Made by a program: the position numbers and the translations under genes
Shown: in pieces, positions 1 to 64,000 of the stretch
How the letters are laid out: each line of letters begins with the position of its first letter
How positions within the stretch are numbered: the first letter of the stretch is position 1
Source: Escherichia coli
Lineage (GTDB): Bacteria; Pseudomonadota; Gammaproteobacteria; Enterobacterales; Enterobacteriaceae
Strand: one strand, 5' to 3'
Assembly: GCF_041248615.1 (NCBI RefSeq)
Contig: NZ_CP158426.1
DNA length: 64,000 nucleotides
Notes under the pieces: model-generated
The model's input: only the letters and a program-made list of their open reading frames with translations
Databases searched by the model: none
Told to the model about the DNA's origin: nothing

Positions 1-1453
1 CGGTCGTACCTCCACCTTCCTGGATGTGTACATCGAACGTGACCTGAAAGCTGGCAAGATCACCGAACAAGAAGCGCAGGAAATGGTTGACCACCTGGTC
101 ATGAAACTGCGTATGGTTCGCTTCCTGCGTACTCCGGAATACGATGAACTGTTCTCTGGCGACCCGATCTGGGCAACCGAATCTATCGGTGGTATGGGCC
201 TCGACGGTCGTACCCTGGTTACCAAAAACAGCTTCCGTTTCCTGAACACCCTGTACACCATGGGTCCGTCTCCGGAACCGAACATGACCATTCTGTGGTC
301 TGAAAAACTGCCGCTGAACTTCAAGAAATTCGCCGCTAAAGTGTCCATCGACACCTCTTCTCTGCAGTATGAGAACGATGACCTGATGCGTCCGGACTTC
401 AACAACGATGACTACGCTATCGCTTGCTGCGTAAGCCCGATGATCGTTGGTAAACAAATGCAGTTCTTCGGTGCGCGTGCAAACCTGGCGAAAACCATGC
501 TGTACGCAATCAACGGCGGCGTTGACGAAAAACTGAAAATGCAGGTTGGTCCGAAGTCTGAACCGATCAAAGGCGATCTCCTGAACTACGATGAAGTGAT
601 GGAGCGCATGGATCACTTCATGGACTGGCTGGCTAAACAGTACATCACTGCACTGAACATCATCCACTACATGCACGACAAGTACAGCTACGAAGCCTCT
701 CTGATGGCGCTGCACGACCGTGACGTTATCCGCACCATGGCGTGTGGTATCGCTGGTCTGTCCGTTGCTGCTGACTCCCTGTCTGCAATCAAATATGCGA
801 AAGTTAAACCGATTCGTGACGAAGACGGTCTGGCTATCGACTTCGAAATCGAAGGCGAATACCCGCAGTTTGGTAACAACGATCCGCGTGTAGATGACCT
901 GGCTGTTGACCTGGTAGAACGTTTCATGAAGAAAATTCAGAAACTGCACACCTACCGTGACGCTATCCCGACTCAGTCTGTTCTGACCATCACTTCTAAC
1001 GTTGTGTATGGTAAGAAAACTGGTAACACCCCAGACGGTCGTCGTGCTGGCGCGCCGTTCGGACCGGGTGCTAACCCGATGCACGGTCGTGACCAGAAAG
1101 GTGCAGTAGCCTCTCTGACTTCCGTTGCTAAACTGCCGTTTGCTTACGCTAAAGATGGTATCTCCTACACCTTCTCTATCGTTCCGAACGCACTGGGTAA
1201 AGACGACGAAGTTCGTAAGACCAACCTGGCTGGTCTGATGGATGGTTACTTCCACCACGAAGCGTCCATCGAAGGTGGTCAGCACCTGAACGTTAACGTG
1301 ATGAACCGTGAAATGCTGCTCGACGCGATGGAAAACCCGGAAAAATATCCGCAGCTGACCATCCGTGTATCTGGCTACGCAGTACGTTTCAACTCGCTGA
1401 CTAAAGAACAGCAGCAGGACGTTATTACTCGTACCTTCACTCAATCTATGTAA
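1..1453 (+). CDS. pflB: pyruvate formate-lyase, 3' portion (CDS begins upstream of window)
   Basis: ORF open from window edge to stop at 1453; C-terminal glycyl-radical region (RVSGYAVRF); followed by pflA as in E. coli. Confidence 0.95.
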
Positions 1454-1495
1454 TTAGATTTGACTGAAATCGTACAGTAAAAAGCGTACAATAAA

Positions 1496-1522
1496 GGCTC
1501 CACGAAAGTGGGGCCTTTTTTA
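1496..1522 (+). terminator. intrinsic terminator after pflB
   Basis: GC stem AGGCTCCAC/GTGGGGCCT followed by T-run, just after pflB stop. Confidence 0.5.
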
Positions 1523-1644
1523 GCACGAGAGCCTTTTTTGTCAGCTATCTATACTTTAAGGTGACTGCCAAAACAGACTCGACGTAGCCTTCGAGCTGCG
1601 CACCAACACGGCCTCAGATGGGCCACATCTGGAGAAACACCGCA

Positions 1645-2385
1645 ATGTCAGTTATTGGTCGCATTCACTCCTTTGAATCCTGTGGAACCGTAGACGGCCC
1701 GGGTATTCGCTTTATCACCTTTTTCCAGGGCTGCCTGATGCGCTGCCTGTATTGTCATAACCGCGACACCTGGGACACGCATGGCGGTAAAGAAGTTACC
1801 GTTGAAGATTTGATGAAGGAAGTGGTGACCTATCGCCACTTTATGAACGCTTCCGGCGGCGGCGTTACCGCATCCGGCGGTGAAGCAATCCTGCAAGCTG
1901 AGTTTGTTCGTGACTGGTTCCGCGCCTGCAAAAAAGAAGGCATTCATACCTGTCTGGATACCAACGGTTTTGTTCGTCGTTACGATCCGGTGATTGATGA
2001 ACTGCTGGAAGTAACCGACCTGGTAATGCTCGATCTCAAACAGATGAACGACGAGATCCACCAAAATCTGGTTGGAGTTTCCAACCACCGCACGCTGGAG
2101 TTCGCCAAATATCTGGCGAACAAAAATGTGAAGGTGTGGATCCGCTACGTTGTTGTCCCAGGCTGGTCTGACGATGACGATTCAGCGCATCGCCTCGGTG
2201 AATTTACCCGTGATATGGGCAACGTTGAGAAAATCGAGCTTCTCCCCTACCACGAACTGGGCAAACACAAATGGGTGGCGATGGGTGAAGAATACAAACT
2301 TGATGGTGTTAAACCACCGAAGAAAGAGACCATGGAACGCGTGAAAGGCATTCTTGAGCAGTACGGTCATAAGGTAATGTTCTAA
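1645..2385 (+). CDS. pflA: pyruvate formate-lyase activating enzyme (radical SAM)
   Basis: 246-aa product from ATG 1645 ([23 protein letters not shown]); CxxxCxxC motif CLMRCLYC; in frame with track ORF 1618. Confidence 0.95.
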
Positions 2386-2395
2386 TTTCCCCGTA

Positions 2396-2428
2396 AAGCG
2401 GCAACTTTTTTGAGTTGCCGCTTTTTTA
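2396..2428 (+). terminator. intrinsic terminator after pflA
   Basis: stem AGCGGCAACT/AGTTGCCGCT with flanking T-runs. Confidence 0.55.
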
Positions 2429-2594
2429 TTCCGCGCTGCATAAATAATTCAGAGCTCTATTTCTAACGCCCTTACAGCACAGCTTCCAAATGTATTACCC
2501 AAACCGCCAGTATATGTCCTGCGGCTTGCGCGCATTTCTCGATTATGTAAAAACGGGTCAGATCTGCCAGAGTCAGCGTCACCGGCCACAATAA

Positions 2595-4025
2595 TTATTT
2601 GCTATTCGCTTTACGCGCCAGCAGCGGGAATATCAGCCCTAATCCTACCAGCACAAACGGCGTTGCAACATTCAGCGCCAACTGGAATGTCCACTCTGCG
2701 GTGAAGGCTTCCATTTTCGGGAAAATACCAGTCAGGCAGGCAAAAGCGGTAAAGGCAAAACACCAAATTCCGACGGTCATTGCCAGCGGCTTATTACGAA
2801 TAAAGACATATTCTGGTTTATATTTCTGCGCCAGGCGAACAACTGCAATAAATGCAACAAATACCCATAAATAACGCAGCGGCATCACTACCGAGTTAAG
2901 ATTCAACAGCCATTTATAGAGATTGTTCATATCACCAATGCCGAGAGTCGGTAGCATTATCAGGATCGCCACCAGCACCAGGGTCAGAAAATAGCCATTA
3001 ACGGGCGTACCAGAAGCGTTGGTACGACATAAACTGGCTGGAATATATTTGCTGTCAGCATCGCCTAATAACACTTTAAGCGGCGCATCAATCGAGAATA
3101 CCAGCGCAGCTACTTGTCCCAGGGTATTCGCAATGGCATAAATCACCATTAAAGTATTACCCATGTTGTAATACTCGCCCAGCTTCTGAAAGGCGTAATA
3201 CTGACCGTTAGTCATTAAGTCATCCGGGATATTACGCGAGTCAAACATCATCCCCATCGCCAGTGAGCCCAGAATGGCACAAACCGCAACCATCACCGCC
3301 AGGCATAACATCCCTTTTGGAAATTCTTTTCCTGGGTTGCGCGTTTGATTAACGTAAGGAGAAATCTTCTCTGCTCCGCCAACCGCGAAAACCAGCATTG
3401 AAATAGTGGTAATGTAGGTAAAGTCGATATGAGGAATGAACGTTTCCCAGGTAATGTTTGTGGTCGCAATATGCACTTCAGTAATTGCAGGCGCGGTTAC
3501 CGCCATCGCCACATACAGGAGCGACATAACAAACATCGCAATCCCTGCCACAGAACCGACGATTTTCAGCGATTTCATACCGCGTGAAGCAACCCACATA
3601 AAGAAGATAAACAGCACCAGCGTTAACCCCTGTAACGCTACGACTGAATATTCTTTGATTAACGAACCGTCGCCTTTCATCGCCCAACCGAGCGCAATCA
3701 GTATTGCCTGGGGTTTTTGTGCCAGATAGGGAATATGCACTACCCAGTAGGTCCACGCGGCGAGGTAAGCCAGTCCGGGTCCCATCGTGTGTTTAATCCA
3801 GGTACTGACCCCGCCCTTCCCATCTTTGAAGGTCGAGCCTAACTGACCAACAATTAGCGCATAAGGTGTGAAATAGAGCGCAAAGATAAACACCCATGAA
3901 AAAACAACCACCAGCCCCTGGTTGGCGTAGTTATTAACAACGTTGCCAAAACCCCAGACAGTGATAAAAGACATCAGCGCAATGTTGTACCATCGCAGCT
4001 GTTTTTCCTGAACATTCCCAGCCAT
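2595..4025 (-). CDS. ycaM: APC-family inner-membrane transporter
   Basis: 476 aa from MAGNVQEKQLRWYN; about 12 hydrophobic segments; the longer track ORF (to 4217) has an unsupported N-terminal extension. Confidence 0.85.
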   Translation of the reverse strand: MAGNVQEKQLRWYNIALMSFITVWGFGNVVNNYANQGLVVVFSWVFIFALYFTPYALIVGQLGSTFKDGKGGVSTWIKHTMGPGLAYLAAWTYWVVHIPYLAQKPQAILIALGWAMKGDGSLIKEYSVVALQGLTLVLFIFFMWVASRGMKSLKIVGSVAGIAMFVMSLLYVAMAVTAPAITEVHIATTNITWETFIPHIDFTYITTISMLVFAVGGAEKISPYVNQTRNPGKEFPKGMLCLAVMVAVCAILGSLAMGMMFDSRNIPDDLMTNGQYYAFQKLGEYYNMGNTLMVIYAIANTLGQVAALVFSIDAPLKVLLGDADSKYIPASLCRTNASGTPVNGYFLTLVLVAILIMLPTLGIGDMNNLYKWLLNLNSVVMPLRYLWVFVAFIAVVRLAQKYKPEYVFIRNKPLAMTVGIWCFAFTAFACLTGIFPKMEAFTAEWTFQLALNVATPFVLVGLGLIFPLLARKANSK

Positions 4026-4234
4026 AGACAAATCCTTCGCCAAAATTAAAGGGGCATCTGTAAAACGAGGGATTATGCGCGGCAAATAAGAAGTGCGGAA
4101 ATAGCGAAATGCAAAATTATAACCTGCTGCACATTTTATTTTTAAACGAATAAAATTTGGAATAAAGCAAGTCAGATAGAAGAAACAAAAAAGCAGAGTG
4201 TGAAACAGTAAGTTCACACTCTGCTTGAATTCAT

Positions 4235-5383
4235 TTACACGTGAGCAACGGGTTTCGGCGTATGACCGGCGTTGCGAAGCAGCATCAGCAAATAGATAAA
4301 CGATACGCTGGCGATCATGATAAACAATAAATTATCGGAGAAATTCTGCATTAGCATGGCAGTAAATGACGGGCCAAGCAGACTTCCCACGGTATAGCTC
4401 AACAGTAAGGCCTGGTTCATCGCCACCAGTTGATGATGTTCAACTTTCTCGCAAGCCCATGCCATCGCCACCGGATATAGCGTAAAGCCAGCGGCACCGA
4501 GGATGAATAACGCTGGGGCCATCGCCGCCTGGCTAAGCATCGCGATACTGCCGAGAATGACGACAAAGACCTGAACACGCAACACCAGCAGTCGACCAAA
4601 CTTATCCGCCAGACGTCCAATCGGCCATTGTCCAAGGATACCCGCACTGACCAGTACCGCCATCCAGAAACCAATGCTGGCATTGCTCACCCCTTTGTGA
4701 TTGAGGTACAGCGGCATCAGGCCATATAGAGATCCCAGAACGATTCCTGAGATAATGCAGCCATTCACGCCAAGCCGCGCCTGACGGAGTTTTAGCATTG
4801 ACGTAATTGACGTCGAATCATGGTTTTCAGCCTGCTGATTCAGCACACGCGTAAACAACAGCGGTAAGATCCCTGCCAACGTCAAACCTGTAACCCACGG
4901 CAATACGGACATCAGCTCGGTTGAAACTTTGCTGACCAGTAACTGGCCTAAAAACGTTCCCACGTAATAAACCATCATATACGCAGCAAGCAAACGCCCA
5001 CGGTTACGTGACGTCCCACTGCACATCAGCGCGCTCTCAACAACCACCCAAATCATGGCACAGCCGACGCCGGCGACAAAACGCCAAGCCAACCAGCTCC
5101 AGAATCCAATCATCAGGCCAAGGCCGGCACAGCCAGCGGCAAAAATGAAGGAGGCCAGATAATAGCTGCGGTTAAAGCCAATGCGCTTAATGACATACCC
5201 TGTCAGCAATGTACCGACCAGGTTGCCGGTAAAATAGGATGAGCTGACAACACCTACCTGCCATGTGGACATGTGTTCCTGGGCGAGCCAAAGCGGCACG
5301 AGTGTATTTAACACTGCGATCGCCAGAGTCAACAAAAGCAGGCCAGACAGCAAAAGCATGACAGGCCGGGTATACGTGGACAT
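4235..5383 (-). CDS. ycaD: MFS transporter
   Basis: 382-aa multi-TM protein; position between ycaM and ycaC. Confidence 0.85.
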
Positions 5384-5697
5384 GAATTAAAACCGTGAGG
5401 AAGTTCAAATTTCATGCGCATCATGCCACCGCCAAAAACATTGTCAATGGGTGAAAATACGCGCATATCGCAGCTGAGGTATTATCGATTTATATTACTC
5501 ATTCATAACGCTAATGCTGGAGAGACGATTAATCTCATCTGATTGTTTTTAATGATCTAACACAAATTTCATACGCTTCGTTCAGTCGAAAAATTTCATG
5601 GTCACAGCAAACTCATATTTCCCGTCTATGCTTTCAGGGCAATGCATCGCGTCTGACCGATTTCAGACGTACCACTGACTCTCGAAAGGAGAAGAGG

Positions 5698-6324
5698 ATG
5701 ACCAAACCGTATGTTCGTCTTGATAAAAATGATGCTGCCGTTTTGCTTGTTGATCACCAGGCTGGTTTACTTTCCCTTGTACGGGATATCGAACCCGATA
5801 AGTTTAAAAATAACGTGCTGGCGCTGGGCGACCTGGCTAAGTATTTCAACTTACCTACTATTCTTACCACCAGTTTTGAAACCGGTCCTAACGGCCCATT
5901 AGTTCCAGAACTGAAAGCACAGTTTCCCGATGCACCTTACATTGCTCGCCCGGGAAATATTAACGCCTGGGATAACGAAGATTTTGTAAAAGCTGTCAAA
6001 GCGACAGGTAAAAAACAGTTAATTATTGCCGGTGTGGTAACCGAAGTTTGCGTGGCATTCCCGGCGCTTTCAGCCATTGAAGAAGGGTTTGACGTCTTTG
6101 TCGTGACTGACGCGTCAGGGACCTTTAATGAAATTACCCGGCATTCGGCGTGGGATCGCATGTCGCAAGCTGGTGCGCAATTGATGACATGGTTCGGCGT
6201 GGCTTGCGAGCTGCATCGCGACTGGCGTAATGATATTGAAGGACTGGCGACGTTGTTCTCTAACCATATTCCTGATTATCGTAATTTGATGACCAGTTAT
6301 GACACGTTAACGAAGCAGAAATAA
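5698..6324 (+). CDS. ycaC: isochorismatase-family hydrolase
   Basis: 208-aa ORF with RBS GGAGAAGAGG; conserved neighbour of dmsC. Confidence 0.85.
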   Translation: MTKPYVRLDKNDAAVLLVDHQAGLLSLVRDIEPDKFKNNVLALGDLAKYFNLPTILTTSFETGPNGPLVPELKAQFPDAPYIARPGNINAWDNEDFVKAVKATGKKQLIIAGVVTEVCVAFPALSAIEEGFDVFVVTDASGTFNEITRHSAWDRMSQAGAQLMTWFGVACELHRDWRNDIEGLATLFSNHIPDYRNLMTSYDTLTKQK

Positions 6325-6358
6325 AAGAGAACCGGGGCCGAAACCCCGGTTGTTATGA

Positions 6359-7222
6359 TTAGCTTGCGACGGCCATCCCCACGGTCATATGCAAACCATA
6401 GAATACGCCACGACCGATTAATTCCCCTGCCAGAAGCAGAATGAATGATACGGAAAGTAGCGGAACCGCAGGCTGATAACCTTTTAGCTGTGGTGCAATC
6501 CACAAGCACAGGGCAACAGCCAAAAGCACGATCCGCCAGGACATCAGCGCACCATAGTCCGGCACCAGCGCTGCGGCCTGCTGCACAGAACTATGAATAG
6601 TCGCCAGCTCTGCGCCCTGCATCACTGACATCACGCCACTCACTACCAGTGCCAGTACAGAAATGGCTGGCAGCAGACGCATCGCCCAGCCATCGACGCC
6701 AGCCAGACTCAGCAACAGGTAACCCAGTAACGGGCCGCCCATAAACATCGTCAGGAAGAAGCCCATCGGCGTCCAGATGCTGTACCAGGTCGGAACGGTA
6801 TCAATGCTGTTATACACACGCACCATCATCCAGACAAAGATGACGCCAAGAACCATCGTCACTATCAGCCACAGCGTACGCAATGCCGGTGACAGCTTTT
6901 TCAGCATTGCCAGCAACCAGCCGATGCCACCAACAGCAAAAAAGATCGAACCGCTGGCGATTTCGTTACTGAGTGCTGAAGCCCCTACCCGGTTGAGCGA
7001 GTTAAAGGCGCGCATCGGTGAACCAAGATGAAGCATAGAGGCGATAAAGCCAATGCCCATCAGCACCCATAAACCAAACATGCAGGCAATAACACGCTGC
7101 TGGGCTTCTGCTCGCAGGTCGCCTTTGAGCAGCGCCAAAGCCAGAACGATAAAACCACCCGCTACACATTGCCCGAAGACCGTGAAGATCATCAGCGGCC
7201 ATTCATGCCATCCACTTCCCAT
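6359..7222 (-). CDS. dmsC: DMSO reductase membrane anchor subunit
   Basis: 287 aa from MGSGWHEWPLMIF; polytopic; immediately downstream of dmsB. Confidence 0.9.
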   Translation of the reverse strand: MGSGWHEWPLMIFTVFGQCVAGGFIVLALALLKGDLRAEAQQRVIACMFGLWVLMGIGFIASMLHLGSPMRAFNSLNRVGASALSNEIASGSIFFAVGGIGWLLAMLKKLSPALRTLWLIVTMVLGVIFVWMMVRVYNSIDTVPTWYSIWTPMGFFLTMFMGGPLLGYLLLSLAGVDGWAMRLLPAISVLALVVSGVMSVMQGAELATIHSSVQQAAALVPDYGALMSWRIVLLAVALCLWIAPQLKGYQPAVPLLSVSFILLLAGELIGRGVFYGLHMTVGMAVAS

Positions 7223-7223
7223 C

Positions 7224-7841
7224 TCACACCTCCTTCGGGTTTGCCAGATAGCCAGTGGTATCCCCGGTCGGGCGGCTGTTGGCATTGGGTTTGATCACAA
7301 TATTCGGTTTGGTAAAGTGAGCTCGCGGCAACGGCGCAACGGCCGCCAGATCGCCATGTTTTTTACGCAGCTCGTCGATAGGGCCGAAATCCAGCGCCCG
7401 CAGCGGGCAAGATTCAACACAGATCGGCTTTTTCCCCTCCGCAACACGGTCATAACAACCATCGCATTTGGTCATATGGCCTTTCGTTTCGTTATATTGC
7501 GGTGCGCCATACGGGCAAGCCATATGGCAGTAGCGGCAGCCAATGCACACATCTTCATCGACTACAACAAAACCATCTTCACGTTTATGCATCGCACCAC
7601 TCGGGCAGACTTTAGTACAAGCCGGATCTTCGCAGTGGTTACATGAAATCGACAGATAGTAGGCAAACACGTTCTGATGCCAGACACCGTTATCTTCCTG
7701 CCAGTCACCGCCAGCATATTCATAAATGCGGCGGAAGCTGACTTCCGGCGTCAGATCTTTATAGTCTTTACAGGCCAGCTCGCAGGTTTTGCAACCGGTG
7801 CAACGGCTGGAATCAATAAAAAATCCATACTGGGTTGTCAT
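7224..7841 (-). CDS. dmsB: DMSO reductase iron-sulfur subunit
   Basis: 205 aa with four ferredoxin-type Cys clusters (CxxCxxCxxxCP). Confidence 0.95.
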   Translation of the reverse strand: MTTQYGFFIDSSRCTGCKTCELACKDYKDLTPEVSFRRIYEYAGGDWQEDNGVWHQNVFAYYLSISCNHCEDPACTKVCPSGAMHKREDGFVVVDEDVCIGCRYCHMACPYGAPQYNETKGHMTKCDGCYDRVAEGKKPICVESCPLRALDFGPIDELRKKHGDLAAVAPLPRAHFTKPNIVIKPNANSRPTGDTTGYLANPKEV

Positions 7842-7851
7842 CGGTTACTCC

Positions 7852-10296
7852 TTACACCTTTTCAACCTGAACAAGGTTTGTATGTGACGGATTCCCCTTA
7901 GCGAGAGGAGACGGACGTTGAGTGGTCAGTACGTTGATACAACCGCCCTTATCGACACGTTTTGCATCCGGGTCATACCAGGCACCTTCACCCAGTGCGA
8001 CCACACCCGGCATCATTCGTGGCGTCACTTTCGCCTCAATATGAACCTCACCACGATCGTTAAAGATCCTGACTTTATCGCCGTTGTTGATACCGCGTTT
8101 TTGTGCATCAAGCGGGTTGATCCACATTTCCTGACGGCAAGCTGCTTTCAGCACATCAACGTTGCCGTAAGTTGAGTGAACGCGAGATTTGTAGTGGAAG
8201 CCAGTAAGCTGCAGCGGATATTGTTTGTTCAGCGGATCCTGATAACTTTCAAAGCCCGGCGTATAGATCGGCAGTGGATCGATCACATCGCCTTCTGGCA
8301 ATTCCCAGGTCGCGGCAATGTCAGCCAGCGCCTGCGAATAAATCTCAATTTTACCCGATGGCGTGGTCAGTGGATTTGCCTGAGGATCTTCACGGAAAGC
8401 TTTATAAGCAACGTGGTGCCCTTGTGGGTCGCGCTTTTTAAAGATCCCCTGCTTGCGGAACTCTTCAAACGTTGGCAGTTCAGGAATCGCTTCCCGCGAC
8501 TGGGCATACAGATGCCGCATCCACTCTTCCTGTGTACGGCCTTCAGTAAACTGTTGCTCAACGCCAAGACGTTTTGCCAGTTCGCTGGTCATTTCATAGA
8601 TGGTCTTACATTCAAAGCGCGGTTTAATCACCTGATCGTTGAAAATCACGTAAGACATATTCCCGCAGGATGCATCCAGTGCAAAGTCCATCTGTTCGGA
8701 AGCGGTGCAGTCAGGCAGCAGGATGTCAGCATATTTCGCTGATGAGGTCATGTGGCAGTCGATAACCACAATCAGCTCGCACTTCTTATCATCCTGAAGG
8801 ATTTCATGGGTACGGTTGATTTCAGAATGCTGGTTAATCAGGCAGTTACCGGCATAGTTCCAGATCATTTTGATCGGCACATCCAGCTTATCTTTCCCGC
8901 GCACACCATCACGCAGCGCTGTCATTTCCGGGCCACGTTCAATGGCATCGGTCCACATAAACATCGAAATGCTGGTCTGGATCGGGTTTTCGAGGGTCGG
9001 CATACGGACAAACGGTAAGCTGTATGAACCTTCACGCGCGCCGCTGTTCCCCCCGTTAATACCAACGTTACCGGTCAGAATCGCCAGCATCGAGATAGCA
9101 CGGGTTGCGATTTCACCGTTAGCGTGACGCTGCGGGCCCCATCCCTGGCTGATAAACGCCGGTTTGGTACTGCCGATTTCACGAGCCAGTTTGATGATTT
9201 TGTCTGCCGGAACACCGGTGATTTGCGAGGCCCATTCCGGCGTTTTAGCCACGCCATCTGGCCCTTCACCCAGAATATAAGCTTTATAGTGACCATTTTT
9301 CGGCGCACTGGCTGGCAGTGTTTTCTCGTCGTAGCCAACGCAATATTTATCGAGGAATGCCTGATCCACCAGGTTTTCGGTGATCATGACATACGCCAGA
9401 CCGTTAACCAGTGCGGCATCTGTTCCCGGACGAATGGGGATCCACTCATCTTCGCGCCCGGCTCCGGTGTCGGTATAGCGCGGATCGATGATGATCATGC
9501 GAGCATTAGATTTCTGACGCGCCTGTTCAAGATAGTAAGTCACCCCACCGCCACTCATTCGCGTTTCGCCAGGGTTATTACCAAACAGCACTACCAGTTT
9601 ACTGTTTTCGATATCCGACGGGCTGTTACCATCTGCCCAGCCGCCGTAGGTATAGTTCAAACCTTCCGCAATTTGCGCGGAAGAGTAGTCACCGTAATGG
9701 TTCAGATAACCGCCGCAGCAGTTCATCAGGCGAGCGACCAGGGTATTTCCCGGCGGCCAGGAGCGGGTCATGGTGCCGCCCAGCGTACCGGTGCCATAGT
9801 TCAGATAGATAGACTCGTTGCCGTACTCTTTGATCAGGCGCTGCATATTGGTCGCGATGATGTCGTAGGCTTCTTCCCAGCTAATGCGCTCGAATTTGCC
9901 TTCACCGCGCGCCCCGACTCGTTTCATCGGATATTTCAGGCGGTCCGGATTGTAGACACGGCGACGCATGGAACGCCCACGCAGACAGGCGCGCACCTGG
10001 TGCAGGCCGTCATAGTTGTCATCGCCGGTATTATCCGTTTCAACATATTTAATTTCACCGTCCACAACGTGCATACGTAGCGGGCAGCGACTACCACAGT
10101 TAACTGTACAGGCGCTCCAGATAACCTTTTCGTCTGATTTTGTTGGAATGGCGCTATCGACAGCGTGCGCAATCCGACTAAAAGGTAATGTTAATGCGCT
10201 GCTGGCCATTGCCAGGCCGCCGATCGCTGTCGTTTTTACCAAACCACGGCGACTCACCTCAGCAGCCAATACCGCATCAGGGATTTTCGTTTTCAT
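7852..10296 (-). CDS. dmsA: DMSO reductase catalytic molybdopterin subunit
   Basis: 814 aa; N-terminal Tat signal (SRRGLVKTTAIGGLAMA); molybdopterin oxidoreductase architecture. Confidence 0.95.
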   Translation of the reverse strand: MKTKIPDAVLAAEVSRRGLVKTTAIGGLAMASSALTLPFSRIAHAVDSAIPTKSDEKVIWSACTVNCGSRCPLRMHVVDGEIKYVETDNTGDDNYDGLHQVRACLRGRSMRRRVYNPDRLKYPMKRVGARGEGKFERISWEEAYDIIATNMQRLIKEYGNESIYLNYGTGTLGGTMTRSWPPGNTLVARLMNCCGGYLNHYGDYSSAQIAEGLNYTYGGWADGNSPSDIENSKLVVLFGNNPGETRMSGGGVTYYLEQARQKSNARMIIIDPRYTDTGAGREDEWIPIRPGTDAALVNGLAYVMITENLVDQAFLDKYCVGYDEKTLPASAPKNGHYKAYILGEGPDGVAKTPEWASQITGVPADKIIKLAREIGSTKPAFISQGWGPQRHANGEIATRAISMLAILTGNVGINGGNSGAREGSYSLPFVRMPTLENPIQTSISMFMWTDAIERGPEMTALRDGVRGKDKLDVPIKMIWNYAGNCLINQHSEINRTHEILQDDKKCELIVVIDCHMTSSAKYADILLPDCTASEQMDFALDASCGNMSYVIFNDQVIKPRFECKTIYEMTSELAKRLGVEQQFTEGRTQEEWMRHLYAQSREAIPELPTFEEFRKQGIFKKRDPQGHHVAYKAFREDPQANPLTTPSGKIEIYSQALADIAATWELPEGDVIDPLPIYTPGFESYQDPLNKQYPLQLTGFHYKSRVHSTYGNVDVLKAACRQEMWINPLDAQKRGINNGDKVRIFNDRGEVHIEAKVTPRMMPGVVALGEGAWYDPDAKRVDKGGCINVLTTQRPSPLAKGNPSHTNLVQVEKV

Positions 10297-10466
10297 AATG
10301 GCTCACTCAAGCTTGCTCACGATTGATTCCAGTAACAAACCGTATTGTGTAATTATTTCTATAGCAGTTCGCTATATAGGCTTGTATACATCGAATAATT
10401 TGAAAATCAAAGAGATAGGTAGATTTTCACTCGAAAGTAGTATTACGTGTAAGTGAGGAGTAATTA

Positions 10467-10480
10467 TTGTTCGGTATCAA
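10467..10480 (-). promoter_or_regulatory. FNR-type site (TTGAT-N4-ATCAA class) in dmsA promoter region
   Basis: reverse complement reads TTGATACCGAACAA, about 170 bp upstream of dmsA ATG. Confidence 0.45.
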
Positions 10481-10491
10481 AGGGAGACAAA

Positions 10492-10506
10492 AAAAGCGCC
10501 CGCAGG
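10492..10506. repeat. attL core (direct repeat AAAAGCGCCCGCAGG)
   Basis: identical 15-mer at 50468-50482; GGTACTTA at 10516-10523 mirrors TAAGTACC at 50456-50463. Confidence 0.55.
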
Positions 10507-10592
10507 AGATTTAACGGTACTTACTCCTCTTGCTGATTTCCTTATTTTTCAATAAGTAAACAAAAACAAGGGGAGCAAATTATCACAAATAA

Positions 10593-11588
10593 TTACTGGT
10601 CGATGGACAGTTTATGGACACTTTCAGCCAGCGGATTAAAGCTGATCGCATCCTGTAAAAAGTCCGGTGAAAAATGCGCATACGTCATCGTTTGCTGAAT
10701 CGTGGCGTGACCCAGGATCCTCTGCAACGTGACGATGTTCCCGCCGTTCATCATGAAATGCGTGGCGAACGTGTGCCGCATGACATGCGTGGCCTGCCCT
10801 TTGGGTAAGTCGGGCTTCACCTCCTGAAGGATCTCCCTGAAACTGAGATAATCAACCTGATATAACAGGCCGGTCCGGCGGGTTTTAATTAACGGCACAA
10901 CGGAATCAGCTACAGGAACCGAGCGCGATTTCCCGTTCTTTGTGTTAAAGAACGTCACCCTGTTACCCACGATGTGTTCCCCGCGAAGCGTTGACGCCTC
11001 TTTCCATCTGGCCCCGGTCGAAAGGCACAGAATGGCAATGCGTCGTGCATCACCCTCAAGCCGTTTCAGAAGGCGATCAATCTCGTCATCTGAAAGAAAG
11101 GCCATTTCTGTATTCTGAACCTTGAGTTTACGTATTCCGCGCACAGGGTTTTCGTTATGATAAACCTCCGCGTCAATTAACAACGAAAACATCGCAGATA
11201 AGGCGCACAGGTCGCGATTGATACTGGACGGCATCAGTCCCGCCTGCAACTTATCCGAGCGATACTCAATCACGAATTTTCGTGTCATCTGGCTGGCGCG
11301 CGGGTCCCCCATTTCACGTATCACCTTCTCCAGTCTGGTTCTGTAGGTATCACCATATGCCTGATTACGACCATCAAGCATCCACCACACCTCAATCAGT
11401 TCTGATAACCGCCGTTGATCGGCGGGCCTTGCCTGCCACGGGTTATTGTGGAAATTCTGAAGAACGTATCTTTCGAATTCCTGCGCCTTTGATTTCAGGG
11501 TGAAAATCTTACGAATCCGCCTTCCTCCCGCCCCCTGAGGCCTTACATCAACCTGATAACGTCCGTCTTTGAGTTGCTTAATCGACAT
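10593..11588 (-). CDS. int: P2-type tyrosine integrase
   Basis: 331 aa from ATG with SD GGAGGTG; N-terminus MSIKQLKDGRYQVDVRP and C-terminal HxLRHxFAT...Y catalytic region; resemblance to P2 Int is from memory. Confidence 0.9.
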   Translation of the reverse strand: MSIKQLKDGRYQVDVRPQGAGGRRIRKIFTLKSKAQEFERYVLQNFHNNPWQARPADQRRLSELIEVWWMLDGRNQAYGDTYRTRLEKVIREMGDPRASQMTRKFVIEYRSDKLQAGLMPSSINRDLCALSAMFSLLIDAEVYHNENPVRGIRKLKVQNTEMAFLSDDEIDRLLKRLEGDARRIAILCLSTGARWKEASTLRGEHIVGNRVTFFNTKNGKSRSVPVADSVVPLIKTRRTGLLYQVDYLSFREILQEVKPDLPKGQATHVMRHTFATHFMMNGGNIVTLQRILGHATIQQTMTYAHFSPDFLQDAISFNPLAESVHKLSIDQ

Positions 11589-11657
11589 GATCAGCACCTC
11601 CGACGGATAAACCTGTTAACCCCTGCTTACTGAACGCCGCCCGTTCAATATACAGCG

Positions 11658-11999
11658 TCAGCCAGCATTGCGGCCTGATTGGGGTGATTTTTGGGTATTG
11701 CGGGTTGAAACCTGATCGTCCTCCGACTGCGTGGAGCCATCAAGAGAGAGAGCCGGGGCGATCTGACCGGCAACAGGTAGCGTCTTATCTTTGATTAGCC
11801 AGAACATATATTTTTCAAACCGATCCACTTGAAGGACGGCCTCAACAATCTTTGCTCTGGCGATCTTTTGCCCTGACTCATAATTCCTGACAGTTGCCAG
11901 AGATAACCCTGTAATATCAGCAAATTGCTTTTGAGTTAGCCCTTCCGTCTTGCGTATCAAACGCAACTTTTTCGCATAGTCTATTGACAAGATACTCAT
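11658..11999 (-). CDS. P2 C-type immunity repressor (HTH)
   Basis: 113 aa; HTH near N-terminus; C-terminal GQIAPAL motif recalled from P2 C; divergent from cox-like gene. Confidence 0.8.
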   Translation of the reverse strand: MSILSIDYAKKLRLIRKTEGLTQKQFADITGLSLATVRNYESGQKIARAKIVEAVLQVDRFEKYMFWLIKDKTLPVAGQIAPALSLDGSTQSEDDQVSTRNTQKSPQSGRNAG

Positions 12000-12048
12000 T
12001 TGGGGATTAATCTCCTACAAAAGATAACCGTACGATTATCTTTACAAG

Positions 12049-12068
12049 TCATCAAAAATCATCAAAAG
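12049..12068. promoter_or_regulatory. candidate repressor operator, two adjacent 10-bp direct repeats TCATCAAAA(A/G)
   Basis: direct repeats in the C/cox-like divergent promoter region. Confidence 0.4.
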
Positions 12069-12102
12069 GCGCAACAAGCGCACCAATGCAAGAGGATAAC
12101 AA

Positions 12103-12624
12103 ATGCGGGAGATTATTGCCGACAAAGAGTTATCTGGCGCTCAACCGGTTCAGGATGATGGCGCGGACAATGAATTCATTGAAGCTGCCAACGACAACGA
12201 ACACCTGGAAACCAAAACCAGACCGTCCTACAAAAAGGGCGCAACCCTACGACTGGACGGCCCAGTCGCAGGACTTGTGTCACTGGAAAAAGGGGCTGCC
12301 TATCTGGGGGTAACAAAATCTGCGCTACGCGCCGCCATTCAGCGCGGGCAGATGCCGGGTCACAAAACGCGCTCAAATCCCGAAGATGAAAAGTCAGACG
12401 GTACATGGTGGTTTAACGCCAAAGCCTGGGACGAACTAGCCGACGAACTACTGGAGTGCGAACCGCCAGAGTGGCACAACTGGAAAAGCTACTGGACGTA
12501 CGACCGCAAGAAAAGAAAGTTTTCACCGGCAAACAAGGAGGACTGCCAGACCGTTAAAGGTAAGCAGGTTTACTCCCCCAGAGTTTCAAAACTGGAGCAA
12601 CTCAAAAACAACCAGCCCGGCTAA
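12103..12624 (+). CDS. Cox/excisionase-like DNA-binding protein (early operon first gene)
   Basis: 173-aa ORF with SD GAGGAT; divergent from repressor. Confidence 0.55.
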   Translation: MREIIADKELSGAQPVQDDGADNEFIEAANDNEHLETKTRPSYKKGATLRLDGPVAGLVSLEKGAAYLGVTKSALRAAIQRGQMPGHKTRSNPEDEKSDGTWWFNAKAWDELADELLECEPPEWHNWKSYWTYDRKKRKFSPANKEDCQTVKGKQVYSPRVSKLEQLKNNQPG

Positions 12625-12632
12625 ACACGAAA

Positions 12633-12839
12633 ATGACCAGCAATATCATCAATGCCGTTTTGAACATTATATTCCTGGAATTAGGCGTAGTAGTGATTTA
12701 TCTGCTTGGCAAGCTAACAGGACAAAAAGAACGTTTTATTGTCCTCAACGTTCATTACGTCGCAGCTTATTCTAAAGGGCTTTTTCCAATAGTTGTTGGC
12801 GCGGGACTTACAGCGTTTGTCATCTGGCTCATCAGGTAG
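12633..12839 (+). CDS. small 2-TM membrane protein (hypothetical)
   Basis: 68 aa, two hydrophobic helices; AT-rich with rare codons; weak RBS. Confidence 0.35.
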   Translation: MTSNIINAVLNIIFLELGVVVIYLLGKLTGQKERFIVLNVHYVAAYSKGLFPIVVGAGLTAFVIWLIR

Positions 12840-13121
12840 AGGCACACAACGTAATCATTCGTAGCTATATTTCCGCAATAGTATTCAAGTAAAGGAAGAC
12901 AACAACATGAAACCAAGACAAAGATTAACCTCCAGAAGTAGTGACGCATTGCACTTTAAAGCAAAAGACATAATAGCCACAACAAAGGTAGGAGCATAAG
13001 TCTATATACACTTTCAGAATTTCTATCTGGAGAGAACATTAAAAACGGAAGAGGAAGCCAATGAGTATTTGTTATTCATGAAAGATTGCATAGAAGGAAA
13101 AATAAGCGCAGGAGATAAATA

Positions 13122-13430
13122 ATGCGAAAACATTATTCACAGCCACATTTCCGCAACAGTGCACCACGCAGCAATAACCGCTGGAGCCTGCGCGAAACAC
13201 ACGCAACGCCGGGCGGTCATGCTGTAAAACAGACTGGTCAACACACCTGGCTGATTGAGCAGGCCGGACTCGTGATCCACAGATGCCACCGCAATCCGTT
13301 TACCGGAAACCGCATTTTTGCACTGAGCAGCGGCGACAATCAGTTCGGACAGGATTTCACACTGCACGAAGCCTTGCGAACTGCCGACCGCTTAATCGAG
13401 GGGCGCAGCTTTCAGCATACCGACTACTAA
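13122..13430 (+). CDS. hypothetical early protein
   Basis: 102-aa ORF with SD AGGAG upstream. Confidence 0.45.
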   Translation: MRKHYSQPHFRNSAPRSNNRWSLRETHATPGGHAVKQTGQHTWLIEQAGLVIHRCHRNPFTGNRIFALSSGDNQFGQDFTLHEALRTADRLIEGRSFQHTDY

Positions 13431-13468
13431 GGCAAAAGGAGTCTTAATAAGACAGAAGAGGCAGCAAG

Positions 13469-13711
13469 ATGAAAAGAGCCTATAAAGAACTCATTAACGA
13501 CGCGCTTCAGAATTACCATTACGGACTTACAAGCCGTGGCACTAACGGTGACGCTGTTTCACTTGCAGCACTGACTACAGCAATCAAGGGCCTGACCTGT
13601 TGCGCCTTTGGTTCCGGAGATAATGAAGCTCTGACGGAATTACAGGCCATTAATAAAGACCTGTCTGAAGGAAACGTAATAACCCCCTTTGTAATTCAGG
13701 AGGAAGCATGA
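13469..13711 (+). CDS. hypothetical early protein
   Basis: 80-aa ORF with SD; translationally coupled (ATGA) to next small ORF. Confidence 0.5.
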   Translation: MKRAYKELINDALQNYHYGLTSRGTNGDAVSLAALTTAIKGLTCCAFGSGDNEALTELQAINKDLSEGNVITPFVIQEEA

Positions 13712-13833
13712 GCGTATTTATGTCATGGTTAATTCTTATCCTTGCCATTATTTGCGCTGTGGGGATTATGCGGGTAATTAACAGCATTAACACCATTGAA
13801 TCGTTATTTACTGGCGATAAGCGCCGTAAATAA
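13708..13833 (+). CDS. 41-aa hydrophobic peptide (single TM)
   Basis: strong SD AGGAGG 6 nt upstream of ATG; MSVFMSWLILILAIICAVGIMRVINSINTIESLFTGDKRRK; below track length cutoff. Confidence 0.45.
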   Translation: MSVFMSWLILILAIICAVGIMRVINSINTIESLFTGDKRRK

Positions 13834-13913
13834 ACAGGCGTTTAACACCAGAAACAACCAGAAACATCCGCTCACGCGGAGGGGTTGACCCGCTCAAAAA
13901 GGAGAAATCAGGA

Positions 13914-14207
13914 ATGCTTAATAATAAAAAAAACCGAATCATTGATAACAGTGAACAGGTCAACAAAATAATCGAAGGCACAAACAAATTAATTAAGAAA
14001 AAAAACAAACTAAGCCGTGAATTAATGGAACATCCGGAAGAAATATTATTAGCCATGATGCACCAGACAGAAGCGATAGCCATCGCCCTTGCCGTGCAGG
14101 CGCTTTCTGAGTTCCGGGAAGAAAACATCAGGCTGGCTCAGGAGCTGAAAAACCTCAGACGTCAGCTTCAGAGCACTGAGGCTGGCACGTCATCACGAAT
14201 ACACTGA
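13914..14207 (+). CDS. hypothetical coiled-coil protein (AT-rich)
   Basis: 97 aa; SD AAGGAG; markedly AT-rich 5' half. Confidence 0.5.
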   Translation: MLNNKKNRIIDNSEQVNKIIEGTNKLIKKKNKLSRELMEHPEEILLAMMHQTEAIAIALAVQALSEFREENIRLAQELKNLRRQLQSTEAGTSSRIH

Positions 14208-14217
14208 GGGCCACACC

Positions 14218-14427
14218 ATGACTGCAATTCTGAGAAGACGCAATAAAACGCTTTTTACCGATACATCCGGGATGGAATACGAAGTGGAAAGCAGTGTCAT
14301 CGCCACCACCACCCGATGCCCGGCAGGTGACGAACTGATTTACGTCCACCTGACGGACGGGTCACAGATAACCGTCCTGACAGAGTCATGGCGCGAACTC
14401 GAGATAATAAGCGAGGTAAGAACATGA
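14218..14427 (+). CDS. hypothetical early protein
   Basis: 69-aa ORF with SD GAGGG. Confidence 0.45.
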   Translation: MTAILRRRNKTLFTDTSGMEYEVESSVIATTTRCPAGDELIYVHLTDGSQITVLTESWRELEIISEVRT

Positions 14428-14636
14428 GCAGCAAACACGATACCAACGCACGCAGACCAGGCAAAGAGGCGCGTCACCATATCGCCGTAATGCGCAACCT
14501 GCTTATGAGTGAAATCGACGATTTTGTGGCAGGCCTGGGGCAACCGGGCGAACCAGCAACACCAGGCCAGATACACAGGGAATTACGCCGCCGCGTGGAA
14601 AACGTCGTGGATTACGTCATAAACCCGAACGACTGA
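14424..14636 (+). CDS. hypothetical early protein
   Basis: 70 aa from ATG overlapping previous stop (ATGA); SD GAGGT. Confidence 0.45.
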   Translation: MSSKHDTNARRPGKEARHHIAVMRNLLMSEIDDFVAGLGQPGEPATPGQIHRELRRRVENVVDYVINPND

Positions 14637-14675
14637 CGGGAACATGGCGAGCGTCAGATGACACACGCAGGGCAC

Positions 14676-15158
14676 TTATCGGGAAAAACCGATCGTAATG
14701 GCAGCCATCATCTTTTCAGCGAAAGAGAGAGATTCACGATGACTGATATTCAGAGACATACAGGCTTTGTTGTACGCCACATTTTCCATGCATTCCAGGA
14801 CAGGAGAGTCATGCATCTCAAGCTCTGGAAGGCGTGCCAGCAGAGCTTCCGTACTGAGGAGGGCGCTTTTGGTAATCAACTCATTGTAGCGATGGGCATG
14901 CTCACTCGCCGCCTGCGCACGTTGCCCGAAACGACATATGAAATTACAGGCTCCGAGAACCACCACCACTGCCCCAAGCACCCAGCCGAAATGCCAGCCG
15001 GCTACGATGAACGCACCCGCCGCAAGGATCAAAATGTTGATGATCGCATCAAGGCGACGATTGAATACCGCCGCGATGCGCTCCAGCCAGTAGCTGTACC
15101 AGAGACGGAACATGACCTCATCCCGTTCTCTCGATTTTTTACGTTGGTTGTTTTGCAT
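14676..15158 (-). CDS. 2-TM membrane protein, opposite strand to early operon (candidate exclusion/abortive-infection protein)
   Basis: 160 aa; SD GAGGGA; two TM helices then soluble domain; host-like codon usage, unlike the overlapping plus-strand ORF. Confidence 0.6.
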   Translation of the reverse strand: MQNNQRKKSRERDEVMFRLWYSYWLERIAAVFNRRLDAIINILILAAGAFIVAGWHFGWVLGAVVVVLGACNFICRFGQRAQAASEHAHRYNELITKSALLSTEALLARLPELEMHDSPVLECMENVAYNKACMSLNISHRESLSFAEKMMAAITIGFSR

Positions 15159-15392
15159 GGTGTTTTATCCCTCATCGTCATCGCTCTGCCCCTAATCAGC
15201 GCAGAGTGCAGGGTAACCTGGCTCGTGGAATTTTTGCAGCCAGACATCTTTACCCCCGGGCGTGTTGAACAAAGTGTCCGCCAGATCCACTGAACGGCGG
15301 ATTCATCAATGCTAACACGCCCTTCTTTTCCGGTTGAAGGCGAAAAAACCGGACCATTACCCCGACACAAAACAGAACAACGGAGAACAACT

Positions 15393-15947
15393 ATGCCCGC
15401 ACTTAAACCTATGGGTGTATCAGGTGTACCACCGAAGCATGTCAGAGCCTGGACACAACAGGAAGATGCTCTACTGGTCGGTTTATACCCCTCCCACACC
15501 GTACCAGAACTGACAAAACACTTTCAGAGAACCGGGCCAGCAATACGAAGCCGCATCCGTCTTTTGCTCTCTCAGGGGGTTATCCACACCAAACAACCCC
15601 CCCTGAATACAAAAGAACTCAACACGCTCATCAGGAATCGCCACACAAAAACCATCCGGGAACTCGCGAATGAACTGGGGCGCTCGACATCCACGGTGGG
15701 ACTGAACCTGAGAAAAAGAGGGTACCGGTTCAGGAAATACGGGGAACTCCACCACAGAGCCAGATACAGCGATCACCTGGTGGAGTTGGTAACTGAACTG
15801 CGCGATGAACAGGGGATGACATTCAGCGAAATCAGAAAGTACATCCGGGACATGGCCGGGATATCCCTTAAAAGATGGGTCCTCGCCCGGCTTTACGCAC
15901 GATATACCGCCGCTGACACCGTGCTTTGCGAACTGCTACCGGACTGA
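15393..15947 (+). CDS. HTH/Myb-like DNA-binding protein
   Basis: 184 aa from ATG with SD GGAG; W-x2-EDALLVGLY Myb/SANT-like segment; divergent from the membrane-protein gene. Confidence 0.55.
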   Translation: MPALKPMGVSGVPPKHVRAWTQQEDALLVGLYPSHTVPELTKHFQRTGPAIRSRIRLLLSQGVIHTKQPPLNTKELNTLIRNRHTKTIRELANELGRSTSTVGLNLRKRGYRFRKYGELHHRARYSDHLVELVTELRDEQGMTFSEIRKYIRDMAGISLKRWVLARLYARYTAADTVLCELLPD

Positions 15948-16174
15948 GTAACCACTATGCACACACAAAAAAACCGCTTGCCATGCCGCAATCAGTCAGG
16001 TTACATTTCCGCTGCACCTCATAAAACGGGTGCCGGGATTGCAACCCCCGCTGACAACTACAGCGCACAACCGCGCCAGCGGTTTTTTTGTGCGTACCGT
16101 ATCGCCACGTCTTTTTCGCGCCAGAATTATGGCGGGGCGTATGGGGCCGACTTCGGTCGGGCCGGTTTCTGTAG

Positions 16175-16242
16175 TTGCCGGTGGTTGCAACCCTGTACGT
16201 CTCGCCACCCAGAATTGCAACCTCTGGATGGTGAGTTTTCAA
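16175..16242. promoter_or_regulatory. three phased TTGCAAC(C) boxes; a fourth copy at 16029-16036
   Basis: TTGCAA palindromic cores at 16175, 16205, 16236 (30-31 bp apart), upstream of ORF 16268. Confidence 0.35.
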
Positions 16243-16267
16243 AACTTGCAACTACAGAGGCCACACC

Positions 16268-16492
16268 ATGGCAAACCGCAAACAACAGCGCGCATACGCT
16301 GCGCGTCGTCACATCCAGACTGAAATCAACCGCAGACTTTTCCGCGCATTCCGCGTCGCGCATATCATGCACATCAATATGCTGCATGAGCGCAGCCACG
16401 CACTGTCAAACATGTATTCCGCCGCTGTATTCAGCTACCTGGCGGATGACCTGCGCGAGCTGCAGGACCTCATTAACCAGCACCACCACTAA
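16268..16492 (+). CDS. small basic protein (hypothetical)
   Basis: 74 aa; SD AGAGG; basic N-terminus. Confidence 0.45.
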   Translation: MANRKQQRAYAARRHIQTEINRRLFRAFRVAHIMHINMLHERSHALSNMYSAAVFSYLADDLRELQDLINQHHH

Positions 16493-16560
16493 TCAACATC
16501 CCGGAGCCATCCCGCCCCCGTACGCGGGAGGCTTCCGCACGTCCGTTTCCGGAGGTTCTC

Positions 16561-16974
16561 ATGAAGAGCGTTAAGGGACTTTCAGATATTCAGGATTTTT
16601 TTAACTGGATGTGGGCGGTGGATCCACGCCTCGCTTCCCGTCTCAATGACCTGCACGACTATTACCGCCGCGCCTGTAAACAGGCAGCCCGCAGCGCTGC
16701 CACATACGGGGATTTTTCCTTCACCGTTGACGACCGTTACCGCGTGGATGTCAGAGACCAGAACCACAGCCTGGAGCTGGGCCTGTTCCACATCAACGGG
16801 TGCGACAGCAGCGTTATCAGCTGGTCATCGTCAGAAATGGTGCTCGTTCTGGAAATGACCACCCACAGCGTGGTCGTGAAAGGGATTAAAACAGCAGAAG
16901 ACTTTATCGCTGAATACCAGCGCCTTCTTGTGCTGTACCGGGCTGCATTTCAGAAGGCAACAGCAGGGGAGTAA
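16561..16974 (+). CDS. hypothetical protein upstream of gpA
   Basis: 137 aa; SD GGAGG; 5 bp before gpA. Confidence 0.6.
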   Translation: MKSVKGLSDIQDFFNWMWAVDPRLASRLNDLHDYYRRACKQAARSAATYGDFSFTVDDRYRVDVRDQNHSLELGLFHINGCDSSVISWSSSEMVLVLEMTTHSVVVKGIKTAEDFIAEYQRLLVLYRAAFQKATAGE

Positions 16975-16979
16975 GCGGA

Positions 16980-19490
16980 ATGAGCCATCACCACACGCAC
17001 CTGGCGTACCCGTGGAACGCCCCGCTGCCGGTTATTGATCCTGAGACATTCGGCAGAGCATTACCGCAGAAGCCAACCGCATTACAACGGGCAATCCGTG
17101 ACTACCTCACCGAAGACATTCGCACTGAGGCCCGGCTGGATGAAGAAACCGTGGCCTTCCTGACAACCACGGACAAAGGTAAGCAAATTAATTCACACCT
17201 TCACCGGGACGAAGAGCGGCAGATAAGGCTGGATAAGCTGGCACGACACAGACGCGAAAATCCGCCAACGGCGGTATCGGAGGCGATAGCCGAACTTCGC
17301 ACCCTGCCCTCGTTTCTTGCCAGTGTGTTGATCCGTGATCTGGCACGACTGAACCGGAAACAGCAAAGTGCCCGCAGTGAAGGTGTAAAAAACAACAGCG
17401 CATACGTGGCCGATAATTTCGTTCGCCGTGGACTGCGTGCGCGCCTGAAACGTATTGAAAGGGTTAACGACCGCTTTGCAACGCCGGCATTCAAAACCAC
17501 CGTCGTGCGCCATCGCCTTGAAGAACTGCTCACACTGCCGCAACTCACCCGTGACGAAATCCAGCGCATCGCCACACTGACAGCCCAGGCATTCGCCGCA
17601 GAATTTGAACGCATATGTGATGAAGTTCTTGAACGGACAGGCAAGGATAATGACAGCCCGGTTATCTGGCTGCTGGCCTACCAGAAGGTGGCACGCACAG
17701 CCTTAATTCTGGGCATGGTCCCGCCATACTGGCCGGAACTCGAAATCAGGCACAACCGACGCACACCGCCGGACCCTGAACGGGTTCCGGGTGCGGTACT
17801 GCGCATCACCTGCGCGACCTGGTGGAACAACCAGTTACGCCACGTCGCCGATCTCTGGCGGGAGGAGTTACTGCGCGCCGCCGGCAGAGTGTCACGTAAA
17901 CAATCCCCCTATATCAGCCATGAGTCACTACTGGAGTTCCGCGAGAAGCGCCAGCGCACCTGTGACTTTCTCAAAAGCTGGGATATTGAAAACGAAGACG
18001 GCGAGCGCCTGAGTCTGGAGGACGTGTACTGGGCTGGCCTGGGTAATCCACGCAACCGCCGCAATGAAATGATGGTCTGCGTCAGAGGGATGGAGATGGT
18101 GGCCGAATTACGGGCTGACGTCGCATTCTTCATCACAGTAACCACCCCTTCCCGCTTTCACAGCGTGAACGAGAACGGCAGCCTGAACCCGAAATACAAC
18201 GGTGCCACAGTACGAGATGCCAGTGATTATCTGGTTTACGACTTCTTCGCAGCCGTAAGAAAAAAAATAAAAAAAGAGGGGCTGGGCTGGTACGGCGTGC
18301 GAACCGCTGAGCCACACCATGACGGCACGCCACACTGGCATATGCTGGTATTCACTTCCCCGGAGAACGCAGAGCGCATCATCGAAATTATGCGCGAAGC
18401 AGCAATTAAATCAGATCGCCACGAACTGGGGGACGATATTTCACCGCGCTTTAAATGCGAGAAGATAGACCCGGAAAAAGGCACACCGGCAAGCTATATC
18501 GCAACCTATATCGGTAAGAACCTGGACGCCAGCGCTTTCCACAACAATGATCCGAAAACCGGAAAACCTTACGTTGATGAGGAATCCGGGAAAACCATGG
18601 CGGAAACCGTGGAGAACGCCATTGCCTGGGCAAGCCTTCACCGCATCCGTCAGTTCCAGTTTTTCGGCATTCCGCCCCGCCAGGTATGGCGTGAACTCCG
18701 CCGCCTTGCAAGCCAGATGGAGCGCAACCCGGCATCACCGAAGCACCTCGATCATGACGATATTGACGCCATTATGGCTGCCGCAGATGTGGGATGTTTT
18801 GCCACCTACATCATGAAACAGGGTGGTGTGCTCATTCCGCGCAACCAGTATCTGGTCCGCACCGCATACGAAACCGCAGACGAAGCCAACGACTACGGTG
18901 AATTCCCTCAACGTATCTACGGAATCTGCGCCCCGTCGCTCGGAGAGCGGTACACCATATGCACCCATCCGGACGAGTGGAAACTGGTTAAAAAAGAAAC
19001 AACACCAGACAACCGCACGGGCGAGGGTTTTGACCTTCATGGCGACCCCGTCGCCCCTTGGACTCGTGGCAATAACTGTCCCCGGGATGAAAAAACAGAC
19101 AATCACGGACCAGAAAACAGGCAGGACCCCGGACGACTGACGCTTCCCGAAGAGAACCTGGAAAGCTGGCTGAATACGTTAAGCAGGGGCGATCGGAGAA
19201 AACTGCGTAATCAGATTAAAAATCAGCCGTCGGGCGCAAAAACCGGACAAAACGACACCACACCGGCATCTGACACCCCTGTAAGGGTGGGGATTGTCGT
19301 GCCTGCGGATACCGCGACGGACACGCAAATCGCCCGCGAACTTGATGCGCTGGGTGTGCAGTTGCCTGACGCGGCCATCATCTCCGTGCGTAACGGTGCC
19401 CGTGTGCGTCTGGATAACGGGGGAACAGCGTACTGGGATGAGTCAGCCCGTCACATCATCACAGAGCAGCCAGTGGAGGCGGGAGCATGA
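16980..19490 (+). CDS. rolling-circle replication initiator (P2 gpA-like)
   Basis: 836 aa; HUH-type motif HHDGTPHWHMLVF; size and position match P2 gene A. Confidence 0.9.
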   Translation: MSHHHTHLAYPWNAPLPVIDPETFGRALPQKPTALQRAIRDYLTEDIRTEARLDEETVAFLTTTDKGKQINSHLHRDEERQIRLDKLARHRRENPPTAVSEAIAELRTLPSFLASVLIRDLARLNRKQQSARSEGVKNNSAYVADNFVRRGLRARLKRIERVNDRFATPAFKTTVVRHRLEELLTLPQLTRDEIQRIATLTAQAFAAEFERICDEVLERTGKDNDSPVIWLLAYQKVARTALILGMVPPYWPELEIRHNRRTPPDPERVPGAVLRITCATWWNNQLRHVADLWREELLRAAGRVSRKQSPYISHESLLEFREKRQRTCDFLKSWDIENEDGERLSLEDVYWAGLGNPRNRRNEMMVCVRGMEMVAELRADVAFFITVTTPSRFHSVNENGSLNPKYNGATVRDASDYLVYDFFAAVRKKIKKEGLGWYGVRTAEPHHDGTPHWHMLVFTSPENAERIIEIMREAAIKSDRHELGDDISPRFKCEKIDPEKGTPASYIATYIGKNLDASAFHNNDPKTGKPYVDEESGKTMAETVENAIAWASLHRIRQFQFFGIPPRQVWRELRRLASQMERNPASPKHLDHDDIDAIMAAADVGCFATYIMKQGGVLIPRNQYLVRTAYETADEANDYGEFPQRIYGICAPSLGERYTICTHPDEWKLVKKETTPDNRTGEGFDLHGDPVAPWTRGNNCPRDEKTDNHGPENRQDPGRLTLPEENLESWLNTLSRGDRRKLRNQIKNQPSGAKTGQNDTTPASDTPVRVGIVVPADTATDTQIARELDALGVQLPDAAIISVRNGARVRLDNGGTAYWDESARHIITEQPVEAGA

Positions 19491-19918
19491 CGCGATTTTG
19501 CTGCACCATGCAGCGCCCACAGTTTGAGGCCATCATGCGCCAGCGTATGCCGGTGCTGACACTGTTCAGGCCTGCCACAAGGCCACAACCGGGCGACGAG
19601 CTGGAAATCACGATAGTCAGCCCCGATCGCACCACGGAGACCACCATCGCCGACATACTCAACAGGCGGCCGGGCAGCGAGAGCCATAGCTGGACTGTCG
19701 TCATTCGTCCGCGCCGTTCGCCGGAGGAACCGGAGCCGTGCACGCCTGCCGGGAAAATCATGCAGAGATATCACGAAGAGCGGACACGCAGGCACAACGG
19801 CGGACTGGCCAGAACACTGAACACAGTCAATCACAAGGCCGCGCTGGCGCGAATGGTCTTTTCACCACAACGCAATTCATTCGCCAGACCAGCACAGAAC
19901 GGGAGGAAACAACAGTGA
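19487..19918 (+). CDS. hypothetical protein (P2 orf91 position)
   Basis: 143 aa; ATG overlaps gpA stop (ATGA); SD GGAGG. Confidence 0.5.
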   Translation: MTRFCCTMQRPQFEAIMRQRMPVLTLFRPATRPQPGDELEITIVSPDRTTETTIADILNRRPGSESHSWTVVIRPRRSPEEPEPCTPAGKIMQRYHEERTRRHNGGLARTLNTVNHKAALARMVFSPQRNSFARPAQNGRKQQ

Positions 19919-20109
19919 GCAGAATATTACTTTTTCTGCTGTTTTTCGCGCCATTCGCACAATCAGCCACGCCGAACTGCGTAGCGAAAAAGAGCAACAC
20001 CGTTGTCATTGTCCAGTGTGATGACGGCACGGTAACAATCACCGACTCGAGCAAAGGAAGCGTCATTGTCTGCCGTAAAGAGAAACCCTGTCAGCGAACC
20101 GAACTTTGA
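19915..20109 (+). CDS. small secreted Cys-containing protein (signal peptide)
   Basis: GTG start overlapping upstream stop (GTGA), SD GGAGG; 64 aa, MSRILLFLLFFAPFAQS signal then 4 Cys. Confidence 0.5.
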   Translation: MSRILLFLLFFAPFAQSATPNCVAKKSNTVVIVQCDDGTVTITDSSKGSVIVCRKEKPCQRTEL

Positions 20110-20120
20110 AGGAAAAATAT

Positions 20121-20435
20121 ATGAACAGGAAACAGAAGCAGGAACTGAAAGGCTTCTTACGTAAAGAAATTGCCAGGCTGGAAGATGTGGAATCTCAGTC
20201 ATCAGATATTCCATTCGGAATGGATATCAACGACGCCTGTATGCTCCAGGTATACCGCATAGCTCAGGCTGCACTACAGGCAAAACCGTCAGATGGACTG
20301 GTTAGAGCAGTACGTTTCTATGAACTGGTAAAGCGTGAGAATCCGCCAGTCGAAACCGGAGCATGGCAAGACGCTGTTGACTGGGTGCTCAAAGAGGCTT
20401 GTCAGGTTGTAAACACTGGCATCAAAGGAGACTGA
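20121..20435 (+). CDS. hypothetical protein, cargo operon gene 1
   Basis: 104 aa from ATG with SD AAGGA (track uses upstream TTG at 20106). Confidence 0.55.
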   Translation: MNRKQKQELKGFLRKEIARLEDVESQSSDIPFGMDINDACMLQVYRIAQAALQAKPSDGLVRAVRFYELVKRENPPVETGAWQDAVDWVLKEACQVVNTGIKGD

Positions 20436-20436
20436 T

Positions 20437-20646
20437 ATGGCTATTGCCGCAAGTTACACCATGCATCTCTATTGTGATTGTCGCCAGTGTACAAATGGTA
20501 AATATCAAACGCCAGACTTCGGTGAATATATCGGTACGTCATGGACTGGCTGTGCAAAAGAGGCGCGTAAGGATGGCTGGCGAATAAGCAAAGACAAAAC
20601 TCGTGCTTTTGCGCCCGGGCATAAAGTTTTGAGGATTAACAAATGA
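20437..20646 (+). CDS. small Cys-rich protein, cargo operon gene 2
   Basis: 69 aa; SD AAGGAG; CDCRQC plus later Cys; 1-nt gap to gene 1. Confidence 0.55.
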   Translation: MAIAASYTMHLYCDCRQCTNGKYQTPDFGEYIGTSWTGCAKEARKDGWRISKDKTRAFAPGHKVLRINK

Positions 20647-21044
20647 CCACTATAACCAAAGAGCGACTACTGACAATCAGGCAGTGGCGCGAAACATACG
20701 GACCTGGTAGCAACGTTGTACTGCCAGCCGAAGAAGCGGAAAAACTGGCACGGATTGCTTTGGCATCGCTGGAAGCAAAACCAATAGGTGCTTTCCACAT
20801 TGCAGAACAGCAGGTCGATGGCACAAGTGACTACATCAAGGATGGGGAGTACCGCTTGCTGACATCTGAAGAACAAAAGATAGCCCAACTTTTAGGCGAT
20901 GCATGGAACCTGTATTTTACATTGCCAGTTGAGCATCCAATGGGTAGAGATGAATTTTGCCGGGCAATTCATCATTGCCAAAATATGGTGTTGGCACGCC
21001 CTGCCATCAGGGCGCTGGCCAGTAAGGGGCAAGGCTATAAATAG
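20643..21044 (+). CDS. hypothetical protein, cargo operon gene 3
   Basis: 133 aa; ATGA overlap with gene 2; followed by intrinsic terminator. Confidence 0.6.
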   Translation: MTTITKERLLTIRQWRETYGPGSNVVLPAEEAEKLARIALASLEAKPIGAFHIAEQQVDGTSDYIKDGEYRLLTSEEQKIAQLLGDAWNLYFTLPVEHPMGRDEFCRAIHHCQNMVLARPAIRALASKGQGYK

Positions 21045-21050
21045 ATGAGC

Positions 21051-21078
21051 AAAACGCCCTCCTCCAGGGCGTTTATTT
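21051..21078 (+). terminator. intrinsic terminator ending the 3-gene cargo operon
   Basis: stem AACGCCCT/AGGGCGTT, loop CCTCC, then T-rich tract. Confidence 0.5.
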
Positions 21079-21081
21079 CAA

Positions 21082-21108
21082 TGCACAATAGTGCACAAAT
21101 TTGCACAA
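21082..21108. promoter_or_regulatory. three TGCACAA direct repeats at 10-bp phase
   Basis: TGCACAA at 21082, 21092, 21102, one helical turn apart. Confidence 0.4.
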
Positions 21109-21534
21109 TTTTTTTGAACGACTTTTTGCCCTTCCGGCCCGTGTGGCGTCTGGATCCGTCGGGGATCCGTGCGTGCACGAAAAAAGGCCTTTTTCTGCGC
21201 GCAGGTGACGGGGGAACAGCCCGCGTTTCAGGGGGTAAATAGCATTCCCTGAACGATGTTGCAGCGACACAACAGAATGGCTGTATTTCTCACGCTGAGC
21301 GTAAAAAAGACGTAAAAGCTTGATTTGATGGGGGTGAAAGATAAGGCCGTCAAAATCGCACTGAGGCAGCGAGAATATGTCGTCAGAGTTGCGGGGTTGC
21401 GTAAGCATCCGCCCGGCGATGATGGCTACAAGGTTGGAGATGTTGTGAAATTATCTGAAGGAATAACCAGCTTGCAGGAGAACCCGGGCAAAGTCAGAAT
21501 AGCGGCAGGCATCAACTCAAAAGAGGATAATGTC

Positions 21535-21636
21535 ATGAGCCACTTTAATGATTTATGCCAGATCAATCGTGAAGCTGAAGAAAAACGCGCTGAGGCAGCT
21601 CAAATTTTGCGGGATGAAGCGGCAAGGCTGATTGAT
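21535..21636 (+). pseudogene. 5' part of cargo ORF interrupted by the IS21-family element
   Basis: ORF with SD AGAGGA runs into the IS left end; reading frame resumes in-frame at 24224; alternative start 21325. Confidence 0.6.
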
Positions 21637-21829
21637 TGCGTATTTTCATGAAAGGAGATCACTCAATAACTTCCATCGAGATCGGGTAATAACATTTGAA
21701 CAGATCGCTGAATAACATCGATGGAGATCACTTTTGACTCATTTTGTTATTCAGTGATCTCCATCAATGTTATTGGAACTTCACAGGTGTGTTGATCTGT
21801 ATCTTTTGCCATTCCGGTAAAGGATACCT

Positions 21830-23371
21830 ATGCCAACAGTTCCAATTTCTATGAGAAAACTTAAAGAAATTCTTAGGCTTAAATACGGTGTTGGACTCAG
21901 CCATCGACAAATTGGTCGTAGTCTTGCAATCTCCCCTTCCGTTGTATCCAGATATGCTAATCGGGCGGCTCAACTTGGCATAAAGCAGTGGCCCTTACCT
22001 ACAGGATGGGATGATACAAAACTAAAACATGCGTTCCTTCAGACCCAGGTTAAGATGAAGAAGCACTCTCTGCCTGACTGGGCTACAGTACACCGGGAAC
22101 TGCGTAATAAATGCGTGACGCTGCAGCTACTCTGGGAAGAATACTGTGAGCGTAATCCAGGCGGTTTTTACAGCTATAACCATTACTGCCGGATGTACCG
22201 TGAATGGCTCAAAACCACTTCACCATCAATGCGTCAGGTACATAAAGCTGGCGAAAAACTTTTCGTTGATTACTGTGGACCTACCGTTGGCGTTACCGAC
22301 CCTGAGACCGGAGAAATAAGAACTGCTCAGGTCATCGTAGCTGTTCTCGGGGCATCAAGTTACACATGGGCAGAGGCCACCTGGTCTCAGCAGCTTGAAG
22401 ACTGGGTGATGAGTCATGTTCGCTGCTTCCAGTGGTTGGGTGGCGTTCCTGAACTTGTTGTTCCGGACAATCTGAAAAGCGCCACATCCAGGGCATGTAA
22501 GTATGATCCTGACGTTAACCCTACCTACCAGCAGATGCTTGAGCATTATAATGTCGCAGTTTTGCCTGCGCGGCCACGTAAACCGAAAGATAAAGCCAAA
22601 GCTGAAGTTGGCGTTCAGGTTGTTGAACGCTGGATCATGGCCCGAATCAGGCATGAGATCTTCTACAGCCTTGCATCGCTTAATCAGCGCATTCGGGAGT
22701 TGCTGGAAAGACTGAATAACAAAATAATGCAGAAGTTGGGTTATTCACGTGCAGAACTCTTCATCCAGCTTGATAAACCCGCACTGAAGCCTCTTCCTGA
22801 AGCCAGTTACAGTTACACCCTGGTGAAGAAAGTCAGAGTTCATGCCGATTACCACGTGGAAATCGACAAACATTACTACTCGGTTCCATGTTCGCTGTTA
22901 GGCCAGCAACTGGAAGCATGGATCTCCGGAGAACTGGTAAGACTCTTCAATCAGGGGCAGGAGGTTGCTGTGCACCCGCGCAAGCGTACTTATGGCTACA
23001 GTACCCGCAACGAGCACATGCCTGAAGCTCATCGACAGCATGCCACCTGGACGCCAGAGCGTCTTCTGGAATGGGCGGGGCACATAGGCAGTGAAACTCA
23101 TAGTTATGTGCTTCATATACTGAACTCTCGTCCACATCCGGAACAAAGCTATCGCTTCTGCCTTGGACTCCTGAACCTTCATAAAAAATACAGTAAAGCC
23201 AGACTTAATGCAGCATGTGCAAGAGCTCTGAAAACAAAGGTATGGCGTCTGTCAGGTATTAAATCGATCCTGGAAAAAGGTCTGGATAAACAACCTGTTC
23301 AGGATCCAAAACCAGATCTGTTATCCACGATGGAACACGAAAACGTACGCGGCAGTGAGTATTACCACTGA
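21830..23371 (+). CDS. istA: IS21-family transposase IstA
   Basis: 513 aa; N-terminal HTH; DDE-type integrase core; followed by istB. Confidence 0.9.
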   Translation: MPTVPISMRKLKEILRLKYGVGLSHRQIGRSLAISPSVVSRYANRAAQLGIKQWPLPTGWDDTKLKHAFLQTQVKMKKHSLPDWATVHRELRNKCVTLQLLWEEYCERNPGGFYSYNHYCRMYREWLKTTSPSMRQVHKAGEKLFVDYCGPTVGVTDPETGEIRTAQVIVAVLGASSYTWAEATWSQQLEDWVMSHVRCFQWLGGVPELVVPDNLKSATSRACKYDPDVNPTYQQMLEHYNVAVLPARPRKPKDKAKAEVGVQVVERWIMARIRHEIFYSLASLNQRIRELLERLNNKIMQKLGYSRAELFIQLDKPALKPLPEASYSYTLVKKVRVHADYHVEIDKHYYSVPCSLLGQQLEAWISGELVRLFNQGQEVAVHPRKRTYGYSTRNEHMPEAHRQHATWTPERLLEWAGHIGSETHSYVLHILNSRPHPEQSYRFCLGLLNLHKKYSKARLNAACARALKTKVWRLSGIKSILEKGLDKQPVQDPKPDLLSTMEHENVRGSEYYH

Positions 23372-23382
23372 TACGGGATCCA

Positions 23383-24132
23383 ATGATGAATCATCTTTAC
23401 GAACAACTGACCGCACTTAAACTCACCGGCTTCCGTGATGCGCTTAAAAAGCAACTTGCTCAGCCGGGCACATACCAGGAGCTGGGCTTCGAAGAACGCC
23501 TGTCATTACTGACAGCAGAAGAACTAACCTGCCGTGAAAACAGGAAGGCAGAGCGTCTGATCAAACATGCACGGTTCAGACTTAATGCTGAGTTATCAAA
23601 GCTGGATTATCGTAACAATAGAGGGCTGGACAGGGCCCTCATCCGTTCACTCAGTCAGGGAAACTGGTTAACCCTGAAACAAAATATTTTACTGACCGGG
23701 GCCACCGGCAGCGGTAAAACGTTCCTGGCATGTGCACTTGGTCATAATGCCTGCCGACAGGGATACAAGGTCTACTATTATCGCCTTAAAGCGCTGATGG
23801 AACAGTGCTATCAGGGGCATGCTGATGGAAGATACAGCAAACTTTTGACCAGGCTGAATAATAGCGATCTGCTGCTTCTGGATGACTGGGGGCTGGAACC
23901 TCTCTCATCAGAACAGCGTAGCGACCTGCTGGAAATAGTGGATCTGATGTACCAACGAGGCTCAATCATCGTAGTGAGCCAGTTGCCGGTGGAAAACTGG
24001 TACAAAATGATCGGAGACTCCACACATGCGGATGCCATCCTAGATCGACTGGTTCATGGCAGTATCAAGATCGAACTTAAAGGAGAATCAATGCGGAAAA
24101 TACAATCTCCGTTGACCGAAGGAGATCAGTGA
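23383..24132 (+). CDS. istB: IS21-family ATP-binding helper IstB
   Basis: 249 aa; Walker A GATGSGKT. Confidence 0.9.
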   Translation: MMNHLYEQLTALKLTGFRDALKKQLAQPGTYQELGFEERLSLLTAEELTCRENRKAERLIKHARFRLNAELSKLDYRNNRGLDRALIRSLSQGNWLTLKQNILLTGATGSGKTFLACALGHNACRQGYKVYYYRLKALMEQCYQGHADGRYSKLLTRLNNSDLLLLDDWGLEPLSSEQRSDLLEIVDLMYQRGSIIVVSQLPVENWYKMIGDSTHADAILDRLVHGSIKIELKGESMRKIQSPLTEGDQ

Positions 24133-24223
24133 AGGTAATTTAAAAACGGTTCTGTGAAAGTGACACGAACCGATCTCCATCGATGTTACTCACCGATCTC
24201 CTTCACGGTAATACGCAATTGAT

Positions 24224-24625
24224 TTCTATGAAGAATGGCTGGGGCTTCCATCCATGTACTGGGAAGACGATGATGGCGACCTGCACCGCTACGTGGAGAC
24301 AGGCTTGCCATGTAAGACAGCGGCGGATTTTAGTCCTCTTTCAGTCCACAATATCGCATCTGCACCAGACAATATTTTCCGCATGGCCGTGCGAACCTGG
24401 GTTAAGTCATCTGACAGCAGCTACCCGGTAAGCGTGGTTATTGCACTTGAATTATATTCAGTAGATGCGGAACGGGTGTCTCTGAGAGTCCGGGTGGAAG
24501 ACGATATTTCTGTTCGCGTATTTATCAATAAACCCAGCGAAGAAGCCTGGGGCGATGTTGTTATGCACATGAAAAAGCACATCGCTAATCACCTGAAAAA
24601 GCGAGCGCCATCAGCACTTCGTTAA
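24224..24625 (+). pseudogene. 3' part of cargo ORF interrupted by the IS21-family element
   Basis: in-frame continuation of 21535-21636 once IS and one ATTGAT copy are removed; ends 66 bp before gpQ stop. Confidence 0.6.
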
Positions 24626-24691
24626 GCAGAGCTGGAGAGTCGGGGCATAAATTTTTTATGCCCCGGCGAAGCAGCAGACAAGCGAAGCGCG

Positions 24692-25747
24692 TCAGGATAT
24701 GGGCTGGGTGTCTAACAGTGCGTAAGGGTTAAAACGGATCACCTCTTCGCCCAGCCAGTCGTTGACGTGTTTCATTGCTTCCATGACGGGCATCAGTTCG
24801 TTAATGGCAAACACACGGGCTGCCTTCTCCACATCCCCGAATGACCCCTTCTCACCCGGCATGGCCCCCATCAGCTGCGGCGGTACACGGTGCACGGACA
24901 GCACATCATCACGCGATGCAGCCTTGACGTTCATGAACTCATCCTTTGCGGTGATTTGCTGAAACGGCAAAATCTGTACGCCATCCTTACCACCTCCCGC
25001 CGCGTGGATGAGCAGATTTTTAAACGCCCCGCCACCACGCGCGCTTTGCAGTGTTTCCCGCAGTTTTTCCATGCTTTCACGGTCAACCTGCGCCGCACCG
25101 ATGTAGACAATACAGCCCGCGTGTGAGCCGTTATCGTAGTAGAGCTTGCGGAAGATATCGGCGGAATGTGACAGGCTGGCAGACAGCAGGCCGCCCAGGT
25201 AATCCGGCATCCCGTAAATCTCCTGGTTGATATCAGGATTCATCAGGTGGCATATCGTCCCCTCACGAAAGCGGTACTCTTCCTGTCCTTCCTGTATATA
25301 CCACCATGATTTCATATCGCTGCCACGTCGCATGTATTTCGCCAGCGCCCGGCGCAGGGCCAGCGGTTCGCCAAGCATGTTGCGCCGCAGCTCAAGACAG
25401 GCATTACCGAACACAAACCAGTCCATCGCCACCCCGGCGAACTCCTGGCGGGACAGCAGAGGATGTGGAATATAGCAGCCCAGCAGCACATTACGTTTGA
25501 AGCTGAGCGCCGACTGGTGCCAGGACGTCTGGCGGGCAGCCCGTGCCAGTCCGTACCAGTCAACGGGCGTTTCAAACCACCGCCCGTTGTCGGCGCAGTA
25601 CATGCTGTCCAGCAGGTCGGCCCCTGACAGCCGGTAAGGTCCTTCAAACGTGAAGGCACTCAGTGTCGGGTCGCTTCGCAGGGAATCCGCAAGGCTGCCC
25701 TGCGCTGCGCGGGCGTTCGTACGTCGTTGTTTATTTTTTCTGCTCAT
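24692..25747 (-). CDS. portal protein (P2 gpQ-like)
   Basis: 351 aa; start overlaps terminase stop; position next to gpP. Confidence 0.85.
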   Translation of the reverse strand: MSRKNKQRRTNARAAQGSLADSLRSDPTLSAFTFEGPYRLSGADLLDSMYCADNGRWFETPVDWYGLARAARQTSWHQSALSFKRNVLLGCYIPHPLLSRQEFAGVAMDWFVFGNACLELRRNMLGEPLALRRALAKYMRRGSDMKSWWYIQEGQEEYRFREGTICHLMNPDINQEIYGMPDYLGGLLSASLSHSADIFRKLYYDNGSHAGCIVYIGAAQVDRESMEKLRETLQSARGGGAFKNLLIHAAGGGKDGVQILPFQQITAKDEFMNVKAASRDDVLSVHRVPPQLMGAMPGEKGSFGDVEKAARVFAINELMPVMEAMKHVNDWLGEEVIRFNPYALLDTQPIS

Positions 25748-27498
25748 CAGAACTCCGTAACACTGAAGGGGGCGGCATCATGTTCACCGCCGACAGGTTC
25801 GTTGATAACGGCCAGCATGGTGGCCCATGCAAGATCGCCATGGCTTACGCCTCTTGCGCGATCTGTTTCGTAGGTGATAAATCCGGCCTGCGTTTTTGTT
25901 TTGCGTACCGCGTTAAAGGCGCTCACCAGTTCGCGCTCGCTGCGGTCGTACTCCCACCGCCCGGCGCGCATGAGCTGCAGCATCTTCAGAACCAGCGTGC
26001 GCTTTGATGACAGGGTGAAGGTGTAGGGAATGGCTGCCGGAAAAAAGCGCTTCACAATCTGATACACCGCATCCCCGTGACCGCCGGTTACGTCAATACC
26101 GATATGCTCAACGTTATAGCGAAAGGTGAACTCTTCAATCACCTTCGCCTGCGCCTCAAACTCCAGCCCCTGCACCCGCCGCGTCTCCACGGTGCGAAAA
26201 CGCCCGCCCGGTACGGCTGGCGGCACCACCACGACAACCGCCCCGCTGTCACCGTTCCCGCTACTGCCGTTGGCGTCGTACCCAATCCACACAGGGCGGT
26301 TCCCCATCGGACGCGGTGCAAACGGCTTCCAGTCCGGCCACTCGTCGTATCCGTCAACACCGCAGCCAATCAGGATATTCAGGTTAAATGCCGATTCCCC
26401 TTCGCGAGCAAATTCACACATGTAGAGATTGCGGAACTCGTCTTCAGTGTTATTGCGCCGGATTTTGTCAATGTTGGTTAACGTCCATCCCTGACTGACC
26501 ACATCTTCCAGCGTCACAATTTGCCGCCAGATATAGTCAGGACAGATAAGGCCGTTATGAAGCGCATTCCAGCTCACATCAAAATGCTGACGTTTATGAG
26601 TACGAAGCCCTTCATTCCAGTGATCGCCGTTCCAGTATGCATACGCCTCATGTGTTTCACTTGATGGCGTGGAAAAATAGGTACACCGCAAACCATCCAG
26701 CGTTGCCATAGCAGCAGCCACCTTGCGCAGCTCTGCGAAACGCCCCGTCCAGAAAAACTCATCAAAATACAGATTCCCTGTGTACGCTTGCGCGGTGGCC
26801 GCAGAAGTGCCGAGAAAATGCAGCTCTGCACCGTTGGAGAGGATGACTTTATCGCCCCCTTTCAGTTCCACATCAACTTCAGATGCAGCCTTCTGAATAA
26901 TGCTTTTAAACTGGAGCGCCTGACGACGAGACGCAGACAAAAAAATCTGGTTACGCTGGTAAGGTTGTGCCACATCGTCACGCAGCGCCATCAGCAGCGC
27001 TTCCTGCGCAAAATACCAGGTCGCCCCAATCTGGCGGGATTTCAGGATCATCCTGTCAGTAATTCCGGCACGCTCACAGGCACCGATAGCATCAAGCCAT
27101 TTGCGCTGGTGTCCGGCCAGCCTGTCGGTAATTTTTTCCCGCAGCGCCGCGATCTGTTCCGGCGTGAAATGATTTTTGTGTTTTTTCGCCCGGCCTTTCT
27201 TTCCTGTTGCCGTCTCATCCGGCAGACCGTCATGCAGCTTTTTAAGCTGACGGGTCAGCAAATCAATTTCCTTAAAGTCCCCGCCTGTTTTATTCTGTTT
27301 TTCCGTGAGCTGAATGAGTCGCGCATCCATGGACTGCGTGACACGCTGAACCGGGGGCGTCTCATCCCACTGGTCGCGTTTTTTCCACGAATGGATCGTG
27401 TTCTGGTTGATACCCATAAGGCGGGAAATTTCCGCAACAGGGTAACCCTGCCAGTACAGCTGGCGTGCCCGCTGGCGAACAAATGTATCCTGAATCAT
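25747..27498 (-). CDS. terminase large (ATPase) subunit (P2 gpP-like)
   Basis: 583 aa; divergent from gpO across a late promoter region. Confidence 0.85.
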   Translation of the reverse strand: MIQDTFVRQRARQLYWQGYPVAEISRLMGINQNTIHSWKKRDQWDETPPVQRVTQSMDARLIQLTEKQNKTGGDFKEIDLLTRQLKKLHDGLPDETATGKKGRAKKHKNHFTPEQIAALREKITDRLAGHQRKWLDAIGACERAGITDRMILKSRQIGATWYFAQEALLMALRDDVAQPYQRNQIFLSASRRQALQFKSIIQKAASEVDVELKGGDKVILSNGAELHFLGTSAATAQAYTGNLYFDEFFWTGRFAELRKVAAAMATLDGLRCTYFSTPSSETHEAYAYWNGDHWNEGLRTHKRQHFDVSWNALHNGLICPDYIWRQIVTLEDVVSQGWTLTNIDKIRRNNTEDEFRNLYMCEFAREGESAFNLNILIGCGVDGYDEWPDWKPFAPRPMGNRPVWIGYDANGSSGNGDSGAVVVVVPPAVPGGRFRTVETRRVQGLEFEAQAKVIEEFTFRYNVEHIGIDVTGGHGDAVYQIVKRFFPAAIPYTFTLSSKRTLVLKMLQLMRAGRWEYDRSERELVSAFNAVRKTKTQAGFITYETDRARGVSHGDLAWATMLAVINEPVGGEHDAAPFSVTEF

Positions 27499-27560
27499 TT
27501 CTCCCCCTCATGTGATTCAGGCAGTTTACTCACCCCTTACAGGCCTCCTGCCATGCCCGG

Positions 27561-27585
27561 TGTTGTCGGCATTCGCTTACAACAA
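27561..27585. promoter_or_regulatory. Ogr-type late-promoter dyad (TGT-N12-ACA) between divergent gpP and gpO
   Basis: TGTTGTCGGCATTCGCTTACAACAA; centre about 76 and 80 bp from the two start codons. Confidence 0.5.
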
Positions 27586-27652
27586 ACGCACTTTGTCTGT
27601 CCCTGCCCCGTTTTGCCATCATGAGACAAACGATCATCACGAGGGCCCGACA

Positions 27653-28489
27653 ATGCCTGAACAGAAAAAAACATCCCGTAAAACATTCCGCGTGGCCGTT
27701 TCCGGTCCCACCGCAGACGGTCGCGAAATCAGTGCCGCAGATTTGCGCGCGGCGGCCAGTAACTTCAACCCTGAGATTTACGGCGCACGCGTGAACGTGG
27801 AGCACTGGCTTTCACCGGTTCCGTCCAGTGAATTTTCCGCCATGGGTGATGTGACGGCACTGAGCACAGAAGAAATCACCGAAGGTCCGCTGGTCGGTCG
27901 TACTGCGCTGTATGCGGAAATCGAACCCACCGACCGCATGAAAAATCTGGTCTCCCGGGGTAAGAAAATTTACTCCAGTATTGAGCTGGCACGAAATTTC
28001 ACCCCTACGGGCACCCCGTATCTTATTGGCCTTGCCATGACAGACACCCCGGCAAGCATCGGCACGGAGCGTCTTCAGTTCGCCCTGCAGCAGCGCCGTT
28101 CGGTCATGACCTTCAATAATCAGCAGACGGAAGCACCGATGTTCTCTGACGCCATTGAGGCTGAAGTGATCGAACTGACGGAGCGCCGCAGCGAGGAAGG
28201 TGCGCAGTGGCTTAACCGCGTGATGAACATGATTGGGCGAGGACGCAGGGCTGACGACACCCGGTTCTCCCGCATTCATGACGCCGTTGAGGGGATAGCC
28301 TCATCGCATGCCGACCTTCTCGACCGCTTCAGTGCACTGGAATCGCGCCATCAGGCAGACAGACAGAAAATCGCCACCCTGTCCACTGAGCTGGCAGAGC
28401 TGAAAAACAGACTGCGCGGACTGGACGCTGATCAGGAAAGTCGTTTTACGGCAACCGGCGGGCAGTCCAGACAACTGGCTGACTACTGA
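27653..28489 (+). CDS. capsid scaffold protein (P2 gpO-like)
   Basis: 278 aa from ATG 27653; precedes major capsid gene. Confidence 0.85.
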   Translation: MPEQKKTSRKTFRVAVSGPTADGREISAADLRAAASNFNPEIYGARVNVEHWLSPVPSSEFSAMGDVTALSTEEITEGPLVGRTALYAEIEPTDRMKNLVSRGKKIYSSIELARNFTPTGTPYLIGLAMTDTPASIGTERLQFALQQRRSVMTFNNQQTEAPMFSDAIEAEVIELTERRSEEGAQWLNRVMNMIGRGRRADDTRFSRIHDAVEGIASSHADLLDRFSALESRHQADRQKIATLSTELAELKNRLRGLDADQESRFTATGGQSRQLADY

Positions 28490-28517
28490 CAGAAATAACC
28501 ACAAGAGGTGATAACCG

Positions 28518-29657
28518 ATGAATCTGATCATGAGCGATGCCGCGCGGGCCGAGCTTTTTGCTTACCAGGCACAACAGGCGGAGATGAATAACATCACGAT
28601 ATCTGCGCTCTCCTCCCGCTTTTCGGTACAGCCGGCAGTGCAGCAGAGATTTGAAAACGCATCAAAGGAAAGCCATGATTTTCTTCAGAAAGCCAACAGC
28701 ATTGGTGTGACAGAGCAGAAAGGTGAAAAGGTACTCCTGGACACCACCGGGCCGGTTGCGCGCACGAACAGCAGTTATGACGGTACAAATCGTCGTAACC
28801 CGCTGAATGTGGTGGACATGAAAGCGCGACGCTATGAGTGCGAGCAGGTGAACTACGACACCTTCATCTCCTACCCTCAGCTTGACATGTGGGCCGGACA
28901 CCCTGACTTCCAGCTGCGTGTGAGTCGCCAGATTGCCAGACAGGTGGCACTTGATCGCATCATGACAGGTTTTAACGGTACGCACCATGCGGAAGTCTCG
29001 GATATAAAAAAACACCCGCGACTTGAGGACGTCAATAAGGGGTGGCTGCAGGATATCAGGGACCAGGCCCCGCAACGCGTCATGAAAGACGTGATGCTGA
29101 CTGCGCGCAATATGGACAATTCGGTGGCATACACAGGCAGATACGCCAATCCCGATGCACTGGTCCAGGATGCACGCTCATCCCTGCTTGACGAATGGCA
29201 CAAGGACGCAGACGACCTCGTTGTCATCATGGGGCGAAACCTCTTTAACTCCCTGCGCCTGCCGGTCCTGAACAGTATCAGCATGCAGAATGCGAATGCC
29301 GAACTGCTTGCCGGACAGCTCATTGTGTCAACGCGGACCATTGGCGGCCTTGATGTGTACCTTGCGCCATTTTTCCCGGCTCAGTCAATGCTCATCACCT
29401 CATTCAGCAACCTGTCGGTTTACTGGCAGAAGGGGTCCATGCGTCGTCTCATGAAGGATGAGCCCGAATACAACCGTATCGCCATCTATCAGTCCGTTAA
29501 CGACTGCTATGTGGTTGAGGACCATGGTAAGTGCGCACTGATTGAGAATATCAGCTTTGCCACATATGACCATGACGCGCCGGACTGGTACCGGGAGGGC
29601 ATAAAAGCACTGTCAGCGCAGGCTGAAGACAAGGATGCAGGGGAAGAGGAGGATTAA
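28518..29657 (+). CDS. major capsid protein (P2 gpN-like)
   Basis: 379 aa; SD AGAGGTG. Confidence 0.85.
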   Translation: MNLIMSDAARAELFAYQAQQAEMNNITISALSSRFSVQPAVQQRFENASKESHDFLQKANSIGVTEQKGEKVLLDTTGPVARTNSSYDGTNRRNPLNVVDMKARRYECEQVNYDTFISYPQLDMWAGHPDFQLRVSRQIARQVALDRIMTGFNGTHHAEVSDIKKHPRLEDVNKGWLQDIRDQAPQRVMKDVMLTARNMDNSVAYTGRYANPDALVQDARSSLLDEWHKDADDLVVIMGRNLFNSLRLPVLNSISMQNANAELLAGQLIVSTRTIGGLDVYLAPFFPAQSMLITSFSNLSVYWQKGSMRRLMKDEPEYNRIAIYQSVNDCYVVEDHGKCALIENISFATYDHDAPDWYREGIKALSAQAEDKDAGEEED

Positions 29658-29659
29658 CC

Positions 29660-30436
29660 ATGCTGACACCGGCACAGGCTCATTTCCAGCACGTGATGGC
29701 TTTACGGGCAGGAACGGCAGCAGAAAACGAGGATATCGTGGCCCGCACGGCTCATGAGCAGGTCCTTCACCGTCTGCGCCTGGCACAGCAACGCATAAAG
29801 GGCGTCCAGGCAAAAGCGGCAAAGGCCGCGCTCAAGCGTGAAATGCTGCCGGGTTTTGCAGGCTGGATAGACGGCACGCTGGAAGCCGACGGCGGACAGC
29901 AGGATGAGGTGATAGCCACACTCATGGTGTGGGCCGTGGACTGTGGCGACCTGGCGCTTGCACTGCGCATCGGGGATTATGTGGTTCGCCACAACCTCAC
30001 GATGCCTGACAACTTCGGGCGTACGGCAGCCACGGTACTGACCGAGGAAATCTGCAACCCTGTTCTGACACAGGCCGGAACGGATGCACACGCCGATTTG
30101 TCCGGCTACATCGAACCGCTGGACACCCTCTGGCAAATTGTCGCGAACCGGGACATGCCCGATGAGGTCCGCGCCAAGCTGTGCAAGGCATGCGCCTTTG
30201 CCCGTCGTGGCCTGACCGATGCCGACAGCATGGCGGTGAGTCTGAAGCTGTTCCGTGAGGCAATGCACCTTAACCCGAATGCGGGGGTAAAACGTGAGAT
30301 TGCCACGCTTTCACGGGCCCTGAAAAAGGCCGGACAGGATGAAGCCGCTGCCGCACAGGAGCCTGCGGCACAGAAAGATACAACCAGAGAACAGACCACG
30401 ACGCCGAAGGCGAAAGCGAAGGCGAAACGTGGTTAA
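29660..30436 (+). CDS. terminase small/endonuclease subunit (P2 gpM-like)
   Basis: 258 aa; conserved DMPDEVRAKL region recalled from P2 M. Confidence 0.85.
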   Translation: MLTPAQAHFQHVMALRAGTAAENEDIVARTAHEQVLHRLRLAQQRIKGVQAKAAKAALKREMLPGFAGWIDGTLEADGGQQDEVIATLMVWAVDCGDLALALRIGDYVVRHNLTMPDNFGRTAATVLTEEICNPVLTQAGTDAHADLSGYIEPLDTLWQIVANRDMPDEVRAKLCKACAFARRGLTDADSMAVSLKLFREAMHLNPNAGVKREIATLSRALKKAGQDEAAAAQEPAAQKDTTREQTTTPKAKAKAKRG

Positions 30437-30538
30437 CGGCTGACCCCGTCAGAAGGCGGCGTGCCGGGCGTTCCGGTTACGGTTTTCCGTTCCCCTTACA
30501 CCCGGCACCCACCGCCTTTTTTTCTGAAGGAGCGATTT

Positions 30539-31033
30539 ATGAGCATGGTCGCAAGACCGGAAGCCGCCCCTGCACGGGACGATATCCCCGACACCGACGA
30601 CGGCGACGCCACCATCACCGCCGGGGCATTCTGGCCGGAGATTGTGCTGCGGGAGCTGCGCCTTGCAGTACGCCTGCCGGGCCGCATCACCTCCACACGT
30701 CTGGCGCACGTTGCCACGGGAGCCGTGGCTCACGTCACGCGGGAGCTGGAAGAGTGGCAGAAGGCGCAGTCTGCCGCAGGGTTCAGCATCCTCGCAGAAG
30801 TGCCTGCCGCCACCATCAACGGTGAGAGCGTCAACGTATGGCATTACCGCAACGCCGTCTACAGCGCCACCCGCGCCCTGATTCTGGAACGCTGGCGGGA
30901 TGTGGACACCACTGATAAAGGGGACCGCCGGGCTGACGCACTGGATGAGCAGATGGAAGACTTATGGCGCGATGTGCGCTGGTCCGTGGCAGATATTCTG
31001 GGTCGCCCCCGTCTTTTTGCGGAGCTGGTGTGA
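30539..31033 (+). CDS. head completion protein (P2 gpL-like)
   Basis: 164 aa from ATG 30539 with SD GAAGGAG. Confidence 0.8.
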   Translation: MSMVARPEAAPARDDIPDTDDGDATITAGAFWPEIVLRELRLAVRLPGRITSTRLAHVATGAVAHVTRELEEWQKAQSAAGFSILAEVPAATINGESVNVWHYRNAVYSATRALILERWRDVDTTDKGDRRADALDEQMEDLWRDVRWSVADILGRPRLFAELV

Positions 31034-31230
31034 TGAAAGTGAGGGCACTCCAGGGGGATACCGTCGATTTACTCTGTTTCCGGCACTACGGCACCACGCA
31101 GGGGGTGACCGCACAGGTACTTGATGCCAATCCAGGGCTCTGCCGCCAGGTAATTCTGGAAGCGGGACAGGAGGTGGAAATGCCGGAGCCGGAAAGGAAA
31201 CAGCAACGCGAAAAGGTAAAGCTATGGTGA
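31033..31230 (+). CDS. tail protein X (LysM-like, P2 gpX-like)
   Basis: 65 aa MKVRALQGDTVDLLCFRHYG; ATG overlaps gpL stop. Confidence 0.85.
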   Translation: MKVRALQGDTVDLLCFRHYGTTQGVTAQVLDANPGLCRQVILEAGQEVEMPEPERKQQREKVKLW

Positions 31231-31514
31231 CGGGATTTTTTCAGCGCGTCAGTGACTGGATCACCTTCTGGGCGTCAGTGACGGCAACAACCATTGGTGT
31301 TATGACCATCAGCGAAAAAATTGCGCTGGCCGGGCTGCTTCTGGGGTCACTTTCCGCCATCCATGCCTGGTGCCACCGCAGGCGTACGGAGCAGGCAATG
31401 AAGCGCCGCAATGACCTTATCGCCCGCATCCTGGCACGTTCAGAAAACCGCGAGCTTCACGACGGTGAGAGACGGGCACTGGACAGCGTGAGACAGGACG
31501 GAGAAGAGCGGTGA
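31224..31514 (+). CDS. holin (pinholin-like, 2 TM)
   Basis: 96 aa; two TM segments then charged C-terminus; immediately upstream of endolysin. Confidence 0.7.
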   Translation: MVTGFFQRVSDWITFWASVTATTIGVMTISEKIALAGLLLGSLSAIHAWCHRRRTEQAMKRRNDLIARILARSENRELHDGERRALDSVRQDGEER

Positions 31515-32056
31515 AACTGCCGGTAAAACGTTATGCGGTGGCGGCCATTGTGGCGCTGGGCGTCTCCATGGCACCCGGTGAACTGAGAACCTCACGGGAA
31601 GCACAGATAAAAATCGCCACCCGGGAAGAGTGCCGGGCGACACCGTACCGTGATATTGCAGGAGTAATGACCGTGGGATGTGGTTCAACAGGGGGCGTGG
31701 AGAACCGGGTTTACGGAGAAAAGGAGGTGGCCCGCCGCTGGGTGAATGACCTGCGGCACGCGGAAAACTGTATCAACCAGAACTTCAGCGGTGCCGCCAT
31801 GCCCCAGTCCGCCTTTGAGGCGATGACCGACGCGGCGTTCAACGTCGGCTGTACCGGCCTGATGTGGTACCGGGACAGGAGCGGCAACCGGCAGCGCACC
31901 ACCATCTGGAAGCACGCACAGGCGCACCGCTGGGTGGCGATGTGCGGGAGACTGACCGATTTTGTCAACAGTGGCGGACGCCGCTCACAGGGGCTGGTTA
32001 ACCGCCGGGAGGAGTTCAGACAGTGGTGTCTTCGCGACACGGGAGGCAGCACATGA
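31511..32056 (+). CDS. SAR endolysin (T4/P21-type lysozyme, GH24-like)
   Basis: 181 aa; N-terminal signal-anchor; motifs YRDIAGVMTVGCG and NVGCTG; REEFRQWC tail as in phage-21 lysozyme. Confidence 0.8.
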   Translation: MKLPVKRYAVAAIVALGVSMAPGELRTSREAQIKIATREECRATPYRDIAGVMTVGCGSTGGVENRVYGEKEVARRWVNDLRHAENCINQNFSGAAMPQSAFEAMTDAAFNVGCTGLMWYRDRSGNRQRTTIWKHAQAHRWVAMCGRLTDFVNSGGRRSQGLVNRREEFRQWCLRDTGGST

Positions 32057-32460
32057 GACCGGTTTACGCCGTGATTGTTGCCCTCATGGTGACCACCCTG
32101 ACGGCGGCGGCCATGTGGCAGTCATACCGGCTGGGGCGTGCCGGTGAGGCACGTGACGCCGCAGAGCAGCAGCTGGGCGAATACAGCCGGGCGCTGCGTG
32201 AGTCCTCCGCCGTTATCAGCGATGCCTCCGCCGTACTGCATGAGGTGATGACGCAGCGACAGAAAAGGGCACAGGAAGGAGAAGTCAGACGTGAACAGCT
32301 TCGCGAAATTGCTGCGACGGATGAGTGCGCCGGCACTCTTCCTGACCACCGTTTTACTGACCGGCTGCGCGAACACACGGAACGCGCCACTGCCCGCGCC
32401 CTCCTTCCGGTTCATTCCGGCGGGACTGACGACGGGAACACGGCCCCCGCCCTTCCCTGA
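32053..32460 (+). CDS. i-spanin (Rz / P2 LysB-like)
   Basis: 135 aa; ATGA overlap with endolysin; N-terminal TM then coiled coil. Confidence 0.7.
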   Translation: MRPVYAVIVALMVTTLTAAAMWQSYRLGRAGEARDAAEQQLGEYSRALRESSAVISDASAVLHEVMTQRQKRAQEGEVRREQLREIAATDECAGTLPDHRFTDRLREHTERATARALLPVHSGGTDDGNTAPALP

Positions 32461-32605
32461 ACACCCCACCTGGGGAAATATCGGGATATGGAGCGACAGC
32501 CTCCTGGATGCACTGGAAACCTGCAACGCAGACAAACGGGCCATTGAGGCGATGGAGCGCCGGAGACTCAACCGACAGAACGGAGAGGCGCATGCTGAAA
32601 AGTAA
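32291..32605 (+). CDS. o-spanin lipoprotein (Rz1 / P2 LysC-like), out of frame within and beyond the i-spanin gene
   Basis: GTG start with SD AGGAAGGAG; signal peptide with lipobox LLTGC; Pro-rich. Confidence 0.65.
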   Translation: MNSFAKLLRRMSAPALFLTTVLLTGCANTRNAPLPAPSFRFIPAGLTTGTRPPPFPEHPTWGNIGIWSDSLLDALETCNADKRAIEAMERRRLNRQNGEAHAEK

Positions 32606-33056
32606 ATCCCTGAGCACACACATGAGTACAGCGTGCCGGTGGTGCAGGGCCAACCCGGAAAAGTTCACCGTGTTCATTGAACGTGGCGGGATAGAGACCA
32701 CCGGCGAGACGCCGACGTTCGTGTACAACTACCGGCTGGTGATGTTCGTGATGGACTACACGGGCGATCTGGACAACCTGACGCTTCCACTGATTGTCTG
32801 GCTGGCAGAGAACCAGCCGCAGTTGCTGCTTAATCCTGAGCGCAACAACGATATTCAGTTCACGGCGGCCATTAACGACGACGACAGCGCGGACGTGCTG
32901 TTTGAGCTGCCGTTACGTGAACGCGTGCGCGTCACCCGCAGGGATGACGGCACCCTCATGACAGAACATCTACCGGAGCCGAAATCACGCATCCCGCAGG
33001 ACGGCGACTGGTCACACATTCTGGAGGATGTGACGTGGAACATTGTCACCGGATAA
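32592..33056 (+). CDS. tail completion protein (P2 gpR-like)
   Basis: 154 aa from ATG 32592 with SD GGAGAGG. Confidence 0.8.
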   Translation: MLKSKSLSTHMSTACRWCRANPEKFTVFIERGGIETTGETPTFVYNYRLVMFVMDYTGDLDNLTLPLIVWLAENQPQLLLNPERNNDIQFTAAINDDDSADVLFELPLRERVRVTRRDDGTLMTEHLPEPKSRIPQDGDWSHILEDVTWNIVTG

Positions 33057-33071
33057 CACGCGGAGAATGTT

Positions 33072-33728
33072 ATGGGGAAACTGAGATACCGTAACCTCGT
33101 TCCCGCTGAAGGAATGAGTAACATGTTTGTCAATATCCGGCTGGCAACCAGCCCGCAGGCAGTGAAGCGCATTGCCGCGCATGTGGGTAAGGAGCTGCGG
33201 CGCGTGAACCAGAGCCGGATGCGCGCCCAGAAAGCGCCGGACGGTTCGGTGTGGACACGCCGTAAACGCCGTATATCACGCCTTCAGGAGCGCATCAGCT
33301 TTATCTGGCAAAACCAGAACCGCACCCTGAAAAACTGGCATCACGGTTCAGGAAAATACGGCCAGACCATCACCGGCTGGGATGAAGACCGGAGCGGCAT
33401 ACGTACCTTTTACCGGAGTGATATCCTCCGTTTCCTTGAAATCAGGACACGCCGCATCAACCGTGACACCACAAAAACGGTGCCGATGTTTGCGAAGCTG
33501 CGCACGGCCCGTTATCTGAAAGTGAAGGCGGACGCATCAGGCGTGACGGTGGGCTACAGCGGCGTGGCGGCACGCATTGCCCGCGTTCACCAGTTCGGGG
33601 AGCGCGACCGGGTGGCCGCAGGGATGTATACGGATTATCCGGCCCGTGAACTTCTTGGAATAACACCGGCAGATGAACGACTTATTCAGCGTATCATTAT
33701 GGACAATATCGCGAGGGCTGTGGCATGA
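33072..33728 (+). CDS. virion morphogenesis / tail completion protein (P2 gpS-like)
   Basis: ORF open from 33072 (SD GGAG); true start may be internal (33114) giving a shorter product. Confidence 0.7.
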   Translation: MGKLRYRNLVPAEGMSNMFVNIRLATSPQAVKRIAAHVGKELRRVNQSRMRAQKAPDGSVWTRRKRRISRLQERISFIWQNQNRTLKNWHHGSGKYGQTITGWDEDRSGIRTFYRSDILRFLEIRTRRINRDTTKTVPMFAKLRTARYLKVKADASGVTVGYSGVAARIARVHQFGERDRVAAGMYTDYPARELLGITPADERLIQRIIMDNIARAVA

Positions 33729-34306
33729 ACGCGGAATTAATGCGCCTTATCAGCAACATCATCAGAACCGGCGTGATTTTCGACGTGAACCCGCAGACCT
33801 GGGAGGTCCGGGTGCGCAGTGGCGGACTGGAGACAGGCTGGCTTCGCTGGAGCACCGCGCGGGCGGGCGCGTTCAGTGTCTGGGTGCCGCCAGCCACCGG
33901 TGAACAGGTGGCGTTCGTCTGTATCGGTGGTAATCCCGAAACCGCGATAATCATCGGCAGCCTCTGGAGCGATGATATCCCGGCACCGGGCAGCACACTG
34001 AAGGAAATCATCATGACAGCACCGGACGGTGCGGTATTCCGCTACGATGCAGACGCCGGTGCACTGGAGGTTAAGGGGATTAAAACAGCCAGCATTCAGG
34101 CCGACACGCGCATCACCCTGGACACGTCGGAGGTGGTGTGTACCCGCAAACTTATCACCGCCACCCTGGAGGTGCAGAACGGCGGCGAGATGCGCGGCAG
34201 CATATCCCACAGCGGCGGCAGCCTGACATCCAACGGTATCACCGTTCATACGCACACCCACGGTGGCGTCAGGACGGGCCCGGGCACCACGGGAGGCCCG
34301 CAATGA
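33725..34306 (+). CDS. baseplate spike protein (P2 gpV-like)
   Basis: 193 aa; ATGA-coupled to gpS. Confidence 0.85.
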   Translation: MNAELMRLISNIIRTGVIFDVNPQTWEVRVRSGGLETGWLRWSTARAGAFSVWVPPATGEQVAFVCIGGNPETAIIIGSLWSDDIPAPGSTLKEIIMTAPDGAVFRYDADAGALEVKGIKTASIQADTRITLDTSEVVCTRKLITATLEVQNGGEMRGSISHSGGSLTSNGITVHTHTHGGVRTGPGTTGGPQ

Positions 34307-34653
34307 CCGCTGTTTACAGGGGGATGAACCCGCAGGGAACCGGCACGCTGAGCGACAGCGAACACCTGAAAAACAGCGTGCGGGATATCCTGACCACACC
34401 GCCAGGCAGCCGGGTGATGCGCCGCGAATACGGCAGCCTGTTACCGGACCTCATCGACGAGCCCATGAACGACACCACGCGTTTACAGTGCATGAGCGCC
34501 ACGGTGACTGCGCTGGCGCGCCATGAACCCCGTATAGCACTGCAGAACGTCGATGTGAACTGGCGGGCTGGCGGACGCGCCGTGGTGACGTTATCCGGCA
34601 TCATCACCGAAACCATGCAGAACATCACATTCAGTATCACCCTGAGGGAGTAA
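34303..34653 (+). CDS. baseplate wedge protein (P2 gpW-like)
   Basis: 116 aa from ATG 34303 overlapping gpV stop. Confidence 0.85.
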   Translation: MTAVYRGMNPQGTGTLSDSEHLKNSVRDILTTPPGSRVMRREYGSLLPDLIDEPMNDTTRLQCMSATVTALARHEPRIALQNVDVNWRAGGRAVVTLSGIITETMQNITFSITLRE

Positions 34654-34656
34654 ATC

Positions 34657-35553
34657 ATGCCTTCCGTTGACCTGTCACAGTTACCGGAACCGGCCATCAT
34701 CGCGCAGCCGGATTTTGAGTCCATCCTGGCAGACATTAAAACCATGATGGTGAGCTCCTTCCCGGAAGAATACCGCGCCGCCGTCACCCGTGCCCTTACT
34801 CTGGAATCCGAGCCATTGAACATCATTTCCCAGGCCATGGCCTTTCGTGAAATGCTGCTTCGCCAGCGCATCAATGAAGCCGCCCGCGCCTGCATGCTCA
34901 GCCACAGCCGGGGCAGTGACCTGGACAATCTGGCCGCCAACAACAACACCCGCCGCCTGGTCATTCATCCGGCCACTGATACCACGGAAGCAGTGATGGA
35001 AAGCGACACATCGCTGCGTCTGCGTGCCCAGTCAGCCTGGGACGGCCTGAGTGTGGCCGGACCGTCCGGCGCGTATGAGTATTTTGCCCGGAGCGCAAGC
35101 GGTCTTGTCCGTGATGCGCGCGCCATCAGCCCGTCACCGGCCACAGTCACCGTCTCCATCCTGTCAGCAGACGGTGACGGCACCGCCGGTGAGGCGTTAC
35201 TGAACACGGTGCGCACCGCCCTGAATGCCGAGAACGTGCGCCCGGTTGCCGACCGCCTGACTGTGCAGAGTGCTACCATCGTGAACTGGGTAATGGAAGC
35301 GAAGCTGTATTTTTATCCAGGGCCGGAGTCTGAACCCATGCTTGCGGCCGCTGACGCCGCTTTCCGTGCATGGCTGGCAGACCAGGGCCGTATCGGTCAG
35401 GACGTGGCCCTGTCAGCCATCACTGCAGCGCTGCATGTTCACGGTGTCCAGCGCGTTGAGGTCATAAAACCCACGCAGAACATCACCATCAGTGACACTC
35501 AGGCAGCCAGATGTACCACATTCAGCATCAGCGAAGGAGGACGCAATGAGTGA
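34657..35553 (+). CDS. baseplate protein (P2 gpJ-like)
   Basis: 298 aa. Confidence 0.85.
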   Translation: MPSVDLSQLPEPAIIAQPDFESILADIKTMMVSSFPEEYRAAVTRALTLESEPLNIISQAMAFREMLLRQRINEAARACMLSHSRGSDLDNLAANNNTRRLVIHPATDTTEAVMESDTSLRLRAQSAWDGLSVAGPSGAYEYFARSASGLVRDARAISPSPATVTVSILSADGDGTAGEALLNTVRTALNAENVRPVADRLTVQSATIVNWVMEAKLYFYPGPESEPMLAAADAAFRAWLADQGRIGQDVALSAITAALHVHGVQRVEVIKPTQNITISDTQAARCTTFSISEGGRNE

Positions 35554-36109
35554 CAGGAAAAAAACAGACAGCGCACAGCACAGTACATCACTGCTTCCAC
35601 CGTCCGCAGGGCCATTCATGCGCGCCACAGAGGCGACAGGAGTACGCATCAGTACCATACCGGTGGACGCCGACACCCTGTGGTCGCCGGACCGCTGCCC
35701 TGCTCACCTCCTGCCCTACCTTGCATGGGCATGTTCCGTTGACAGCTGGGACCGCAACTGGCCGGAAGAGACCAGGCGACAGGTGATTCGGGACGCATGG
35801 ATGATACATCGCCACAAAGGGACCATCAGTGCACTCCGCCGCATCGTTGAACCACTGGGCTACCTCATCCGTGTATCAGAATGGTGGGAGTTTGACGGCT
35901 CGCCCGGGACCTTCACCATTGAGATTGGCACACTTGAAACCGGAGTAAGTGAAGAGCTGCATGAAGAAATGGAGCGTCTGATTGCCGATGCGCGCCCCGT
36001 CAGCCGCCACCTCGTGGGGCTTAGTATCATCCAGGAAATACACGGTGCCATTTACGCCGCTGCCGCAGGTTACGACGGCGACATCATCACCATTTACCCG
36101 GAAGACTGA
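35546..36109 (+). CDS. baseplate protein (P2 gpI-like)
   Basis: 187 aa from ATG 35546 overlapping gpJ stop. Confidence 0.8.
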   Translation: MSDRKKTDSAQHSTSLLPPSAGPFMRATEATGVRISTIPVDADTLWSPDRCPAHLLPYLAWACSVDSWDRNWPEETRRQVIRDAWMIHRHKGTISALRRIVEPLGYLIRVSEWWEFDGSPGTFTIEIGTLETGVSEELHEEMERLIADARPVSRHLVGLSIIQEIHGAIYAAAAGYDGDIITIYPED

Positions 36110-36112
36110 ACC

Positions 36113-38347
36113 ATGAGCACGAGAAAATTCAGAACCCTTATCACCGACATCGGGCTGGCAAAGCTGGCCGCAACAACGGCGCCTGGCGGTAGACCTGTAC
36201 GCCTTACGCACATGGCTGTAGGGGACGGCAATGGAGAGCTTCGTCAGCCGCAGAAAAACCAGACATCGCTTTACAATGAGGTTTGGCGCCAGTCTGTCAA
36301 CCGCGTCTTCACCGACCCGGAGAACCCGAACCGCCTCATCGCCGAACTGGTCATTCCTCCTGAAACCGGCGGATTCTGGGTGCGTGAAATTGGTGTGTTT
36401 GATGATACAGGTACAATGATTGCAGTAGGAAATACCGCTGAAAGTTACAAGCCCACCAGAGAGGAAGGTTCAGGGCGGGCGCAGATATTCCGTGCAGTAA
36501 TCACCGTCACCTCCGACGCCGTGGTGGAACTGGTCATGGACACAACAACAATTCTGCCGACCACGGACTACATTGATGAGAAAATGGCGGAACACGCACG
36601 TTCCCGTAACCACCCTGACGCGACACTGACAGAAAAAGGATTCACCCAACTGAGCAGCGCCACAAACAGCACCTCTGAAACACTGGCCGCCACACCGAAG
36701 GCCGTCAAGGCTGCATATGACCTTGCAGCCGGTAAAGCACCCGCCAGCCACACCCACCCGTGGAATCAGATAACTGGTGTGCCATCAGCCTCGCTGACGG
36801 CAAAAGGCACCGTACAGCTGAGCAGTGCCACAAACAGTGAGTCAGAGACTGAGGCGGCCACCCCCAAAGCGGTTAAAGCCTTACACGATATGGTGACGAG
36901 CAAGTATACAGGACAGGATGCAACCACCGGACGCAAAGGCATCGTACAGCTGAGCAGCGCCACAAACAGCAATTCCGAAACACTGGCGGCCACACCGAAG
37001 GCAGTAAGTGATGCACTGAGCATGGCGTTCGTGAAGCCAACAACATCCCTGGGGGAAACAGACCTGAACACTCTGGGGCGTAAGGAAGACGCGGGAGATT
37101 ATTACCAGCAGAGTGACTCAGGTGCGAGAACAGACAGAAACTATCCTGTAGAGAAGGCAGGAGAGTTACGCATCCGTGTTGGTGCATGGGGATTCTGCCA
37201 GCATGAATACACGAGCTGGGATCCGCCACGAAAATTTATCAGGACAGTTACCGGAAACTTTAACGGTAACGGCCCATGGTCAGAGTGGGTGGAGGTGACA
37301 AACACAGATGCAACAACTGGACGCAAAGGCATCGTACAGCTGAGCAGCGATACAAACAGCAATTCCGAAACGCTGGCGGCCACACCAAGAGCCGTCAAGG
37401 CTGCATATGACCTTGCAGCCGGTAAAGCACCCGCCAGCCACACCCACCCGTGGAATCAGATAACAGGTGTGCCATCAGCCTCGCTGACGGCAAAAGGCAC
37501 CGTACAGCTGAGCAGTGCCACAAACAGTGAGTCAGAGACTGAGGCCGCCACCCCCAAAGCGGTTAAAGCCTTACACGATATGCTGACGAGCAAGTATACA
37601 GGACAGGATGCAACCACCGGACGCAAAGGCATCGTACAGCTAAGCAGCGCCACAAACAGCAATTCCGAAACGCTGGCGGCCACACCAAAAGCTGTTAAAG
37701 CTGCGTATGACCTTGCCAACAGCAAAGCCTCGGCAGCCCACACTCATCGCTGGGCTCAGATCACAGACGCCCCTGTTTTTTCGTCTGTTGCCCGCGTCAT
37801 CATGGGTAAACAAAGCATAAAAGATATTCTTGATTACTTTGGTTTAGGAGAAGGCTCGACGCTGCCAGTTGGCGTACCCGTTCCGTGGCCTTCGTCAAGA
37901 CCACCTGAGGGGTGGTTACAGTGCAACGGTGCCGCATTCACGCGTACAAAATACCCAAAACTGGCGGTGGCCTACCCTGACCTCAGGCTACCAGATTTGC
38001 GCGGGGAATTTATTCGTGGATGGGATGACCTGCGAATGATTGACAGGGGACGCTTATTGTTATCCACACAGGAAGCAACATATATTTGTACCGCCATACA
38101 GGCGTACCACGGCGTAGCGGGAGGTGCAGATATTCAGGCAGGGATTTCATTTGCATCACATGATAACGACATCATAAACATAACCCCTGATCAACCCAGA
38201 ACCGGTAACGGCATCCTGTACGGCACAAAACCAGTTGACAGATGGGCAATAGCCAGAGCCGGTAAGCTGGTGAGTAATGAAAAAGACAGATGGATAGCGA
38301 TCAGACCGCGCAATATCGCTTTTAATTATATTGTGAGGGCAGTTTAA
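36113..38347 (+). CDS. tail fibre protein (P2 gpH-like) with internal repeats
   Basis: 744 aa; repeated 35-aa units (GRKGIVQLSSATNSxSETLAATPKAVKA); divergent lower-GC C-terminal tip. Confidence 0.85.
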   Translation: MSTRKFRTLITDIGLAKLAATTAPGGRPVRLTHMAVGDGNGELRQPQKNQTSLYNEVWRQSVNRVFTDPENPNRLIAELVIPPETGGFWVREIGVFDDTGTMIAVGNTAESYKPTREEGSGRAQIFRAVITVTSDAVVELVMDTTTILPTTDYIDEKMAEHARSRNHPDATLTEKGFTQLSSATNSTSETLAATPKAVKAAYDLAAGKAPASHTHPWNQITGVPSASLTAKGTVQLSSATNSESETEAATPKAVKALHDMVTSKYTGQDATTGRKGIVQLSSATNSNSETLAATPKAVSDALSMAFVKPTTSLGETDLNTLGRKEDAGDYYQQSDSGARTDRNYPVEKAGELRIRVGAWGFCQHEYTSWDPPRKFIRTVTGNFNGNGPWSEWVEVTNTDATTGRKGIVQLSSDTNSNSETLAATPRAVKAAYDLAAGKAPASHTHPWNQITGVPSASLTAKGTVQLSSATNSESETEAATPKAVKALHDMLTSKYTGQDATTGRKGIVQLSSATNSNSETLAATPKAVKAAYDLANSKASAAHTHRWAQITDAPVFSSVARVIMGKQSIKDILDYFGLGEGSTLPVGVPVPWPSSRPPEGWLQCNGAAFTRTKYPKLAVAYPDLRLPDLRGEFIRGWDDLRMIDRGRLLLSTQEATYICTAIQAYHGVAGGADIQAGISFASHDNDIINITPDQPRTGNGILYGTKPVDRWAIARAGKLVSNEKDRWIAIRPRNIAFNYIVRAV
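36640..37700 (+). repeat. near-identical ~330-bp duplication inside the tail fibre gene
   Basis: segments around 36640-36990 and 37300-37690 almost identical at DNA level. Confidence 0.7.
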
Positions 38348-38958
38348 TGAGTAACACTGCAGTTCTGGATGAAAACGGTATCGCCACTTTCGCAGGCGAT
38401 ATCACTGTATATCACTATGATGAGGAAACCCGGGAATACACCTCATCCTCTGTGGAGTATCTCGCCCTGGGGGTGGGTACCCCGGCACATTCATGCGCCG
38501 ATGCCCCGCCAGAGGCAATGCCGGGTTACGTGATTTGCCGGACGTCCACGCTGGACGGGTGGGAGTATGTCCCCGATCATCGTGGAGAGACGGTATACAG
38601 CACAGAGAACGGTAATCCGGTCCAGATTACCCAACCAGGTGACTACCCGGAAGGGACAACGACAAAACAGCCTGCCACACCATGGGATACCTGGAACGGT
38701 GAGGCGTGGGTAACCGATACAGAACGGCAGCAAGCCGAAGAGCTGGAGGTTGCCAGACAGCAACGCAAGGAACGGGTGGATCAGGCGATGAAGTCCATCG
38801 ACCTCATCAACCTTAAGTTGCGGGCAGGTCGCAGTCTGACACCAGAAGAAACGGCAAAACTGAATGCCGTGCTGGATTATATCGACGAGCTGAACGCACT
38901 GGATATCAGCACGGAGCCTGAAATAAGCTGGCCGGAAACACCACCAGAAATGGAATGA
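38347..38958 (+). CDS. tail fibre assembly chaperone (P2 gpG-like)
   Basis: 203 aa; ATG overlaps gpH stop. Confidence 0.8.
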   Translation: MSNTAVLDENGIATFAGDITVYHYDEETREYTSSSVEYLALGVGTPAHSCADAPPEAMPGYVICRTSTLDGWEYVPDHRGETVYSTENGNPVQITQPGDYPEGTTTKQPATPWDTWNGEAWVTDTERQQAEELEVARQQRKERVDQAMKSIDLINLKLRAGRSLTPEETAKLNAVLDYIDELNALDISTEPEISWPETPPEME

Positions 38959-39028
38959 GCGGGGAAAAGGAACGGGCATTCATAAATAATTCATCATGCA
39001 GGTGCCGCAAGAATGCGGCACATTACCT

Positions 39029-39517
39029 TCACATCAGATCATTTACGCCGCTTACTGTGGTATTCCAGACCGAACTTAACTTCCCTTTCATTCCCGAAAG
39101 CATATCAGACACCGGCGACGAGGCCATACTCTCCCGCAAATCCTCATCACAGCGTTCCAGACTGACAGTGAACTCAATTTTTTTGGCCTTACCGTGGCGG
39201 TCAAGTTCGCTTCGCGTTGTGCGGACAGCCGTTATCACATACATGCCGTATATCTGCCCCACACCGTCAATCAGCGGCCATGGGCGACCAGTGTAAGCCT
39301 GCGTCGTTAAAAGGCTGAGGGAAACCTCACCGCCGGTAATTTCGGGATAAAGCACACCGGACAACGTGATCTGGTCGTCACCCGCCCCGATATACTGCCA
39401 GCTGGCCGAACGATTGATGCGTTCATTTTTAACGTGGCGCCAGGTTTTATTATGTTGCAGTTGTTGATGAGGCAGCGTACGCAACTCAAAAACAAACATG
39501 CCGTAAATCATCATCAT
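39029..39517 (-). CDS. tail protein (P2 gpU-like)
   Basis: 162 aa; last gene of the reverse-oriented tail block. Confidence 0.8.
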   Translation of the reverse strand: MMMIYGMFVFELRTLPHQQLQHNKTWRHVKNERINRSASWQYIGAGDDQITLSGVLYPEITGGEVSLSLLTTQAYTGRPWPLIDGVGQIYGMYVITAVRTTRSELDRHGKAKKIEFTVSLERCDEDLRESMASSPVSDMLSGMKGKLSSVWNTTVSGVNDLM

Positions 39518-39528
39518 GCGAGGTACTC

Positions 39529-42500
39529 CTAATCTCTGTCACGGAAACTACCGACTGTCTGGCGGATACGGCGTTCCATTTCCGCACGGACGGCATCACC
39601 CACCATTTTTGCCAGTTCGCGCGGGTTTTGCGTGTGAACATCATGCAGGTGAATATGCAGTTCGCCAGTTAATCCCCATGGTGCCGGCTCACTCTGGCGC
39701 GGTCGGGGCGATGCGGGGGATATGGGCTGGCGCACAGCCTCAACCACCGGACGGGATGTTGCCGCCATCACTGGTGTCATTAGCGGGGAGAACGTCGGCA
39801 TGACATCGTGAGTCATAACCGGTTTGATCACCGGCGGAACCACTGGCGTAATATTACCGGACAGTACCGGACGGACGACCGGAGGAATAACCGGCACATT
39901 ATTCACGGACACCACCGGCTTCACGACCGGCGACACGTTCGCCGTGGTGGATATCAGCGGCGAAACACTGACAGGCGGTGGCGCTGGCAGCGGTGGCAAC
40001 GAAGGCACACTGACCGACGGCACCTGCGGCAGTCTGACAGGTGGCTCACTGACACTACCCGGTAACAGGGAAGCTGCTCGGTTAAAGCGTTCCTCCTTCC
40101 ACTCACCACGAACGGCCAGCGCTTCCGGCAGGTTTTTAAAGATAATATCGCCGGGACCAGCGCGTTTTTTCGCCTGTTTCGCCTCATCCAGCAGACCACC
40201 GGTGTTATCGACGATTTTGTTCAGGCGGCGCATAGTGCCGGTATTCTCCCCCGTCAGGGGTGGTTGCCCCCCTTTGGGTTTTTCGCCGTCTTTTTTATCC
40301 TCGTCCTTTTTCGGCGGATTAATGACGTTAACATCCGCCAGAAGCATGGCAGCTTTCTCGTTCAGCAACTCCTTCTGTTTTAGTTCTTCCGCCTTTTTCC
40401 GGGCGCGCTCAACCGCCGACGGAATCAGCCCGAGTTTTTCCAGCACCCGGGTTAATGAGTCAATCAGCAGCGTAACCGGACCGGTCACCAGATTGCTGAT
40501 AAACTCCCCTACCTTCTGCCCGAACGTACGCCCGGCTTCCGTGCACTTGTCCAGCTCATCCTTTGTTGTGCTTACCGGCGCGAACAAATCCACGAACCAC
40601 TGCCACACACGCCCGATTGTCTGCCCGACATACTCAAACAGCGGTCCCAGTGGTGCCACAGCCTCGCGCAGTGGCGTAAGCCCCTGCCACAGGCCGGACA
40701 AGAACCCGCCCACGACAGCCTTCAGCTGGTCCCAGTGCCGCCAGATAAGCACTGCCGCACCGACCAGTGTCGCCACCACAAGGCCCACCGGACTTAACAG
40801 AAAACCCAGCGCCCCGCCAAGTGCGCCCACCGCACCACTCACCATCCCCCACAGTGCGGGCAGACCTGACAGTCTGAGCGCCAGTATTCCGATACCGCGC
40901 CCCAGTGAAATCAGTGCGCCGCCAGGTGAAGTGAACGCAGCCAGCAGACCACCACGCAGCGCGCCAAGTCCCGCCTGCACACCACGAAGCCGCCCCGCAA
41001 CTACGCCCAGCAGTGCAGCAAACCGTCCGGCACCGGAGGTGATACCGACAAACAGCACGCGCCAGCCACCGATACCGCCCAGCGGACCACCGAGTACGCC
41101 GCGCAGCTGCGTCAGTAACGGCAGCGCACGACCGAGGCCGGATGTGCCGGTCAGCAGGGCAAACCCAAGACGCAGTTTTGCCAGCGGCCCCATCAACACA
41201 CCAGTGGCAAGTGACAGCGCCCCCATGGCCGCAACCGCAGCCAGCAGTACACCACCGGCAATCAGCAGTTGTTTTGTCAGTTCAGGGTGCGCCTGAGCCA
41301 GCGCGGTGACTTTCGCAATAACCCGGGTGAACGACTGCGTGACAGAACGCAGCGGCCCGTCAACGAGGTCAGCGACACGGATACGCAGTCCTTCCCATGC
41401 GCTGTTCAGTGATTTCAGGTCACCGTCCAGGTTATCAGCCATAACACGGGCAGTGTGATTAAGTTCCCCGGTGGCCAGTTCAATCTCCTGCGTAAGACGG
41501 GGAAGATTATTTTCCCCCGCCGCAGTGACAAGATTCATCAGGGAAACATAGGACTCCTGCCCGGCAATAGCCCTGAAAAAGGAGACCTGCGCGGCATTAC
41601 CGTATTTTCGGGTGGCCTGGTACAGCTCATTCAGGATATTTTCCATCCGGCGCATGTTCCCGTAAGCATCCTGCGTCTCCACGCCAAGCTCTTTCAGTGC
41701 CATTGCAGCGGCCTTCGGCGGATCAACCAGACGTGACAGACTGGCACGCAGCGCCGTACCTGCATCACTTCCACGGATCCCCACACTGCCAAGGACACCC
41801 GTCATGGCTGCCGCCTGTTCAAGGGACAGGCCAAGTGAAGCTGCAACCGGACCCGTGTACTTCATGGTTTCACCCAGTGAACGGAGATCCGTATTGGTTC
41901 GTGTGAAGGTGGCGGCCAGCGTGTCACCCACGCGATCCATCTGGTCAGCGGACAGACCAAACTGTGTGAGGATATTCGAACTGATATCGGCAGTCTGTCC
42001 CAGGTCCATCCCTGCAGCCATTGCCAGATCAAGCACGCCGGGTAGCGCCGCCTGTATGGCCTGTGGTGTGAAGCCGGCCATGGCAAGGAACGCCTGACCG
42101 CTGGCAGCATCACCGGCGGTAAACTGCGTTTCAGAGCCCAGCTTAATGGCCTGTTCGCGCAGCGCCTTAAACTGCGGACTGTTTTTGTCAATACGGGTCA
42201 GCGCCTGGACGCGTGACATCTCCTTACCAAAACTGACCGCCGGTTGCAGGAAACGTCCGGCCGCATAGCCGCCTGCCGCCGCCGTACCAACCGCCGTAAG
42301 TCCGACCGTTTTAAGTTTTCCCGCCGTCTCCTGAGCACGGGAATATTGCTGGCGTGCCTGCGTGACACGTGCCAGCGCCTGCCGTTCGCGTTCCAGCTGG
42401 TCGTTGTATTGCTGTGTTCGCCGTATGGCCTGTTGAATGGTGTTGTCACTGCCGGAAAGCGCAATACCGTGGCGCCGCAGCTCACCACCCAGTTCGCGCA

Positions 42501-42840
42501 TTCGCTGAACTTCACGCGCACGGACCTCATTGAGACGCTCAAGTTTGAGGCTCAAATCGTTCATCAGCTTTTTCTGTTTGTCAGACAGCACGGTTCCGGC
42601 GCGCTGAATTTGCTGAAGTGCGCTTAACTGGCGTTGCGCCCTGACAATGCCGTTTCCGGCCTTGTTTGCAGCCTCGCGGGCGCGATCAAATGAACGGGCG
42701 TAGCGTTCCAGGTTTTTGATCGCACCCTGCGTTCTCTGTATGGAGTCGCCAAGCTGGCCCATCATGCGACGGGCGTTTTCGGTGGGACGGGTCAGCCTGT
42801 CAACAGCGCTGAAGGCGACCCGTATATCAAGCGTTTTCAT
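39529..42840 (-). CDS. tail tape measure protein (P2 gpT-like)
   Basis: 1103 aa from ATG 42838-42840; coiled-coil/Ala-Gly-rich core; Pro/Val-rich C-terminus. Confidence 0.85.
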   Translation of the reverse strand: MKTLDIRVAFSAVDRLTRPTENARRMMGQLGDSIQRTQGAIKNLERYARSFDRAREAANKAGNGIVRAQRQLSALQQIQRAGTVLSDKQKKLMNDLSLKLERLNEVRAREVQRMRELGGELRRHGIALSGSDNTIQQAIRRTQQYNDQLERERQALARVTQARQQYSRAQETAGKLKTVGLTAVGTAAAGGYAAGRFLQPAVSFGKEMSRVQALTRIDKNSPQFKALREQAIKLGSETQFTAGDAASGQAFLAMAGFTPQAIQAALPGVLDLAMAAGMDLGQTADISSNILTQFGLSADQMDRVGDTLAATFTRTNTDLRSLGETMKYTGPVAASLGLSLEQAAAMTGVLGSVGIRGSDAGTALRASLSRLVDPPKAAAMALKELGVETQDAYGNMRRMENILNELYQATRKYGNAAQVSFFRAIAGQESYVSLMNLVTAAGENNLPRLTQEIELATGELNHTARVMADNLDGDLKSLNSAWEGLRIRVADLVDGPLRSVTQSFTRVIAKVTALAQAHPELTKQLLIAGGVLLAAVAAMGALSLATGVLMGPLAKLRLGFALLTGTSGLGRALPLLTQLRGVLGGPLGGIGGWRVLFVGITSGAGRFAALLGVVAGRLRGVQAGLGALRGGLLAAFTSPGGALISLGRGIGILALRLSGLPALWGMVSGAVGALGGALGFLLSPVGLVVATLVGAAVLIWRHWDQLKAVVGGFLSGLWQGLTPLREAVAPLGPLFEYVGQTIGRVWQWFVDLFAPVSTTKDELDKCTEAGRTFGQKVGEFISNLVTGPVTLLIDSLTRVLEKLGLIPSAVERARKKAEELKQKELLNEKAAMLLADVNVINPPKKDEDKKDGEKPKGGQPPLTGENTGTMRRLNKIVDNTGGLLDEAKQAKKRAGPGDIIFKNLPEALAVRGEWKEERFNRAASLLPGSVSEPPVRLPQVPSVSVPSLPPLPAPPPVSVSPLISTTANVSPVVKPVVSVNNVPVIPPVVRPVLSGNITPVVPPVIKPVMTHDVMPTFSPLMTPVMAATSRPVVEAVRQPISPASPRPRQSEPAPWGLTGELHIHLHDVHTQNPRELAKMVGDAVRAEMERRIRQTVGSFRDRD

Positions 42841-43045
42841 GCTCTGCGTTCCCGCTGCGAAGGGCCGCCCGCTCACGCCAGGCGACCACCTCGCCGGGAT
42901 CCATCAGGAAGATTTCAGCGGGAGACCAGTTGAAAATAACGGCGATATCCGCCACAAAGTCTTCAATGTGCTCAAAGGGCACGACGGTTATCAGCCTGCC
43001 GTCGCCGCCCCGCTCTTCCCGCCAGAGTCCTGACCGGCCAAAAAA
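42827..43045 (-). CDS. gpE' extension reached by programmed -1 frameshift
   Basis: slippery TTTTTTG (plus-strand 43039-43045); -1 frame open until a stop overlapping the gpT start. Confidence 0.5.
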   Translation of the reverse strand, partial: FFGRSGLWREERGGDGRLITVVPFEHIEDFVADIAVIFNWSPAEIFLMDPGEVVAWRERAALRSGNAEHENA

Positions 43046-43353
43046 TTAACCGCCACCCCGCACAGCTGAATAAAATCAGCGGACCCCATGCGCTTAAGCA
43101 GAACCTCGTCCAGTCGCGGCGAAGTGACGCGCGGGAGTAACTCAAACATCGCGTCCGTTTTCATGTTCAGCACGTCAAGCAGTGACAGCCCGCGCAGTGA
43201 ACCGGCCTGCTGTACAGCAGGCGTGATTTCCACATACGTGATTTTTTTGTTACCGAGCACAAGGGGCGTTTTCAGCGTCACGCCGCGCTCACTGGTCACG
43301 TCCGCCGCATCAGCACCGTCAGTAACAGGGGCAACAACCGGATTTTCTTTCAT
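42991..43353 (-). CDS. tail assembly chaperone (P2 gpE-like)
   Basis: 120 aa; slippery heptamer TTTTTTG near 3' end. Confidence 0.75.
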   Translation of the reverse strand: MKENPVVAPVTDGADAADVTSERGVTLKTPLVLGNKKITYVEITPAVQQAGSLRGLSLLDVLNMKTDAMFELLPRVTSPRLDEVLLKRMGSADFIQLCGVAVNFLAGQDSGGKSGAATAG

Positions 43354-43403
43354 GCATAAAACCTCAAATCAGGGGGCGACGCCGCGCGCCGCCGTGGGAA
43401 ACA

Positions 43404-43922
43404 TTAACCACCAAGACCAATCGCCGAGCGCACGCGGTCCGGGAAGACGTTTTTGCCGTCCTTGCGTTCGATGTGGTTCAGTAAATCAATCTCCAGCACC
43501 GGACGGTCGTTAATGCTGAGTTTGTAGTAGGTACTCCTGACCGCATAGGTGTGAGACGTGACCTCACCCTGTTTTGCCTCCCCCGTATCAATTTCCGTCA
43601 CGCGGCCGCGAAGCTCAATTTCATACAGGTCGCTCTGCTCTTCATCGTTGTAGTACTCACCGACAAAGCGCAGCAGCGTACCGTCGATCGTGCCGCCGTA
43701 CTTAAGGAACAGTTCGCGGGTCGGCCCGCCCATGGTGAAACTCGCATCCAGCGCGCCGTCATCCAGACCAAGGTCGATATTCACCGCGCCGGCCATACCA
43801 CCACCGCGATAGGCTTCCGTTTTACGGGTCAGTTTGGGGGGCGTGAAGCCGGTCACCCTGCCAATCTGGTTCACCCCGTCAGTAAACAGCGTGAACACCC
43901 TGAGATTTTTTGGTACGGCCAT
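43404..43922 (-). CDS. tail tube protein (P2 gpFII-like)
   Basis: 172 aa; conserved KLTRK and EIDTGE regions. Confidence 0.85.
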   Translation of the reverse strand: MAVPKNLRVFTLFTDGVNQIGRVTGFTPPKLTRKTEAYRGGGMAGAVNIDLGLDDGALDASFTMGGPTRELFLKYGGTIDGTLLRFVGEYYNDEEQSDLYEIELRGRVTEIDTGEAKQGEVTSHTYAVRSTYYKLSINDRPVLEIDLLNHIERKDGKNVFPDRVRSAIGLGG

Positions 43923-45205
43923 TAAGCACCTCCAAGCGTCGCAAATGCAGGACCAAAGAATTCATCAGTAAACGCCTGGTAAAGTTCCATATCCTCAAGC
44001 GGCGGAACGGGCGTGTACTTGTAGCGGATACGCACGCGTCCCTGACGAAGTTCCGTGGTGCTGTTATCCACCACGTCATACCAGCACTCCGCACCAATGA
44101 GACGTCCTGACGTAACCAGCGCATCCAGTTTTGCGCGAATTGCGCTTAACACGTCTTTCACATTAGCAGGGGTCAGCGGGGCATCAATCGTTTCAAACTG
44201 CGCTTCCGCAATGGAATCAGCCAGCACCTGAGCGGTTCGCGTGTACACCTCAAAGATATACGCCTTCGTTTCCGGCGTACGGTTGCCCCAGAAGCGGAAA
44301 CCGTTACGGCAAATGATGGTAGTGATTTCCTTGTTGTTGAGATTGTTGGCATCGCTGTCTTCGGACTGAAGGGACCAGAACACCGGGCTGGAAATACCCA
44401 GCACATTTCTTACCGGCACGTTGGACAGCGATTTATGCCAGCCCTGTTCGTGGTCAATACGTGCACGTAAACCGCAGGCGTACGCCGCAGCCGGGAAGAC
44501 CTCATTAGCGCCGGATTTCGGGTTATGGGCGATGAAGTCCGGCCAGACCAGCATAAGTTCGCGCTCGTTAAATCTGGCGCGGTAGCTGATTGCATCGGCG
44601 GGCTTCTTGCAGTTGTGACAGCCCGCGTAGACAAATGCGCGAAGTTTTTCTGCAATTACACACAGGGATTTTGTGACAGCTTCAGTATCCAGTCCGGGAG
44701 CTGCGATGATGCGCGGACGGTAACCGATGGCATCATCCTGTTCAGCTATCAGAAGTGCATACATACCGGTATAATTACCGTCGCCATCCGTGCCACCAAT
44801 GACATACTGGTCCTGCGTTTTGTGTGGGTATACAGGATGTGCATCTTCAGACTCATCAATACCAAAAAATGCCCTGTCTTCAGGATCCAGATGACCGAAT
44901 GATGTAACTCCTGTATCCGGGGCGCCCTGAGAACTGGCATCAGGAACGCGCACCACAATCACCTTCGTGCTCACCTGGTCGGCGACAGCCTTAAGCGATT
45001 TGTAAAGCGTCCCCTTTGTGCCGGCCTTACCCAGCACATCACTGACGCGGGTCAGCAGTGTGGGTTTGTTCAGCGGGAACAGAGTTTCATCCGCGTCATC
45101 TGCCGTAGCCACAATACCAATAACACTGGAATCCACATCATTAATGGCGGTGGCAAGGCCGGTACTTTCCCTTACGCGCGCACCATGAAAGCGTGTTTCA
45201 CTCAT
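43922..45205 (-). CDS. tail sheath protein (P2 gpFI-like)
   Basis: 427 aa from ATG 45203-45205 (MSETRFHGARV); track ORF start at 45352 is an unsupported extension. Confidence 0.85.
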   Translation of the reverse strand: MSETRFHGARVRESTGLATAINDVDSSVIGIVATADDADETLFPLNKPTLLTRVSDVLGKAGTKGTLYKSLKAVADQVSTKVIVVRVPDASSQGAPDTGVTSFGHLDPEDRAFFGIDESEDAHPVYPHKTQDQYVIGGTDGDGNYTGMYALLIAEQDDAIGYRPRIIAAPGLDTEAVTKSLCVIAEKLRAFVYAGCHNCKKPADAISYRARFNERELMLVWPDFIAHNPKSGANEVFPAAAYACGLRARIDHEQGWHKSLSNVPVRNVLGISSPVFWSLQSEDSDANNLNNKEITTIICRNGFRFWGNRTPETKAYIFEVYTRTAQVLADSIAEAQFETIDAPLTPANVKDVLSAIRAKLDALVTSGRLIGAECWYDVVDNSTTELRQGRVRIRYKYTPVPPLEDMELYQAFTDEFFGPAFATLGGA

Positions 45206-45278
45206 ATGTTTCACCCTTGTCTGGCTGGTTGATTTTGCGTAATCATTACCCACACACGCGGTAATCTCACCCCTTTGA

Positions 45279-45302
45279 TGTTGTCTCCTGACAGCGACAA
45301 CA
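45279..45302. promoter_or_regulatory. Ogr-type late-promoter dyad between divergent gpFI and gpD
   Basis: TGTTGTCTCCTGACAGCGACAACA; centre about 85 and 76 bp from the two start codons. Confidence 0.5.
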
Positions 45303-45366
45303 AAACAGCCATTCAACGCCGCTGCGGTGCATGAAACCATTACAGAACGCACCAGGAGAGAACACC

Positions 45367-46458
45367 ATGAAAGAGCTGTCAGTTACCGTTCCGTCACCGG
45401 ATATCGACATCACCATCAACAACAACACACTGGCAAACCTCACAGAGCGACTCATGACGCTGACCCTGACGGATAACCGGGCCTTTGAGGCAGACCGCGT
45501 CACCCTCACCCTTGACGATACGGACGGGCAGTTACAGTTGCCACCACGTGGCGCACGCCTGAGAGTGATGATTGGCTGGCGAGGAGAATCACTGGTTAAC
45601 AAGGGCACCTACGTCGTTGATGAGGTTGCGTGGGAAGGACCTCCAGATAAACTGATCATCACCGCCAGCAGCGCAGATTTTCGGGAAGAGTTCAACGTGA
45701 GGCGGGAGGTATCCTGGCACGACGTGACCGTAAAACAGGTTGTGTCAGCCATCGCTCACCGCTACGGCCTGAAGACACAGATAAGCGAAATCCTCATGGA
45801 TATCGAAATTGACCACGCTGACCAGACCGAAGAGAGCGATATATCCTTCCTGACCCGCATGGCTGAAATGCTGGGTGCGATTGCCACCGTAAAAAACGGC
45901 AGCCTGTTATTCATTCTGCCGGGTGGCGGAACCGGGCCGGACGGAAGAGCCCTGCCTTCGTTCGCCATTACCCGCAGCAGCGGCGACAGTCACCGCTTTC
46001 GCATTGCTGACCGTGATGCGTATACGGGGGTCCGGGCGCACTGGCTCGATCTGAAGTTCGGGCACAAGAAAAAAGTGAACGTGAAGCGACGCAGGGAAGC
46101 CGGGAAACAGAAACAGGAGAAGAGCAGCAGCCGGGAGGGTGATTACATGGAAGGCGCGGAAGGGAACGTCTACGTTCTGCGCAGGACTTACCAGAATGAA
46201 GAAACCGCACGACGTGCAGCTGCGGCAAAGTGGCAGGAGTTACAGCGGGGAGCAGCGGCATTCTCCATCACTCTGGCACGGGGTCGTGCCGACCTGTATC
46301 CCGAAATGCACGGCAGGGTAACAGGTTTTAAAAGCGAGGTGGACAATCAGGACTGGATTATTGCCAGGGTGGAGCACATCATAGATGAAAGCGGCTTCAC
46401 CACACAACTGGAGCTGGAAGCGAAAATCCCCGAATGGATAGCAGATTCAGGCGGATAA
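45367..46458 (+). CDS. tail protein D (P2 gpD-like)
   Basis: 363 aa from ATG 45367 with SD AGGAGAG; N-terminus MKELSVTVPSPD. Confidence 0.8.
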   Translation: MKELSVTVPSPDIDITINNNTLANLTERLMTLTLTDNRAFEADRVTLTLDDTDGQLQLPPRGARLRVMIGWRGESLVNKGTYVVDEVAWEGPPDKLIITASSADFREEFNVRREVSWHDVTVKQVVSAIAHRYGLKTQISEILMDIEIDHADQTEESDISFLTRMAEMLGAIATVKNGSLLFILPGGGTGPDGRALPSFAITRSSGDSHRFRIADRDAYTGVRAHWLDLKFGHKKKVNVKRRREAGKQKQEKSSSREGDYMEGAEGNVYVLRRTYQNEETARRAAAAKWQELQRGAAAFSITLARGRADLYPEMHGRVTGFKSEVDNQDWIIARVEHIIDESGFTTQLELEAKIPEWIADSGG

Positions 46459-46501
46459 AATTAAAATGAGCCATCTCCACTCAGCCAGATAAGGAGAAGC
46501 C

Positions 46502-46753
46502 ATGTTCCGTTGTCCCCTATGCGGTGCATCCGCACGTATCCGCACCAGTCGCAATGAAAATGATTCAGGCACAGTTCGCCTGAAGTACTACCAGTGCAAT
46601 AACCTCGAATGCGGGATCGGCTTTACCACACTGGAGGGTTTTAACAAATTCACATCAAAACGCGCCCCGTCGCCGCAGGGTACAGAGCGGATACCGTGGG
46701 AAGATTTTCCGGGATCTCACAGGGGGAATACTCAGATTAATCTTGATATTTAA
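46502..46753 (+). CDS. ogr: Ogr/Delta-family zinc-finger late activator
   Basis: 83 aa; MFRCPLCG...YYQCNNLEC four-Cys finger; SD AAGGAG. Confidence 0.85.
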   Translation: MFRCPLCGASARIRTSRNENDSGTVRLKYYQCNNLECGIGFTTLEGFNKFTSKRAPSPQGTERIPWEDFPGSHRGNTQINLDI

Positions 46754-46759
46754 GAACAA

Positions 46760-46897
46760 TAATCAGGTTGAGAGGACATCATAAGGCAAGTAGATTAACG
46801 GCAGATACTTTCCCGCAACCACGGGCAAGTATTTAATTATCCATGATGAAATATGACCTAAATTGTTTTTTGCCCGCCGGAAAGCGGGCATTTTTTT
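46760..46897 (+). repeat. repeat unit 1 (partial) ending in bidirectional intrinsic terminator
   Basis: shares GTTGAG...AGTAGATTA...CCATGAT...TTTTGCCCGCCGGAAAGCGGGCATTTTTTT with four downstream units. Confidence 0.55.
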
Positions 46898-47111
46898 ATT
46901 CTTTTGTGGTTATGGGGTCATCAGGAACCACGTGCAGATTATATTTTTGTTTTTTTGGCGTTCCTCCGGCAGCAACGAGTTCATCAATAAGACACTGACA
47001 CGCCTGAACATCCCGGGCATGTCTTAGTTTCACCTTTATTGATTTAACCTTATCCTCACCGGAGGAGAAATGCAGTTCAATCTCAATATCGTTTCTTCGG
47101 AACAATCTCAT
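46896..47111 (-). CDS. small protein of unknown function
   Basis: 71 aa (MRLFRRNDIEIELHF...); two decayed copies downstream; palindrome upstream. Confidence 0.5.
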   Translation of the reverse strand: MRLFRRNDIEIELHFSSGEDKVKSIKVKLRHARDVQACQCLIDELVAAGGTPKKQKYNLHVVPDDPITTKE

Positions 47112-47206
47112 ACGCCCCCTGAATATATCAGAAATACTAGTATCGAAAAATGAGAAAACAGTTAGACAGGAGAAACATATTAACACAAATCATTTATACC
47201 TATAGA

Positions 47207-47222
47207 TGAAATTATAATTTCA
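47207..47222. promoter_or_regulatory. perfect 16-bp palindrome TGAAATTATAATTTCA upstream of the small gene
   Basis: palindromic; related inverted repeats upstream of the two decayed copies. Confidence 0.35.
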
Positions 47223-47331
47223 TTCATGAATATGATAGATAACTATATTGTGAACAAAATGAAAAATGGCTAAATTAAAAATGGGCATGGAGGAATGCCC
47301 GGTTATCAATATAATGTGACGTAGATCATTG

Positions 47332-47562
47332 TTTTGCCCGCCGGAGAGCGGGCATTTTTTTTGCGCCTGCCATCGAGGCGCCTTCCCTGGCGCACACAAA
47401 GCAGCCCTGATTTTCCATGAAAACTTCAGGGTTGAGCTGCGGGCACAAAGTGAGTAGATTAGCTACGGGTACCTCCCCCTGACAACAGGAAGGGTGTCCA
47501 TTATCCATGATATACAAACGAAAAGTCTTGTTTTTTGCCCGCCGAAGCGCGGGCATTTTTTT
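47332..47562 (+). repeat. repeat unit 2, terminator-to-terminator (candidate structured sRNA)
   Basis: bounded by GCCCGCCGGAGAGCGGGC and GCCCGCCGAAGCGCGGGC hairpins with T-runs; internal conserved hairpin CCCTGATTTTCCATGAAAACTTCAGGG. Confidence 0.5.
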
Positions 47563-47688
47563 ATGCATCAGACAAGATACAGCCCACCCCAACTGACACC
47601 TGAAATATTGCCGCAACAAAAAGAAACAGTTAAATTACGCGCGGGTGCCTTTCGGCTGATGGCCGGAGGGAAAACCTGAAGGCCGGAT

Positions 47689-47922
47689 GTGGAAAGGCCC
47701 CGGAAAACATTTCTGTTTAACCGAGGCCCTAACCGCATTACCTTGACAAGTGAAAGGTTAGCGCCTCTCCGGAAAAGGAGCAAGTGCTATGTCGCAAAAA
47801 TCGCTTACGGCCATCACGTTCTGCGTGACGGCAATCCTCATCATCTGGATATTGCACGGTTCGCTGTGCGAAATACGGATGAGCTTCTGGGGAGCGGAGT
47901 TTGCGGCGTTCTTACAATGTAA
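47689..47922 (+). CDS. mok-like overlapping reading frame of hok locus 1
   Basis: 77-codon frame starting upstream of and overlapping hok, as in hok/mok/sok loci. Confidence 0.35.
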   Translation: MERPRKTFLFNRGPNRITLTSERLAPLRKRSKCYVAKIAYGHHVLRDGNPHHLDIARFAVRNTDELLGSGVCGVLTM

Positions 47923-47929
47923 GAAGTAA
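47789..47929 (+). CDS. hok: Hok/Gef-family type I toxin
   Basis: 46 aa MSQKSLTAITFCVTAILIIWILHGSLCEIRMSFWGAEFAAFLQCKK; SD AAGGAG; single TM plus conserved LCE and AAF motifs. Confidence 0.7.
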   Translation: MSQKSLTAITFCVTAILIIWILHGSLCEIRMSFWGAEFAAFLQCKK

Positions 47930-48015
47930 GGAAACCGCGACGGGGGAGCAATCCCCCGTCAATCGGTTGCCAGGGTAAGGTCGATAAGGCACCCTATCTC
48001 ACAGACATGAACAAC

Positions 48016-48050
48016 AAACCCGCAGCATAAAAACTGCGGGTTTTCTTTTT
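48016..48050 (+). terminator. intrinsic terminator of hok locus 1
   Basis: stem CCCGCAG/CTGCGGG followed by TTTTCTTTTT. Confidence 0.5.
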
Positions 48051-48181
48051 GGTGTCCTCACCGACTTGAAACAGTGATCAGACTATAAGACAAAGCCCGC
48101 AATGTTGCGGGCTTACTCTACCTCTCGAAAATGTGGTCACTGCGTGGACATACGCTGATACAAATCCTTTATATCAATAAA

Positions 48182-48280
48182 TTAAATCTTTGTTTTTTTC
48201 ATCAACAATGATTTAACCTTATCCTCACCGGAGGAGAAATGCAGTTCAATCTCAATATCGTTTCTGTGGAACAGCCTCAT
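48182..48280 (-). pseudogene. truncated copy of the 71-aa small gene
   Basis: first 24 codons near-identical to 46896-47111 copy, then diverges to early stop. Confidence 0.45.
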
Positions 48281-48501
48281 AAGACAACCTCCTGAATTCA
48301 TCAGAAACACAGTCAACTGAAAACCAGAAAGCAGACAAACAGTGGACACACATTAATACAAATCATTTATACCTATAGATGAAATTGCAGTTTCATCTAT
48401 AACATGACAGGTAACAATATTGTGAAAAAACTCAAAACTCGTTAGATTAAAGACGGACAGAGCAATGCTACTTTATCAATAACATGTAACCTGTACTTCC
48501 T

Positions 48502-48732
48502 TATTTTGCCCGCCGAAGCACGGGCATTTTTTTTGCGCCTGCCATCGAGGCGCCTTCCCTGGCGCACACAAAGCAGCCCTGATTTTCCATGAAAACTTCA
48601 GGGTTGAGCCAAAAGCACAAAGACAGTAGATTAACCACGGGTGCCTTCCACCTGACAACAGGAAGGGTGTCCAGTATCAATGACAGACAACTCACATTGC
48701 TGTTTTGCCCGCCGGAAAGCGGGCATTTTTTT
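48502..48732 (+). repeat. repeat unit 4, terminator-to-terminator
   Basis: same architecture and sequence family as unit 2. Confidence 0.5.
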
Positions 48733-48734
48733 AT

Positions 48735-48936
48735 TCTTTTGTGGTTATTGGGTCATCAGGAACAACATGCAGATTATGCTTTGATTTTTTTGGTGTTATT
48801 ACAGCAGCAACGAGTTTATTAATAAGACACTGACATGCCTGAACATCCCTGACATATCATAATTTCACTTTATTTTTTTAGCTTGTCCTTTCTGGAGCAG
48901 AAATATCTCAACATCGTTTCTGTGGAACAACCTCAT
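48735..48936 (-). pseudogene. degenerate copy of the 71-aa small gene
   Basis: nucleotide homology to 46896-47111 across its length but reading frame disrupted. Confidence 0.35.
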
Positions 48937-49151
48937 TTGCCCCTGAATGTATCATAAATATCAGCATCGGAAAACCAACAGCAATACAGAAGAAACATGT
49001 TAATGCAAATCACTTATACCTATAGATGAAATTACAGTTTTGTTCATAAATATGATAAGTAACTATATTGTGAATAAAATGAAAACTAGCTAAATTAAAC
49101 GTGGGCATGGTGGAATGCCTCGTAATCAATAATACATGATCCGTACTTCCT

Positions 49152-49380
49152 TGTTTTGCCCGCCGGAAAGCGGGCATTTTTTTGGCGGTTACCATCGCCT
49201 CACCTTCCTGGTTCACATGAAGCAACCCTGATTTTCCATGAAAACTTCAGGGTTGAGACAAAAGCACAAAGACAGTAGATTAACCACGGGTACCTTCCAC
49301 CTGACAACAGGAAGGCTGTCCAGTATCAATGACAGACAACTCACATTGCTGTTTTGCCCGCCGGAAAGCGGGCTTTTTTT
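49152..49380 (+). repeat. repeat unit 6, terminator-to-terminator
   Basis: same family; 5' hairpin region diverged, 3' region conserved. Confidence 0.5.
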
Positions 49381-49582
49381 GGCAGTTATCATAGCCGCAC
49401 CTTCCTGGCACATATGAAGCAACCCTGATTTTCCATGAAAACTTCAGGGTTGAGACAAAAGCACAAAAACAGTAGATTAACCACGGGTGCCTGCCACCTG
49501 ACAACAGGAAGGGGTGTCCATTATCCATGATATACAAACGAAAAGTCTTGTCTTTTGCCCGCCAAAGCGCGGGCATTTTTTT
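49351..49582 (+). repeat. repeat unit 7, terminator-to-terminator (shares a terminator with unit 6)
   Basis: same family; directly upstream of hok locus 2. Confidence 0.5.
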
Positions 49583-49793
49583 ATGCATCAGACAAGATAC
49601 AGCCCACCCCAACTGACACCTGAAATATTGCCGCAACAAAAAGAAACGGATGCCTTTCGGCTGATGGCCGGAGGGAAAACCTGAAGGCCGGATGTGGAAA
49701 GGCCCCGGAAAACATCTGTGTTTAACCGAGGCCTGACCCTTCCTACCGTGACAAGTGGAAGGTTAGCGCCTCTTTGTAAAAGGAGCAAGCGCT

Positions 49794-49934
49794 ATACCGC
49801 AAAAAACGATTATTGTTGGCATTTTATGCCTGACAATAACCCTGGTCATCTGGATGGTCCACGATTCGTTATGTGAATTCAGCTTTGATATCTGGGGAGC
49901 GCGTTTTGCGGCGTTCTTGCAGTGTAAACCGTAA
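49794..49934 (+). pseudogene. hok-like toxin gene copy 2 with ATA in place of ATG
   Basis: encodes IPQKTIIVGILCLTITLVIWMVHDSLCEFSFDIWGARFAAFLQCKP; no canonical in-frame start; mok-like frame 49694-49876 overlaps. Confidence 0.45.
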
Positions 49935-50084
49935 GAAACCGCAGCGGGGGAGAAATTCCCCGCTATCCGGTTGTTGGGGTGGGCCGATATGGCGCCCTTT
50001 CCCTGTAGAGACAAAACAAAAAACCAGATTTGCCCGCCATTGAGAGGGCTTTTTTGTCACCCTCACCAGTGAGGGCATCATCAT

Positions 50085-50312
50085 TCAGAGGCGCGTAAGC
50101 CACCCGGCGTTAACATCCTGCCTGTCAACCCTGGCCGCAGAGTCTGAACGGCAGGTACCGGAAGGAGTACCAAAAACATCCCTGACAAGTTCCGCCACCT
50201 TCCCGATATCATCAGGTGTCACATTCCTCACCTCGGCCGTGATCCGTGGCGTACCATCATCGTTAACAAGAGTGGCTTTAAAGCTGGTGCGAAGGGAAAA
50301 CAACATCAACAT
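50085..50312 (-). CDS. hypothetical 75-aa protein at prophage right end
   Basis: strong SD GGGAGGGG before ATG; no recognisable motif. Confidence 0.5.
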   Translation of the reverse strand: MLMLFSLRTSFKATLVNDDGTPRITAEVRNVTPDDIGKVAELVRDVFGTPSGTCRSDSAARVDRQDVNAGWLTRL

Positions 50313-50423
50313 CCCCTCCCTTTGGTTCGTTGCACTGACGGCACGACACCATCAGGAAAAAGAAAAGCCCACAACGTCAGTATTGTGGACTTTTTTCTTC
50401 AAAGATGGACATTATCTGGACAC

Positions 50424-50450
50424 ATGAAAATAAAATCCATTTATTTTCAT
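50424..50450. promoter_or_regulatory. perfect 11-bp-arm inverted repeat ATGAAAATAAA/TTTATTTTCAT next to attR
   Basis: perfect palindrome, 5-bp spacer, 17 bp from the att core. Confidence 0.35.
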
Positions 50451-50467
50451 ATAGTTAAGTACCATGC

Positions 50468-50482
50468 AAAAGCGCCCGCAGG
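50468..50482. repeat. attR core, overlapping the serS intrinsic terminator
   Basis: identical to 10492-10506; continues into GCGCTTTTT terminator 3' of serS. Confidence 0.55.
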
Positions 50483-50510
50483 CGCTTTTTAGATTCAGAA
50501 AAATTGGGTA

Positions 50511-51824
<1,314 letters not shown>

Positions 51825-51893
51825 TTAAATGGGAGATGTGGCCACAGCCTGCGACCACAGGGATACAGTAACAACATTACCGCAACGATAACA

Positions 51894-53237
51894 TTAACGG
51901 TAGCGTTTTATGGGGCTATTTTGATCCTGTTCAGCCAGCCAGGCGAGCTTTTCGCCAATCTTGCCTTCAAGGCCCCTGTTTGTCGGGAAATAATAGCGTG
52001 TTTGTGCTATTTCCGGCGGGAAGTAAACCTCACCGGCAGCATAAGCGTTTGCTTCATCATGAGCGTAACGATATTCCTGCCCGTAGCCCATTTCCTTCAT
52101 TAATTTCGTCGGCGCATTACGCAAATGAACCGGCACGTCATAATCCGGACGTTCGCGAGCATCCGCCAGCGCGGCTTTAAACGCAGTGTAGACAGCGTTG
52201 CTTTTTGGCGCGCAGGCCAGGTAAACAATCGCCTGAGCAATGGCGCGTTCTCCTTCCGCCGGGCCAACTCGGGTAAAGCAATCCCAGGCCGCAATTGCCA
52301 CCTGCATCGCTCGTGGATCAGCATTACCCACATCTTCCGACGCTATCGCCAGACAGCGACGCGCGACATATAACGGATCGCCACCGGCAGTAATAATTCG
52401 CGCATACCAGTACAGCGCCGCATCGGGTGCGCTACCACGTACCGACTTATGCAGTGCGGAAATGAGATCGTAAAAGCGATCGCCTTTGTTATCAAAGCGG
52501 GCGCTACGTTCACCGGCGATTTCGGTCAGTAATTCAGGCTTCAGGACCCGCTTACCGCTATCATCGACTTCGGCCATATCCGCCATCATTTCCAGCGTAT
52601 TTAACGCCCGGCGCGCGTCGCCATTCACCAGTTCAGCAATGGCGCGTCGCGTTTCATCTGGCAGAACTATATCCTGACCACCATAGCCACGGGTTTTGTC
52701 TTCCATCGCCTGAGTAAGCACCTGCTCAATATCCTCTGTACTCAGGGATTTCAGCAGATAGACACGGGCACGGGAAAGCAGTGCCGAGTTAAGTTCAAAC
52801 GACGGGTTTTCAGTGGTTGCGCCAATAAAAGTGATGGTGCCGTCTTCAATATGTGGCAGAAATGCATCCTGCTGGCTTTTGTTGAATCGGTGAACTTCGT
52901 CAACAAAAAGAATAGTGCGGCGACCAGCATTGCGGTTTTGCCGAGCGCGCTCGATCGCCTCGCGAATCTCTTTCACGCCAGAAGTAACGGCAGAAATACG
53001 TTCCACATCAGCGTTCGCATAGCGGGCAATCACTTCAGCGAGGGTTGTTTTGCCGGTACCCGGTGGCCCCCAGAGGATCATAGAATGCAAATGCCCGGCT
53101 TCGATAGCACGCGGCAACGGCTTCCCCGCAGCCAACAAATGTTGCTGGCCGATATACTGTGCTAAATTTTCTGGCCGCATACGCGCGGCCAGAGGTTGAA
53201 AAGTATTATCCGAAAAATCGAGCGACAGATTGCTCAC
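51894..53237 (-). CDS. rarA: replication-associated recombination protein A (AAA+ ATPase)
   Basis: 447 aa; Walker [10 protein letters not shown]. Confidence 0.9.
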
Positions 53238-53247
53238 TCAGGTGCCT

Positions 53248-53859
53248 CTACTTACGTTGATCATCTACCGTTACGCCTTGCGGCGGGGTGAAGGTAAATT
53301 TCGCTGCATCCACAGTCCCATTTTGCTGGGATTTCAGCTGATAACTGCTGCGCTGATCGTCCTGCTCCACCGCGCTAAACTGATGGATTGTGCCATCACG
53401 TCCCACGTTAATGGTGAACTGCTTCAGATTGCCATTGCTGGCTTTCGGCGTCAGGACAAAGTCATCGCCATTCTGTTTGATATTGTACTGCTGCCAGTCG
53501 CTGGACTGGTTGCGGGCAATCAGCATAAACGGCGTATTACCGGTGGCATCTTTCAGCCAGGTTGCCGTAGCTTGCTCAACGAACGGGTTATAGAACCACA
53601 GTGTTTTACCGTCAGAAACCAGAATGCTTTCATCAGGTTGAGTCATATGCCAGTTGAATAAGTTTGGACGTTTCACCCACAGATCGCCCTGGCCTTCCTG
53701 CACCGCCGCGCCGCTACCGTCAGTCACTTTTTGTGTGAAGCTGGCGTGGAAGCTGCTGACTTTATCCAGGCGGCTTTTAAGATCGCTTGCGGCATCAGCC
53801 CAAACGCTGCTTGCTACTAAGCTTGAGAGTAATGCACAGGTGATGGCAATTTTTTTCAT
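53248..53859 (-). CDS. lolA: outer-membrane lipoprotein carrier protein
   Basis: 203 aa with signal peptide [21 protein letters not shown]. Confidence 0.9.
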
Positions 53860-54017
53860 CATTATTCCTCAAATTACGTCACTCCCGATCGGGAGTTCCC
53901 TCTACTCTCTATTCCAGGCTAATAATCAGCTTGAGGAAAGAAGAAAATACTGAATTTTCAGTTGTTAGAGTGCCGGATGCGACGCTACCGAGCCTTATCC
54001 GGCCTACGATGCATTAA

Positions 54018-57000
54018 TTAGTCAAACGGCGGTGGGGCCAGCACTTCACGATTACCGTTGTGCCCCTGTTCGCTGACAATCCCCTGCGCTTCCATCTGTT
54101 CGATAATACGCGCTGCACGGTTATAACCAATGCGGAACTGACGCTGTACGCCAGAAATTGATGCTTTGCGTTTTTCAGTGACAAACTGCACCGCCTGATC
54201 GAACAACGGATCCAGCTCTTCAGCGCCATCGAAACCGCCCGCGCCACCTTCGCTTTCGCTGTCGGAGGTGATGCCATCAACATACTGTGGGCGACCACGC
54301 GCTTTCCAGTCCTGCACCACGGCATGAACTTCCTGATCGCGAACAAAAGCACCATGGACACGTACCGGCAACGTGGAGTTCGGCCCAGAGTAGAGCATAT
54401 CCCCCATACCCAGCAGTGATTCCGCACCAGCCTGATCAAGAATGGTACGTGAGTCAATCTTACTGGATACGGTAAAGGCGATACGGGTCGGAATATTCGC
54501 TTTAATCAGACCAGTAATAACATCAACCGATGGACGCTGCGTTGCCAGTACGAGGTGGATACCCGCGGCACGGGCTTTTTGCGCCAGACGTGCTATAAGC
54601 TCTTCCACTTTTTTACCTACCGTCATCATCAGGTCGGCAAATTCGTCCACCAACACCACAATGTACGGTTCTTTTTTCAGCACCGGATGCTGGGCATCCA
54701 TACTGTCACCCGGCTTCCAGTACGGGTCTGGAATCGGACGCATCATGCGATCGGCTTCAGCAATTTTTTCGTTATAACCCGCCAGATTACGCACACCTAG
54801 GGCGGACATCAGCTTATAACGACGTTCCATTTCATTTACGCACCAGCGCAAAGCGTTGGCAGCATCTTTCATGTCGGTAACGACTTCCGTTAACAGATGC
54901 GGAATGCCTTCATAAACCGAAAGCTCCAGCATTTTCGGGTCGATCATGATGAAACGCACATCTTCTGGCTGTGCTTTATAAAGCATGCTCAGGATCATCG
55001 CGTTCACCCCGACAGACTTACCGGAACCGGTAGTCCCCGCAACCAACAAGTGCGGCATTTTCGCCAGATCGGCAACCACCGGCTCACCGGCGATATCTTT
55101 ACCCAGCACCACGGTTAATGGCGACGGATTATCGCGGAATTTGGCGTTATCCAATACTTCGCGCAGATAAACGGTTTGTCGTTTTTTATTCGGTAACTCC
55201 AGACCTACATAGGGTTTGCCAGGAATAACTTCAACGACACGCACCGCCACCGTCGAAAGTGAACGGGCAAGGTCCCGTGACAAGTTAGAAATGCGCGCCG
55301 CTTTTACGCCCGGTGCCAGGTTAAGTTCAAAGCGAGTGATAACCGGCCCCGGAGAGTAATTGACGACATCGGCTTTAATACGGAAATCAGCCAGACGCGC
55401 TTCCACCAGACGCGCCATTTGTTCAAGCGCAAAGGTATCTACCGGCTCCACTTCGCTCGGCGGCGGTGTCAGCAAATCCAGAGAAGGCAGCGGCGTCGTC
55501 GGTTTATGCAACGGACGGCTGTCACCATTGCGCATCAACAGCGGATGAAGCAGGGTATCATGCGGCTGCGGCGCAACTGGCTGTTGCGGCTGCTGATATT
55601 GCGGCTGCTGTGCAACCGGCTGTTGCGGCTGCTGATATTGCTGCTGCGGCGCAACCGGTTGTTGTGGCTGCTGATATTGCTGCTGCGGTGCAACCGGCTG
55701 TTGCGGCTGCTGATACTGCGGCTGCGGCGCAACTGGTTGCTGCGGCTGCTGATACTGTTGCTGCGGTGCAATCGGTTGTTGCGGCTGCTGTACAGGTTCA
55801 ACAATTGGCGTAAACAGCGGTTCGTGTGGACCATCATCCAGCAACGCTTTCATTGGCGAAAATTCAAAATCATCCAGCGTGAACGGATTCGCCCCAGCCG
55901 GTTGTTCGCCGGAATAACGTTGTTGTTGAGTTTGAGCAAACTGACGAGCCAGTTCAGCCTCTGCCGCAGCATCTGCATCTTCTGCGTTCGCGGGCACATC
56001 ATGTTGATACTGTTCGCCATAGCGTTGCTGCTGTGTCTGGGCGAACTGACGTGCCAGTTCATCCTGCTGCATCGCATCGATTTCATCATCGTTATAATGA
56101 TCGCCGGAATCGTACTGATTGCGCTGGGCTTCACGGGCTTTTTCTTCTGCCGCACGCTGTGAGGGCAGCTTAATACCGTAAGACGCCAGTTCACGACGAG
56201 TTGGCACGCGGATACGTTGCGGTCGTGGCAACTGCGGGCCAATCCCCTCTTTGACCTGCGGACGCGGTCCAGCGCTATTTGCCAGACTGAAGACTGGCGC
56301 GGCAACGGTTGCGGCAGCCCCCGTCGCCAGTGTCGCTTTTTTCACGCCAGATGCCAGAGGGGAAACAGCGGCAGCGGCTTCCACTGGAGGTACTGCTGCA
56401 ACAGAAGGTGCTTTCAGCGAAGATTTGATCGGTTCTGGTTCTTTAACCGGTTCAGGAATCGGTTGATACCAGGCCGCAAGTTGTTCACGTTCACGGGCAC
56501 GCTTCTCTTCCACTTCTTCAAAATAGTAAAGCGGCGGACGCGCGGGTTTTGTTTCTTCTACAACGGGTTCAGGCTCCACAACAGGCTGCTGTTCAACGGG
56601 TTGCGGCTGTTGGTACAACGGCTCCTGAACGGCTGGCTGCTGATAAGTTTGCTCAGTCTGGTATGTAGACTGTGGAGCAAAAGTGGATTGCTGCTCTTCG
56701 GCTTGCCAGGCGTTACCTGCCGCCGATTGTTCTGGCGCAGGGGCGTAATACGGCTGTTGCGCAGACTGTTCCGCCGCAGTTGCGTAATACGGCTGCTGAA
56801 CAGGTTGTTCCGCCGCAGGAGCGTAGTAAGGTTGTTGCACAGGTTGTTCCGCTGCTGGCGCATAATACGGCTGCTGTGGCTGTACAGGTTGTTGCAGCGG
56901 CTCATTATATTGCACTGCAGGCTGCGCATATTGTAGCTGCTGTGGATAACCTTCCGGTGCAGGAGCAATAACCGGCTCTCCCGTTTGTGGCCCCGGTACA

Positions 57001-58085
57001 GGCTGCCAGGCTACTGTAGGTTGTGCAGGTGGAACATCAACAGAGGCAACAGGCGGCGTCTGAGTCACAGGTTCAACCGGCGCAGCCCAGCTTTGTGTCG
57101 CAGTGGTAGCAGCAGCTGCTACAGCAACAGGTTCGGTAATTGGCGCACCGTTTAATAATGGATCGTATTCGTCATATTCTGGCTGCGTTGCACGATTGCC
57201 CGAAAAGAGGACGTCGTCAGGGTCGGCAGCCACACCGCGTGCAGTGTAGGTAATCTCTTCTTCATCATCCATCCGCTTACCGGAGAACAACGCAGCATCT
57301 GTTTGCCGCCCCATCGGATTAATGAATTTTTCCGCCAACCGTTTACGACGCGCTAGCGCGCCGCGAAGAATACGGGCACGGCGTGATTCATGCTGTTTGC
57401 CGTGATTTTCATCTTCATACTCTTCGTCGTCTTCATACTCATCTTCATCGACCCAGGTATCATCGCGACGGGTACGATTACTGGCGAAGGTGAGAATATT
57501 TAAAATCCAGCCGCCGAGTTTTTCAGCAATGGTCACCCATGACCAACCGGTGAACAGCGTCAGACCCGCAGCCCAAACGCAGAGCAGCGCAATAGTTCCC
57601 CCGCTACTGTGTAGCAGTGGTTGTAGCGTAGTGCTTAGTAAGCTGCCAATGACGCCACCGGAGGCAAAATACCAGATATCGTCAGCGTTGATTGCCGCCA
57701 GACCACAGGAGGTAAGGATGAGCGCCAAAACGCCAATGATGCGTAGCGAAACGGCAAAATAATCAATGTATTCGTCGCTGGACTGATGACGCCAGGCAAA
57801 CCAACAACCGCCGACAATAATGACGGGAATGGTGTAAGCCATCACGCCAAAAATAAAGAACAGCGTATCTGCCAGCCATGCACCGGGCATCCCACCTAAA
57901 TTATGGATAGGTTCATGCCAGGCCGTTTGCGACCAGCTGGGGTCCGAAGGGTTAAAGCTTAGTAAGGCAGCCATCAACCAGACGGCAAACAGGACAATAA
58001 GGATCAGCAACGCCTCCAGAAGGCGGCGGCCGCTACTTAACTTTGTCAATGTGACTTCTTTGTCTTCAGTGTATTCCTGGCTCAA
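54018..58085 (-). CDS. ftsK: DNA translocase FtsK
   Basis: 1355 aa; N-terminal TM domain, Pro/Gln-rich linker, C-terminal motor with Walker A GTTGSGKS. Confidence 0.95.
55560..55800. repeat. tandem ~48-bp repeats encoding the Gln/Pro-rich FtsK linker
   Basis: repeated [14 protein letters not shown] units; antisense long ORFs here are artefacts. Confidence 0.6.
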
Positions 58086-58219
58086 GAAAGGCTCTCCAGG
58101 TTACAGGCTTTTCCTGCCCGATGCTAAAACGGACAACAGTACCAGGTTACCCCAGTACTGTTGCTGTATGGATTAACAGGAGTGTAATCAAAATACGCCG
58201 ATTTTGCACCTGTTCCGTG

Positions 58220-58714
58220 TTAGCGCGTCTTAATAACCAGACGATTACTCTGCTTGACTTCTTCCATAACAACGTATGTCCGTGTGTCATTGACGCCAGG
58301 CAGACGCAGCAGGGTTTCCCCCAGCAACTTACGGTAAGCTGACATATCCGGCACGCGTGTTTTCAACAGGTAGTCGAAATCACCGGATACTAAATGACAC
58401 TCCTGAATTTCTTCAAGTTTTTGTACAGCGGTATTGAATTGTTCAAACACATCCGGTGCGCCACGATTCAGAGTAATCTCAACGAATACCAGAAGTGATG
58501 CATCCAGATAATGGGGGTTCAGCAGCGCCGTATAGCCCTGAATAAACCCTTGTCTTTCCAGCCGACGCACACGCTCAAGGCACGGCGTTGGGGAAAGTCC
58601 CACACGTTTAGAAAGCTCGACGTTAGAAATACGCCCATCCTTTTGCAACTCATTAAGAATGTTACGATCGATACGGTCGAGATCTTTGCCAGGGCGCTTC
58701 TTGCTATCTACCAT
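58220..58714 (-). CDS. lrp: leucine-responsive regulatory protein
   Basis: 164 aa from MVDSKKRPGKDLDRIDRNIL; track ORF has an 18-codon upstream extension. Confidence 0.95.
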   Translation of the reverse strand: MVDSKKRPGKDLDRIDRNILNELQKDGRISNVELSKRVGLSPTPCLERVRRLERQGFIQGYTALLNPHYLDASLLVFVEITLNRGAPDVFEQFNTAVQKLEEIQECHLVSGDFDYLLKTRVPDMSAYRKLLGETLLRLPGVNDTRTYVVMEEVKQSNRLVIKTR

Positions 58715-59140
58715 TATTATTGTCTCTCTGTATTCCTTCCCTACTCCTGTCTGACCCTGAAACATCACTGTTCAGAGTCGCTACCCGTCACGATAGACCG
58801 AAATCATGAAGATTCACGGCGCGCAATGCCTGGGTCTACGGTGAGAAGACCGTTGCCTTGTGGCAGCTATCGACATCACGAATGGCGTCTGTCCACGCCA
58901 TACGTAGATTTCACTAGCACGGTAAACATGGTATTTACATGCATGGTTATGCGCATATAAGAATACTGTTTTTTTCTTCCTCGAATGTTTTCGCAAAACA
59001 CCAGGGGATTGTCAAAGCAAAACATCGATTTTTAGTACAACATGCCAGATATTCATTAACAGGAGCGTTTATTCATCATTTAATCGGCTTATAAAGCGGG
59101 AAATTTAAGTAGCAGAGGTGATAATGACGGGAGAATTTGA

Positions 59141-60223
<1,083 letters not shown>

Positions 60224-60345
60224 TTTTACAAATCAGTAACAAAAGTAAAGAAGGCGACACCATGCGACTATGGGTCGCCTTTATTTTTTCCTCGTTGTAA
60301 CATTGCTCTGCAAATAATTCTGATAACTCACCTGCTAAGCGTGCA

Positions 60346-62112
60346 ATGAATAAATCCCGTCAAAAAGAGTTAACCCGCTGGTTAAGACAGCAAAGCGTCA
60401 TCTCCCAACGTTGGCTGAATATTTCTCGTCTGCTGGGCTTTGTGAGCGGCATATTGATCATTGCCCAGGCCTGGTTCATGGCGCGAATTCTGCAACATAT
60501 GATTATGGAGAATATTCCCCGTGAAGCCCTGCTGCTTCCCTTTACGTTACTGGTTCTGACCTTTGTACTGCGCGCATGGGTGGTCTGGTTACGCGAACGG
60601 GTGGGTTATCACGCCGGGCAGCATATCCGCTTTGCCATCCGCCGTCAGGTTCTCGACCGTCTGCAACAAGCAGGGCCAGCGTGGATTCAGGGTAAACCGG
60701 CGGGGAGCTGGGCGACGCTGGTACTCGAGCAAATTGACGATATGCATGATTACTATGCACGCTACCTGCCGCAAATGGCGCTGGCAGTGTCGGTGCCGTT
60801 GCTGATTGTGGTGGCTATCTTCCCCTCTAACTGGGCTGCGGCGCTGATTCTGCTGGGCACTGCTCCGTTAATTCCGTTGTTTATGGCGCTGGTTGGAATG
60901 GGGGCTGCCGATGCTAACCGACGTAACTTTCTCGCTCTTGCTCGCTTAAGTGGGCATTTTCTCGATCGCCTGCGCGGCATGGAAACATTGCGTATTTTTG
61001 GTCGTGGTGAAGCTGAAATTGAAAGTATTCGTTCTGCTTCGGAAGATTTCCGCCAACGGACAATGGAAGTGCTACGGCTGGCGTTTTTATCCTCCGGCAT
61101 TCTCGAATTTTTTACCTCGCTGTCAATTGCTCTGGTGGCGGTCTACTTTGGTTTTTCCTATCTCGGCGAGCTGGATTTTGGTCACTACGATACTGGCGTG
61201 ACGCTGGCTGCGGGTTTTCTGGCCCTGATCCTTGCGCCGGAGTTTTTCCAGCCATTACGCGATCTCGGTACGTTTTATCATGCTAAAGCCCAGGCTATTG
61301 GTGCAGCTGACAGTTTGAAAACGTTTATGGAAACCCCGCTTGCCCATCCGCAGCGTGGTGAGGCGGAATTAGCATCGACCGATCCGGTGACCATTGAAGC
61401 CGAGGAGCTGTTTATTACATCACCAGAAGGTAAAACGCTGGCCGGACCGCTGAACTTTACTTTGCCAGCAGGCCAACGTGCCGTGTTGGTTGGTCGCAGC
61501 GGTTCAGGTAAAAGCTCACTGCTGAACGCGCTTTCTGGTTTTCTCTCATATCAGGGATCGCTACGAATCAACGGGATAGAATTACGCGATTTATCACCGG
61601 AATCATGGCGTAAACATCTCTCCTGGGTTGGGCAAAACCCACAATTACCAGCAGCAACACTACGGGATAACGTACTACTGGCACGACCTGATGCCAGCGA
61701 ACACGAGTTACAAACAGCGCTGGATAACGCCTGGGTCAGTGAGTTTCTACCGCTCCTGCCACAAGGCGTTGATACGCCTGTTGGCGACCAGGCTGCCCGC
61801 CTTTCCGTGGGGCAGGCACAGCGCGTGGCGGTGGCCCGAGCATTACTAAATCCCTGTTCGCTATTACTGTTGGATGAACCCGCTGCCAGCCTTGATGCTC
61901 ACAGTGAACAGCGCGTAATGGAGGCGCTTAATGCCGCCTCTCTGCGCCAGACAACGTTAATGGTCACCCACCAGTTAGAAGATCTTGCTGACTGGGATGT
62001 CATTTGGGTTATGCAGGATGGCCGGATTATTGAGCAAGGACGTTACGCGGAATTAAGTGTGGCTGGTGGCCCATTCGCCACATTACTGGCCCATCGTCAG
62101 GAGGAGATTTAA
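60346..62112 (+). CDS. cydD: ABC transporter CydD (cysteine/glutathione export)
   Basis: 588 aa; six TM then ABC ATPase (GRSGSGKSS). Confidence 0.9.
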   Translation: MNKSRQKELTRWLRQQSVISQRWLNISRLLGFVSGILIIAQAWFMARILQHMIMENIPREALLLPFTLLVLTFVLRAWVVWLRERVGYHAGQHIRFAIRRQVLDRLQQAGPAWIQGKPAGSWATLVLEQIDDMHDYYARYLPQMALAVSVPLLIVVAIFPSNWAAALILLGTAPLIPLFMALVGMGAADANRRNFLALARLSGHFLDRLRGMETLRIFGRGEAEIESIRSASEDFRQRTMEVLRLAFLSSGILEFFTSLSIALVAVYFGFSYLGELDFGHYDTGVTLAAGFLALILAPEFFQPLRDLGTFYHAKAQAIGAADSLKTFMETPLAHPQRGEAELASTDPVTIEAEELFITSPEGKTLAGPLNFTLPAGQRAVLVGRSGSGKSSLLNALSGFLSYQGSLRINGIELRDLSPESWRKHLSWVGQNPQLPAATLRDNVLLARPDASEHELQTALDNAWVSEFLPLLPQGVDTPVGDQAARLSVGQAQRVAVARALLNPCSLLLLDEPAASLDAHSEQRVMEALNAASLRQTTLMVTHQLEDLADWDVIWVMQDGRIIEQGRYAELSVAGGPFATLLAHRQEEI

Positions 62113-63834
62113 ATGCGCGCTTTGCTACCCTATCTGGCACTGTATAAACGTCATAAATGGATGTTAAGTCTTGGTATTGTGCTGGCAATTGTCACGCTGC
62201 TCGCCAGTATCGGTCTGTTGACACTTTCCGGCTGGTTCCTCTCCGCCTCAGCGGTAGCGGGGGTTGCCGGACTGTATAGCTTCAACTATATGCTACCCGC
62301 TGCGGGCGTGCGTGGCGCAGCAATCACCCGAACTGCCGGGCGCTATTTTGAACGTCTGGTAAGTCACGACGCGACTTTCCGCGTGTTGCAGCATCTGCGC
62401 ATTTACACCTTCAGCAAATTGCTGCCCCTATCCCCTGCCGGACTGGCGCGCTATCGTCAGGGCGAATTGCTCAACCGCGTGGTGGCGGATGTTGATACGC
62501 TCGATCATCTTTACCTGCGCGTTATCTCGCCGCTGGTGGGCGCTTTTGTGGTGATTATGGTGGTGACAATCGGGTTAAGTTTCCTTGATTTCACCCTCGC
62601 CTTTACGCTGGGCGGCATTATGTTACTGACGCTTTTCCTGATGCCACCACTGTTTTATCGTGCGGGGAAAAGCACCGGGCAAAATCTGACTCATCTTCGC
62701 GGGCAGTATCGCCAACAACTGACGGCCTGGCTGCAAGGGCAAGCTGAGCTGACCATTTTTGGTGCCAGCGATCGTTATCGCACGCAGTTAGAGAATACCG
62801 AAATTCAGTGGCTGGAAGCGCAACGTCGTCAATCTGAACTCACCGCATTATCGCAAGCGATAATGCTGCTCATTGGCGCGTTAGCGGTGATCCTGATGCT
62901 GTGGATGGCGTCTGGCGGCGTTGGCGGCAATGCTCAACCCGGCGCGTTAATTGCCCTGTTTGTCTTCTGCGCGTTAGCCGCGTTTGAAGCACTGGCACCA
63001 GTAACGGGTGCATTTCAGCATCTGGGGCAAGTCATTGCCTCTGCCGTACGGATCACTGACTTAACGGATCAAAAACCGGAGGTCACCTTCCCTGATACCC
63101 AAACTCGTGTTGCCGATCGCGTTTCGCTGACGTTACGGGATGTTCAGTTCACTTATCCGGAGCAATCCCAACAGGCACTTAAAGGGATTTCTCTTCAGGT
63201 AAACGCCGGGGAACATATAGCGATTCTCGGGCGAACCGGATGCGGCAAATCAACACTGTTACAACTGCTGACCCGCGCATGGGACCCGCAACAGGGCGAG
63301 ATTTTGCTTAACGGTAGCCCCATAGCCAGCCTGAATGAAGCGACTCTACGACAGACCATCAGCGTTGTTCCTCAGCGAGTGCATCTGTTTAGCGCCACGC
63401 TGCGTGATAATCTGTTACTCGCCTCGCCTGGCAGTAGTGATGAGGCTCTGGCGGAGATCTTACGTCGCGTTGGTCTGGAGAAGCTGCTCGAGGATGCAGG
63501 TCTCAACAGTTGGTTAGGTGAAGGCGGACGCCAGCTCTCCGGTGGTGAACTGCGCCGTCTGGCTATCGCCCGTGCGCTGTTACATGATGCGCCGCTGGTA
63601 TTGCTGGATGAACCTACAGAAGGCTTAGATGCCACAACCGAAAGTCAGATCCTTGAATTGCTTGCAGAAATGATGCATGAGAAAACGGTGTTAATGGTCA
63701 CCCATCGACTTCGCGGACTCTCTCGTTTCCAACAAATAATAGTGATGGACAACGGGCAAATTATTGAGCAAGGTACTCACGCAGAACTGCTTGCCAGACA
63801 GGGGCGTTATTACCAGTTTAAGCAGGGTTTGTAA
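62113..63834 (+). CDS. cydC: ABC transporter CydC
   Basis: 573 aa; TMD plus ABC ATPase (GRTGCGKST); start abuts cydD stop. Confidence 0.9.
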   Translation: MRALLPYLALYKRHKWMLSLGIVLAIVTLLASIGLLTLSGWFLSASAVAGVAGLYSFNYMLPAAGVRGAAITRTAGRYFERLVSHDATFRVLQHLRIYTFSKLLPLSPAGLARYRQGELLNRVVADVDTLDHLYLRVISPLVGAFVVIMVVTIGLSFLDFTLAFTLGGIMLLTLFLMPPLFYRAGKSTGQNLTHLRGQYRQQLTAWLQGQAELTIFGASDRYRTQLENTEIQWLEAQRRQSELTALSQAIMLLIGALAVILMLWMASGGVGGNAQPGALIALFVFCALAAFEALAPVTGAFQHLGQVIASAVRITDLTDQKPEVTFPDTQTRVADRVSLTLRDVQFTYPEQSQQALKGISLQVNAGEHIAILGRTGCGKSTLLQLLTRAWDPQQGEILLNGSPIASLNEATLRQTISVVPQRVHLFSATLRDNLLLASPGSSDEALAEILRRVGLEKLLEDAGLNSWLGEGGRQLSGGELRRLAIARALLHDAPLVLLDEPTEGLDATTESQILELLAEMMHEKTVLMVTHRLRGLSRFQQIIVMDNGQIIEQGTHAELLARQGRYYQFKQGL

Positions 63835-63875
63835 GCTATTATTGAACGATCCGACTTGCGTGGAGTTTTGCGGTC

Positions 63876-64000
63876 ATGCGCCTGGTTCAGCTTTCTCGCC
63901 ATTCAATAGCCTTCCCTTCCCCGGAAGGCGCATTACGTGAGCCTAACGGCCTGCTGGCACTTGGGGGCGATCTTAGCCCTGCACGCCTGTTAATGGCTTA
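63876..64000 (+). CDS. aat: leucyl/phenylalanyl-tRNA--protein transferase, 5' portion (continues past window)
   Basis: ATG 63876; N-terminus [38 protein letters not shown]. Confidence 0.8.

Follow-up and report, generated by a model that had tools for sequence, protein, structure and literature searches.

C4-type RNAs are called CI RNA in the P4 literature, and IsrK-like small RNAs (sRNAs) go by the names seqA or a1b1 RNA in work on P4 and P1. The founding member of the C4 family (Rfam RF01695) is the immI region of phages P1 and P7, with c4, icd and ant (review PMC12197685; Citron & Schuster 1990). In P1, a processed RNA of ~77 nt keeps the anti-repressor off by pairing, through its elements a' and b', with targets named a2 and b2 at a ribosome-binding site; further copies, a1 and b1, lie upstream, and heteroimmunity specificity comes from a few bases in a and b. 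The P1 target ORF is icd, followed by ant, and c4 forms a second immunity layer beside a protein repressor. P1 is not known to have an IsrK-type terminated sRNA matching RF01394.

The immunity region of the satellite P4 (PLE, seqA, CI RNA/seqB, seqC, epsilon, orf151, alpha) also encodes an antisense RNA with target copies up- and downstream of it. A third system, in the lambdoid Salmonella prophage Gifsy-1, comprises isrK, STnc1160/orf45 and anrP. There, a1:a' pairing was proven by the compensatory mutations G28A/C162U and G31A/C159U, and the authors ascribed regulation to translation of orf45 through C4, not to a trans-acting C4 (PMC4825925). A structurally similar RNA-based system, in which a small processed CA RNA controls the anti-repressor gene antC, is cited for the phage-plasmid N15 in PMC3632133; its phage type and anti-repressor differ from those described below.

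We analysed a gap upstream of the replication genes of an Escherichia coli prophage, within a window of 64 kb (the window being the whole stretch of DNA examined, 64,000 nt). A preliminary description had put the gap at ~300 bp and called it non-coding. It is non-coding, and measures ~320 bp (15948-16267) between ORF 15309-15947 and ORF 16268-16492. The long ORFs called across it are shadow ORFs, as had been suspected: RefSeq has no CDS there, and the region differs among close relatives by indels of lengths not divisible by three, some of them between C4 and the start codon of the next gene. The view of the gap as a regulatory region for the genes leading into the gpA module also holds. We conclude that it is very probably a two-RNA immunity/anti-repressor switch of the P1 c4, P4 CI and Gifsy-1 IsrK type. 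Its elements, all on the + strand, are as follows.

15978-16007, + strand: predicted sigma-70 promoter of the IsrK-like RNA (-35 TTGCCA at 15978-15983, 18-bp spacer, -10 TACATT at 16002-16007).
16014-16090, + strand: IsrK-like sRNA with a pair of hairpins at its 5' end, then a linker and an intrinsic terminator (Rfam match 16014-16089).
16039-16046, + strand: a1, identical with box 1, UUGCAACC, on the loop of the second IsrK hairpin; complement of the C4 element a'.
16055-16063, + strand: b1, CAACUACAG, within the linker/loop of IsrK; complement of b' in the C4 loop.
16069-16090, + strand: predicted IsrK intrinsic terminator, AACCGC-GCCA-GCGGUU followed by U7; matches the terminator hairpin of the isrK model.
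16125-16212, + strand: C4-type antisense RNA with a 17-bp closing stem, a UUCG hairpin, a hairpin with b' in its loop, and a' in a single-stranded junction.
16166-16177, + strand: b', loop UUUCUGUAGUUG of the second C4 hairpin; has b1 and b2 as its complements.
16183-16192, + strand: a', GGUUGCAACC, a 10-nt palindrome in the C4 junction that contains box 2; complementary to a1 and a2.
16215-16222, + strand: a2, identical with box 3, UUGCAACC, 3 nt past the C4 match; first target on the mRNA leader.
16248-16260, + strand: b2, GCAACUACAGAGG, overlapped by box 4 (16246-16252); includes the Shine-Dalgarno sequence AGAGG (16256-16260) of ORF 16268.
16268-16492, + strand: epsilon-like 'derepression protein' gene, 74 aa; proposed direct translational target of C4.
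16561-16974, + strand: ORF of 137 aa (ORF137), phrog_3237; probably subject to polarity.
16980-19490, + strand: replication endonuclease of the gpA type, 836 aa; would be the last gene under control of the switch.

The upstream RNA was assigned to Rfam family RF01394 (isrK) over the full model (positions 1-77 of 77) with 60.1 bits (gathering score 50), and the z-score of its fold was -2.84. The c4-a1b1 model RF03163 gave no match at E <= 1 in 15800-16600, with scores of 44.1 for P4 and 48.1 for Gifsy-1; this is no argument against an a1b1 function, because the isrK model covers the same element. The predicted promoter is the sole promoter-like site in 15700-16700, matches the consensus at nine of 12 positions, and has both hexamers kept in P88-like relatives. 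From its placement, and because position 1 of the isrK model aligns at 16014, transcription is predicted to start at ~16014. Promoter-like and terminator-like sites predicted at suitable places around the IsrK-like RNA are kept in relatives, and the short stem of the terminator makes partial read-through plausible. By eye, we found no LexA box near the promoter (15950-16030). A sigma-54 promoter at the boxes (GG-N10-GC, with TTGCA as -12 element) was considered and rejected, as inspection by eye found no GG at the required distance.

The second RNA matched RF01695 over the whole model (positions 1-87 of 87) with 80.1 bits against a gathering score of 45 (E = 4.5e-14 in the 64-kb window). Its minimum-free-energy fold is the family consensus (z = -3.77), and the predicted folds as a whole reproduce the family structures, leaving a', b' and a1 unpaired. 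Across 99 loci, pairing in the internal C4 helices amounted to 86-100%, and compensatory changes were numerous. A stem resembling that of a tRNA acceptor, with CCCA after it (16208-16211), and the lack of a separate predicted promoter are suggestive of an RNA excised from a longer precursor, with RNase P probably forming the 5' end and trimming the 3' end. For c4, processing by RNase P is credited to Hartmann et al. 1995 in PMC4919922.

In the preliminary description, attention had been drawn to four TTGCAAC boxes in the gap. The boxes exist, but all four positions given (16029, 16175, 16205 and 16236) were 10 too low: an exact motif scan of the window places their starts on the + strand at 16039, 16185, 16215 and 16246. 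The spacing of 30 and 31 nt between the last three was correct. A terminator-like hairpin is present as well, at 16069-16084 with a T-run to ~16090 rather than at 16053-16079, and the internal promoter has a sigma-70-like candidate, which lies at 15978-16007, upstream of the boxes and not among them. Counted on both strands of the window, TTGCAAC shows no enrichment (10 found vs 16.1 expected). The cluster itself is non-random, with four same-strand copies within 220 bp and more than two copies in none of 500 mononucleotide shuffles. A second repeat had been overlooked: CAACTACAG occurs on the + strand at 16055 and 16249 and as its reverse complement at 16169, and the rest of the 64 kb is free of it.

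Boxes 1, 2 and 3 coincide with a1, a' and a2, and box 4 with the 5' part of b2; every one of them falls within a defined element that is single-stranded, either in an Rfam-matched RNA or in its target. They are most likely RNA pairing sites rather than protein-binding DNA sites. They look like direct repeats only because the a' allele of this locus is palindromic. The palindromic type is rare, with two of ~50 distinct a' sequences. The reading first offered took them as sites in duplex DNA, phased at three helical turns, that serve as operators of an internal promoter or as replication iterons and are bound by the products of gpA, ORF 16268 or ORF 16561. Four same-strand copies within 214 bp, at 30- and 31-bp spacing and directly upstream of replication genes, would fit such a role, as would the palindromic TTGCAA core, which resembles many operator half-sites. 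In P2, however, nicking at the origin takes place within gene A instead of upstream.

We assessed complementarity with an alignment-free test, in which perfect complements (7 nt or longer) of a locus's own a' or b' were compared with those of an a' or b' from a swapped locus, for 106 distinct C4 loci comprising 34 different a' and 49 different b' sequences. A complement of a' was present downstream (a2) for 96% of own vs 2.3% of swapped combinations, and upstream (a1) for 95% vs 6.3%. For b', the corresponding values were 83% vs 5% downstream (b2) and 77% vs 4.4% upstream (b1). Judged by these sequence comparisons, the property conserved among the sites is reverse-complementarity, not sequence identity. 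Column-based covariation over the whole structure was 0.366 vs 0.172 for shuffled data (99 loci), a value reached by none of 500 shuffles. Column-wise, the intermolecular helices were only 46-71% paired in the MAFFT alignment of the 99 loci, which we attribute to register shifts between subfamilies; for this reason we relied on the own-vs-swapped test. We also considered whether the spacer of 35-50 nt that precedes C4 forms a conserved alternative helix with the 5' strand of the closing stem, and rejected this, as own and swapped loci scored alike (7.5 vs 7.0).

Close relatives gave the same picture. When P88-like loci were aligned, the scaffold was conserved and changes were concentrated in the a and b elements, each of which varied in concert at its three sites. 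Three loci (L027, L103 and L111) show such concerted changes of b1, b' and b2. At the box positions, L103 and L116 have TTCTCAAC/GTTGAGAA and L111 has TTCGCAG/CTGCGAA instead of TTGCAAC. Absence of the boxes from related phages, which had been named beforehand as evidence against DNA sites, is thus what is seen in close P88-like relatives. In L027, box 4 is missing and the b' allele is CUUCGUUUG instead of the CUGUAGUUG found here, even though its C and Cox are identical (100%) to those of this prophage and its gpA is 99.6% identical. L036, conversely, keeps the same boxes despite a gpA of ~61% identity, diverged C and Cox, and the lack of an ORF 16561 homologue. Complementarity is kept where identity is not, and the boxes sit in unpaired elements of Rfam-matched RNAs. 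These comparative data largely refute the interpretation as duplex-DNA sites, which we regard as extremely improbable.

The pairing of C4 with the two downstream targets was examined at the level of single bases. Between a' (16183-16190) and a2 (16215-16222), 8 bp can form; the duplex energy by itself is unremarkable (-16.4 kcal/mol, with 27 of 500 shuffles as low). Read from the sequence, b2 (16248-16260) forms 11 Watson-Crick and two G-U pairs with the b' loop; between 16166-16177 and 16249-16260 there are 12 pairs, two of them G-U. The Shine-Dalgarno sequence AGAGG lies within the pairing. The energy of this duplex is -30 kcal/mol, vs -16.1 +/- 3.1 for shuffles, none of which (0/500) was as low. 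In 97 of 118 loci an ORF starts between a few bases before and 17 nt past the end of b2, typically at 2-13 nt, and the ATG column is almost invariant across 99 loci.

We propose the following mechanism. Transcription from the promoter at 15978-16007 would start at ~16014, and the majority of transcripts would end at the terminator (16069-16090), yielding a 77-nt IsrK-like RNA that displays a1 and b1. Transcripts that read through would carry the C4-like RNA (~16130-16209), probably released by RNase P and 3' trimming, which would present b' in a hairpin loop and a' in the junction. These elements would find their partners, a2 and b2, in transcripts of the same family and, because b2 contains its Shine-Dalgarno sequence, block translation of the epsilon-like gene. 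Through polarity (Rho-dependent termination or decay), ORF 16561 and gpA would then probably be silent in the lysogen. Since no intrinsic terminator was predicted downstream of b2, control of gpA would have to rest on Rho-dependent polarity. The a1 and b1 elements of IsrK would act as a decoy that competes for C4, and this competition would set a threshold for expression, or activate it.

Gifsy-1 and this locus have their layout in common: IsrK, C4, a2, a hairpin, b2 with the Shine-Dalgarno sequence, and ATG follow each other with nearly identical spacing, the C4 closing stem is almost identical, the downstream gene encodes an anti-repressor-like protein, and the mutated positions of the published compensatory pairs map exactly onto a1:a'. 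Differences are that Gifsy-1 is lambdoid, that its downstream protein is unrelated to epsilon, that its orf45 stop overlaps the anrP start, an arrangement absent here, and that its a and b sequences (UUGGCGU and AUCACCG) are unlike those in the window. The experiments in this homologous locus (PMC4825925) support another mode of action. In it, the read-through transcript is the regulated mRNA, an ORF from the conserved AUG at 16129 must be translated, and the C4 fold and a cis pairing of a1b1 with a'b' are alternative mRNA structures that hide this AUG at the 5' edge of C4. The short IsrK would be an activator in trans, and the module would serve mainly for inducible activation rather than for repression by processed C4. 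Both in-frame AUGs (16129 and 16141) are kept in the window, and a1b1 is paired in cis with a'b' in the minimum-free-energy structure of the precursor. Against this stand several properties of the present locus and its relatives. The frame here is 64 codons long and extends to 16323, so that 55 nt of it are shared with the epsilon-like gene. Coupling as published requires an AUGA stop/start overlap, which just two of 75 loci have, and relatives differ between C4 and the start codon by the indels mentioned above. Moreover, the epsilon-like gene has its own Shine-Dalgarno sequence under b2, and a processed RNA of ~80 nt (STnc1160) is present in Gifsy-1 too. Regulation by translation through C4 is possible for this prophage, but we consider it rather unlikely.

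Gene content links the locus with P4. Both Rfam families are present in P4 (isrK at 8615-8692, C4 at 8420-8507), with order and strand as in the window, and the P4 order of isrK/seqA, CI/C4, seqC, epsilon, an ORF (orf151) and the replication gene alpha is the layout found here. Target copies lie up- and downstream of the antisense RNA in P4 as in the window, and the same holds for the upstream a1 and b1 copies of P1, a phage of a family unrelated to that of this prophage. ORF 16268 is named 'derepression protein' in RefSeq; it scored barely above the cutoff of Pfam PF25738 (Derepression; 27.2 vs 27.0 bits). The score of P4 epsilon on this family is 170 bits, and the two proteins have 29% identity (E = 1e-7). 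Judged by this family match, the putative target gene of C4 here is of the anti-repressor/derepression type. ORF 16561 showed no similarity to P4 orf151, and the replication genes differ, being a gpA rolling-circle endonuclease here (Pfam Phage_GPA, E = 1.3e-103; phrog_91, nicking at the origin) and the primase-helicase alpha in P4. C4 and epsilon are 56 nt apart here vs ~245 nt in P4, and the specificities of P4 (a' AUUCUCACC, b' CUGUGAAG) are not those of the window. We rejected identity with a P4-like satellite: replication depends on a gene of the gpA type, the element as a whole is P88-like, and the immunity/epsilon cassette is all that it has in common with P4. Cross-specificity between P88-like phages and P4-like satellites was unsupported, as no full (a,b) combination was common to the gpA and alpha classes in 122 sampled loci.

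The matching gene order would also fit a different primary output. According to two publications (PMC4825925, PMC3632133), P4 immunity is brought about by CI-dependent premature termination. By this model, C4 would mainly terminate transcription of the replication genes (gpA here, alpha in P4), and control of the epsilon-like gene would be incidental. However, no terminator is predictable downstream of b2, the gene following b2 in most other loci is of the anti-repressor type rather than a replication gene, and the early operon is already under a P2-type C/Cox switch. Genes found after C4 in other loci encode Rha, AntA/AntB, proteins with the P22 anti-repressor N-domain, and epsilon-like proteins. 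We hold a main role in termination as a tentative alternative; it is compatible with the translational block proposed above and does not exclude it.

The prophage element is P88-like and belongs to the P2 family; P88 is an inducible P2-like phage of 35.8 kb (PMC5285337). In contrast to the satellite P4, the element is a full-size phage with its own C/Cox switch. Its repressor (11658-11999) is a homologue of P2 C (35% identity, E = 2e-24), the known target class of P4 epsilon (PMC8628076), so the epsilon-like protein might act on the prophage's own repressor. The IsrK/C4 cassette is lacking in the prototypes P2, 186 and Fels-2. The absence of any RNA annotation at the locus could suggest a decaying remnant, i.e., an inherited RNA cassette that is non-functional in this prophage. 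This is very improbable, as nothing is damaged in the six pairing elements, the hexamers of the promoter, the terminator, or the Shine-Dalgarno sequence and ATG, and the concerted allele changes between relatives, which preserve complementarity, imply selection. Furthermore, no fewer than 12 complete E. coli genomes have identical copies, and ~1150 of 5426 (about one fifth) have homologues with a query coverage of 80% or more; strains 135, F11 and TUM9803 are examples of carriers of this prophage.

As in P1, where c4 stands beside a protein repressor, the RNA switch here would add a layer to a protein-based one. It is conceivable, though rather doubtful, that P88-like phages have a P1-style two-layer immunity, in which an IsrK/C4 lock on gpA and on an epsilon-type anti-repressor directed at their own P2-C-like repressor complements C/Cox. 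The a/b pairing alleles reassort independently of C/Cox and gpA among relatives and, if this were true, would create heteroimmunity groups at the RNA level. That the cassette is common with P4 satellites, in which it serves helper derepression, suggests that P4 acquired the module from a helper lineage or shares it with one; under the same assumption, it may play a part in conflicts of P2-like prophages with satellites residing in the same cell. The arrangement, with a P4/Gifsy-1-type IsrK-C4 switch and a P4-epsilon-like anti-repressor gene directly before a P2-family replication gene, offers a testable route to the induction of P88-like phages and to the origin of the satellite derepression module.

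The type of RNA immunity switch is already known; what is new is an unannotated instance in a P2-like E. coli prophage. The case also illustrates that a palindromic pairing allele can disguise RNA-RNA target sites as phased DNA repeats, and that conservation of identity vs complementarity in relatives separates the two. For P88-like prophages, GenBank and RefSeq records omit both RNAs of the cassette, which on the sequence evidence is real and probably functional, and the record of P88 has a CDS over the cassette that is probably spurious.

A scan of the whole window with Rfam at gathering thresholds placed two adjacent matches in the gap, both on the plus strand. The two RNAs belong to the isrK and C4 families and have the family folds, which were recovered by independent folding. 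The IsrK fold (z = -2.84) carries UUGCAACC in the loop of hairpin 2. The C4 fold (z = -3.77) consists of a 17-bp closing stem, a UUCG hairpin and a second hairpin with a 12-nt loop, UUUCUGUAGUUG, and leaves the junction GGUUGCAA unpaired. The start predicted from the only sigma-70-like promoter found in 15700-16700 lies at ~16014 and coincides with position 1 of the isrK model. In the c4 family, unpaired a' and b' elements pair with a2 and b2 downstream and with a1 and b1 upstream. These elements are listed below together with boxes 1-4, the TTGCAAC copies reported in a preliminary description made from the sequence alone.

Features of the RNA cassette
15978-16007, plus strand: predicted sigma-70-like promoter, TTGCCA-18-TACATT
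16014-16089, plus strand: isrK (RF01394), 60.1 bits against a gathering threshold of 50
16039-16046, plus strand: a1, UUGCAACC; box 1, IsrK hairpin-2 loop
16055-16063, plus strand: b1, CAACUACAG; IsrK linker, missed in the preliminary description
16069-16090, plus strand: terminator, equal to the terminator hairpin of the isrK model
16125-16212, plus strand: C4 antisense RNA (RF01695), 80.1 bits against a gathering threshold of 45
16166-16177, plus strand: b', UUUCUGUAGUUG; C4 hairpin-2 loop, likewise missed
16183-16192, plus strand: a', GGUUGCAACC; box 2, C4 junction
16215-16222, plus strand: a2, UUGCAACC; box 3, 3 nt past C4
16248-16260, plus strand: b2, GCAACUACAGAGG; 5' part is box 4, in the leader over the Shine-Dalgarno sequence

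The four TTGCAAC copies do exist on the plus strand, and the 30- and 31-nt spacings between the last three had been given correctly. Their true starts are 16039, 16185, 16215 and 16246, the earlier positions being 10 too low; the terminator, also real, had been placed too low as well (16069-16084 plus a T-run). TTGCAAC is not enriched over both strands of the whole window (10 matches vs. 16.1 expected), and its clustering is non-random, since no shuffle out of 500 placed three or more copies on the same strand within 220 bp. The copy at 16185 is enclosed by a perfect 10-nt palindrome, GGTTGCAACC (16183-16192). Because a' is palindromic, a1, a' and a2 read alike on one strand and were therefore first seen as direct repeats. 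Box 4 qualifies as a box only in part, with its TTGC shared by a small hairpin and the start of b2. A second repeat, CAACTACAG, overlooked at first, was found at 16055 and 16249 and as its reverse complement at 16169, and nowhere else in the 64-kb window. The self-complementary a' could allow pairing between C4 molecules, and likewise a1 could pair with a2. Such palindromes are rare among a' alleles, at 2 of about 50 distinct sequences.

This P88-like prophage (Xuanwuvirus, Peduoviridae) shows 92% identity to phage P88 across the region. Copies with 100% identity were present in 12 or more complete E. coli genomes, and homologues with at least 80% query coverage in about 1150 of 5426 genomes. 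Cox is followed by early genes, the RNA cassette, the epsilon-like gene, the 137-aa ORF and gpA.

Prophage genes
10593-11597, minus strand: integrase, prophage left end
11658-11999, minus strand: P2-C-like repressor (C), 35% identity to P2 C, E = 2e-24
12103-12624, plus strand: Cox, prophage left end
16268-16492, plus strand: epsilon-like ORF, 74 aa, Pfam 'Derepression' (PF25738), 27.2 bits (cutoff 27.0)
ORF 16561, after the epsilon-like ORF: 137 aa, phrog_3237
gpA, after ORF 16561: replication endonuclease, Phage_GPA, E = 1e-103

Both C4 and isrK were matched in P88, and neither in P2, 186 or Fels-2. Neither RefSeq nor the GenBank entry for P88 annotates an RNA in the gap region; what this P2-family prophage carries is a member of a known RNA-immunity family that has escaped annotation. 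The P88 record has a minus-strand hypothetical CDS exactly over the two RNAs (KP063541 5033-5221, corresponding to 4056-4244 of our P88 contig, L002), which is probably spurious; the E. coli records in RefSeq have no annotation at this place. In the early operon, ORFs 14658-15293 (plus) and 14676-15158 (minus) overlap on opposite strands. RefSeq picks the latter (hypothetical protein) though all neighbours are on the plus strand; the former had no match in Pfam or PHROG.

The cassette resembles that of P4, where the same two families occur in the same order and are followed by epsilon, orf151 and alpha; IsrK is the counterpart of seqA and C4 that of the CI RNA (PMC4825925, PMC3632133). Both c4 and c4-a1b1 were catalogued in 2010 as widespread in Proteobacteria and phages (PMC2864571). 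Gifsy-1 also has this layout, with an almost identical C4 closing stem and an anti-repressor-like gene 55 nt past C4. Its published compensatory mutations, G28A/C162U and G31A/C159U (PMC4825925), fall exactly on Gifsy-1 a1 (nt 26-32) and a' (nt 158-164), so the homologue of the box 1 : box 2 pairing is experimentally established.

We then asked whether loci conserve sequence identity or complementary pairing. Searching viral contigs for the invariant C4 core as a pattern yielded 120 loci, 106 of them distinct after duplicate removal; among the latter there are 34 a' and 49 b' sequence variants. About half of the C4 sampling consisted of P4-like satellites: of ~122 viral contigs, 57 carried an alpha-type primase, seven gpA (P88-like) and 58 neither within the fetched flank. 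Complements of at least 7 nt were sought with each locus's own elements and with elements swapped from other loci. For a', they were found within 120 nt downstream in 96% of own vs. 2.3% of swapped cases, and upstream in 95% vs. 6.3%; for b', the rates were 83% vs. 5% downstream and 77% vs. 4.4% upstream. The six pairing elements covary. Whole-structure covariation, as a column-based count over 99 aligned loci, was 0.366 vs. 0.172 for shuffled data, a value reached in 0 of 500 shuffles. In this MAFFT alignment internal C4 helices were 86-100% paired and intermolecular helices only 46-71%, because the register shifts between subfamilies.

Close P88-like relatives share a near-identical scaffold, and differences cluster in the a and b elements, each varying in concert across its three sites. 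The window and contig L036 share a = TTGCAACC and b = CAACTACAG; L027 has the same a with b = CAAACGAAG; L103 and L116 have a = TTCTCAAC and a' = GTTGAGAA; and L111 has a = TTCGCAG and a' = CTGCGAA. P88-like relatives without TTGCAAC boxes thus keep the complementarity. L027 lacks box 4, with C and Cox 100% and gpA 99.6% identical to those of the window, and L036, which shares the alleles of the window, is only 64% identical in C, 70% in Cox and about 61% in gpA and, by protein comparison, has no homologue of ORF 16561. The boxes are therefore dissociated from any candidate binding protein. The suggestion that they are phased DNA boxes or iterons is essentially excluded, as it is complementarity and not TTGCAAC that is conserved and the P2 origin sits within gene A. 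In these loci the a and b specificity alleles reassort without regard to one another or to the flanking proteins, which points to mosaic exchange and possibly to RNA-level heteroimmunity groups.

The b2 element occludes the ribosome-binding site of the epsilon-like gene. The b':b2 duplex (11 Watson-Crick and two G-U pairs; -30 kcal/mol vs. -16.1 ± 3.1 for shuffled targets) takes in the Shine-Dalgarno sequence AGAGG (16256-16260) of ATG 16268. Across C4 loci b2 terminates in GGAG or AGAGG, the ATG column is nearly invariant (99-locus alignment), and in 97 of 118 loci an ORF starts between a few bases before and 17 nt past the b2 end (typically 2-13 nt). The c4 RNAs are usually associated with anti-repressors, and at other loci the genes following b2 encode, among others, Rha, AntA/AntB, the P22 anti-repressor N-domain and epsilon-like proteins. 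In 40 loci a small protein ORF directly follows b2; its 57-aa representative (contig L003) had no Pfam match. The product of ORF 16268-16492, named 'derepression protein' in RefSeq, shares 29% identity with P4 epsilon (E = 1e-7), which itself scores 170 bits on PF25738.

In line with what is known of P1, P4 and Gifsy-1, we propose that transcription would begin from 15978-16007 and that partial termination at 16069-16090 would allow some readthrough. A C4 RNA of about 80 nt would be freed by RNase P and 3' trimming, and its binding to a2 and b2 would leave the epsilon-like gene untranslated; ORF 16561 and gpA would be silenced by Rho-dependent polarity or decay, and IsrK (a1b1) would act as competitor or activator. 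P4-style termination control of gpA would be compatible with this scheme. More tentatively, the epsilon-like protein may inactivate the phage's own P2-C-like repressor, which would make the cassette a second layer of immunity gated by RNA, comparable to that of P1. Coupling of an ORF from a conserved AUG at the C4 5' edge to the downstream gene, as in the Gifsy-1 'orf45' model, is a possible alternative to occlusion by C4: the orf45 start corresponds to AUG 16129, and another AUG follows in frame at 16141. The 64-codon frame from 16129, however, crosses C4 and stops at 16323, 55 nt into the epsilon-like gene; indels in relatives shift the frame, and only two of 75 loci show the overlapping AUGA stop/start known from Gifsy-1.

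Just past a2, the segment CUGGAUGGUGAG (16224-16235) complements the 3' strand of the stem that closes C4, CUCGCCACCCAG (16200-16211). In the minimum-free-energy structure of the precursor the two form a hairpin with a2 in its loop, perhaps an alternative fold of the transcript before processing. Such complementarity also occurs in L025, L039, L107 and other loci, with a mean longest pairing of 8.4 nt (own) vs. 6.8 nt (swapped) and pairings of at least 8 nt in 69% vs. 32%. Finally, the enterobacterial sRNA STnc130 was matched in Rfam at full length (125.8 bits) at 10387-10521, just outside the integrase gene and near the presumed attachment site.

Follow-up and report, generated by a model that had tools for sequence, protein, structure and literature searches.

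A phased TGCACAA array as the probable distal part of the cos packaging site in a P88-like, P2-family prophage of Escherichia coli

What are three direct copies of TGCACAA, spaced one helical turn apart between the cargo genes and the portal gene of an E. coli prophage, there to do? The copies lie on the + strand at 21082–21088, 21092–21098 and 21102–21108 of the window (the whole stretch of DNA that was analysed, 64,000 nucleotides), with start-to-start distances of exactly 10 bp; the positions and phase given in an initial annotation are thus correct. That annotation took the copies for an operator or an iteron-type binding array and not a product of chance. We conclude that they most probably serve as a recognition array, distal and helically phased, in the cos packaging site of a P88-like, P2-family prophage; sites of this kind are known, and the array is a variant particular to its lineage.

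The window is E. coli chromosomal DNA into which, beside dmsA, a P88-like (Xuanwuvirus, P2-family) prophage has inserted. Reading along the prophage (gene positions are those of the RefSeq annotation of an identical prophage, compared with the maps of P2 and 186), we see that the gene order starts with integrase, repressor, cox and the gpA replication endonuclease (16980–19490), and continues with small unannotated ORFs. After these cargo ORFs come a terminator, the repeats, ~250 bp of non-coding DNA and an ORF split by an insertion sequence; then follow the portal gene Q (24692–25747, − strand), the gene for the large terminase subunit (TerL) gpP (25747–27498, − strand), scaffold, capsid and gpM (29660–30436). 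In the annotation of P2 and 186, the interval from the gpA-side genes to Q contains the cohesive-end site cos, and the position of the array between the gpA-side cargo and portal Q matches this P2-family location. The closest named phages, P88 and other members of Xuanwuvirus, are 88–93% identical to the window across the intergenic region. Variable and defence cargo is known to occupy the DNA that adjoins cos on both sides (PMC9122126; PMC5694545). The array is bordered as follows:

21052–21081, + strand: intrinsic terminator, stem 21052–21060/21066–21074, then a T-rich tail
21638–24217: ISEc12 (IS21 family), 2580 bp; splits the ORF, with a 7-bp target duplication, ATTGATT

The repeats had been described as following directly on a cargo terminator and lying upstream of an IS-interrupted ORF, and both descriptions hold: the hairpin at 21052–21074 (RNA fold −13.4 kcal/mol, z = −4.8, with 0/200 shuffles as stable) ends the upstream ORFs, and the ORF that begins at 21328 is split by ISEc12. 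The cargo ORFs after gpA, which are variable, end at this terminator, and the conserved cos block has its left limit there. The split ORF, of 236 aa in two parts (21328–21637 and 24225–24625), occupies the second (cos–Q) cargo slot and is intact in strain SCU-115; a Pfam scan of this ORF and of four of the upstream cargo ORFs found no families. RefSeq lists 20643–20777 as a truncated pseudogene; a 133-aa ORF is open here through 21044, ending just before the terminator, and a Pfam search with it gave no match. Several public records also have small ‘hypothetical protein’ ORFs called across cos, both in the window (21045–21242, + strand; 21073–21408, − strand) and elsewhere (locus L004, 3130–3273; locus L006, 2402–2674); the pattern of boxes, phased words and inter-lineage indels in the sequence indicates that such calls are spurious.

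TGCACAA is under-represented in the window, with 6 copies on both strands of the 64 kb where dinucleotide-preserving shuffles give 16.1 ± 4.3; half of the six fall within 27 bp. The triple pattern TGCACAANNNTGCACAANNNTGCACAA, allowing up to 3 mismatches, has 1 match in the window and 0 in 100 shuffles.

Relatives were fetched blind to the repeats, using an exact 19-mer located 100 bp downstream of them as a query against IMG/VR; the 120 loci obtained gave 92 distinct sequences once near-identical copies of the window prophage had been dropped. The exact triple is present in 62/92 of these, rising to 90/92 when single-base variants count, although with an exact 19-mer query and a database rich in close relatives the statistics rest on ~10 independent lineages. 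The carriers’ portal proteins are 64–100% identical to that of the window, so that several genera are sampled; a Novemvirus from Enterobacter has the array within flanks only 75% identical. Similar DNA occurs in 1139 E. coli records, and many of the alignments listed start at 21082 (query base 43), the first base of the first repeat. At exactly this base column conservation jumps from ~40% to at least 90%, with homology breaking down upstream. Across 10 lineage representatives, whose inter-repeat cores are less than 85% similar, conservation averages 0.83, 0.96 and 0.99 for the first, second and third repeat, as compared with 0.47 for the upstream DNA, 0.57 for spacer 1 and 0.77 for spacer 2. 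That the heptamers are better conserved than the spacers points to selection that acts on the words and on their phase and not on the entire segment. The earlier idea of a protein-binding array as opposed to chance thus gains support from conservation seen without reference to the repeats, from the heptamer–spacer difference and from the fixed phase.

The remaining 2/92 relatives are a deletion variant (L070, ~5470–5610, and L082), in which the second repeat is fused to a fourth repeat (TGCACAATAGTGCACAAAAAACGCGC), the deletion having removed the third repeat together with the inner cos boxes. The packaging module in these two differs from that of the window: identity is only 30% for the portal and only 35% for TerL, and the helix-turn-helix (HTH) at the N terminus of TerL is of a third type; this looks like a hybrid, probably defective prophage that arose by recombination between repeats.

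Working from the array towards the portal gene, we distinguish the following elements:

21082–21088, + strand: repeat R1, TGCACAA; outermost site of the array, −122 from the start of the putative cohesive end
21092–21098, + strand: repeat R2, TGCACAA; −112 from the same point
21102–21108, + strand: repeat R3, TGCACAA; −102 from the same point; the most invariant copy
21109–21117, + strand: T7-GA run directly after R3; at least 90% column conservation
21128–21148, + strand: conserved boxes GCCCTTCCGGCCC (21128–21140) and TGGCG (21144–21148); 80–99% column conservation
21152–21168, + strand: variable palindromic segment GGATCC-gtcgg-GGATCC; 50–80% column conservation, other lineages differ
21174–21180, + strand: fourth repeat R4, degenerate TGCACGA; 72 bp after R3 and 30 bp before the putative cohesive end
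21179–21202, + strand: palindrome GAAAAAAGGCCTTTTTC, then a conserved TGCGCGC; the palindrome centre varies between lineages
21204–21222, + strand: putative cosN GGTGACGGGGGAACAGCCC; the region’s best match to the P2 cohesive end GGCGAGGCGGGGAAAGCAC
21223–21246, + strand: conserved left-end side of cosN; homology shared with satellites stops here

R4 had been overlooked in the initial annotation. It reads TGCACAA followed by a run of A in 88% of the relatives, and its distance from R3 is 72 bp in 88/88 P88-type sequences (of the 92 distinct) in which both can be located; R1 is found at its modal position in 69–76% of distinct relatives. The T7-GA run, which may be intrinsically bent or easily deformed, is invariant in a five-way alignment of the window, P88, a satellite, the Novemvirus and another prophage. 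Folded as RNA, the palindrome at 21179–21202 gives no significant hairpin (z = −1.0).

The cleavage site (cosN) most plausibly lies at 21204–21222, an assignment made by sequence comparison. Here GGTGACGGGGGAACAGCCC and the P2 end GGCGAGGCGGGGAAAGCAC are identical at 13/19 positions without gaps; 20 such matches occur among the 128,000 positions of the window, and ~0.09 would be expected in a region of this size. The same segment ranks among the two best-conserved blocks of the five-way alignment, which was built without an anchor, its spacing to R3 and R4 agrees with that in P2, and it starts GGTGA..G.GGG like the mapped end of phiRSA1, GGTGAGGCGGGG (PMC5694545). Scanning with the phiRSA1 cohesive end as published gave no match, probably because the printed 18-mer is incomplete. 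Other candidates for cosN were GGCG at 21145, the 19 nt before TGCGCGC, and GCCCTTCCGGCCC; we prefer 21204–21222 on the grounds of the 13/19 match, conservation and spacing. The GGCG at 21145 belongs to the TGGCG box, which P2-type sites have at −57. LR595891, the only linear phage record to break near here, starts 19 bp after R3; we do not count this start as a mapped end, since base 1 of that record was set by comparison with reference genomes.

How does this arrangement compare with the known sites of the family? For P2, 186 and P4, cos has been described as a 55-bp core that contains the 19-nt cohesive ends (Ziermann and Calendar 1990, cited in both PMC9594776 and PMC5694545). With their ends joined, all three genomes have TGCAT words at −123/−124, −111, −101 and −29 from the cut, the counterpart of R4 being TGCATTAAAA at −29. 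A second set of loci, likewise gathered blind to the repeats, comprised 120 loci anchored on the exact P2 cohesive end, or 105 distinct flanks. In this P2-type set TGCA has a background of 2.4% per position, and the word positions compare with those of the P88-type set as follows:

R1 TGCA: P2-type −124 (40% of flanks); P88-type −123 (76%)
R2 TGCA: P2-type −111 (67% of flanks); P88-type −113 (82%)
R3 TGCA: P2-type −101 (74% of flanks); P88-type −103 (89%)
extra TGCA: P2-type only, −35 (71% of flanks); P88-type none
R4 TGCA: P2-type −29 (93% of flanks); P88-type −31 (89%)

When the two types are aligned on R4, R2 falls at −111 and R3 at −101 in both, with the TGGCG box at −57/−59 in both; the R3–R4 distance is again 72 bp in 67/92 P2-type sequences with both words locatable. 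Accessory words at fixed distances from the cut, a feature of cos that derives from this comparison itself, are therefore common to the window (−122, −112, −102, −30 from the putative cut) and to P2-type sites (−124, −111, −101, −29). R1 is present in only 54/86 distinct flanks of P2-type phages, suggesting that not every site need be essential.

On this sequence evidence the array of the window is the positional homologue of the P2-family array, written in a different word. The window and P2/186/P4 cos have in common the same genome position between gpA-side cargo and portal gene Q; three phased TGCA-words ~100–124 bp before the cut, TGGCG near −58 and a fourth word near −30; then a palindrome and a G-rich cohesive end, putative in the window, starting GG(C/T)GA; the 72-bp R3–R4 distance; and sharing between helper and satellite. 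They differ in the word itself (TGCACAA as opposed to TGCAT(G/T)) and in its spacing (a strict 10 + 10 bp as opposed to 13 + 10), in the T7 run that follows R3 in the window, and in the position of TGCGCGC, which lies before and not after the putative cohesive end of the window; moreover, that end is only 13/19 identical to its counterpart and the terminase proteins only 37–46% identical.

Satellites provide a separate view of which sequences matter. P4 relies on the terminase of P2, with which it has only the cos core in common (PMC9122126; PMC9594776), and longer cos flanks raise cosmid transduction by more than 1000-fold (PMC9594776). In four P4-like satellites (L006, L015, L037 and L125) the sole homology to the window is 21082–21246, starting at R1; cos sequence is thus common to helper phages and P4-like satellites. 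Elements that retain no more of their helper than its packaging signal thus retain the array. Similarly, among the satellites of the P2-type set R1, R3 and R4 are retained in 18/18 distinct flanks, and R2 in 17/18.

These four loci belong to a family of ~12 kb with a P88-type cos (L006 corresponds to NZ_CP148349, 2562249–2567414, reverse complement; in L015 the element is at 1–12006). Its genes include a P4-type integrase, an 897-aa toprim primase, a second tyrosine recombinase, an ogr/delta-like zinc-finger gene, a 236-aa unknown protein and a MazF toxin. The family also has its own P2-family major capsid gene (PF05125, E = 1e-71), which is unusual for a P4-type satellite.

If the repeats belong to cos, which protein would read them? 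In phage lambda, cosB comprises the sites R3-I1-R2-R1, which are read by the small terminase subunit gpNu1; it includes a site for IHF, which bends it. By analogy, a host architectural protein (IHF, Fis or similar) might bend the present cos in place of terminase binding: the conserved T7 run and the phasing suggest bending, and the IHF site of lambda cosB would be a precedent. We nevertheless regard this as improbable, if less so than the other alternatives considered below. The word differs between groups of phages that share a host, being TGCAT in P2, 186 and P4 and TGCACAA in the P88 type, and TGCACAA does not, by inspection, fit the IHF consensus WATCAANNNNTTR. That all four sites switch together from TGCAT to TGCACAA among phages of E. 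coli argues for a reader encoded by the phage and not by the host, for which terminase would be the obvious choice. Given the cos position and the homology, the relevant proteins would be the terminase subunits encoded ~4–9 kb downstream and not the neighbouring small cargo proteins. The two candidates are:

25747–27498, − strand: large terminase gpP, N-terminal HTH at residues 6–63; candidate reader of the array
29660–30436, + strand: gpM, annotated as the small terminase subunit; the other candidate reader, or an adaptor

In Pfam, gpP matches PF06056 (Terminase_5, E = 1.3e-26), HTH_23, Terminase_6N and Terminase_6C. Its first 30 residues contain 14 fixed differences between TGCAT-type and TGCACAA-type phages, as compared with 25% of residues protein-wide, an enrichment of group-specific residues in the HTH that is modest and confounded by phylogeny. 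In gpM, which matches PF05944 (E = 4.4e-37) and is 37.5% identical to gpM of P2, the fixed differences between the groups form no cluster. An AlphaFold model of gpM (pLDDT 83; input of 41 sequences from the retrieved loci) predicts a TPR-like repeat made up entirely of helices, ending in a C-terminal tail that is basic and disordered, and no HTH or recognisable DNA-binding fold is apparent in this model. A search of the gpM sequence against the PDB gave no match, and neither did comparison with solved small terminases, the best Foldseek hits being to TPR proteins (E = 0.015). The hybrid prophage L070 is uninformative for the choice between gpM and gpP, as its HTH is of a third type. Taken together, we slightly favour the N-terminal HTH of gpP over gpM as the reader of the word.

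The likeness to lambda cosB is therefore one of principle, in that copies of a short word beside the nicking site would recruit and position terminase. Sequence homology between the two is absent, the lambda sites are not direct repeats at 10-bp phase, and the lambda reader is a winged-helix small subunit, whereas here gpM is predicted to be TPR-like and an HTH was found on the large subunit only. We accordingly do not class the array as a lambda-type cosB; it may, by analogy, work like one.

An operator array, through whose three sites a regulator of phage or cargo origin would control the adjacent genes, is what the initial annotation had put forward, and we now consider this very unlikely. 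Direct repeats one helical turn apart are typical of operators and the array does sit between a terminator and the next ORF, but no sigma-70-like promoter overlaps or adjoins it, the start of that ORF being 220 bp away. Nor does the array follow any particular set of genes: it is kept although the cargo upstream changes between almost all lineages, and although the downstream ORF is missing in P88 and different in satellites. TGCACAA is absent from the repressor–cox control region, and an operator would leave unexplained both the fixed 72-bp distance to R4 and the spacing to the cos boxes.

We attach just as little weight to the notion that the repeats have no function of their own and form merely a conserved edge at which recombination swaps the hotspot cargo. 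Variable cargo does start directly upstream of the array, the deletion variant shows that recombination between the repeats takes place, and cos-adjacent recombination has been proposed by Rousset et al. (PMC9122126). A passive edge, however, would not account for the better conservation of the heptamers over their spacers, the 10-bp phase, the 72-bp distance to R4, or retention of the array in satellites and, with another word, in P2-type phages.

R2 and R3 could also pair, as GTGCA/TGCAC, into a hairpin that is followed by the T run, and a consensus scan flags 21091–21106 plus the T run as terminator-like; a structural RNA or back-up terminator is nonetheless scarcely credible. The hairpin has 5 bp and −6.1 kcal/mol (z = −0.53, with 58/200 shuffles as stable), R1 and R4 lie outside it and yet are conserved, the P2-type array has no T run, and a strong terminator is already present 10 bp upstream. 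Least likely of all are the iterons of a replication origin or partition site, the other proposal of the initial annotation: the phased direct repeats look iteron-like, and the P4 origin is annotated with three tandem 10-bp ‘type 2’ repeats, but in P2 and 186 rolling-circle replication starts, according to their annotations, at a nick within gene A and this prophage has the same gpA, the array is common to helpers and to satellites with a different, primase-type replication protein, and in P4 the homologous TGCAT array lies in the last ~125 bp of the record, beside cos and far from ori/crr. In short, the array resembles the P4 type 2 repeats, and iterons or operators in general, as three direct repeats one helical turn apart, but differs in location and word, has no link to a replication gene or promoter, and is conserved with cos and not with ori.

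The reading as a terminase recognition array of cos is thus the one we retain. What we observe directly for the array is its position, its conservation and phasing, its presence in satellites as well as in phages, and its positional homology to the cos of P2/186/P4; its binding by terminase is what we infer from them. R1–R3 and R4 would enclose the conserved cos boxes, to the right-end side of the putative cut at 21204–21222. In lytic growth, several DNA-binding modules of an oligomeric terminase (gpP plus gpM) would bind R1–R3, which lie on the same face of the helix, and R4; binding would bend or wrap the ~100-bp segment, including the intervening 72 bp and helped by the conserved T7 run, and the bent segment would place the gpP nuclease on cosN. 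DNA with the array, whether of phage or satellite, would thereby be marked for packaging. Packaging in P2 starts from circular monomers. A literature search for the TGCACAA word, a P2-family terminase binding site and the cos of P88 returned nothing usable, and in the searchable literature we found no experiment on a P88-type cos site.

A bolder proposal, which we offer tentatively and as possible but not probable, is that the phased array of TGCA-words, and not the cohesive end, is the packaging specificity code of the P2 family; TGCAT and TGCACAA would then define compatibility groups of helpers and satellites, with the HTH of gpP reading the word and TPR-like gpM serving as an adaptor.

Outside the phages described so far, TGCACAA R1–R3 and R4 are found with a clearly P2-like end (GGCGCGGCGGGGCTACCAC) exactly 29 nt after the start of R4 in two cos-like relics of Arsenophonus (L325, 1941–2100; L265), in a degraded, non-phage context (Band 7/NfeD, RecX, IS630), which we regard as a lead only. 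A cos-like relic in Thiolinea disciformis (L262) has TGCACAA R1–R3 and R4 with another end sequence, near a P4-type integrase. In these Arsenophonus and Thiolinea relics the R3–R4 spacing is 72 or 71 bp. Further afield, a scan of 100,044 species genomes found 10-bp-phased TGCACAA in ~70 loci of unrelated phyla, often in 3–6 copies with variable spacers; among them are Bryobacterales MAGs (L253–L257, L279–L294; ~20 copies in one MAG), Akkermansia/Verrucomicrobia (L303, L314, L323, L324), Alphaproteobacteria (L267, L299, L307, L335) and Bacteroidaceae (L297, L298, L308, L309), as well as others. Their contexts are unlike a P2-type cos, and they may be other protein-binding arrays or dispersed repeats; the word alone is hence not diagnostic of cos.

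For the P2 family, the finding provides a functional label for DNA that annotation leaves blank or fills with spurious small ORFs, and fixes the right border of a defence-gene hotspot to a single base, 21081/21082. We see its interest as moderate, and as lying mainly in helper–satellite specificity and in the engineering of P2/P4 particles. If the array is a docking code for terminase, the type of word would predict which satellites a given helper packages, and would tell engineers of P2/P4 transducing particles which flanks to keep; published cosmids vary by more than 1000-fold in yield with their cos flanks (PMC9594776). Should the specificity-code reading be true, four short words could both predict the helper range of a satellite and allow that range to be re-engineered. 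A further suggestion from the comparison is that in the P2 family the large terminase subunit may be the one that recognises sequence.

Follow-up and report, generated by a model that had tools for sequence, protein, structure and literature searches.

The interval between the replication gene gpA and the portal gene gpQ of P2-family phages, next to cos, has been described as a hotspot (PMC9122126). Three of eight additional cloned systems, plus old-tin, showed defence (PMC9122126), and a 2026 preprint predicts an antiviral function for 15–32% of the unknown P2 hotspot proteins. In P2 itself, tin and old (the TO region) are accessory cargo of this variable, cos-adjacent A-to-Q interval and are located between A and cos, reading leftward. 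In Pseudomonas phage phiCTX, a single lysogenic-conversion gene, ctx, is located at the far left end of a P2-like genome, between cosL and the portal gene, which would be the same slot as that of the cassette described below. The product of ctx, a pore-forming toxin, is unrelated to the small cytoplasmic alpha/beta protein predicted here. Insertion sequences of the IS21 family, in turn, generate target-site duplications of 4–8 bp. One member, ISEc12, is known from an insertion that interrupts tssM in E. coli ST131 clade C and is flanked by a 5-bp target duplication (PMC10711316).

Here, the term “window” denotes the whole 64,000-nucleotide stretch of E. coli DNA that was analysed. It contains the gpA–gpQ interval of a P88-like prophage (Xuanwuvirus, P2 family) of strain NRZ14408 (Table 1), and an active ISEc12 copy has very probably moved into a small accessory gene of this prophage. 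The event resembles the tssM case in that the same element cleanly splits a coding gene and leaves a short duplication. However, the duplication is 6 bp long here, the interrupted gene belongs to the accessory cargo of a prophage, and the event is confined to one sequenced strain and not fixed in a lineage.

Table 1. Features of the gpA–gpQ interval, with positions counted from the first nucleotide of the window.
Feature	Position	Strand	Remark or basis
gpA replication endonuclease, 836 aa; left hotspot border	16980..19490	+	ORF; RefSeq “replication endonuclease”
Five small cargo ORFs, gpA side of cos	19487..21044	+	PADLOC and PHROG searches
Three TGCACAA direct repeats beside cos	21085..21115	+	cos-region alignment
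Predicted cos 19-mer GGTGACGGGGGAACAGCCC	21204..21222	+	By homology (alignment)
Left part of 584-bp cassette (5' UTR and codons 1–34)	21459..21636	+	Comparison with P88 and P884B11
Putative cassette promoter TTGCAG, 17-nt spacer, CAGAAT	21472..21500	+	Weak; conserved hexamers
5' fragment of split gene, codons 1–34 (MSHFNDLC...ARLID)	21535..21636	+	Start set by phrog_5091, homologues and upstream stops
ATTGAT, left target-site duplication copy	21631..21636		Single copy in empty sites
ISEc12 (IS21 family)	21637..24217	+	2,581 bp, intact, TG...CA termini
istA transposase, 513 aa	21830..23371	+	NF033546; RefSeq WP_001298859.1
istB AAA+ helper ATPase, 249 aa	23383..24132	+	NF038214; RefSeq WP_001016257.1
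ATTGAT, right target-site duplication copy	24218..24223		Read from sequence
3' fragment of split gene, codons 35–167 and stop	24224..24625	+	ORF list; junction reconstruction
GC-rich hairpin CGGGGCATAAA-TTT-TTTATGCCCCG, between cargo gene and Q	24641..24665		Read from sequence
Portal gene Q; right hotspot border	24692..25747	-	ORF; RefSeq “phage portal protein”

The ISEc12 insertion and its target site

The element also carries the ISEc12 label in the RefSeq annotation and shows 0–2 nt mismatches over 2,581 bp to six other RefSeq-annotated copies, with which it shares its exact length and termini. It starts with TGCGTATT and ends with AATACGCA. The terminal repeats of the IS21 family are represented by two arms (21652–21704 and 24151–24203) that are 72% complementary, and a second pair of arms (21702–21729 and 24172–24199) is 93% complementary; the direct-repeat families D1 and D2 are found at the ends of the element, with repeated motifs inside both termini. 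The gene order is that of the IS21 family, i.e., istA, coding for a transposase with HTH and DDE domains, is followed by istB, coding for the AAA+ helper ATPase. Their products score 310.5 bits against NF033546 (IS21-family transposase; cut-off 160) and 270 bits against NF038214 (cut-off 200), respectively. The RefSeq start of istB is placed one codon later than the start of the ORF.

An earlier note on this DNA had described an IS21-family element flanked by a 6-bp ATTGAT duplication, and every coordinate of this description holds: ATTGAT is present in two copies here and in one copy in empty sites. The six other ISEc12 copies are flanked by duplications of 5 bp (n = 4) or 7 bp (n = 2). With the present copy, the seven thus exhibit 5, 6 and 7 bp, and the duplication found here falls within the range of the element. 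A T follows both ATTGAT copies, and a duplication of 7 bp is formally possible. This alternative was rejected, as it would break the TG...CA ends common to all seven copies; the duplication is therefore set at 6 bp.

A search of 5,426 complete E. coli genomes identified the empty site, i.e., the junction exactly as reconstructed, with ATTGAT present once (775 bp), in 27 genomes, with an identity of 100% in the 19 best listed of these matches. The IS-filled junction was found in a single genome of the 5,426 (NZ_LT599825.1, strain NRZ14408), and the 584-bp cassette that surrounds it in 28. The insertion is a recent, strain-specific event. Removal of the element and of one ATTGAT copy joins the two flanking reading frames, as the earlier note had proposed, into an unbroken ORF of 167 codons, and the search for uninterrupted alleles in related prophages revealed this junction as part of a continuous ORF in the 27 genomes.

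In the proposed course of events, the IstA DDE transposase and the IstB AAA+ helper would have directed the entry of ISEc12 between codons 34 and 35 of the 167-codon gene, and filling-in of the staggered target cut would have created the ATTGAT duplication. The 5' fragment now reads into the element and reaches a stop after CVFS at 21651; its product would consist of the first 34 residues and these four IS-derived ones. The remaining 133 codons would have lost their start codon and promoter. Judging from the interrupted frame, the split gene is almost certainly dead.

Extent of the interrupted gene and its position next to the predicted cos

RefSeq annotates the two sides of the insertion as separate hypothetical proteins, WP_202888960.1 (21328–21651) on the 5' side and the 123-aa WP_223715959.1, which begins at an internal ATG of the 3' fragment (24254–24625), and it gives the intact allele a length of 236 aa. 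As the frame is open from 21325, these annotations would be in line with two independent genes or with a real gene of 236–238 aa that starts at 21325 or 21328, and a protein of ~238 aa had been offered as an alternative in the earlier note. This reading is highly improbable and is already refuted by the continuous alleles in 27 genomes, by the profile phrog_5091 and the homologues, which cross the junction and all begin with MSHF, and by in-frame stops 2–13 codons 5' of the ATG in four other alleles (ED1a-type E. coli, Klebsiella, Serratia, and Yersinia). The match to phrog_5091 (E 3.1e-52) pairs residues 1–166 with profile positions 2–163 of 164, and homologues in Salmonella, Edwardsiella, Klebsiella, Serratia, and E. 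coli have lengths of 164–169 aa. In addition, the sequence 5' of 21459 belongs to the P88 backbone, in which a 1-nt indel at a G-run separates P88 from the window and consequently shifts the reading frame of this upstream stretch, and a good ribosome-binding site, AAGAGGA, is located 7 nt ahead of the ATG at 21535. On these alignments, the true gene comprises 167 aa with its ATG at 21535, and the 236–238-aa form is an artefact of the open upstream frame. In the RefSeq records, two “hypothetical proteins” thus stand in place of one pseudogene, and the intact allele is given a start that yields 236 aa instead of 167 aa. In principle, read-out transcription could still allow a 123-aa C-terminal product to be made from the ATG at 24254.

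The related phages P88 and P884B11 are collinear with the window up to 21458 and resume at ~24630, so that exactly 21459–24629 is absent from them. The 584-bp cassette defined in this way holds the split gene as its sole gene. Some related phages have it and others, although otherwise collinear, lack it, which is the layout of a “moron.” The moron would lie between the predicted cos and the 3' end of Q, with an apparent weak promoter of its own, and would end at a hairpin terminator of the backbone. The putative promoter agrees with the consensus at 7 of 12 positions, and a consensus scan made no call there; the ED1a-type allele, which is 54% identical and has a diverged spacer, retains the two hexamers at the same distance. 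The hairpin belongs to the phage backbone, being 97–98% conserved in P88 and P884B11, and the P2 terminator tQ is found at the equivalent place. It is likely to act as a two-way terminator.

Searching directly for the 19-mer of P2 cos gave no match even with three mismatches allowed, and cos was therefore placed by alignment of the whole region. The predicted 19-mer agrees with P2 cosL, GGCGAGGCGGGGAAAGCAC, at 13 of 19 positions and is identical in the induced phage P88, and the sequence GCGCGCAG just 5' of it is kept in all non-P2 lineages. P884B11 carries a 5-nt deletion adjoining the motif. As a positive control, an exact 186-type cos was recovered at the expected place in L023. The TGCACAA repeats beside the predicted cos are kept in P88 and in ED1a-type and Klebsiella P2-like prophages, and they may possibly serve as terminase recognition sites.

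The split gene is situated in the variable gpA–gpQ interval adjoining cos, and its location between these two genes, as given in the earlier note, corresponds to the published P2 hotspot (PMC9122126). The further claim that it occupies the position of tin and old could not be upheld. Alignment to P2 cos puts the gene, which reads toward Q, into the stretch from cos to the 3' end of Q, for which P2 has only 167 bp, whereas tin and old are located on the gpA side. The gpA–gpQ “hotspot” would accordingly be divided by cos into two distinct cargo slots. The gpA-side slot holds five small cargo ORFs, for which PADLOC returned no significant match and no recognised defence gene, and whose PHROG matches are nearly all of “unknown function.” In Table S5A of Rousset 2022, this type of locus appears as six “hypothetical” proteins, and no record of its having been assayed for defence was found in the hotspot literature (PMC9122126, Table S5A). 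An Rfam scan of 19000–25500 yielded no match, and no exact attachment-site repeats of at least 15 bp were found in a brief scan of the prophage flanks.

Protein family, predicted fold and possible function

The earlier note had also suggested a database search with the reconstructed protein, which gave a divided result: the protein matches phrog_5091 from end to end, but Pfam, NCBIfam, and PADLOC returned nothing for the 167-aa form, the 236-aa form or 33 family members. A profile search of the PDB by sequence gave nothing below E 0.24, the gene had no tblastn match among 50,697 records of isolated phages, and a literature search by protein accession and PHROG identifier found no paper. Two large proteins returned by the family search (P0019 and P0021) are repeat proteins and were discarded as false positives.

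Homologues of 31–100% identity occupy the same cos-to-Q slot in P2-like prophages of E. coli and Klebsiella and in IMG/VR contigs, the latter scanned with an alignment of the closer family members, and the homologues in Serratia and Yersinia are likewise located just upstream of the portal region. Together with phrog_5091, the protein belongs to a wider family of uncharacterised prophage proteins of ~160 aa from Gammaproteobacteria, with 31 representatives at the 50% identity level. Unlike the split gene, however, the more distant members of the family are found elsewhere in variable slots, namely in the interval from the lysis genes to gpR (a Salmonella P2-like phage), in that from the lysis cassette to terminase (a lambdoid phage) or downstream of the antiterminator Q. 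Given these late and lysis regions, neither the slot nor the timing of expression is uniform across the family. All members carry the motif Y-x2-[SW]-L-x-LP-x3-W-x-D-x2-G-x4-YV-x2-G, and only L40, W47, Y57, and G61 are invariant across 33 of them.

The AlphaFold model of the 167-aa protein (pLDDT 83.6, pTM 0.78) predicts a long N-terminal helix, an antiparallel sheet and a C-terminal helix, and superposes on AlphaFold DB models from ~25 clusters of uncharacterised ~160-aa proteins. The nearest solved folds, all of them weak matches, are the FP domains of PI31 and Fbxo7, actin-capping protein, and type III secretion chaperones. The product would be a soluble, mildly acidic protein of 19 kDa (pI 5.4). 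The family alignment contains no conserved catalytic residues, and the conserved positions are structural. This suggests that the protein works through contact with a protein partner and has no enzymatic role.

Could the split gene, like tin or old, be a P2 hotspot gene that defends against or excludes phages, with NRZ14408 having lost the corresponding protection? Its place in the cos-adjacent hotspot and its self-contained moron layout, present or absent among related phages, speak for this idea, as does its divergence at a fixed locus: the 167-aa protein retains 31% identity where the adjacent portal protein retains 66–71%, a pattern that an arms race would produce. Nevertheless, none of the 5,027 PADLOC models matched at E values of up to 1, the Pfam, NCBIfam, and PDB searches by sequence were likewise without a match, and P2 Tin is dissimilar (hhalign probability 0.1%). 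Features of nucleases, NTPases, TIR, SIR2 or transmembrane effectors are absent from what is a single small protein with purely structural conservation, and cos would lie between the gene and the position of tin and old. The distant relatives embedded in lysis or late operons fit a role in the lytic cycle better than defence. We therefore regard a defence function as speculation from location, with no positive sign in the searches, and as unlikely, although far from negligible.

The gene might instead serve the lytic cycle of the phage itself or act in counter-defence, e.g., by binding a host defence protein or a component of a P4-type satellite. The small, soluble, mildly acidic and non-enzymatic character predicted for the protein would suit such a role, as would its weak structural neighbours, which are protein-binding or dimerisation modules, and the relatives beside lysis genes on the gpR side in the Salmonella P2-like phage and on the terminase side in the lambdoid phage. 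The slot moreover adjoins cos, portal and terminase, the interface exploited by P4 satellites (PMC9122126). Against this, the comparison with PADLOC, Pfam, and NCBIfam revealed no homology to a known anti-defence protein, and the gene is absent from the 50,697 isolated-phage records. The gene is also convergent with the late P/Q operon and apparently has its own (putative) promoter, an arrangement that fits expression from the prophage. A lytic-cycle or counter-defence role appears unlikely to us as well. Taking exclusion, counter-defence and anti-P4 activity together, the 167-aa family could tentatively be viewed as a single-gene factor in conflicts between phages or between phages and satellites, with a long-standing home between cos and portal in a clade of P2-like phages and a much faster evolution than that of the neighbouring portal (31% versus ~67% identity); our confidence in this view is low.

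As it stands, the insertion of ISEc12 matters little: it adds one more recent and ordinary knockout by an IS, here of a hypothetical prophage gene from a single clinical isolate. If a role in conflict were true, NRZ14408 would represent a natural knockout, for which the 27 strains with the empty site would provide near-identical intact controls. The cos-to-Q slot itself harbours a recurring, fast-evolving gene family.

ISEc12 and the gene it interrupts

The interrupting element had been assigned to the IS21 family in the earlier note, and this was borne out by profile scores for its IstA (513 aa, 310 bits against NF033546, cut-off 160) and IstB (249 aa, 270 bits against NF038214, cut-off 200) and by its RefSeq annotation as ISEc12. 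Sequence reading and a script confirmed all coordinates of the earlier note and place its start at TGCGTATT and its end at AATACGCA, with the nested imperfect repeats typical for IS21-type ends at both termini and a copy of ATTGAT at either flank (see the table). According to megablast, ISEc12 is present in 1,908 of 5,426 complete E. coli genomes at a median of three places per genome. Six other retrieved copies are each 2,581 bp long with identical termini and differ from the window copy by 0–2 nt, which upholds the proposed boundaries. Their target duplications measure 5 bp (n = 4) or 7 bp (n = 2) and a published insertion into tssM shows 5 bp (PMC10711316); the 6-bp duplication therefore lies within the range of ISEc12.

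Coordinates of the split gene and neighboring features in the window
Feature	Position (nt)	Strand	Remark
Prophage	~10.6 to 46.9 kb		extent from ORF layout
gpA	16980-19490	+	left border of hotspot
gpA-side cargo	19487-21044		five small ORFs
133-aa ORF	20643-21044		last before cos
TGCACAA direct repeats	21085-21115		three copies, 10-11 bp spacing
Predicted cos	21204-21222		GGTGACGGGGGAACAGCCC
Imperfect palindrome	21283-21311		GTATTTCTCACGC-TGA-GCGTAAAAAAGAC
WP_202888960.1	21328-21651		RefSeq hypothetical protein
Candidate promoter	21472-21500		TTGCAG, 17 nt, CAGAAT
Split gene, 5' fragment	21535-21636
Left ATTGAT copy	21631-21636
ISEc12	21637-24217		2,581 bp
Right ATTGAT copy	24218-24223
Split gene, 3' fragment	24224-24625
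WP_223715959.1	24254-24625		RefSeq hypothetical protein
Backbone hairpin	24641-24665		downstream of split gene
Portal gene Q	24692-25747	-	right border of hotspot

Removal of the element and one ATTGAT copy by script joined both fragments into an ORF of 167 codons, as had been proposed. The reconstructed empty site (775 bp, single ATTGAT), and with it the uninterrupted ORF, was found in 27 complete E. coli genomes, many of them poultry-derived, and the best 19 listed are 100% identical. The refuting conditions of the earlier note, two independent genes at this position or IS ends mapping elsewhere, were not borne out. The IS-filled left junction was present in only one of 5,426 complete genomes (NZ_LT599825.1, strain NRZ14408). 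The flanks match the empty sites exactly and the IS hardly differs from other copies, which marks the insertion as recent and strain-specific.

The 5' fragment now codes for 34 native residues followed by CVFS, while promoter, ribosome-binding site and start are all gone from the 3' fragment, in which an internal ATG at 24254 would yield a 123-aa product lacking the N-terminal helix. This arrangement makes loss of function very likely. In RefSeq, the halves are listed as two hypothetical proteins, not as a pseudogene. A distance of ~415 bp separates ISEc12 from the predicted cos; Q and its terminator are intact. Packaging need not be affected, as the prophage would measure ~36 kb with the IS included, close to the genomes of P88 (35.8 kb) and P884B11 (phage P88_4B11; 37.1 kb). 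In sum, a recent IS insertion of an ordinary kind has very probably knocked out an uncharacterised, putative prophage moron; what interest remains is modest and concerns the gene family and its conserved cos-to-portal slot rather than the insertion.

The protein family of the split gene

In database searches, the reconstructed protein matches phrog_5091 (unknown function) end to end (E 3e-52, profile positions 2–163 of 164), and sequence searches of Pfam, NCBIfam, PADLOC and PDB gave no match. Homologues in Salmonella, Edwardsiella and E. coli comprise 167–169 aa and start with MSHF. With clustering at 50%, an exhaustive profile search yielded 31 representatives, nearly all of 158–183 aa, and every named member is labelled “hypothetical.” A longer form of 236 or 238 aa, the latter suggested previously from a start at 21325, has to be rejected, since in-frame stops occur 2–13 codons upstream of the ATG in the alleles of Klebsiella, Serratia, Yersinia and ED1a-type E. 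coli (a prophage allele 54% identical), and since the upstream stretch is phage backbone shared with P88, with a frame-shifting 1-nt indel between P88 and the window. PGAP/RefSeq calls the intact allele at 236 aa (WP_223942718.1; locus L001, 6011-6721), from an upstream ATG without homologue support. The family is rare among complete E. coli genomes, with the window allele in 28 and the ED1a-type allele in 11; none of 50,697 records of isolated phages contained the gene.

The AlphaFold model is confident (pLDDT 83.6, pTM 0.78) and displays a helix (2–39), a mainly antiparallel sheet and a second helix (139–161). Structural matches in AFDB50 were limited to uncharacterised Gammaproteobacteria proteins of ~160 aa, and a BFVD search returned nothing. 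Only L40, W47, Y57 and G61 are invariant across 33 family members; these are structural rather than catalytic residues. With a pI of 5.4, the soluble protein is mildly acidic; it would act via partner binding, be it in exclusion, counter-defence or another role. The possible defence function raised in the earlier note found no evidence in the Pfam, NCBIfam and PADLOC searches, nor was any relation to Tin found. A weak candidate promoter whose position is conserved in the 54%-identical allele, together with the hairpin after the gene, suggests a putative self-contained moron.

Location relative to cos and the portal gene

The prophage belongs with the P88-like phages (Xuanwuvirus, Peduoviridae). 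Collinearity of the window with P88 and P884B11 ends at 21458 and is restored at ~24630, which defines the cargo as a 584-bp single-gene cassette. For cos placement, the P2 cos region (cosL 1–19, terminator tQ 160–181, Q stop at 187) was aligned with the window, P88, one ED1a-type E. coli prophage and one Klebsiella prophage. The P2 cohesive end matches the predicted cos at 13 of 19 positions; the site adjoins a conserved GCGCGCAG and is preceded by three TGCACAA repeats. As a positive control for this procedure, another prophage (NZ_CP049967.1) had an exact 186-type cos where it was expected. The split gene is consequently located between cos and the Q end, an interval of only 167 bp in P2, whereas tin and old of P2 lie on the opposite side of cos. 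The proposed tin/old position thus holds for cos-adjacent cargo of the gpA-gpQ hotspot but not for the side of cos. In its published definition, the hotspot simply runs from gpA to gpQ, adjacent to cos; Table S5A lists this locus type (e.g., NZ_CP033635) with six “hypothetical” proteins, and no sign of its having been tested was found there (PMC9122126).

The slot is conserved. The relatives in E. coli (54% identity) and in Klebsiella (32%) come last on the plus strand, directly before the convergent portal gene; one extra small ORF intervenes in Serratia (38%) and an ogr-like gene in Yersinia (~23%). In ten IMG/VR loci with 31–100% identical relatives, a cos-like 19-mer lies 170–330 bp upstream in nine, and the portal gene starts 35–90 bp downstream on the opposite strand in nine. 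Portal identity at these loci is 66–100%, so that at one fixed locus the protein has diverged much more than the adjacent portal. Distant relatives are located between lysis genes and gpR (Salmonella P2-like phage), between lysis cassette and terminase (lambdoid phage), or downstream of antiterminator Q (another phage). At all loci examined, the gene is single and prophage-borne.

Observations in the surrounding region

The TGCACAA repeats, ~90–120 bp gpA-side of the predicted cos, are kept in P88, ED1a-type and Klebsiella P2-like prophages, with TGCAT variants in the same place in P2, and may represent terminase recognition (cosB-like) sites. The palindrome in the backbone between cos and cassette is conserved in P88. 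Relative to P88 and the window, P88_4B11 (NC_049391.1; L004/L005) has a 5-nt deletion right after the predicted cos core, between GGTGACGGGGGGACAG and GTTTCAGG, and its linear record begins ~78 nt upstream of the motif; the record may begin at an arbitrary point, or else the cohesive end may deviate from the exact position given here.

The gpA-side cargo ORFs match PHROGs of almost only “unknown function,” and none of the five gave a significant PADLOC match; as far as current libraries can recognise one, the window hotspot carries no defence system. The 133-aa ORF, a partial pseudogene in RefSeq, has chimeric PHROG matches (residues 1–76, phrog_60, 3323 and 660; residues 72–133, phrog_13916, “DNA ligase”) and looks like a recombination scar.

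Across seven ISEc12 insertions (window 21627-21636 and loci L023-L028), with duplications of 5, 6 or 7 bp, CTGA occurs 8–10 bp upstream of the left end in five and GTGA in one more. This hints at a possible target preference, and the recurrence explains megablast alignments extending 9–17 nt into the flank. One independent copy, with a 5-bp ATTGT duplication, resides in a 186-type P2-like prophage (NZ_CP049967.1; L023, 2721-5392), 72 bp portal-side of the exact 186 cos GGCGTGGCGGGGAAAGCAT. It is the second ISEc12 insertion found in a cos-to-Q interval, which may be coincidence, as the hit list is biased toward similar flanking sequence.

Follow-up and report, generated by a model that had tools for sequence, protein, structure and literature searches.

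The late promoters of P2-type phages require an activator, and they also require contact with the C-terminal domain of the RNA polymerase alpha subunit (the rpoA109 phenotype). The P2 record (NC_001895) annotates a single 'activator binding site; pO, pP promoters' at 3057-3087, and the two mapped transcription starts, at 3016 on the minus strand and 3127 on the plus strand, each lie 55.5 bp from the centre of the dyad, midway between the terminase gene P and the scaffold gene O. The record of phage 186 (NC_001317) likewise gives one B-protein site (3798-3817) for 'activation of pV and p12 promoters', and in Smp131 both PP' and PO' have been assigned to one dyad (PMC3931495). The use of one site by the divergent P and O promoters, which the original prediction for the DNA analyzed here had put forward, is therefore established P2 biology.

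Our analysis covers a window of 64,000 nucleotides, the whole stretch of DNA under study, which contains a P2-like prophage of E. coli NRZ14408 encoding an Ogr/Delta zinc-finger protein. The prophage has just two divergent late-gene spacers, P/O (154 bp) and FI/D (161 bp), and each of them holds one activator-type site, as is also the case in its relatives. We consider it likely that both dyads are Ogr-family sites, with dyad 1 serving PP and PO, and dyad 2 serving PF together with a new promoter, PD, for D and probably ogr. The coordinates of all features are collected in Table 1; the start codons of P (27498, minus strand), O (27653, plus), FI (45205, minus) and D (45367, plus) agree with the PGAP annotation and with the PHROG and Pfam identities.

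Table 1. Dyads, predicted promoter elements, genes and terminator, in window coordinates.
Feature	Position	Strand	Description
Dyad 1	27561..27584	none	TGTTGT-CGGCATTCGCTT-ACAACA, centre 27572.5; proposed shared Ogr-type site for divergent P and O promoters
Dyad 2	45279..45302	none	TGTTGTC-TCCTGACAGC-GACAACA, centre 45290.5; Ogr-type site in the FI/D spacer
PP -10, TAAACT	27523..27528	-	Predicted start 27516(-), 56.5 bp from dyad 1 centre; leader 18 nt
PO extended -10, TGcCATCAT	27614..27622	+	Predicted start 27629(+), 56.5 bp from dyad 1 centre; leader 24 nt
PF -10, AATGAT	45242..45247	-	Predicted start 45235(-), 55.5 bp from dyad 2 centre; leader 30 nt
PF partial -35, TCAC (GTGA on FI strand)	45267..45270	-	-35 to -32 of predicted start; xTGA of TTGACA
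PD extended -10, TGaAACCAT	45332..45340	+	Predicted start 45347(+), 56.5 bp from dyad 2 centre; leader 20 nt
gpP, terminase large subunit	25747..27498	-	PHROG E 2.9e-153; PGAP; first gene of leftward P-Q unit
gpO, capsid scaffold/protease	27653..28489	+	Pfam Phage_GPO E 3.9e-87; PHROG; first gene of rightward unit
gpFI, tail sheath	43922..45205	-	PHROG E 1.8e-117; Pfam sheath domains; PGAP; heads leftward FI-FII-E-T-U block, extending to 39029
gpD, tail protein	45367..46458	+	PHROG tail protein E 4.8e-147; Pfam Phage_GPD; transcribed away from FI
ogr homologue, 83 aa	46502..46753	+	Pfam Ogr_Delta (PF04606) E 4.9e-14, 52.4 bits against cut-off 26.3
Terminator, first after D-ogr	46871..46897	+	GC hairpin with T7 tract; PD transcript probably ends here

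The original prediction of one dyad per divergent spacer is borne out by an exact match in each, and most of its details stand with small corrections. Dyad 2 had been placed correctly, and the interval proposed for dyad 1 (27561-27585) ends one base too far. The 7-bp symmetry TGTTGTC...GACAACA ascribed to both is found at FI/D only, whereas the P/O site reads TGTTGTC...TACAACA and has arms of 6 bp. The distances to the flanking start codons, given as 76-85 bp, come close to the measured values of 74.5 and 80.5 bp for dyad 1, and 85.5 and 76.5 bp for dyad 2. The tail block, which had been described as inverted, has the standard layout of the P88-like clade and is no local oddity.

The two exact matches to TGTTGT-N12-ACAACA in 64 kb compare with 0.01 expected, none of 100 dinucleotide shuffles contained two or more, and a scan of the 64 kb allowing one mismatch found no extra site; in species-representative genomes, the exact-pattern scan returned zero matches. 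When the prophage was scanned with a weight matrix, dyad 2 (21.0 bits) and dyad 1 (20.5 bits) stood at the top, with the next best site at 9.9 bits. The extended 6+6 form alone is exceptional in this way: the bare TGT-N12-ACA is uninformative by itself, since it is found 10 times in 64 kb where 16.2 occurrences are expected, a deficit and no enrichment, and its remaining eight matches lack any promoter context. Looser matches, with two or three mismatches (at 3050, 13220, 24556, 57019, 32737 and others) occur at chance frequency and lack a -10 element at the right offset, except for two borderline cases, 32737 and 22698/22701, the latter inside ISEc12. As a separate observation, this prophage copy carries the ISEc12 insertion and its tape-measure gene is flagged as a pseudogene by PGAP; with an IS element, the copy may be non-inducible.

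These frequencies argue against chance palindromes. Each dyad could nevertheless form a stem of 6-7 bp with a loop of 10-12 nt, as an RNA or DNA hairpin such as a terminator would, but a reading of the dyads as chance palindromes or hairpins with no promoter role is scarcely credible. Every relative keeps the dyad in place, but the 12 bp between its arms vary freely, as is typical of a site bound by protein and not of a hairpin, and no loss of the dyad was seen in functional relatives. Dyad 1 has neither a following T-run nor a terminator call. The sole call in the spacer of dyad 2 (minus strand, 45323-45304) has a weak stem of 6 pairs, 3 of them G-C, outside the dyad, and takes in only the right arm of the dyad, as its T-rich tail; the five calls in the dyad 2 region, against 2.2 expected by chance, fall within about 1.5 sd.

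A protein other than Ogr, either a host factor or a phage regulator of the C or Cox type, might also be thought to bind the dyads, since TGT-N12-ACA is also the PpsR/CrtJ consensus of photosynthetic bacteria and the motif alone is thus non-specific. PpsR/CrtJ itself, to our knowledge absent from E. coli, was rejected as belonging to the wrong organisms. Binding by any such protein is very improbable, given that the sites agree in sequence and position with the activator sites annotated in P2 and 186, that an ogr homologue lies 1.2 kb away, and that the sites are confined to late-gene promoters, with none in the early/immunity region by mismatch and weight-matrix scans. Both dyads adjoin late morphogenetic genes, those for terminase and scaffold in one case and for tail sheath and gpD in the other. 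The product of the ogr homologue is presumed, from its sequence, to be the activator binding both dyads; it shares 42% identity with P2 Ogr (E 7e-15), and its cysteines C4, C7, C32 and C37 give the spacing CX2CX24CX4C, compared with CX2CX22CX4C in P2 Ogr (PMC3931495).

A promoter scan of the two spacers found no -35/-10 pair of consensus type, as expected if the promoters are activator-dependent; -10-like hexamers are present on all four sides. Starts were placed at the last base of the hexamer plus 7, a rule that fits the mapped starts of P2 at PO, PP and PF. All four predicted starts then lie 55.5-56.5 bp from a dyad centre, against 55.5 bp mapped in P2, and the cores between paired starts measure 113 bp at P/O and 112 bp at FI/D, against the mapped 111 bp of P2. 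In the mechanism that we propose, an Ogr-family zinc-finger activator would bind each dyad some 55.5-56.5 bp upstream of two back-to-back σ70 late promoters, all four of which would have a -10 element and no usable -35, and would contact the C-terminal domain of the RNA polymerase alpha subunit. Because the site is palindromic, a symmetric activator would show the same face to RNA polymerase on either side, so that a -10 element at mirror distance would suffice for bidirectionality. The four starts, the binding of Ogr, the dependence of PD on it, the co-transcription of D with ogr and the mode of contact with RNA polymerase are what we infer from these comparisons.

At P/O, dyad 1 would serve PP, for the leftward P-Q unit, and PO, for O onward to the right, as in P2 and 186. 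It corresponds to the annotated shared sites of both phages and was found at the equivalent position in 74 related loci. The window and P2 share the single central dyad, nearly the same starts (predicted at +/-56.5 bp and mapped at +/-55.5 bp, respectively) and a P-side -10 element of the form TAnnCT without a -35, which at the same offset reads TAATCT in relatives and, from the mapped start, TAGCCT in P2. They differ in the symmetry of the dyad, which is perfect (6+6) in the window but not in P2, where the right arm reads CCATCC; in the -10 of PO, which is TG-extended here and GAAACT in P2; and in their PP and PO leaders, which are shorter in the window. The TGCCATCAT of PO is invariant across all P88-like and more distant P/O spacers. 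The p12/pV pair of 186 has the geometry of dyad 1, its promoter features ending at -55.5 and +56.5, but its activator is the orthologue B, which differs from that of the window, and the right arm of its site is degenerate (CCAGTC).

The divergent FI/D junction is the standard P88-like layout, present in at least four Peduoviridae genera and in 1,388 of 5,426 complete E. coli genomes, and FI lies divergently beside D in all 80 related viral loci. Each of the 21 dyad/-10 spacer types from viral contigs combines a single dyad with an nATnAT at 55.5 bp towards FI and a TGn-extended -10 at 55.5-56.5 bp towards D. The arrangement of these elements is kept in P88, phiT5282H, Kp4845-1, KSP20 and 3LV2017, which together represent four ICTV genera plus Serratia; the FI-side distance is 56.5 bp in 3LV2017 and 55.5 bp in the other four.

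To locate the conserved positions of this spacer, 12 lineages with a median pairwise identity of 40% were stacked without gaps on the dyad; they share ancestry and are not 12 independent trials. The columns conserved in at least 10 of the 12 are mainly those of the dyad, of PF -11, -8 and -7 with the xTGA, and of PD -15, -14, -11 and -7, so that on both sides they fall on key positions of a σ70 -10 element. On the PF side they lie at -48.5, -47.5 and -44.5 from the dyad 2 centre, and the partial -35 columns are conserved in 10 to 12 of the 12 lineages. On the PD side TG, A and T recur in 11-12 of 12 at +40.5/41.5, +44.5 and +48.5, which correspond to -15/-14, -11 and -7 if the start is at +55.5. 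An alternative view of the conserved D-side (A/G)TG as a start codon for D was discarded, since an open, in-frame reading from it into D exists in just 3 of the 12 lineages. Within dyad 2 itself, G, T, T and ACAAC are invariant (12/12) and the final A is found in 11/12. Most relatives have a degenerate half-site on the FI/P side (CGTTCT, TGTTCT); the dyad is thus often no true palindrome there, and its two sides may be non-equivalent. The shared control of FI and D suggested by the original prediction is supported by this comparison, with a mirror geometry conserved across the 12 diverged lineages.

Since D has no upstream gene on its own strand, its promoter must lie inside the 161-bp spacer. 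This promoter could be an Ogr-independent extended -10 promoter whose mirror distance from the dyad is coincidental, with dyad 2 activating PF alone: the D-side element carries a TG motif, and a TG-extended -10 can make the -35 and an activator dispensable for σ70. We regard this as unlikely, although less so than the alternatives above. In every lineage the D-side -10 keeps its distance from the dyad to within 1 bp, even though the leader varies in length by up to about 40 bp, and there would be no reason for this were the dyad irrelevant to PD; the spacer ranges from 160 to 203 bp, but the core enclosed by the predicted starts keeps a length of 111-112 bp, and of 111 bp in nearly all relatives. 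These phages also have a TGn-extended -10 of this kind, at an identical offset, in PO, whose counterparts in P2 and 186 are annotated as activator-dependent. A terminator scan found no plus-strand terminator between D and ogr, so that a constitutive PD would express the late activator in lysogens, presumably to their harm. We therefore favor dyad 2 as a site that would activate PF and PD alike, with PD driving D and probably ogr.

A third, PV-type site upstream of V, for which the original prediction had suggested a search, was found neither by mismatch scan, nor by an invariant-position pattern (three genomes), nor by weight matrix, a search that does not reach sites as weak as P2's own (5-9.6 bits in the weight matrix). 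S and V overlap, which leaves no intergenic room for such a site. These points allow a broader reading of the P88-like phages, which we offer tentatively and at slightly less than even confidence: the whole late regulon would be run from only two Ogr boxes, each firing two promoters mirror-placed at -55.5. With no separate PV, O through G would form one long unit, and the short PD-D-ogr unit would be a direct positive-feedback loop for the activator. The inversion of FI-U would have turned a unidirectional PF site into a bidirectional one because that site is palindromic.

Our literature search found no description of a shared FI/D site, and no late-promoter or late-transcription data for P88-like phages. 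The shared FI/D site appears to be a previously undescribed, yet unsurprising, second copy of the P/O design in a very common phage group, a prophage type that about a quarter of sequenced E. coli carry, O157:H7 and O104:H4 strains among them. The four predicted starts and two activator boxes provide a testable promoter map. More generally, at a palindromic activator site a rearrangement can create a regulated promoter almost free of cost, as just a -10 at mirror distance is needed. El-Robh and Busby reportedly described, in 2002, one CRP site serving divergent promoters; a symmetric activator upstream of back-to-back promoters can activate both, although the protein family differs and the case is an analogy only.

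Dyad 2 is the counterpart of P2 PF and 186 pJ, and we propose that it serves D too. It shares with them its position upstream of FI, the orientation of its half-sites, the conserved FI-distal arm kGTTGT, a -10 offset of 55.5-57.5 bp and a TGA-containing -35-like element, CTGACA in P2 PF being placed similarly to the GTGA of the window PF. P2 PF, P2 PV and 186 pJ, where no late gene diverges, serve as a negative control: their -10 at 55.5-56.5 bp is on the gene side only, with none on the mirror side. In P2 and 186, the operon FI...U-D-ogr is read from a unidirectional promoter, whereas in the window D and ogr are detached and diverge from the same dyad; the FI-U block points away from D, and the PF site would also serve the rightward PD. 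The understanding of late control in P2 is unchanged by this, its principle having been set at PP/PO decades ago.

Only two copies of the extended dyad TGTTGT-N12-ACAACA occur in the 64 kb scanned: the P/O site at 27561-27584, between the genes for the terminase large subunit (P) and the capsid scaffold/protease (O), and the FI/D site at 45279-45302, between the tail sheath (FI) and tail protein (D) genes. The expected count is 0.01, none of 100 shuffles gave two copies, and no third site was found in the 64 kb with up to one mismatch. By itself the minimal TGT-N12-ACA consensus is uninformative, with 10 occurrences observed in the window and 16.2 expected. A weight matrix for activator sites, built from 19 sites, scored the FI/D dyad at 21.0 bits and the P/O dyad at 20.5, the next best position reaching 9.9. 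As the original prediction held, each divergent spacer contains a single dyad; from its centre to the start codon on either side the distances are 74.5 and 80.5 bp at P/O, and 85.5 and 76.5 bp at FI/D. Its coordinates for the P/O site (27561-27585) had the correct start, the true end being 27584, and the 7-bp-arm symmetry it described for both sites is present at FI/D and not at P/O. An exact TGT-N12-ACA match at 21257-21274, TGTTGCAGCGACACAACA, alternatively readable as TGTTG-N8-CAACA, lies in the early region, with a hypothetical gene (21328-21651) 54 bp downstream; it departs from the 24-bp pattern of the late sites at four positions, and it has no -10 element at the late-promoter offset.

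At P/O the finding restates known biology, and the shared or bidirectional control proposed for this spacer agrees with the records of P2 and 186, which give one activator site for both promoters. For P2, one feature of the reference record (3057-3087) bears the label 'activator binding site; pO, pP promoters'. The record also gives the mapped starts, 3016 (-) and 3127 (+), and the midpoint of the P2 dyad, TGTTGT-N12-CCATCC, falls at 3071.5, precisely 55.5 bp away from each. The 186 record lists one site for its activator, the B protein, 'for activation of pV and p12 promoters', and the promoter features end 55.5 and 56.5 bp from the site centre. For phage Smp131, one dyad, read on both strands, was assigned to PP' and PO' (PMC3931495). 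The P/O spacer in the window carries TAAACT on the P side and TGcCATCAT on the O side. Starts placed 7 nt past the last base of each hexamer, a rule that reproduces the mapped P2 starts of PO, PP and PF (the late promoters of O, P and FI), are predicted at 27516 (-) and 27629 (+), each 56.5 bp from the centre, and a matching arrangement was found in 74 related loci.

Gene identities assigned with PHROGs and Pfam agree with the PGAP annotation. The window holds a P2-like prophage, and its flank includes cydD-trxB-lrp-ftsK.

Late genes and the activator homologue of the prophage in the window
Gene	Coordinates	Strand	Basis
Q	24692-25747	-	PHROGs/Pfam, PGAP
P	25747-27498	-	PHROGs/Pfam, PGAP
O	27653-28489	+	PHROGs/Pfam, PGAP
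N...G	runs on to 38958	+	PHROGs/Pfam, PGAP
U	39029-39517	-	PHROGs/Pfam, PGAP
T	39529-42876	-	PHROGs/Pfam, PGAP
E	42991-43353	-	PHROGs/Pfam, PGAP
FII	43404-43922	-	PHROGs/Pfam, PGAP
FI	43922-45205	-	PHROGs/Pfam, PGAP
D	45367-46458	+	PHROGs/Pfam, PGAP
Ogr/Delta zinc-finger protein	46502-46753	+	PF04606

The homologue of Ogr, the late-gene activator of P2, is an 83-aa protein that matches its Pfam family with an E-value of 4.9e-14, shares 42% identity with P2 Ogr and spaces its cysteines as CX2CX24CX4C. The prophage may be defective: ISEc12 (IS21 family; istA and istB) is inserted at 21830-24132, with the early/replication region on one side and the portal gene on the other, and a nearby gene at 20643-20777 is annotated as truncated by PGAP. 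The tape-measure frame (T) is open for 1,115 aa, with a PhageMin_Tail domain at residues 240-439 and no Pfam match in its C-terminal ~370 aa; despite this open frame, the PGAP feature is limited to 40645-42840 and is called a pseudogene 'missing C-terminus'.

Divergence of FI and D could be read as a local inversion. We rejected this explanation, given that the junction is common to related loci, genomes and named phages: a divergent FI adjoins D in all 80 related viral loci and in 1,388 of 5,426 complete E. coli genomes, O157:H7 and O104:H4 strains among them, as well as in P88 (Xuanwuvirus), phiT5282H (Novemvirus), Kp4845-1 (Reipivirus), 3LV2017 (Reginaelenavirus) and Serratia KSP20. Since D has no same-strand gene upstream, a promoter is needed within the 161-bp FI/D spacer.

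To compare this spacer, representatives of 12 lineages were stacked ungapped and anchored on the dyad, columns being called conserved at ≥10/12; flank identity was ~40% (median). The dyad itself, the activator site, retains G, T and T at -10.5, -8.5 and -6.5 and ACAACA from +6.5 to +11.5. On the FI side, A, T and T at -48.5, -47.5 and -44.5 correspond to -10 element positions -7, -8 and -11 for a start at -55.5, and TCAC from -23.5 to -20.5 corresponds to the xTGA of a -35-like element. On the D side, TG at +40.5/+41.5, A at +44.5 and T at +48.5 match an extended -10 (-15/-14, -11 and -7) for a start at +55.5. Another six conserved columns lie isolated at other positions of the stack. The (A/G)TG that is conserved on the D side was also considered as a start codon and rejected, since it shares an open frame with D in just 3 of the 12 lineages.

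Among viral contigs, all 21 dyad/-10 spacer types have hexamers at the 55.5-bp start offset on both the FI and D sides (the D side of the window is at 56.5), as do the five named phages, apart from the FI side of 3LV2017, which is at 56.5. Spacer length ranges from 160 to 203 bp and the core between predicted starts is 111-112 bp, so that all length variation sits in the leaders; the predicted starts in the window are 45235 (-) for FI and 45347 (+) for D. Neither the P/O nor the FI/D spacer contains a consensus -35/-10 promoter. As controls, three promoters that lack a divergent late partner (P2 PF, 186 pJ and P2 PV, the promoter upstream of V) carry a -10 at 55.5-56.5 on the gene side only, and none was found at the late-promoter offset on their mirror sides. 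A perfect TATAAT lies on the mirror side of the PV dyad (P2, 10190-10225), facing the divergent orf30; its start would be ~48 bp from the centre, an offset unlike that of late promoters.

In a close relative (L003, gpD 93% identical), the FI/D spacer (2300-2500) is identical to that of the window in its FI-side half and differs from the dyad onward, and its dyad region, CGTTCTCACCGTTCGCTTACAACAAAC, shares the 16-mer TTCGCTTACAACAAAC with the P/O dyad of the window; together, these features suggest recombination, either within spacers or from one late site to the other. In the P88 record (NC_026014), a 43-aa 'hypothetical protein' at 33155-33286 spans the FI/D spacer and dyad and is probably spurious, and the ogr homologue downstream of D (within 34433-34928) is unannotated, sister records calling it a transcriptional regulator.

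A search for a further dyad upstream of gpV had been proposed; the weight matrix shows nothing near R, S or V, although weak PV-like sites such as P2's own score 5-9.6 bits and would escape the scan. In the window prophage, P88 and 3LV2017, paired -10 elements occur at the P/O and FI/D sites only, and S and V overlap. No convincing + strand terminator was found between O and G. On the simplest reading of these sequences, O to G would form one unit and two boxes would run the whole late regulon.

For P2, the literature on late activation points to contact with the alpha C-terminal domain of RNA polymerase, and CRP is an example of an activator that serves promoters in both directions from a single site. 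Most likely, Ogr binding at each dyad would recruit RNA polymerase to the promoter on either side; given the symmetry of the site, just a -10 at the mirror distance would make it bidirectional. No terminator was found between D and ogr, the first on the + strand being at 46871-46897, and therefore PD, the predicted promoter of D, would raise ogr expression too, closing a short positive-feedback loop. For ogr itself there are also candidate -10 hexamers (TAAAAT twice, 46456-46468), as there are in P2.

Between ogr and serS lies a dense repeat array (46760-50070), in which one terminator hairpin, TTTGCCCGCCGGAAAGCGGGCATTTTTTT, is present in nine copies. Five copies of a ~145-bp unit (starting at 46760, 47424, 48596, 49245 and 49442; 84% mean column identity), each a GGTTGAGn-17-TAGATT promoter-like box, ~95 nt and a terminator, look like repeated small-RNA genes. 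Rfam gave no family at gathering score in the array, and sub-threshold AgvB and RyhB matches cover only 3'-terminal stretches (48678-48732) ending in a terminator hairpin. The array may be a remnant of serial integrations at one attachment site. Two hok/sok-type loci (47643-47802 and 49648-49805) match sok (RF01794) at 46.2 and 40.7 bits (E 2e-8 and 6e-7), both short of the gathering score (59); the PGAP annotation includes a Hok/Gef protein (47789-47929), and P88 has a hok/gef gene at the equivalent place.

Our literature search found no published description of the shared-site arrangement at FI/D. The tail operon of P2 and 186, FI-FII-E-T-U-D-ogr, runs in one direction from PF (pJ in 186), whereas in the window FI-U runs leftward and D-ogr rightward. 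The FI/D half, well supported by comparison among related sequences, would represent a new instance of the P/O design in a common, little-studied clade.
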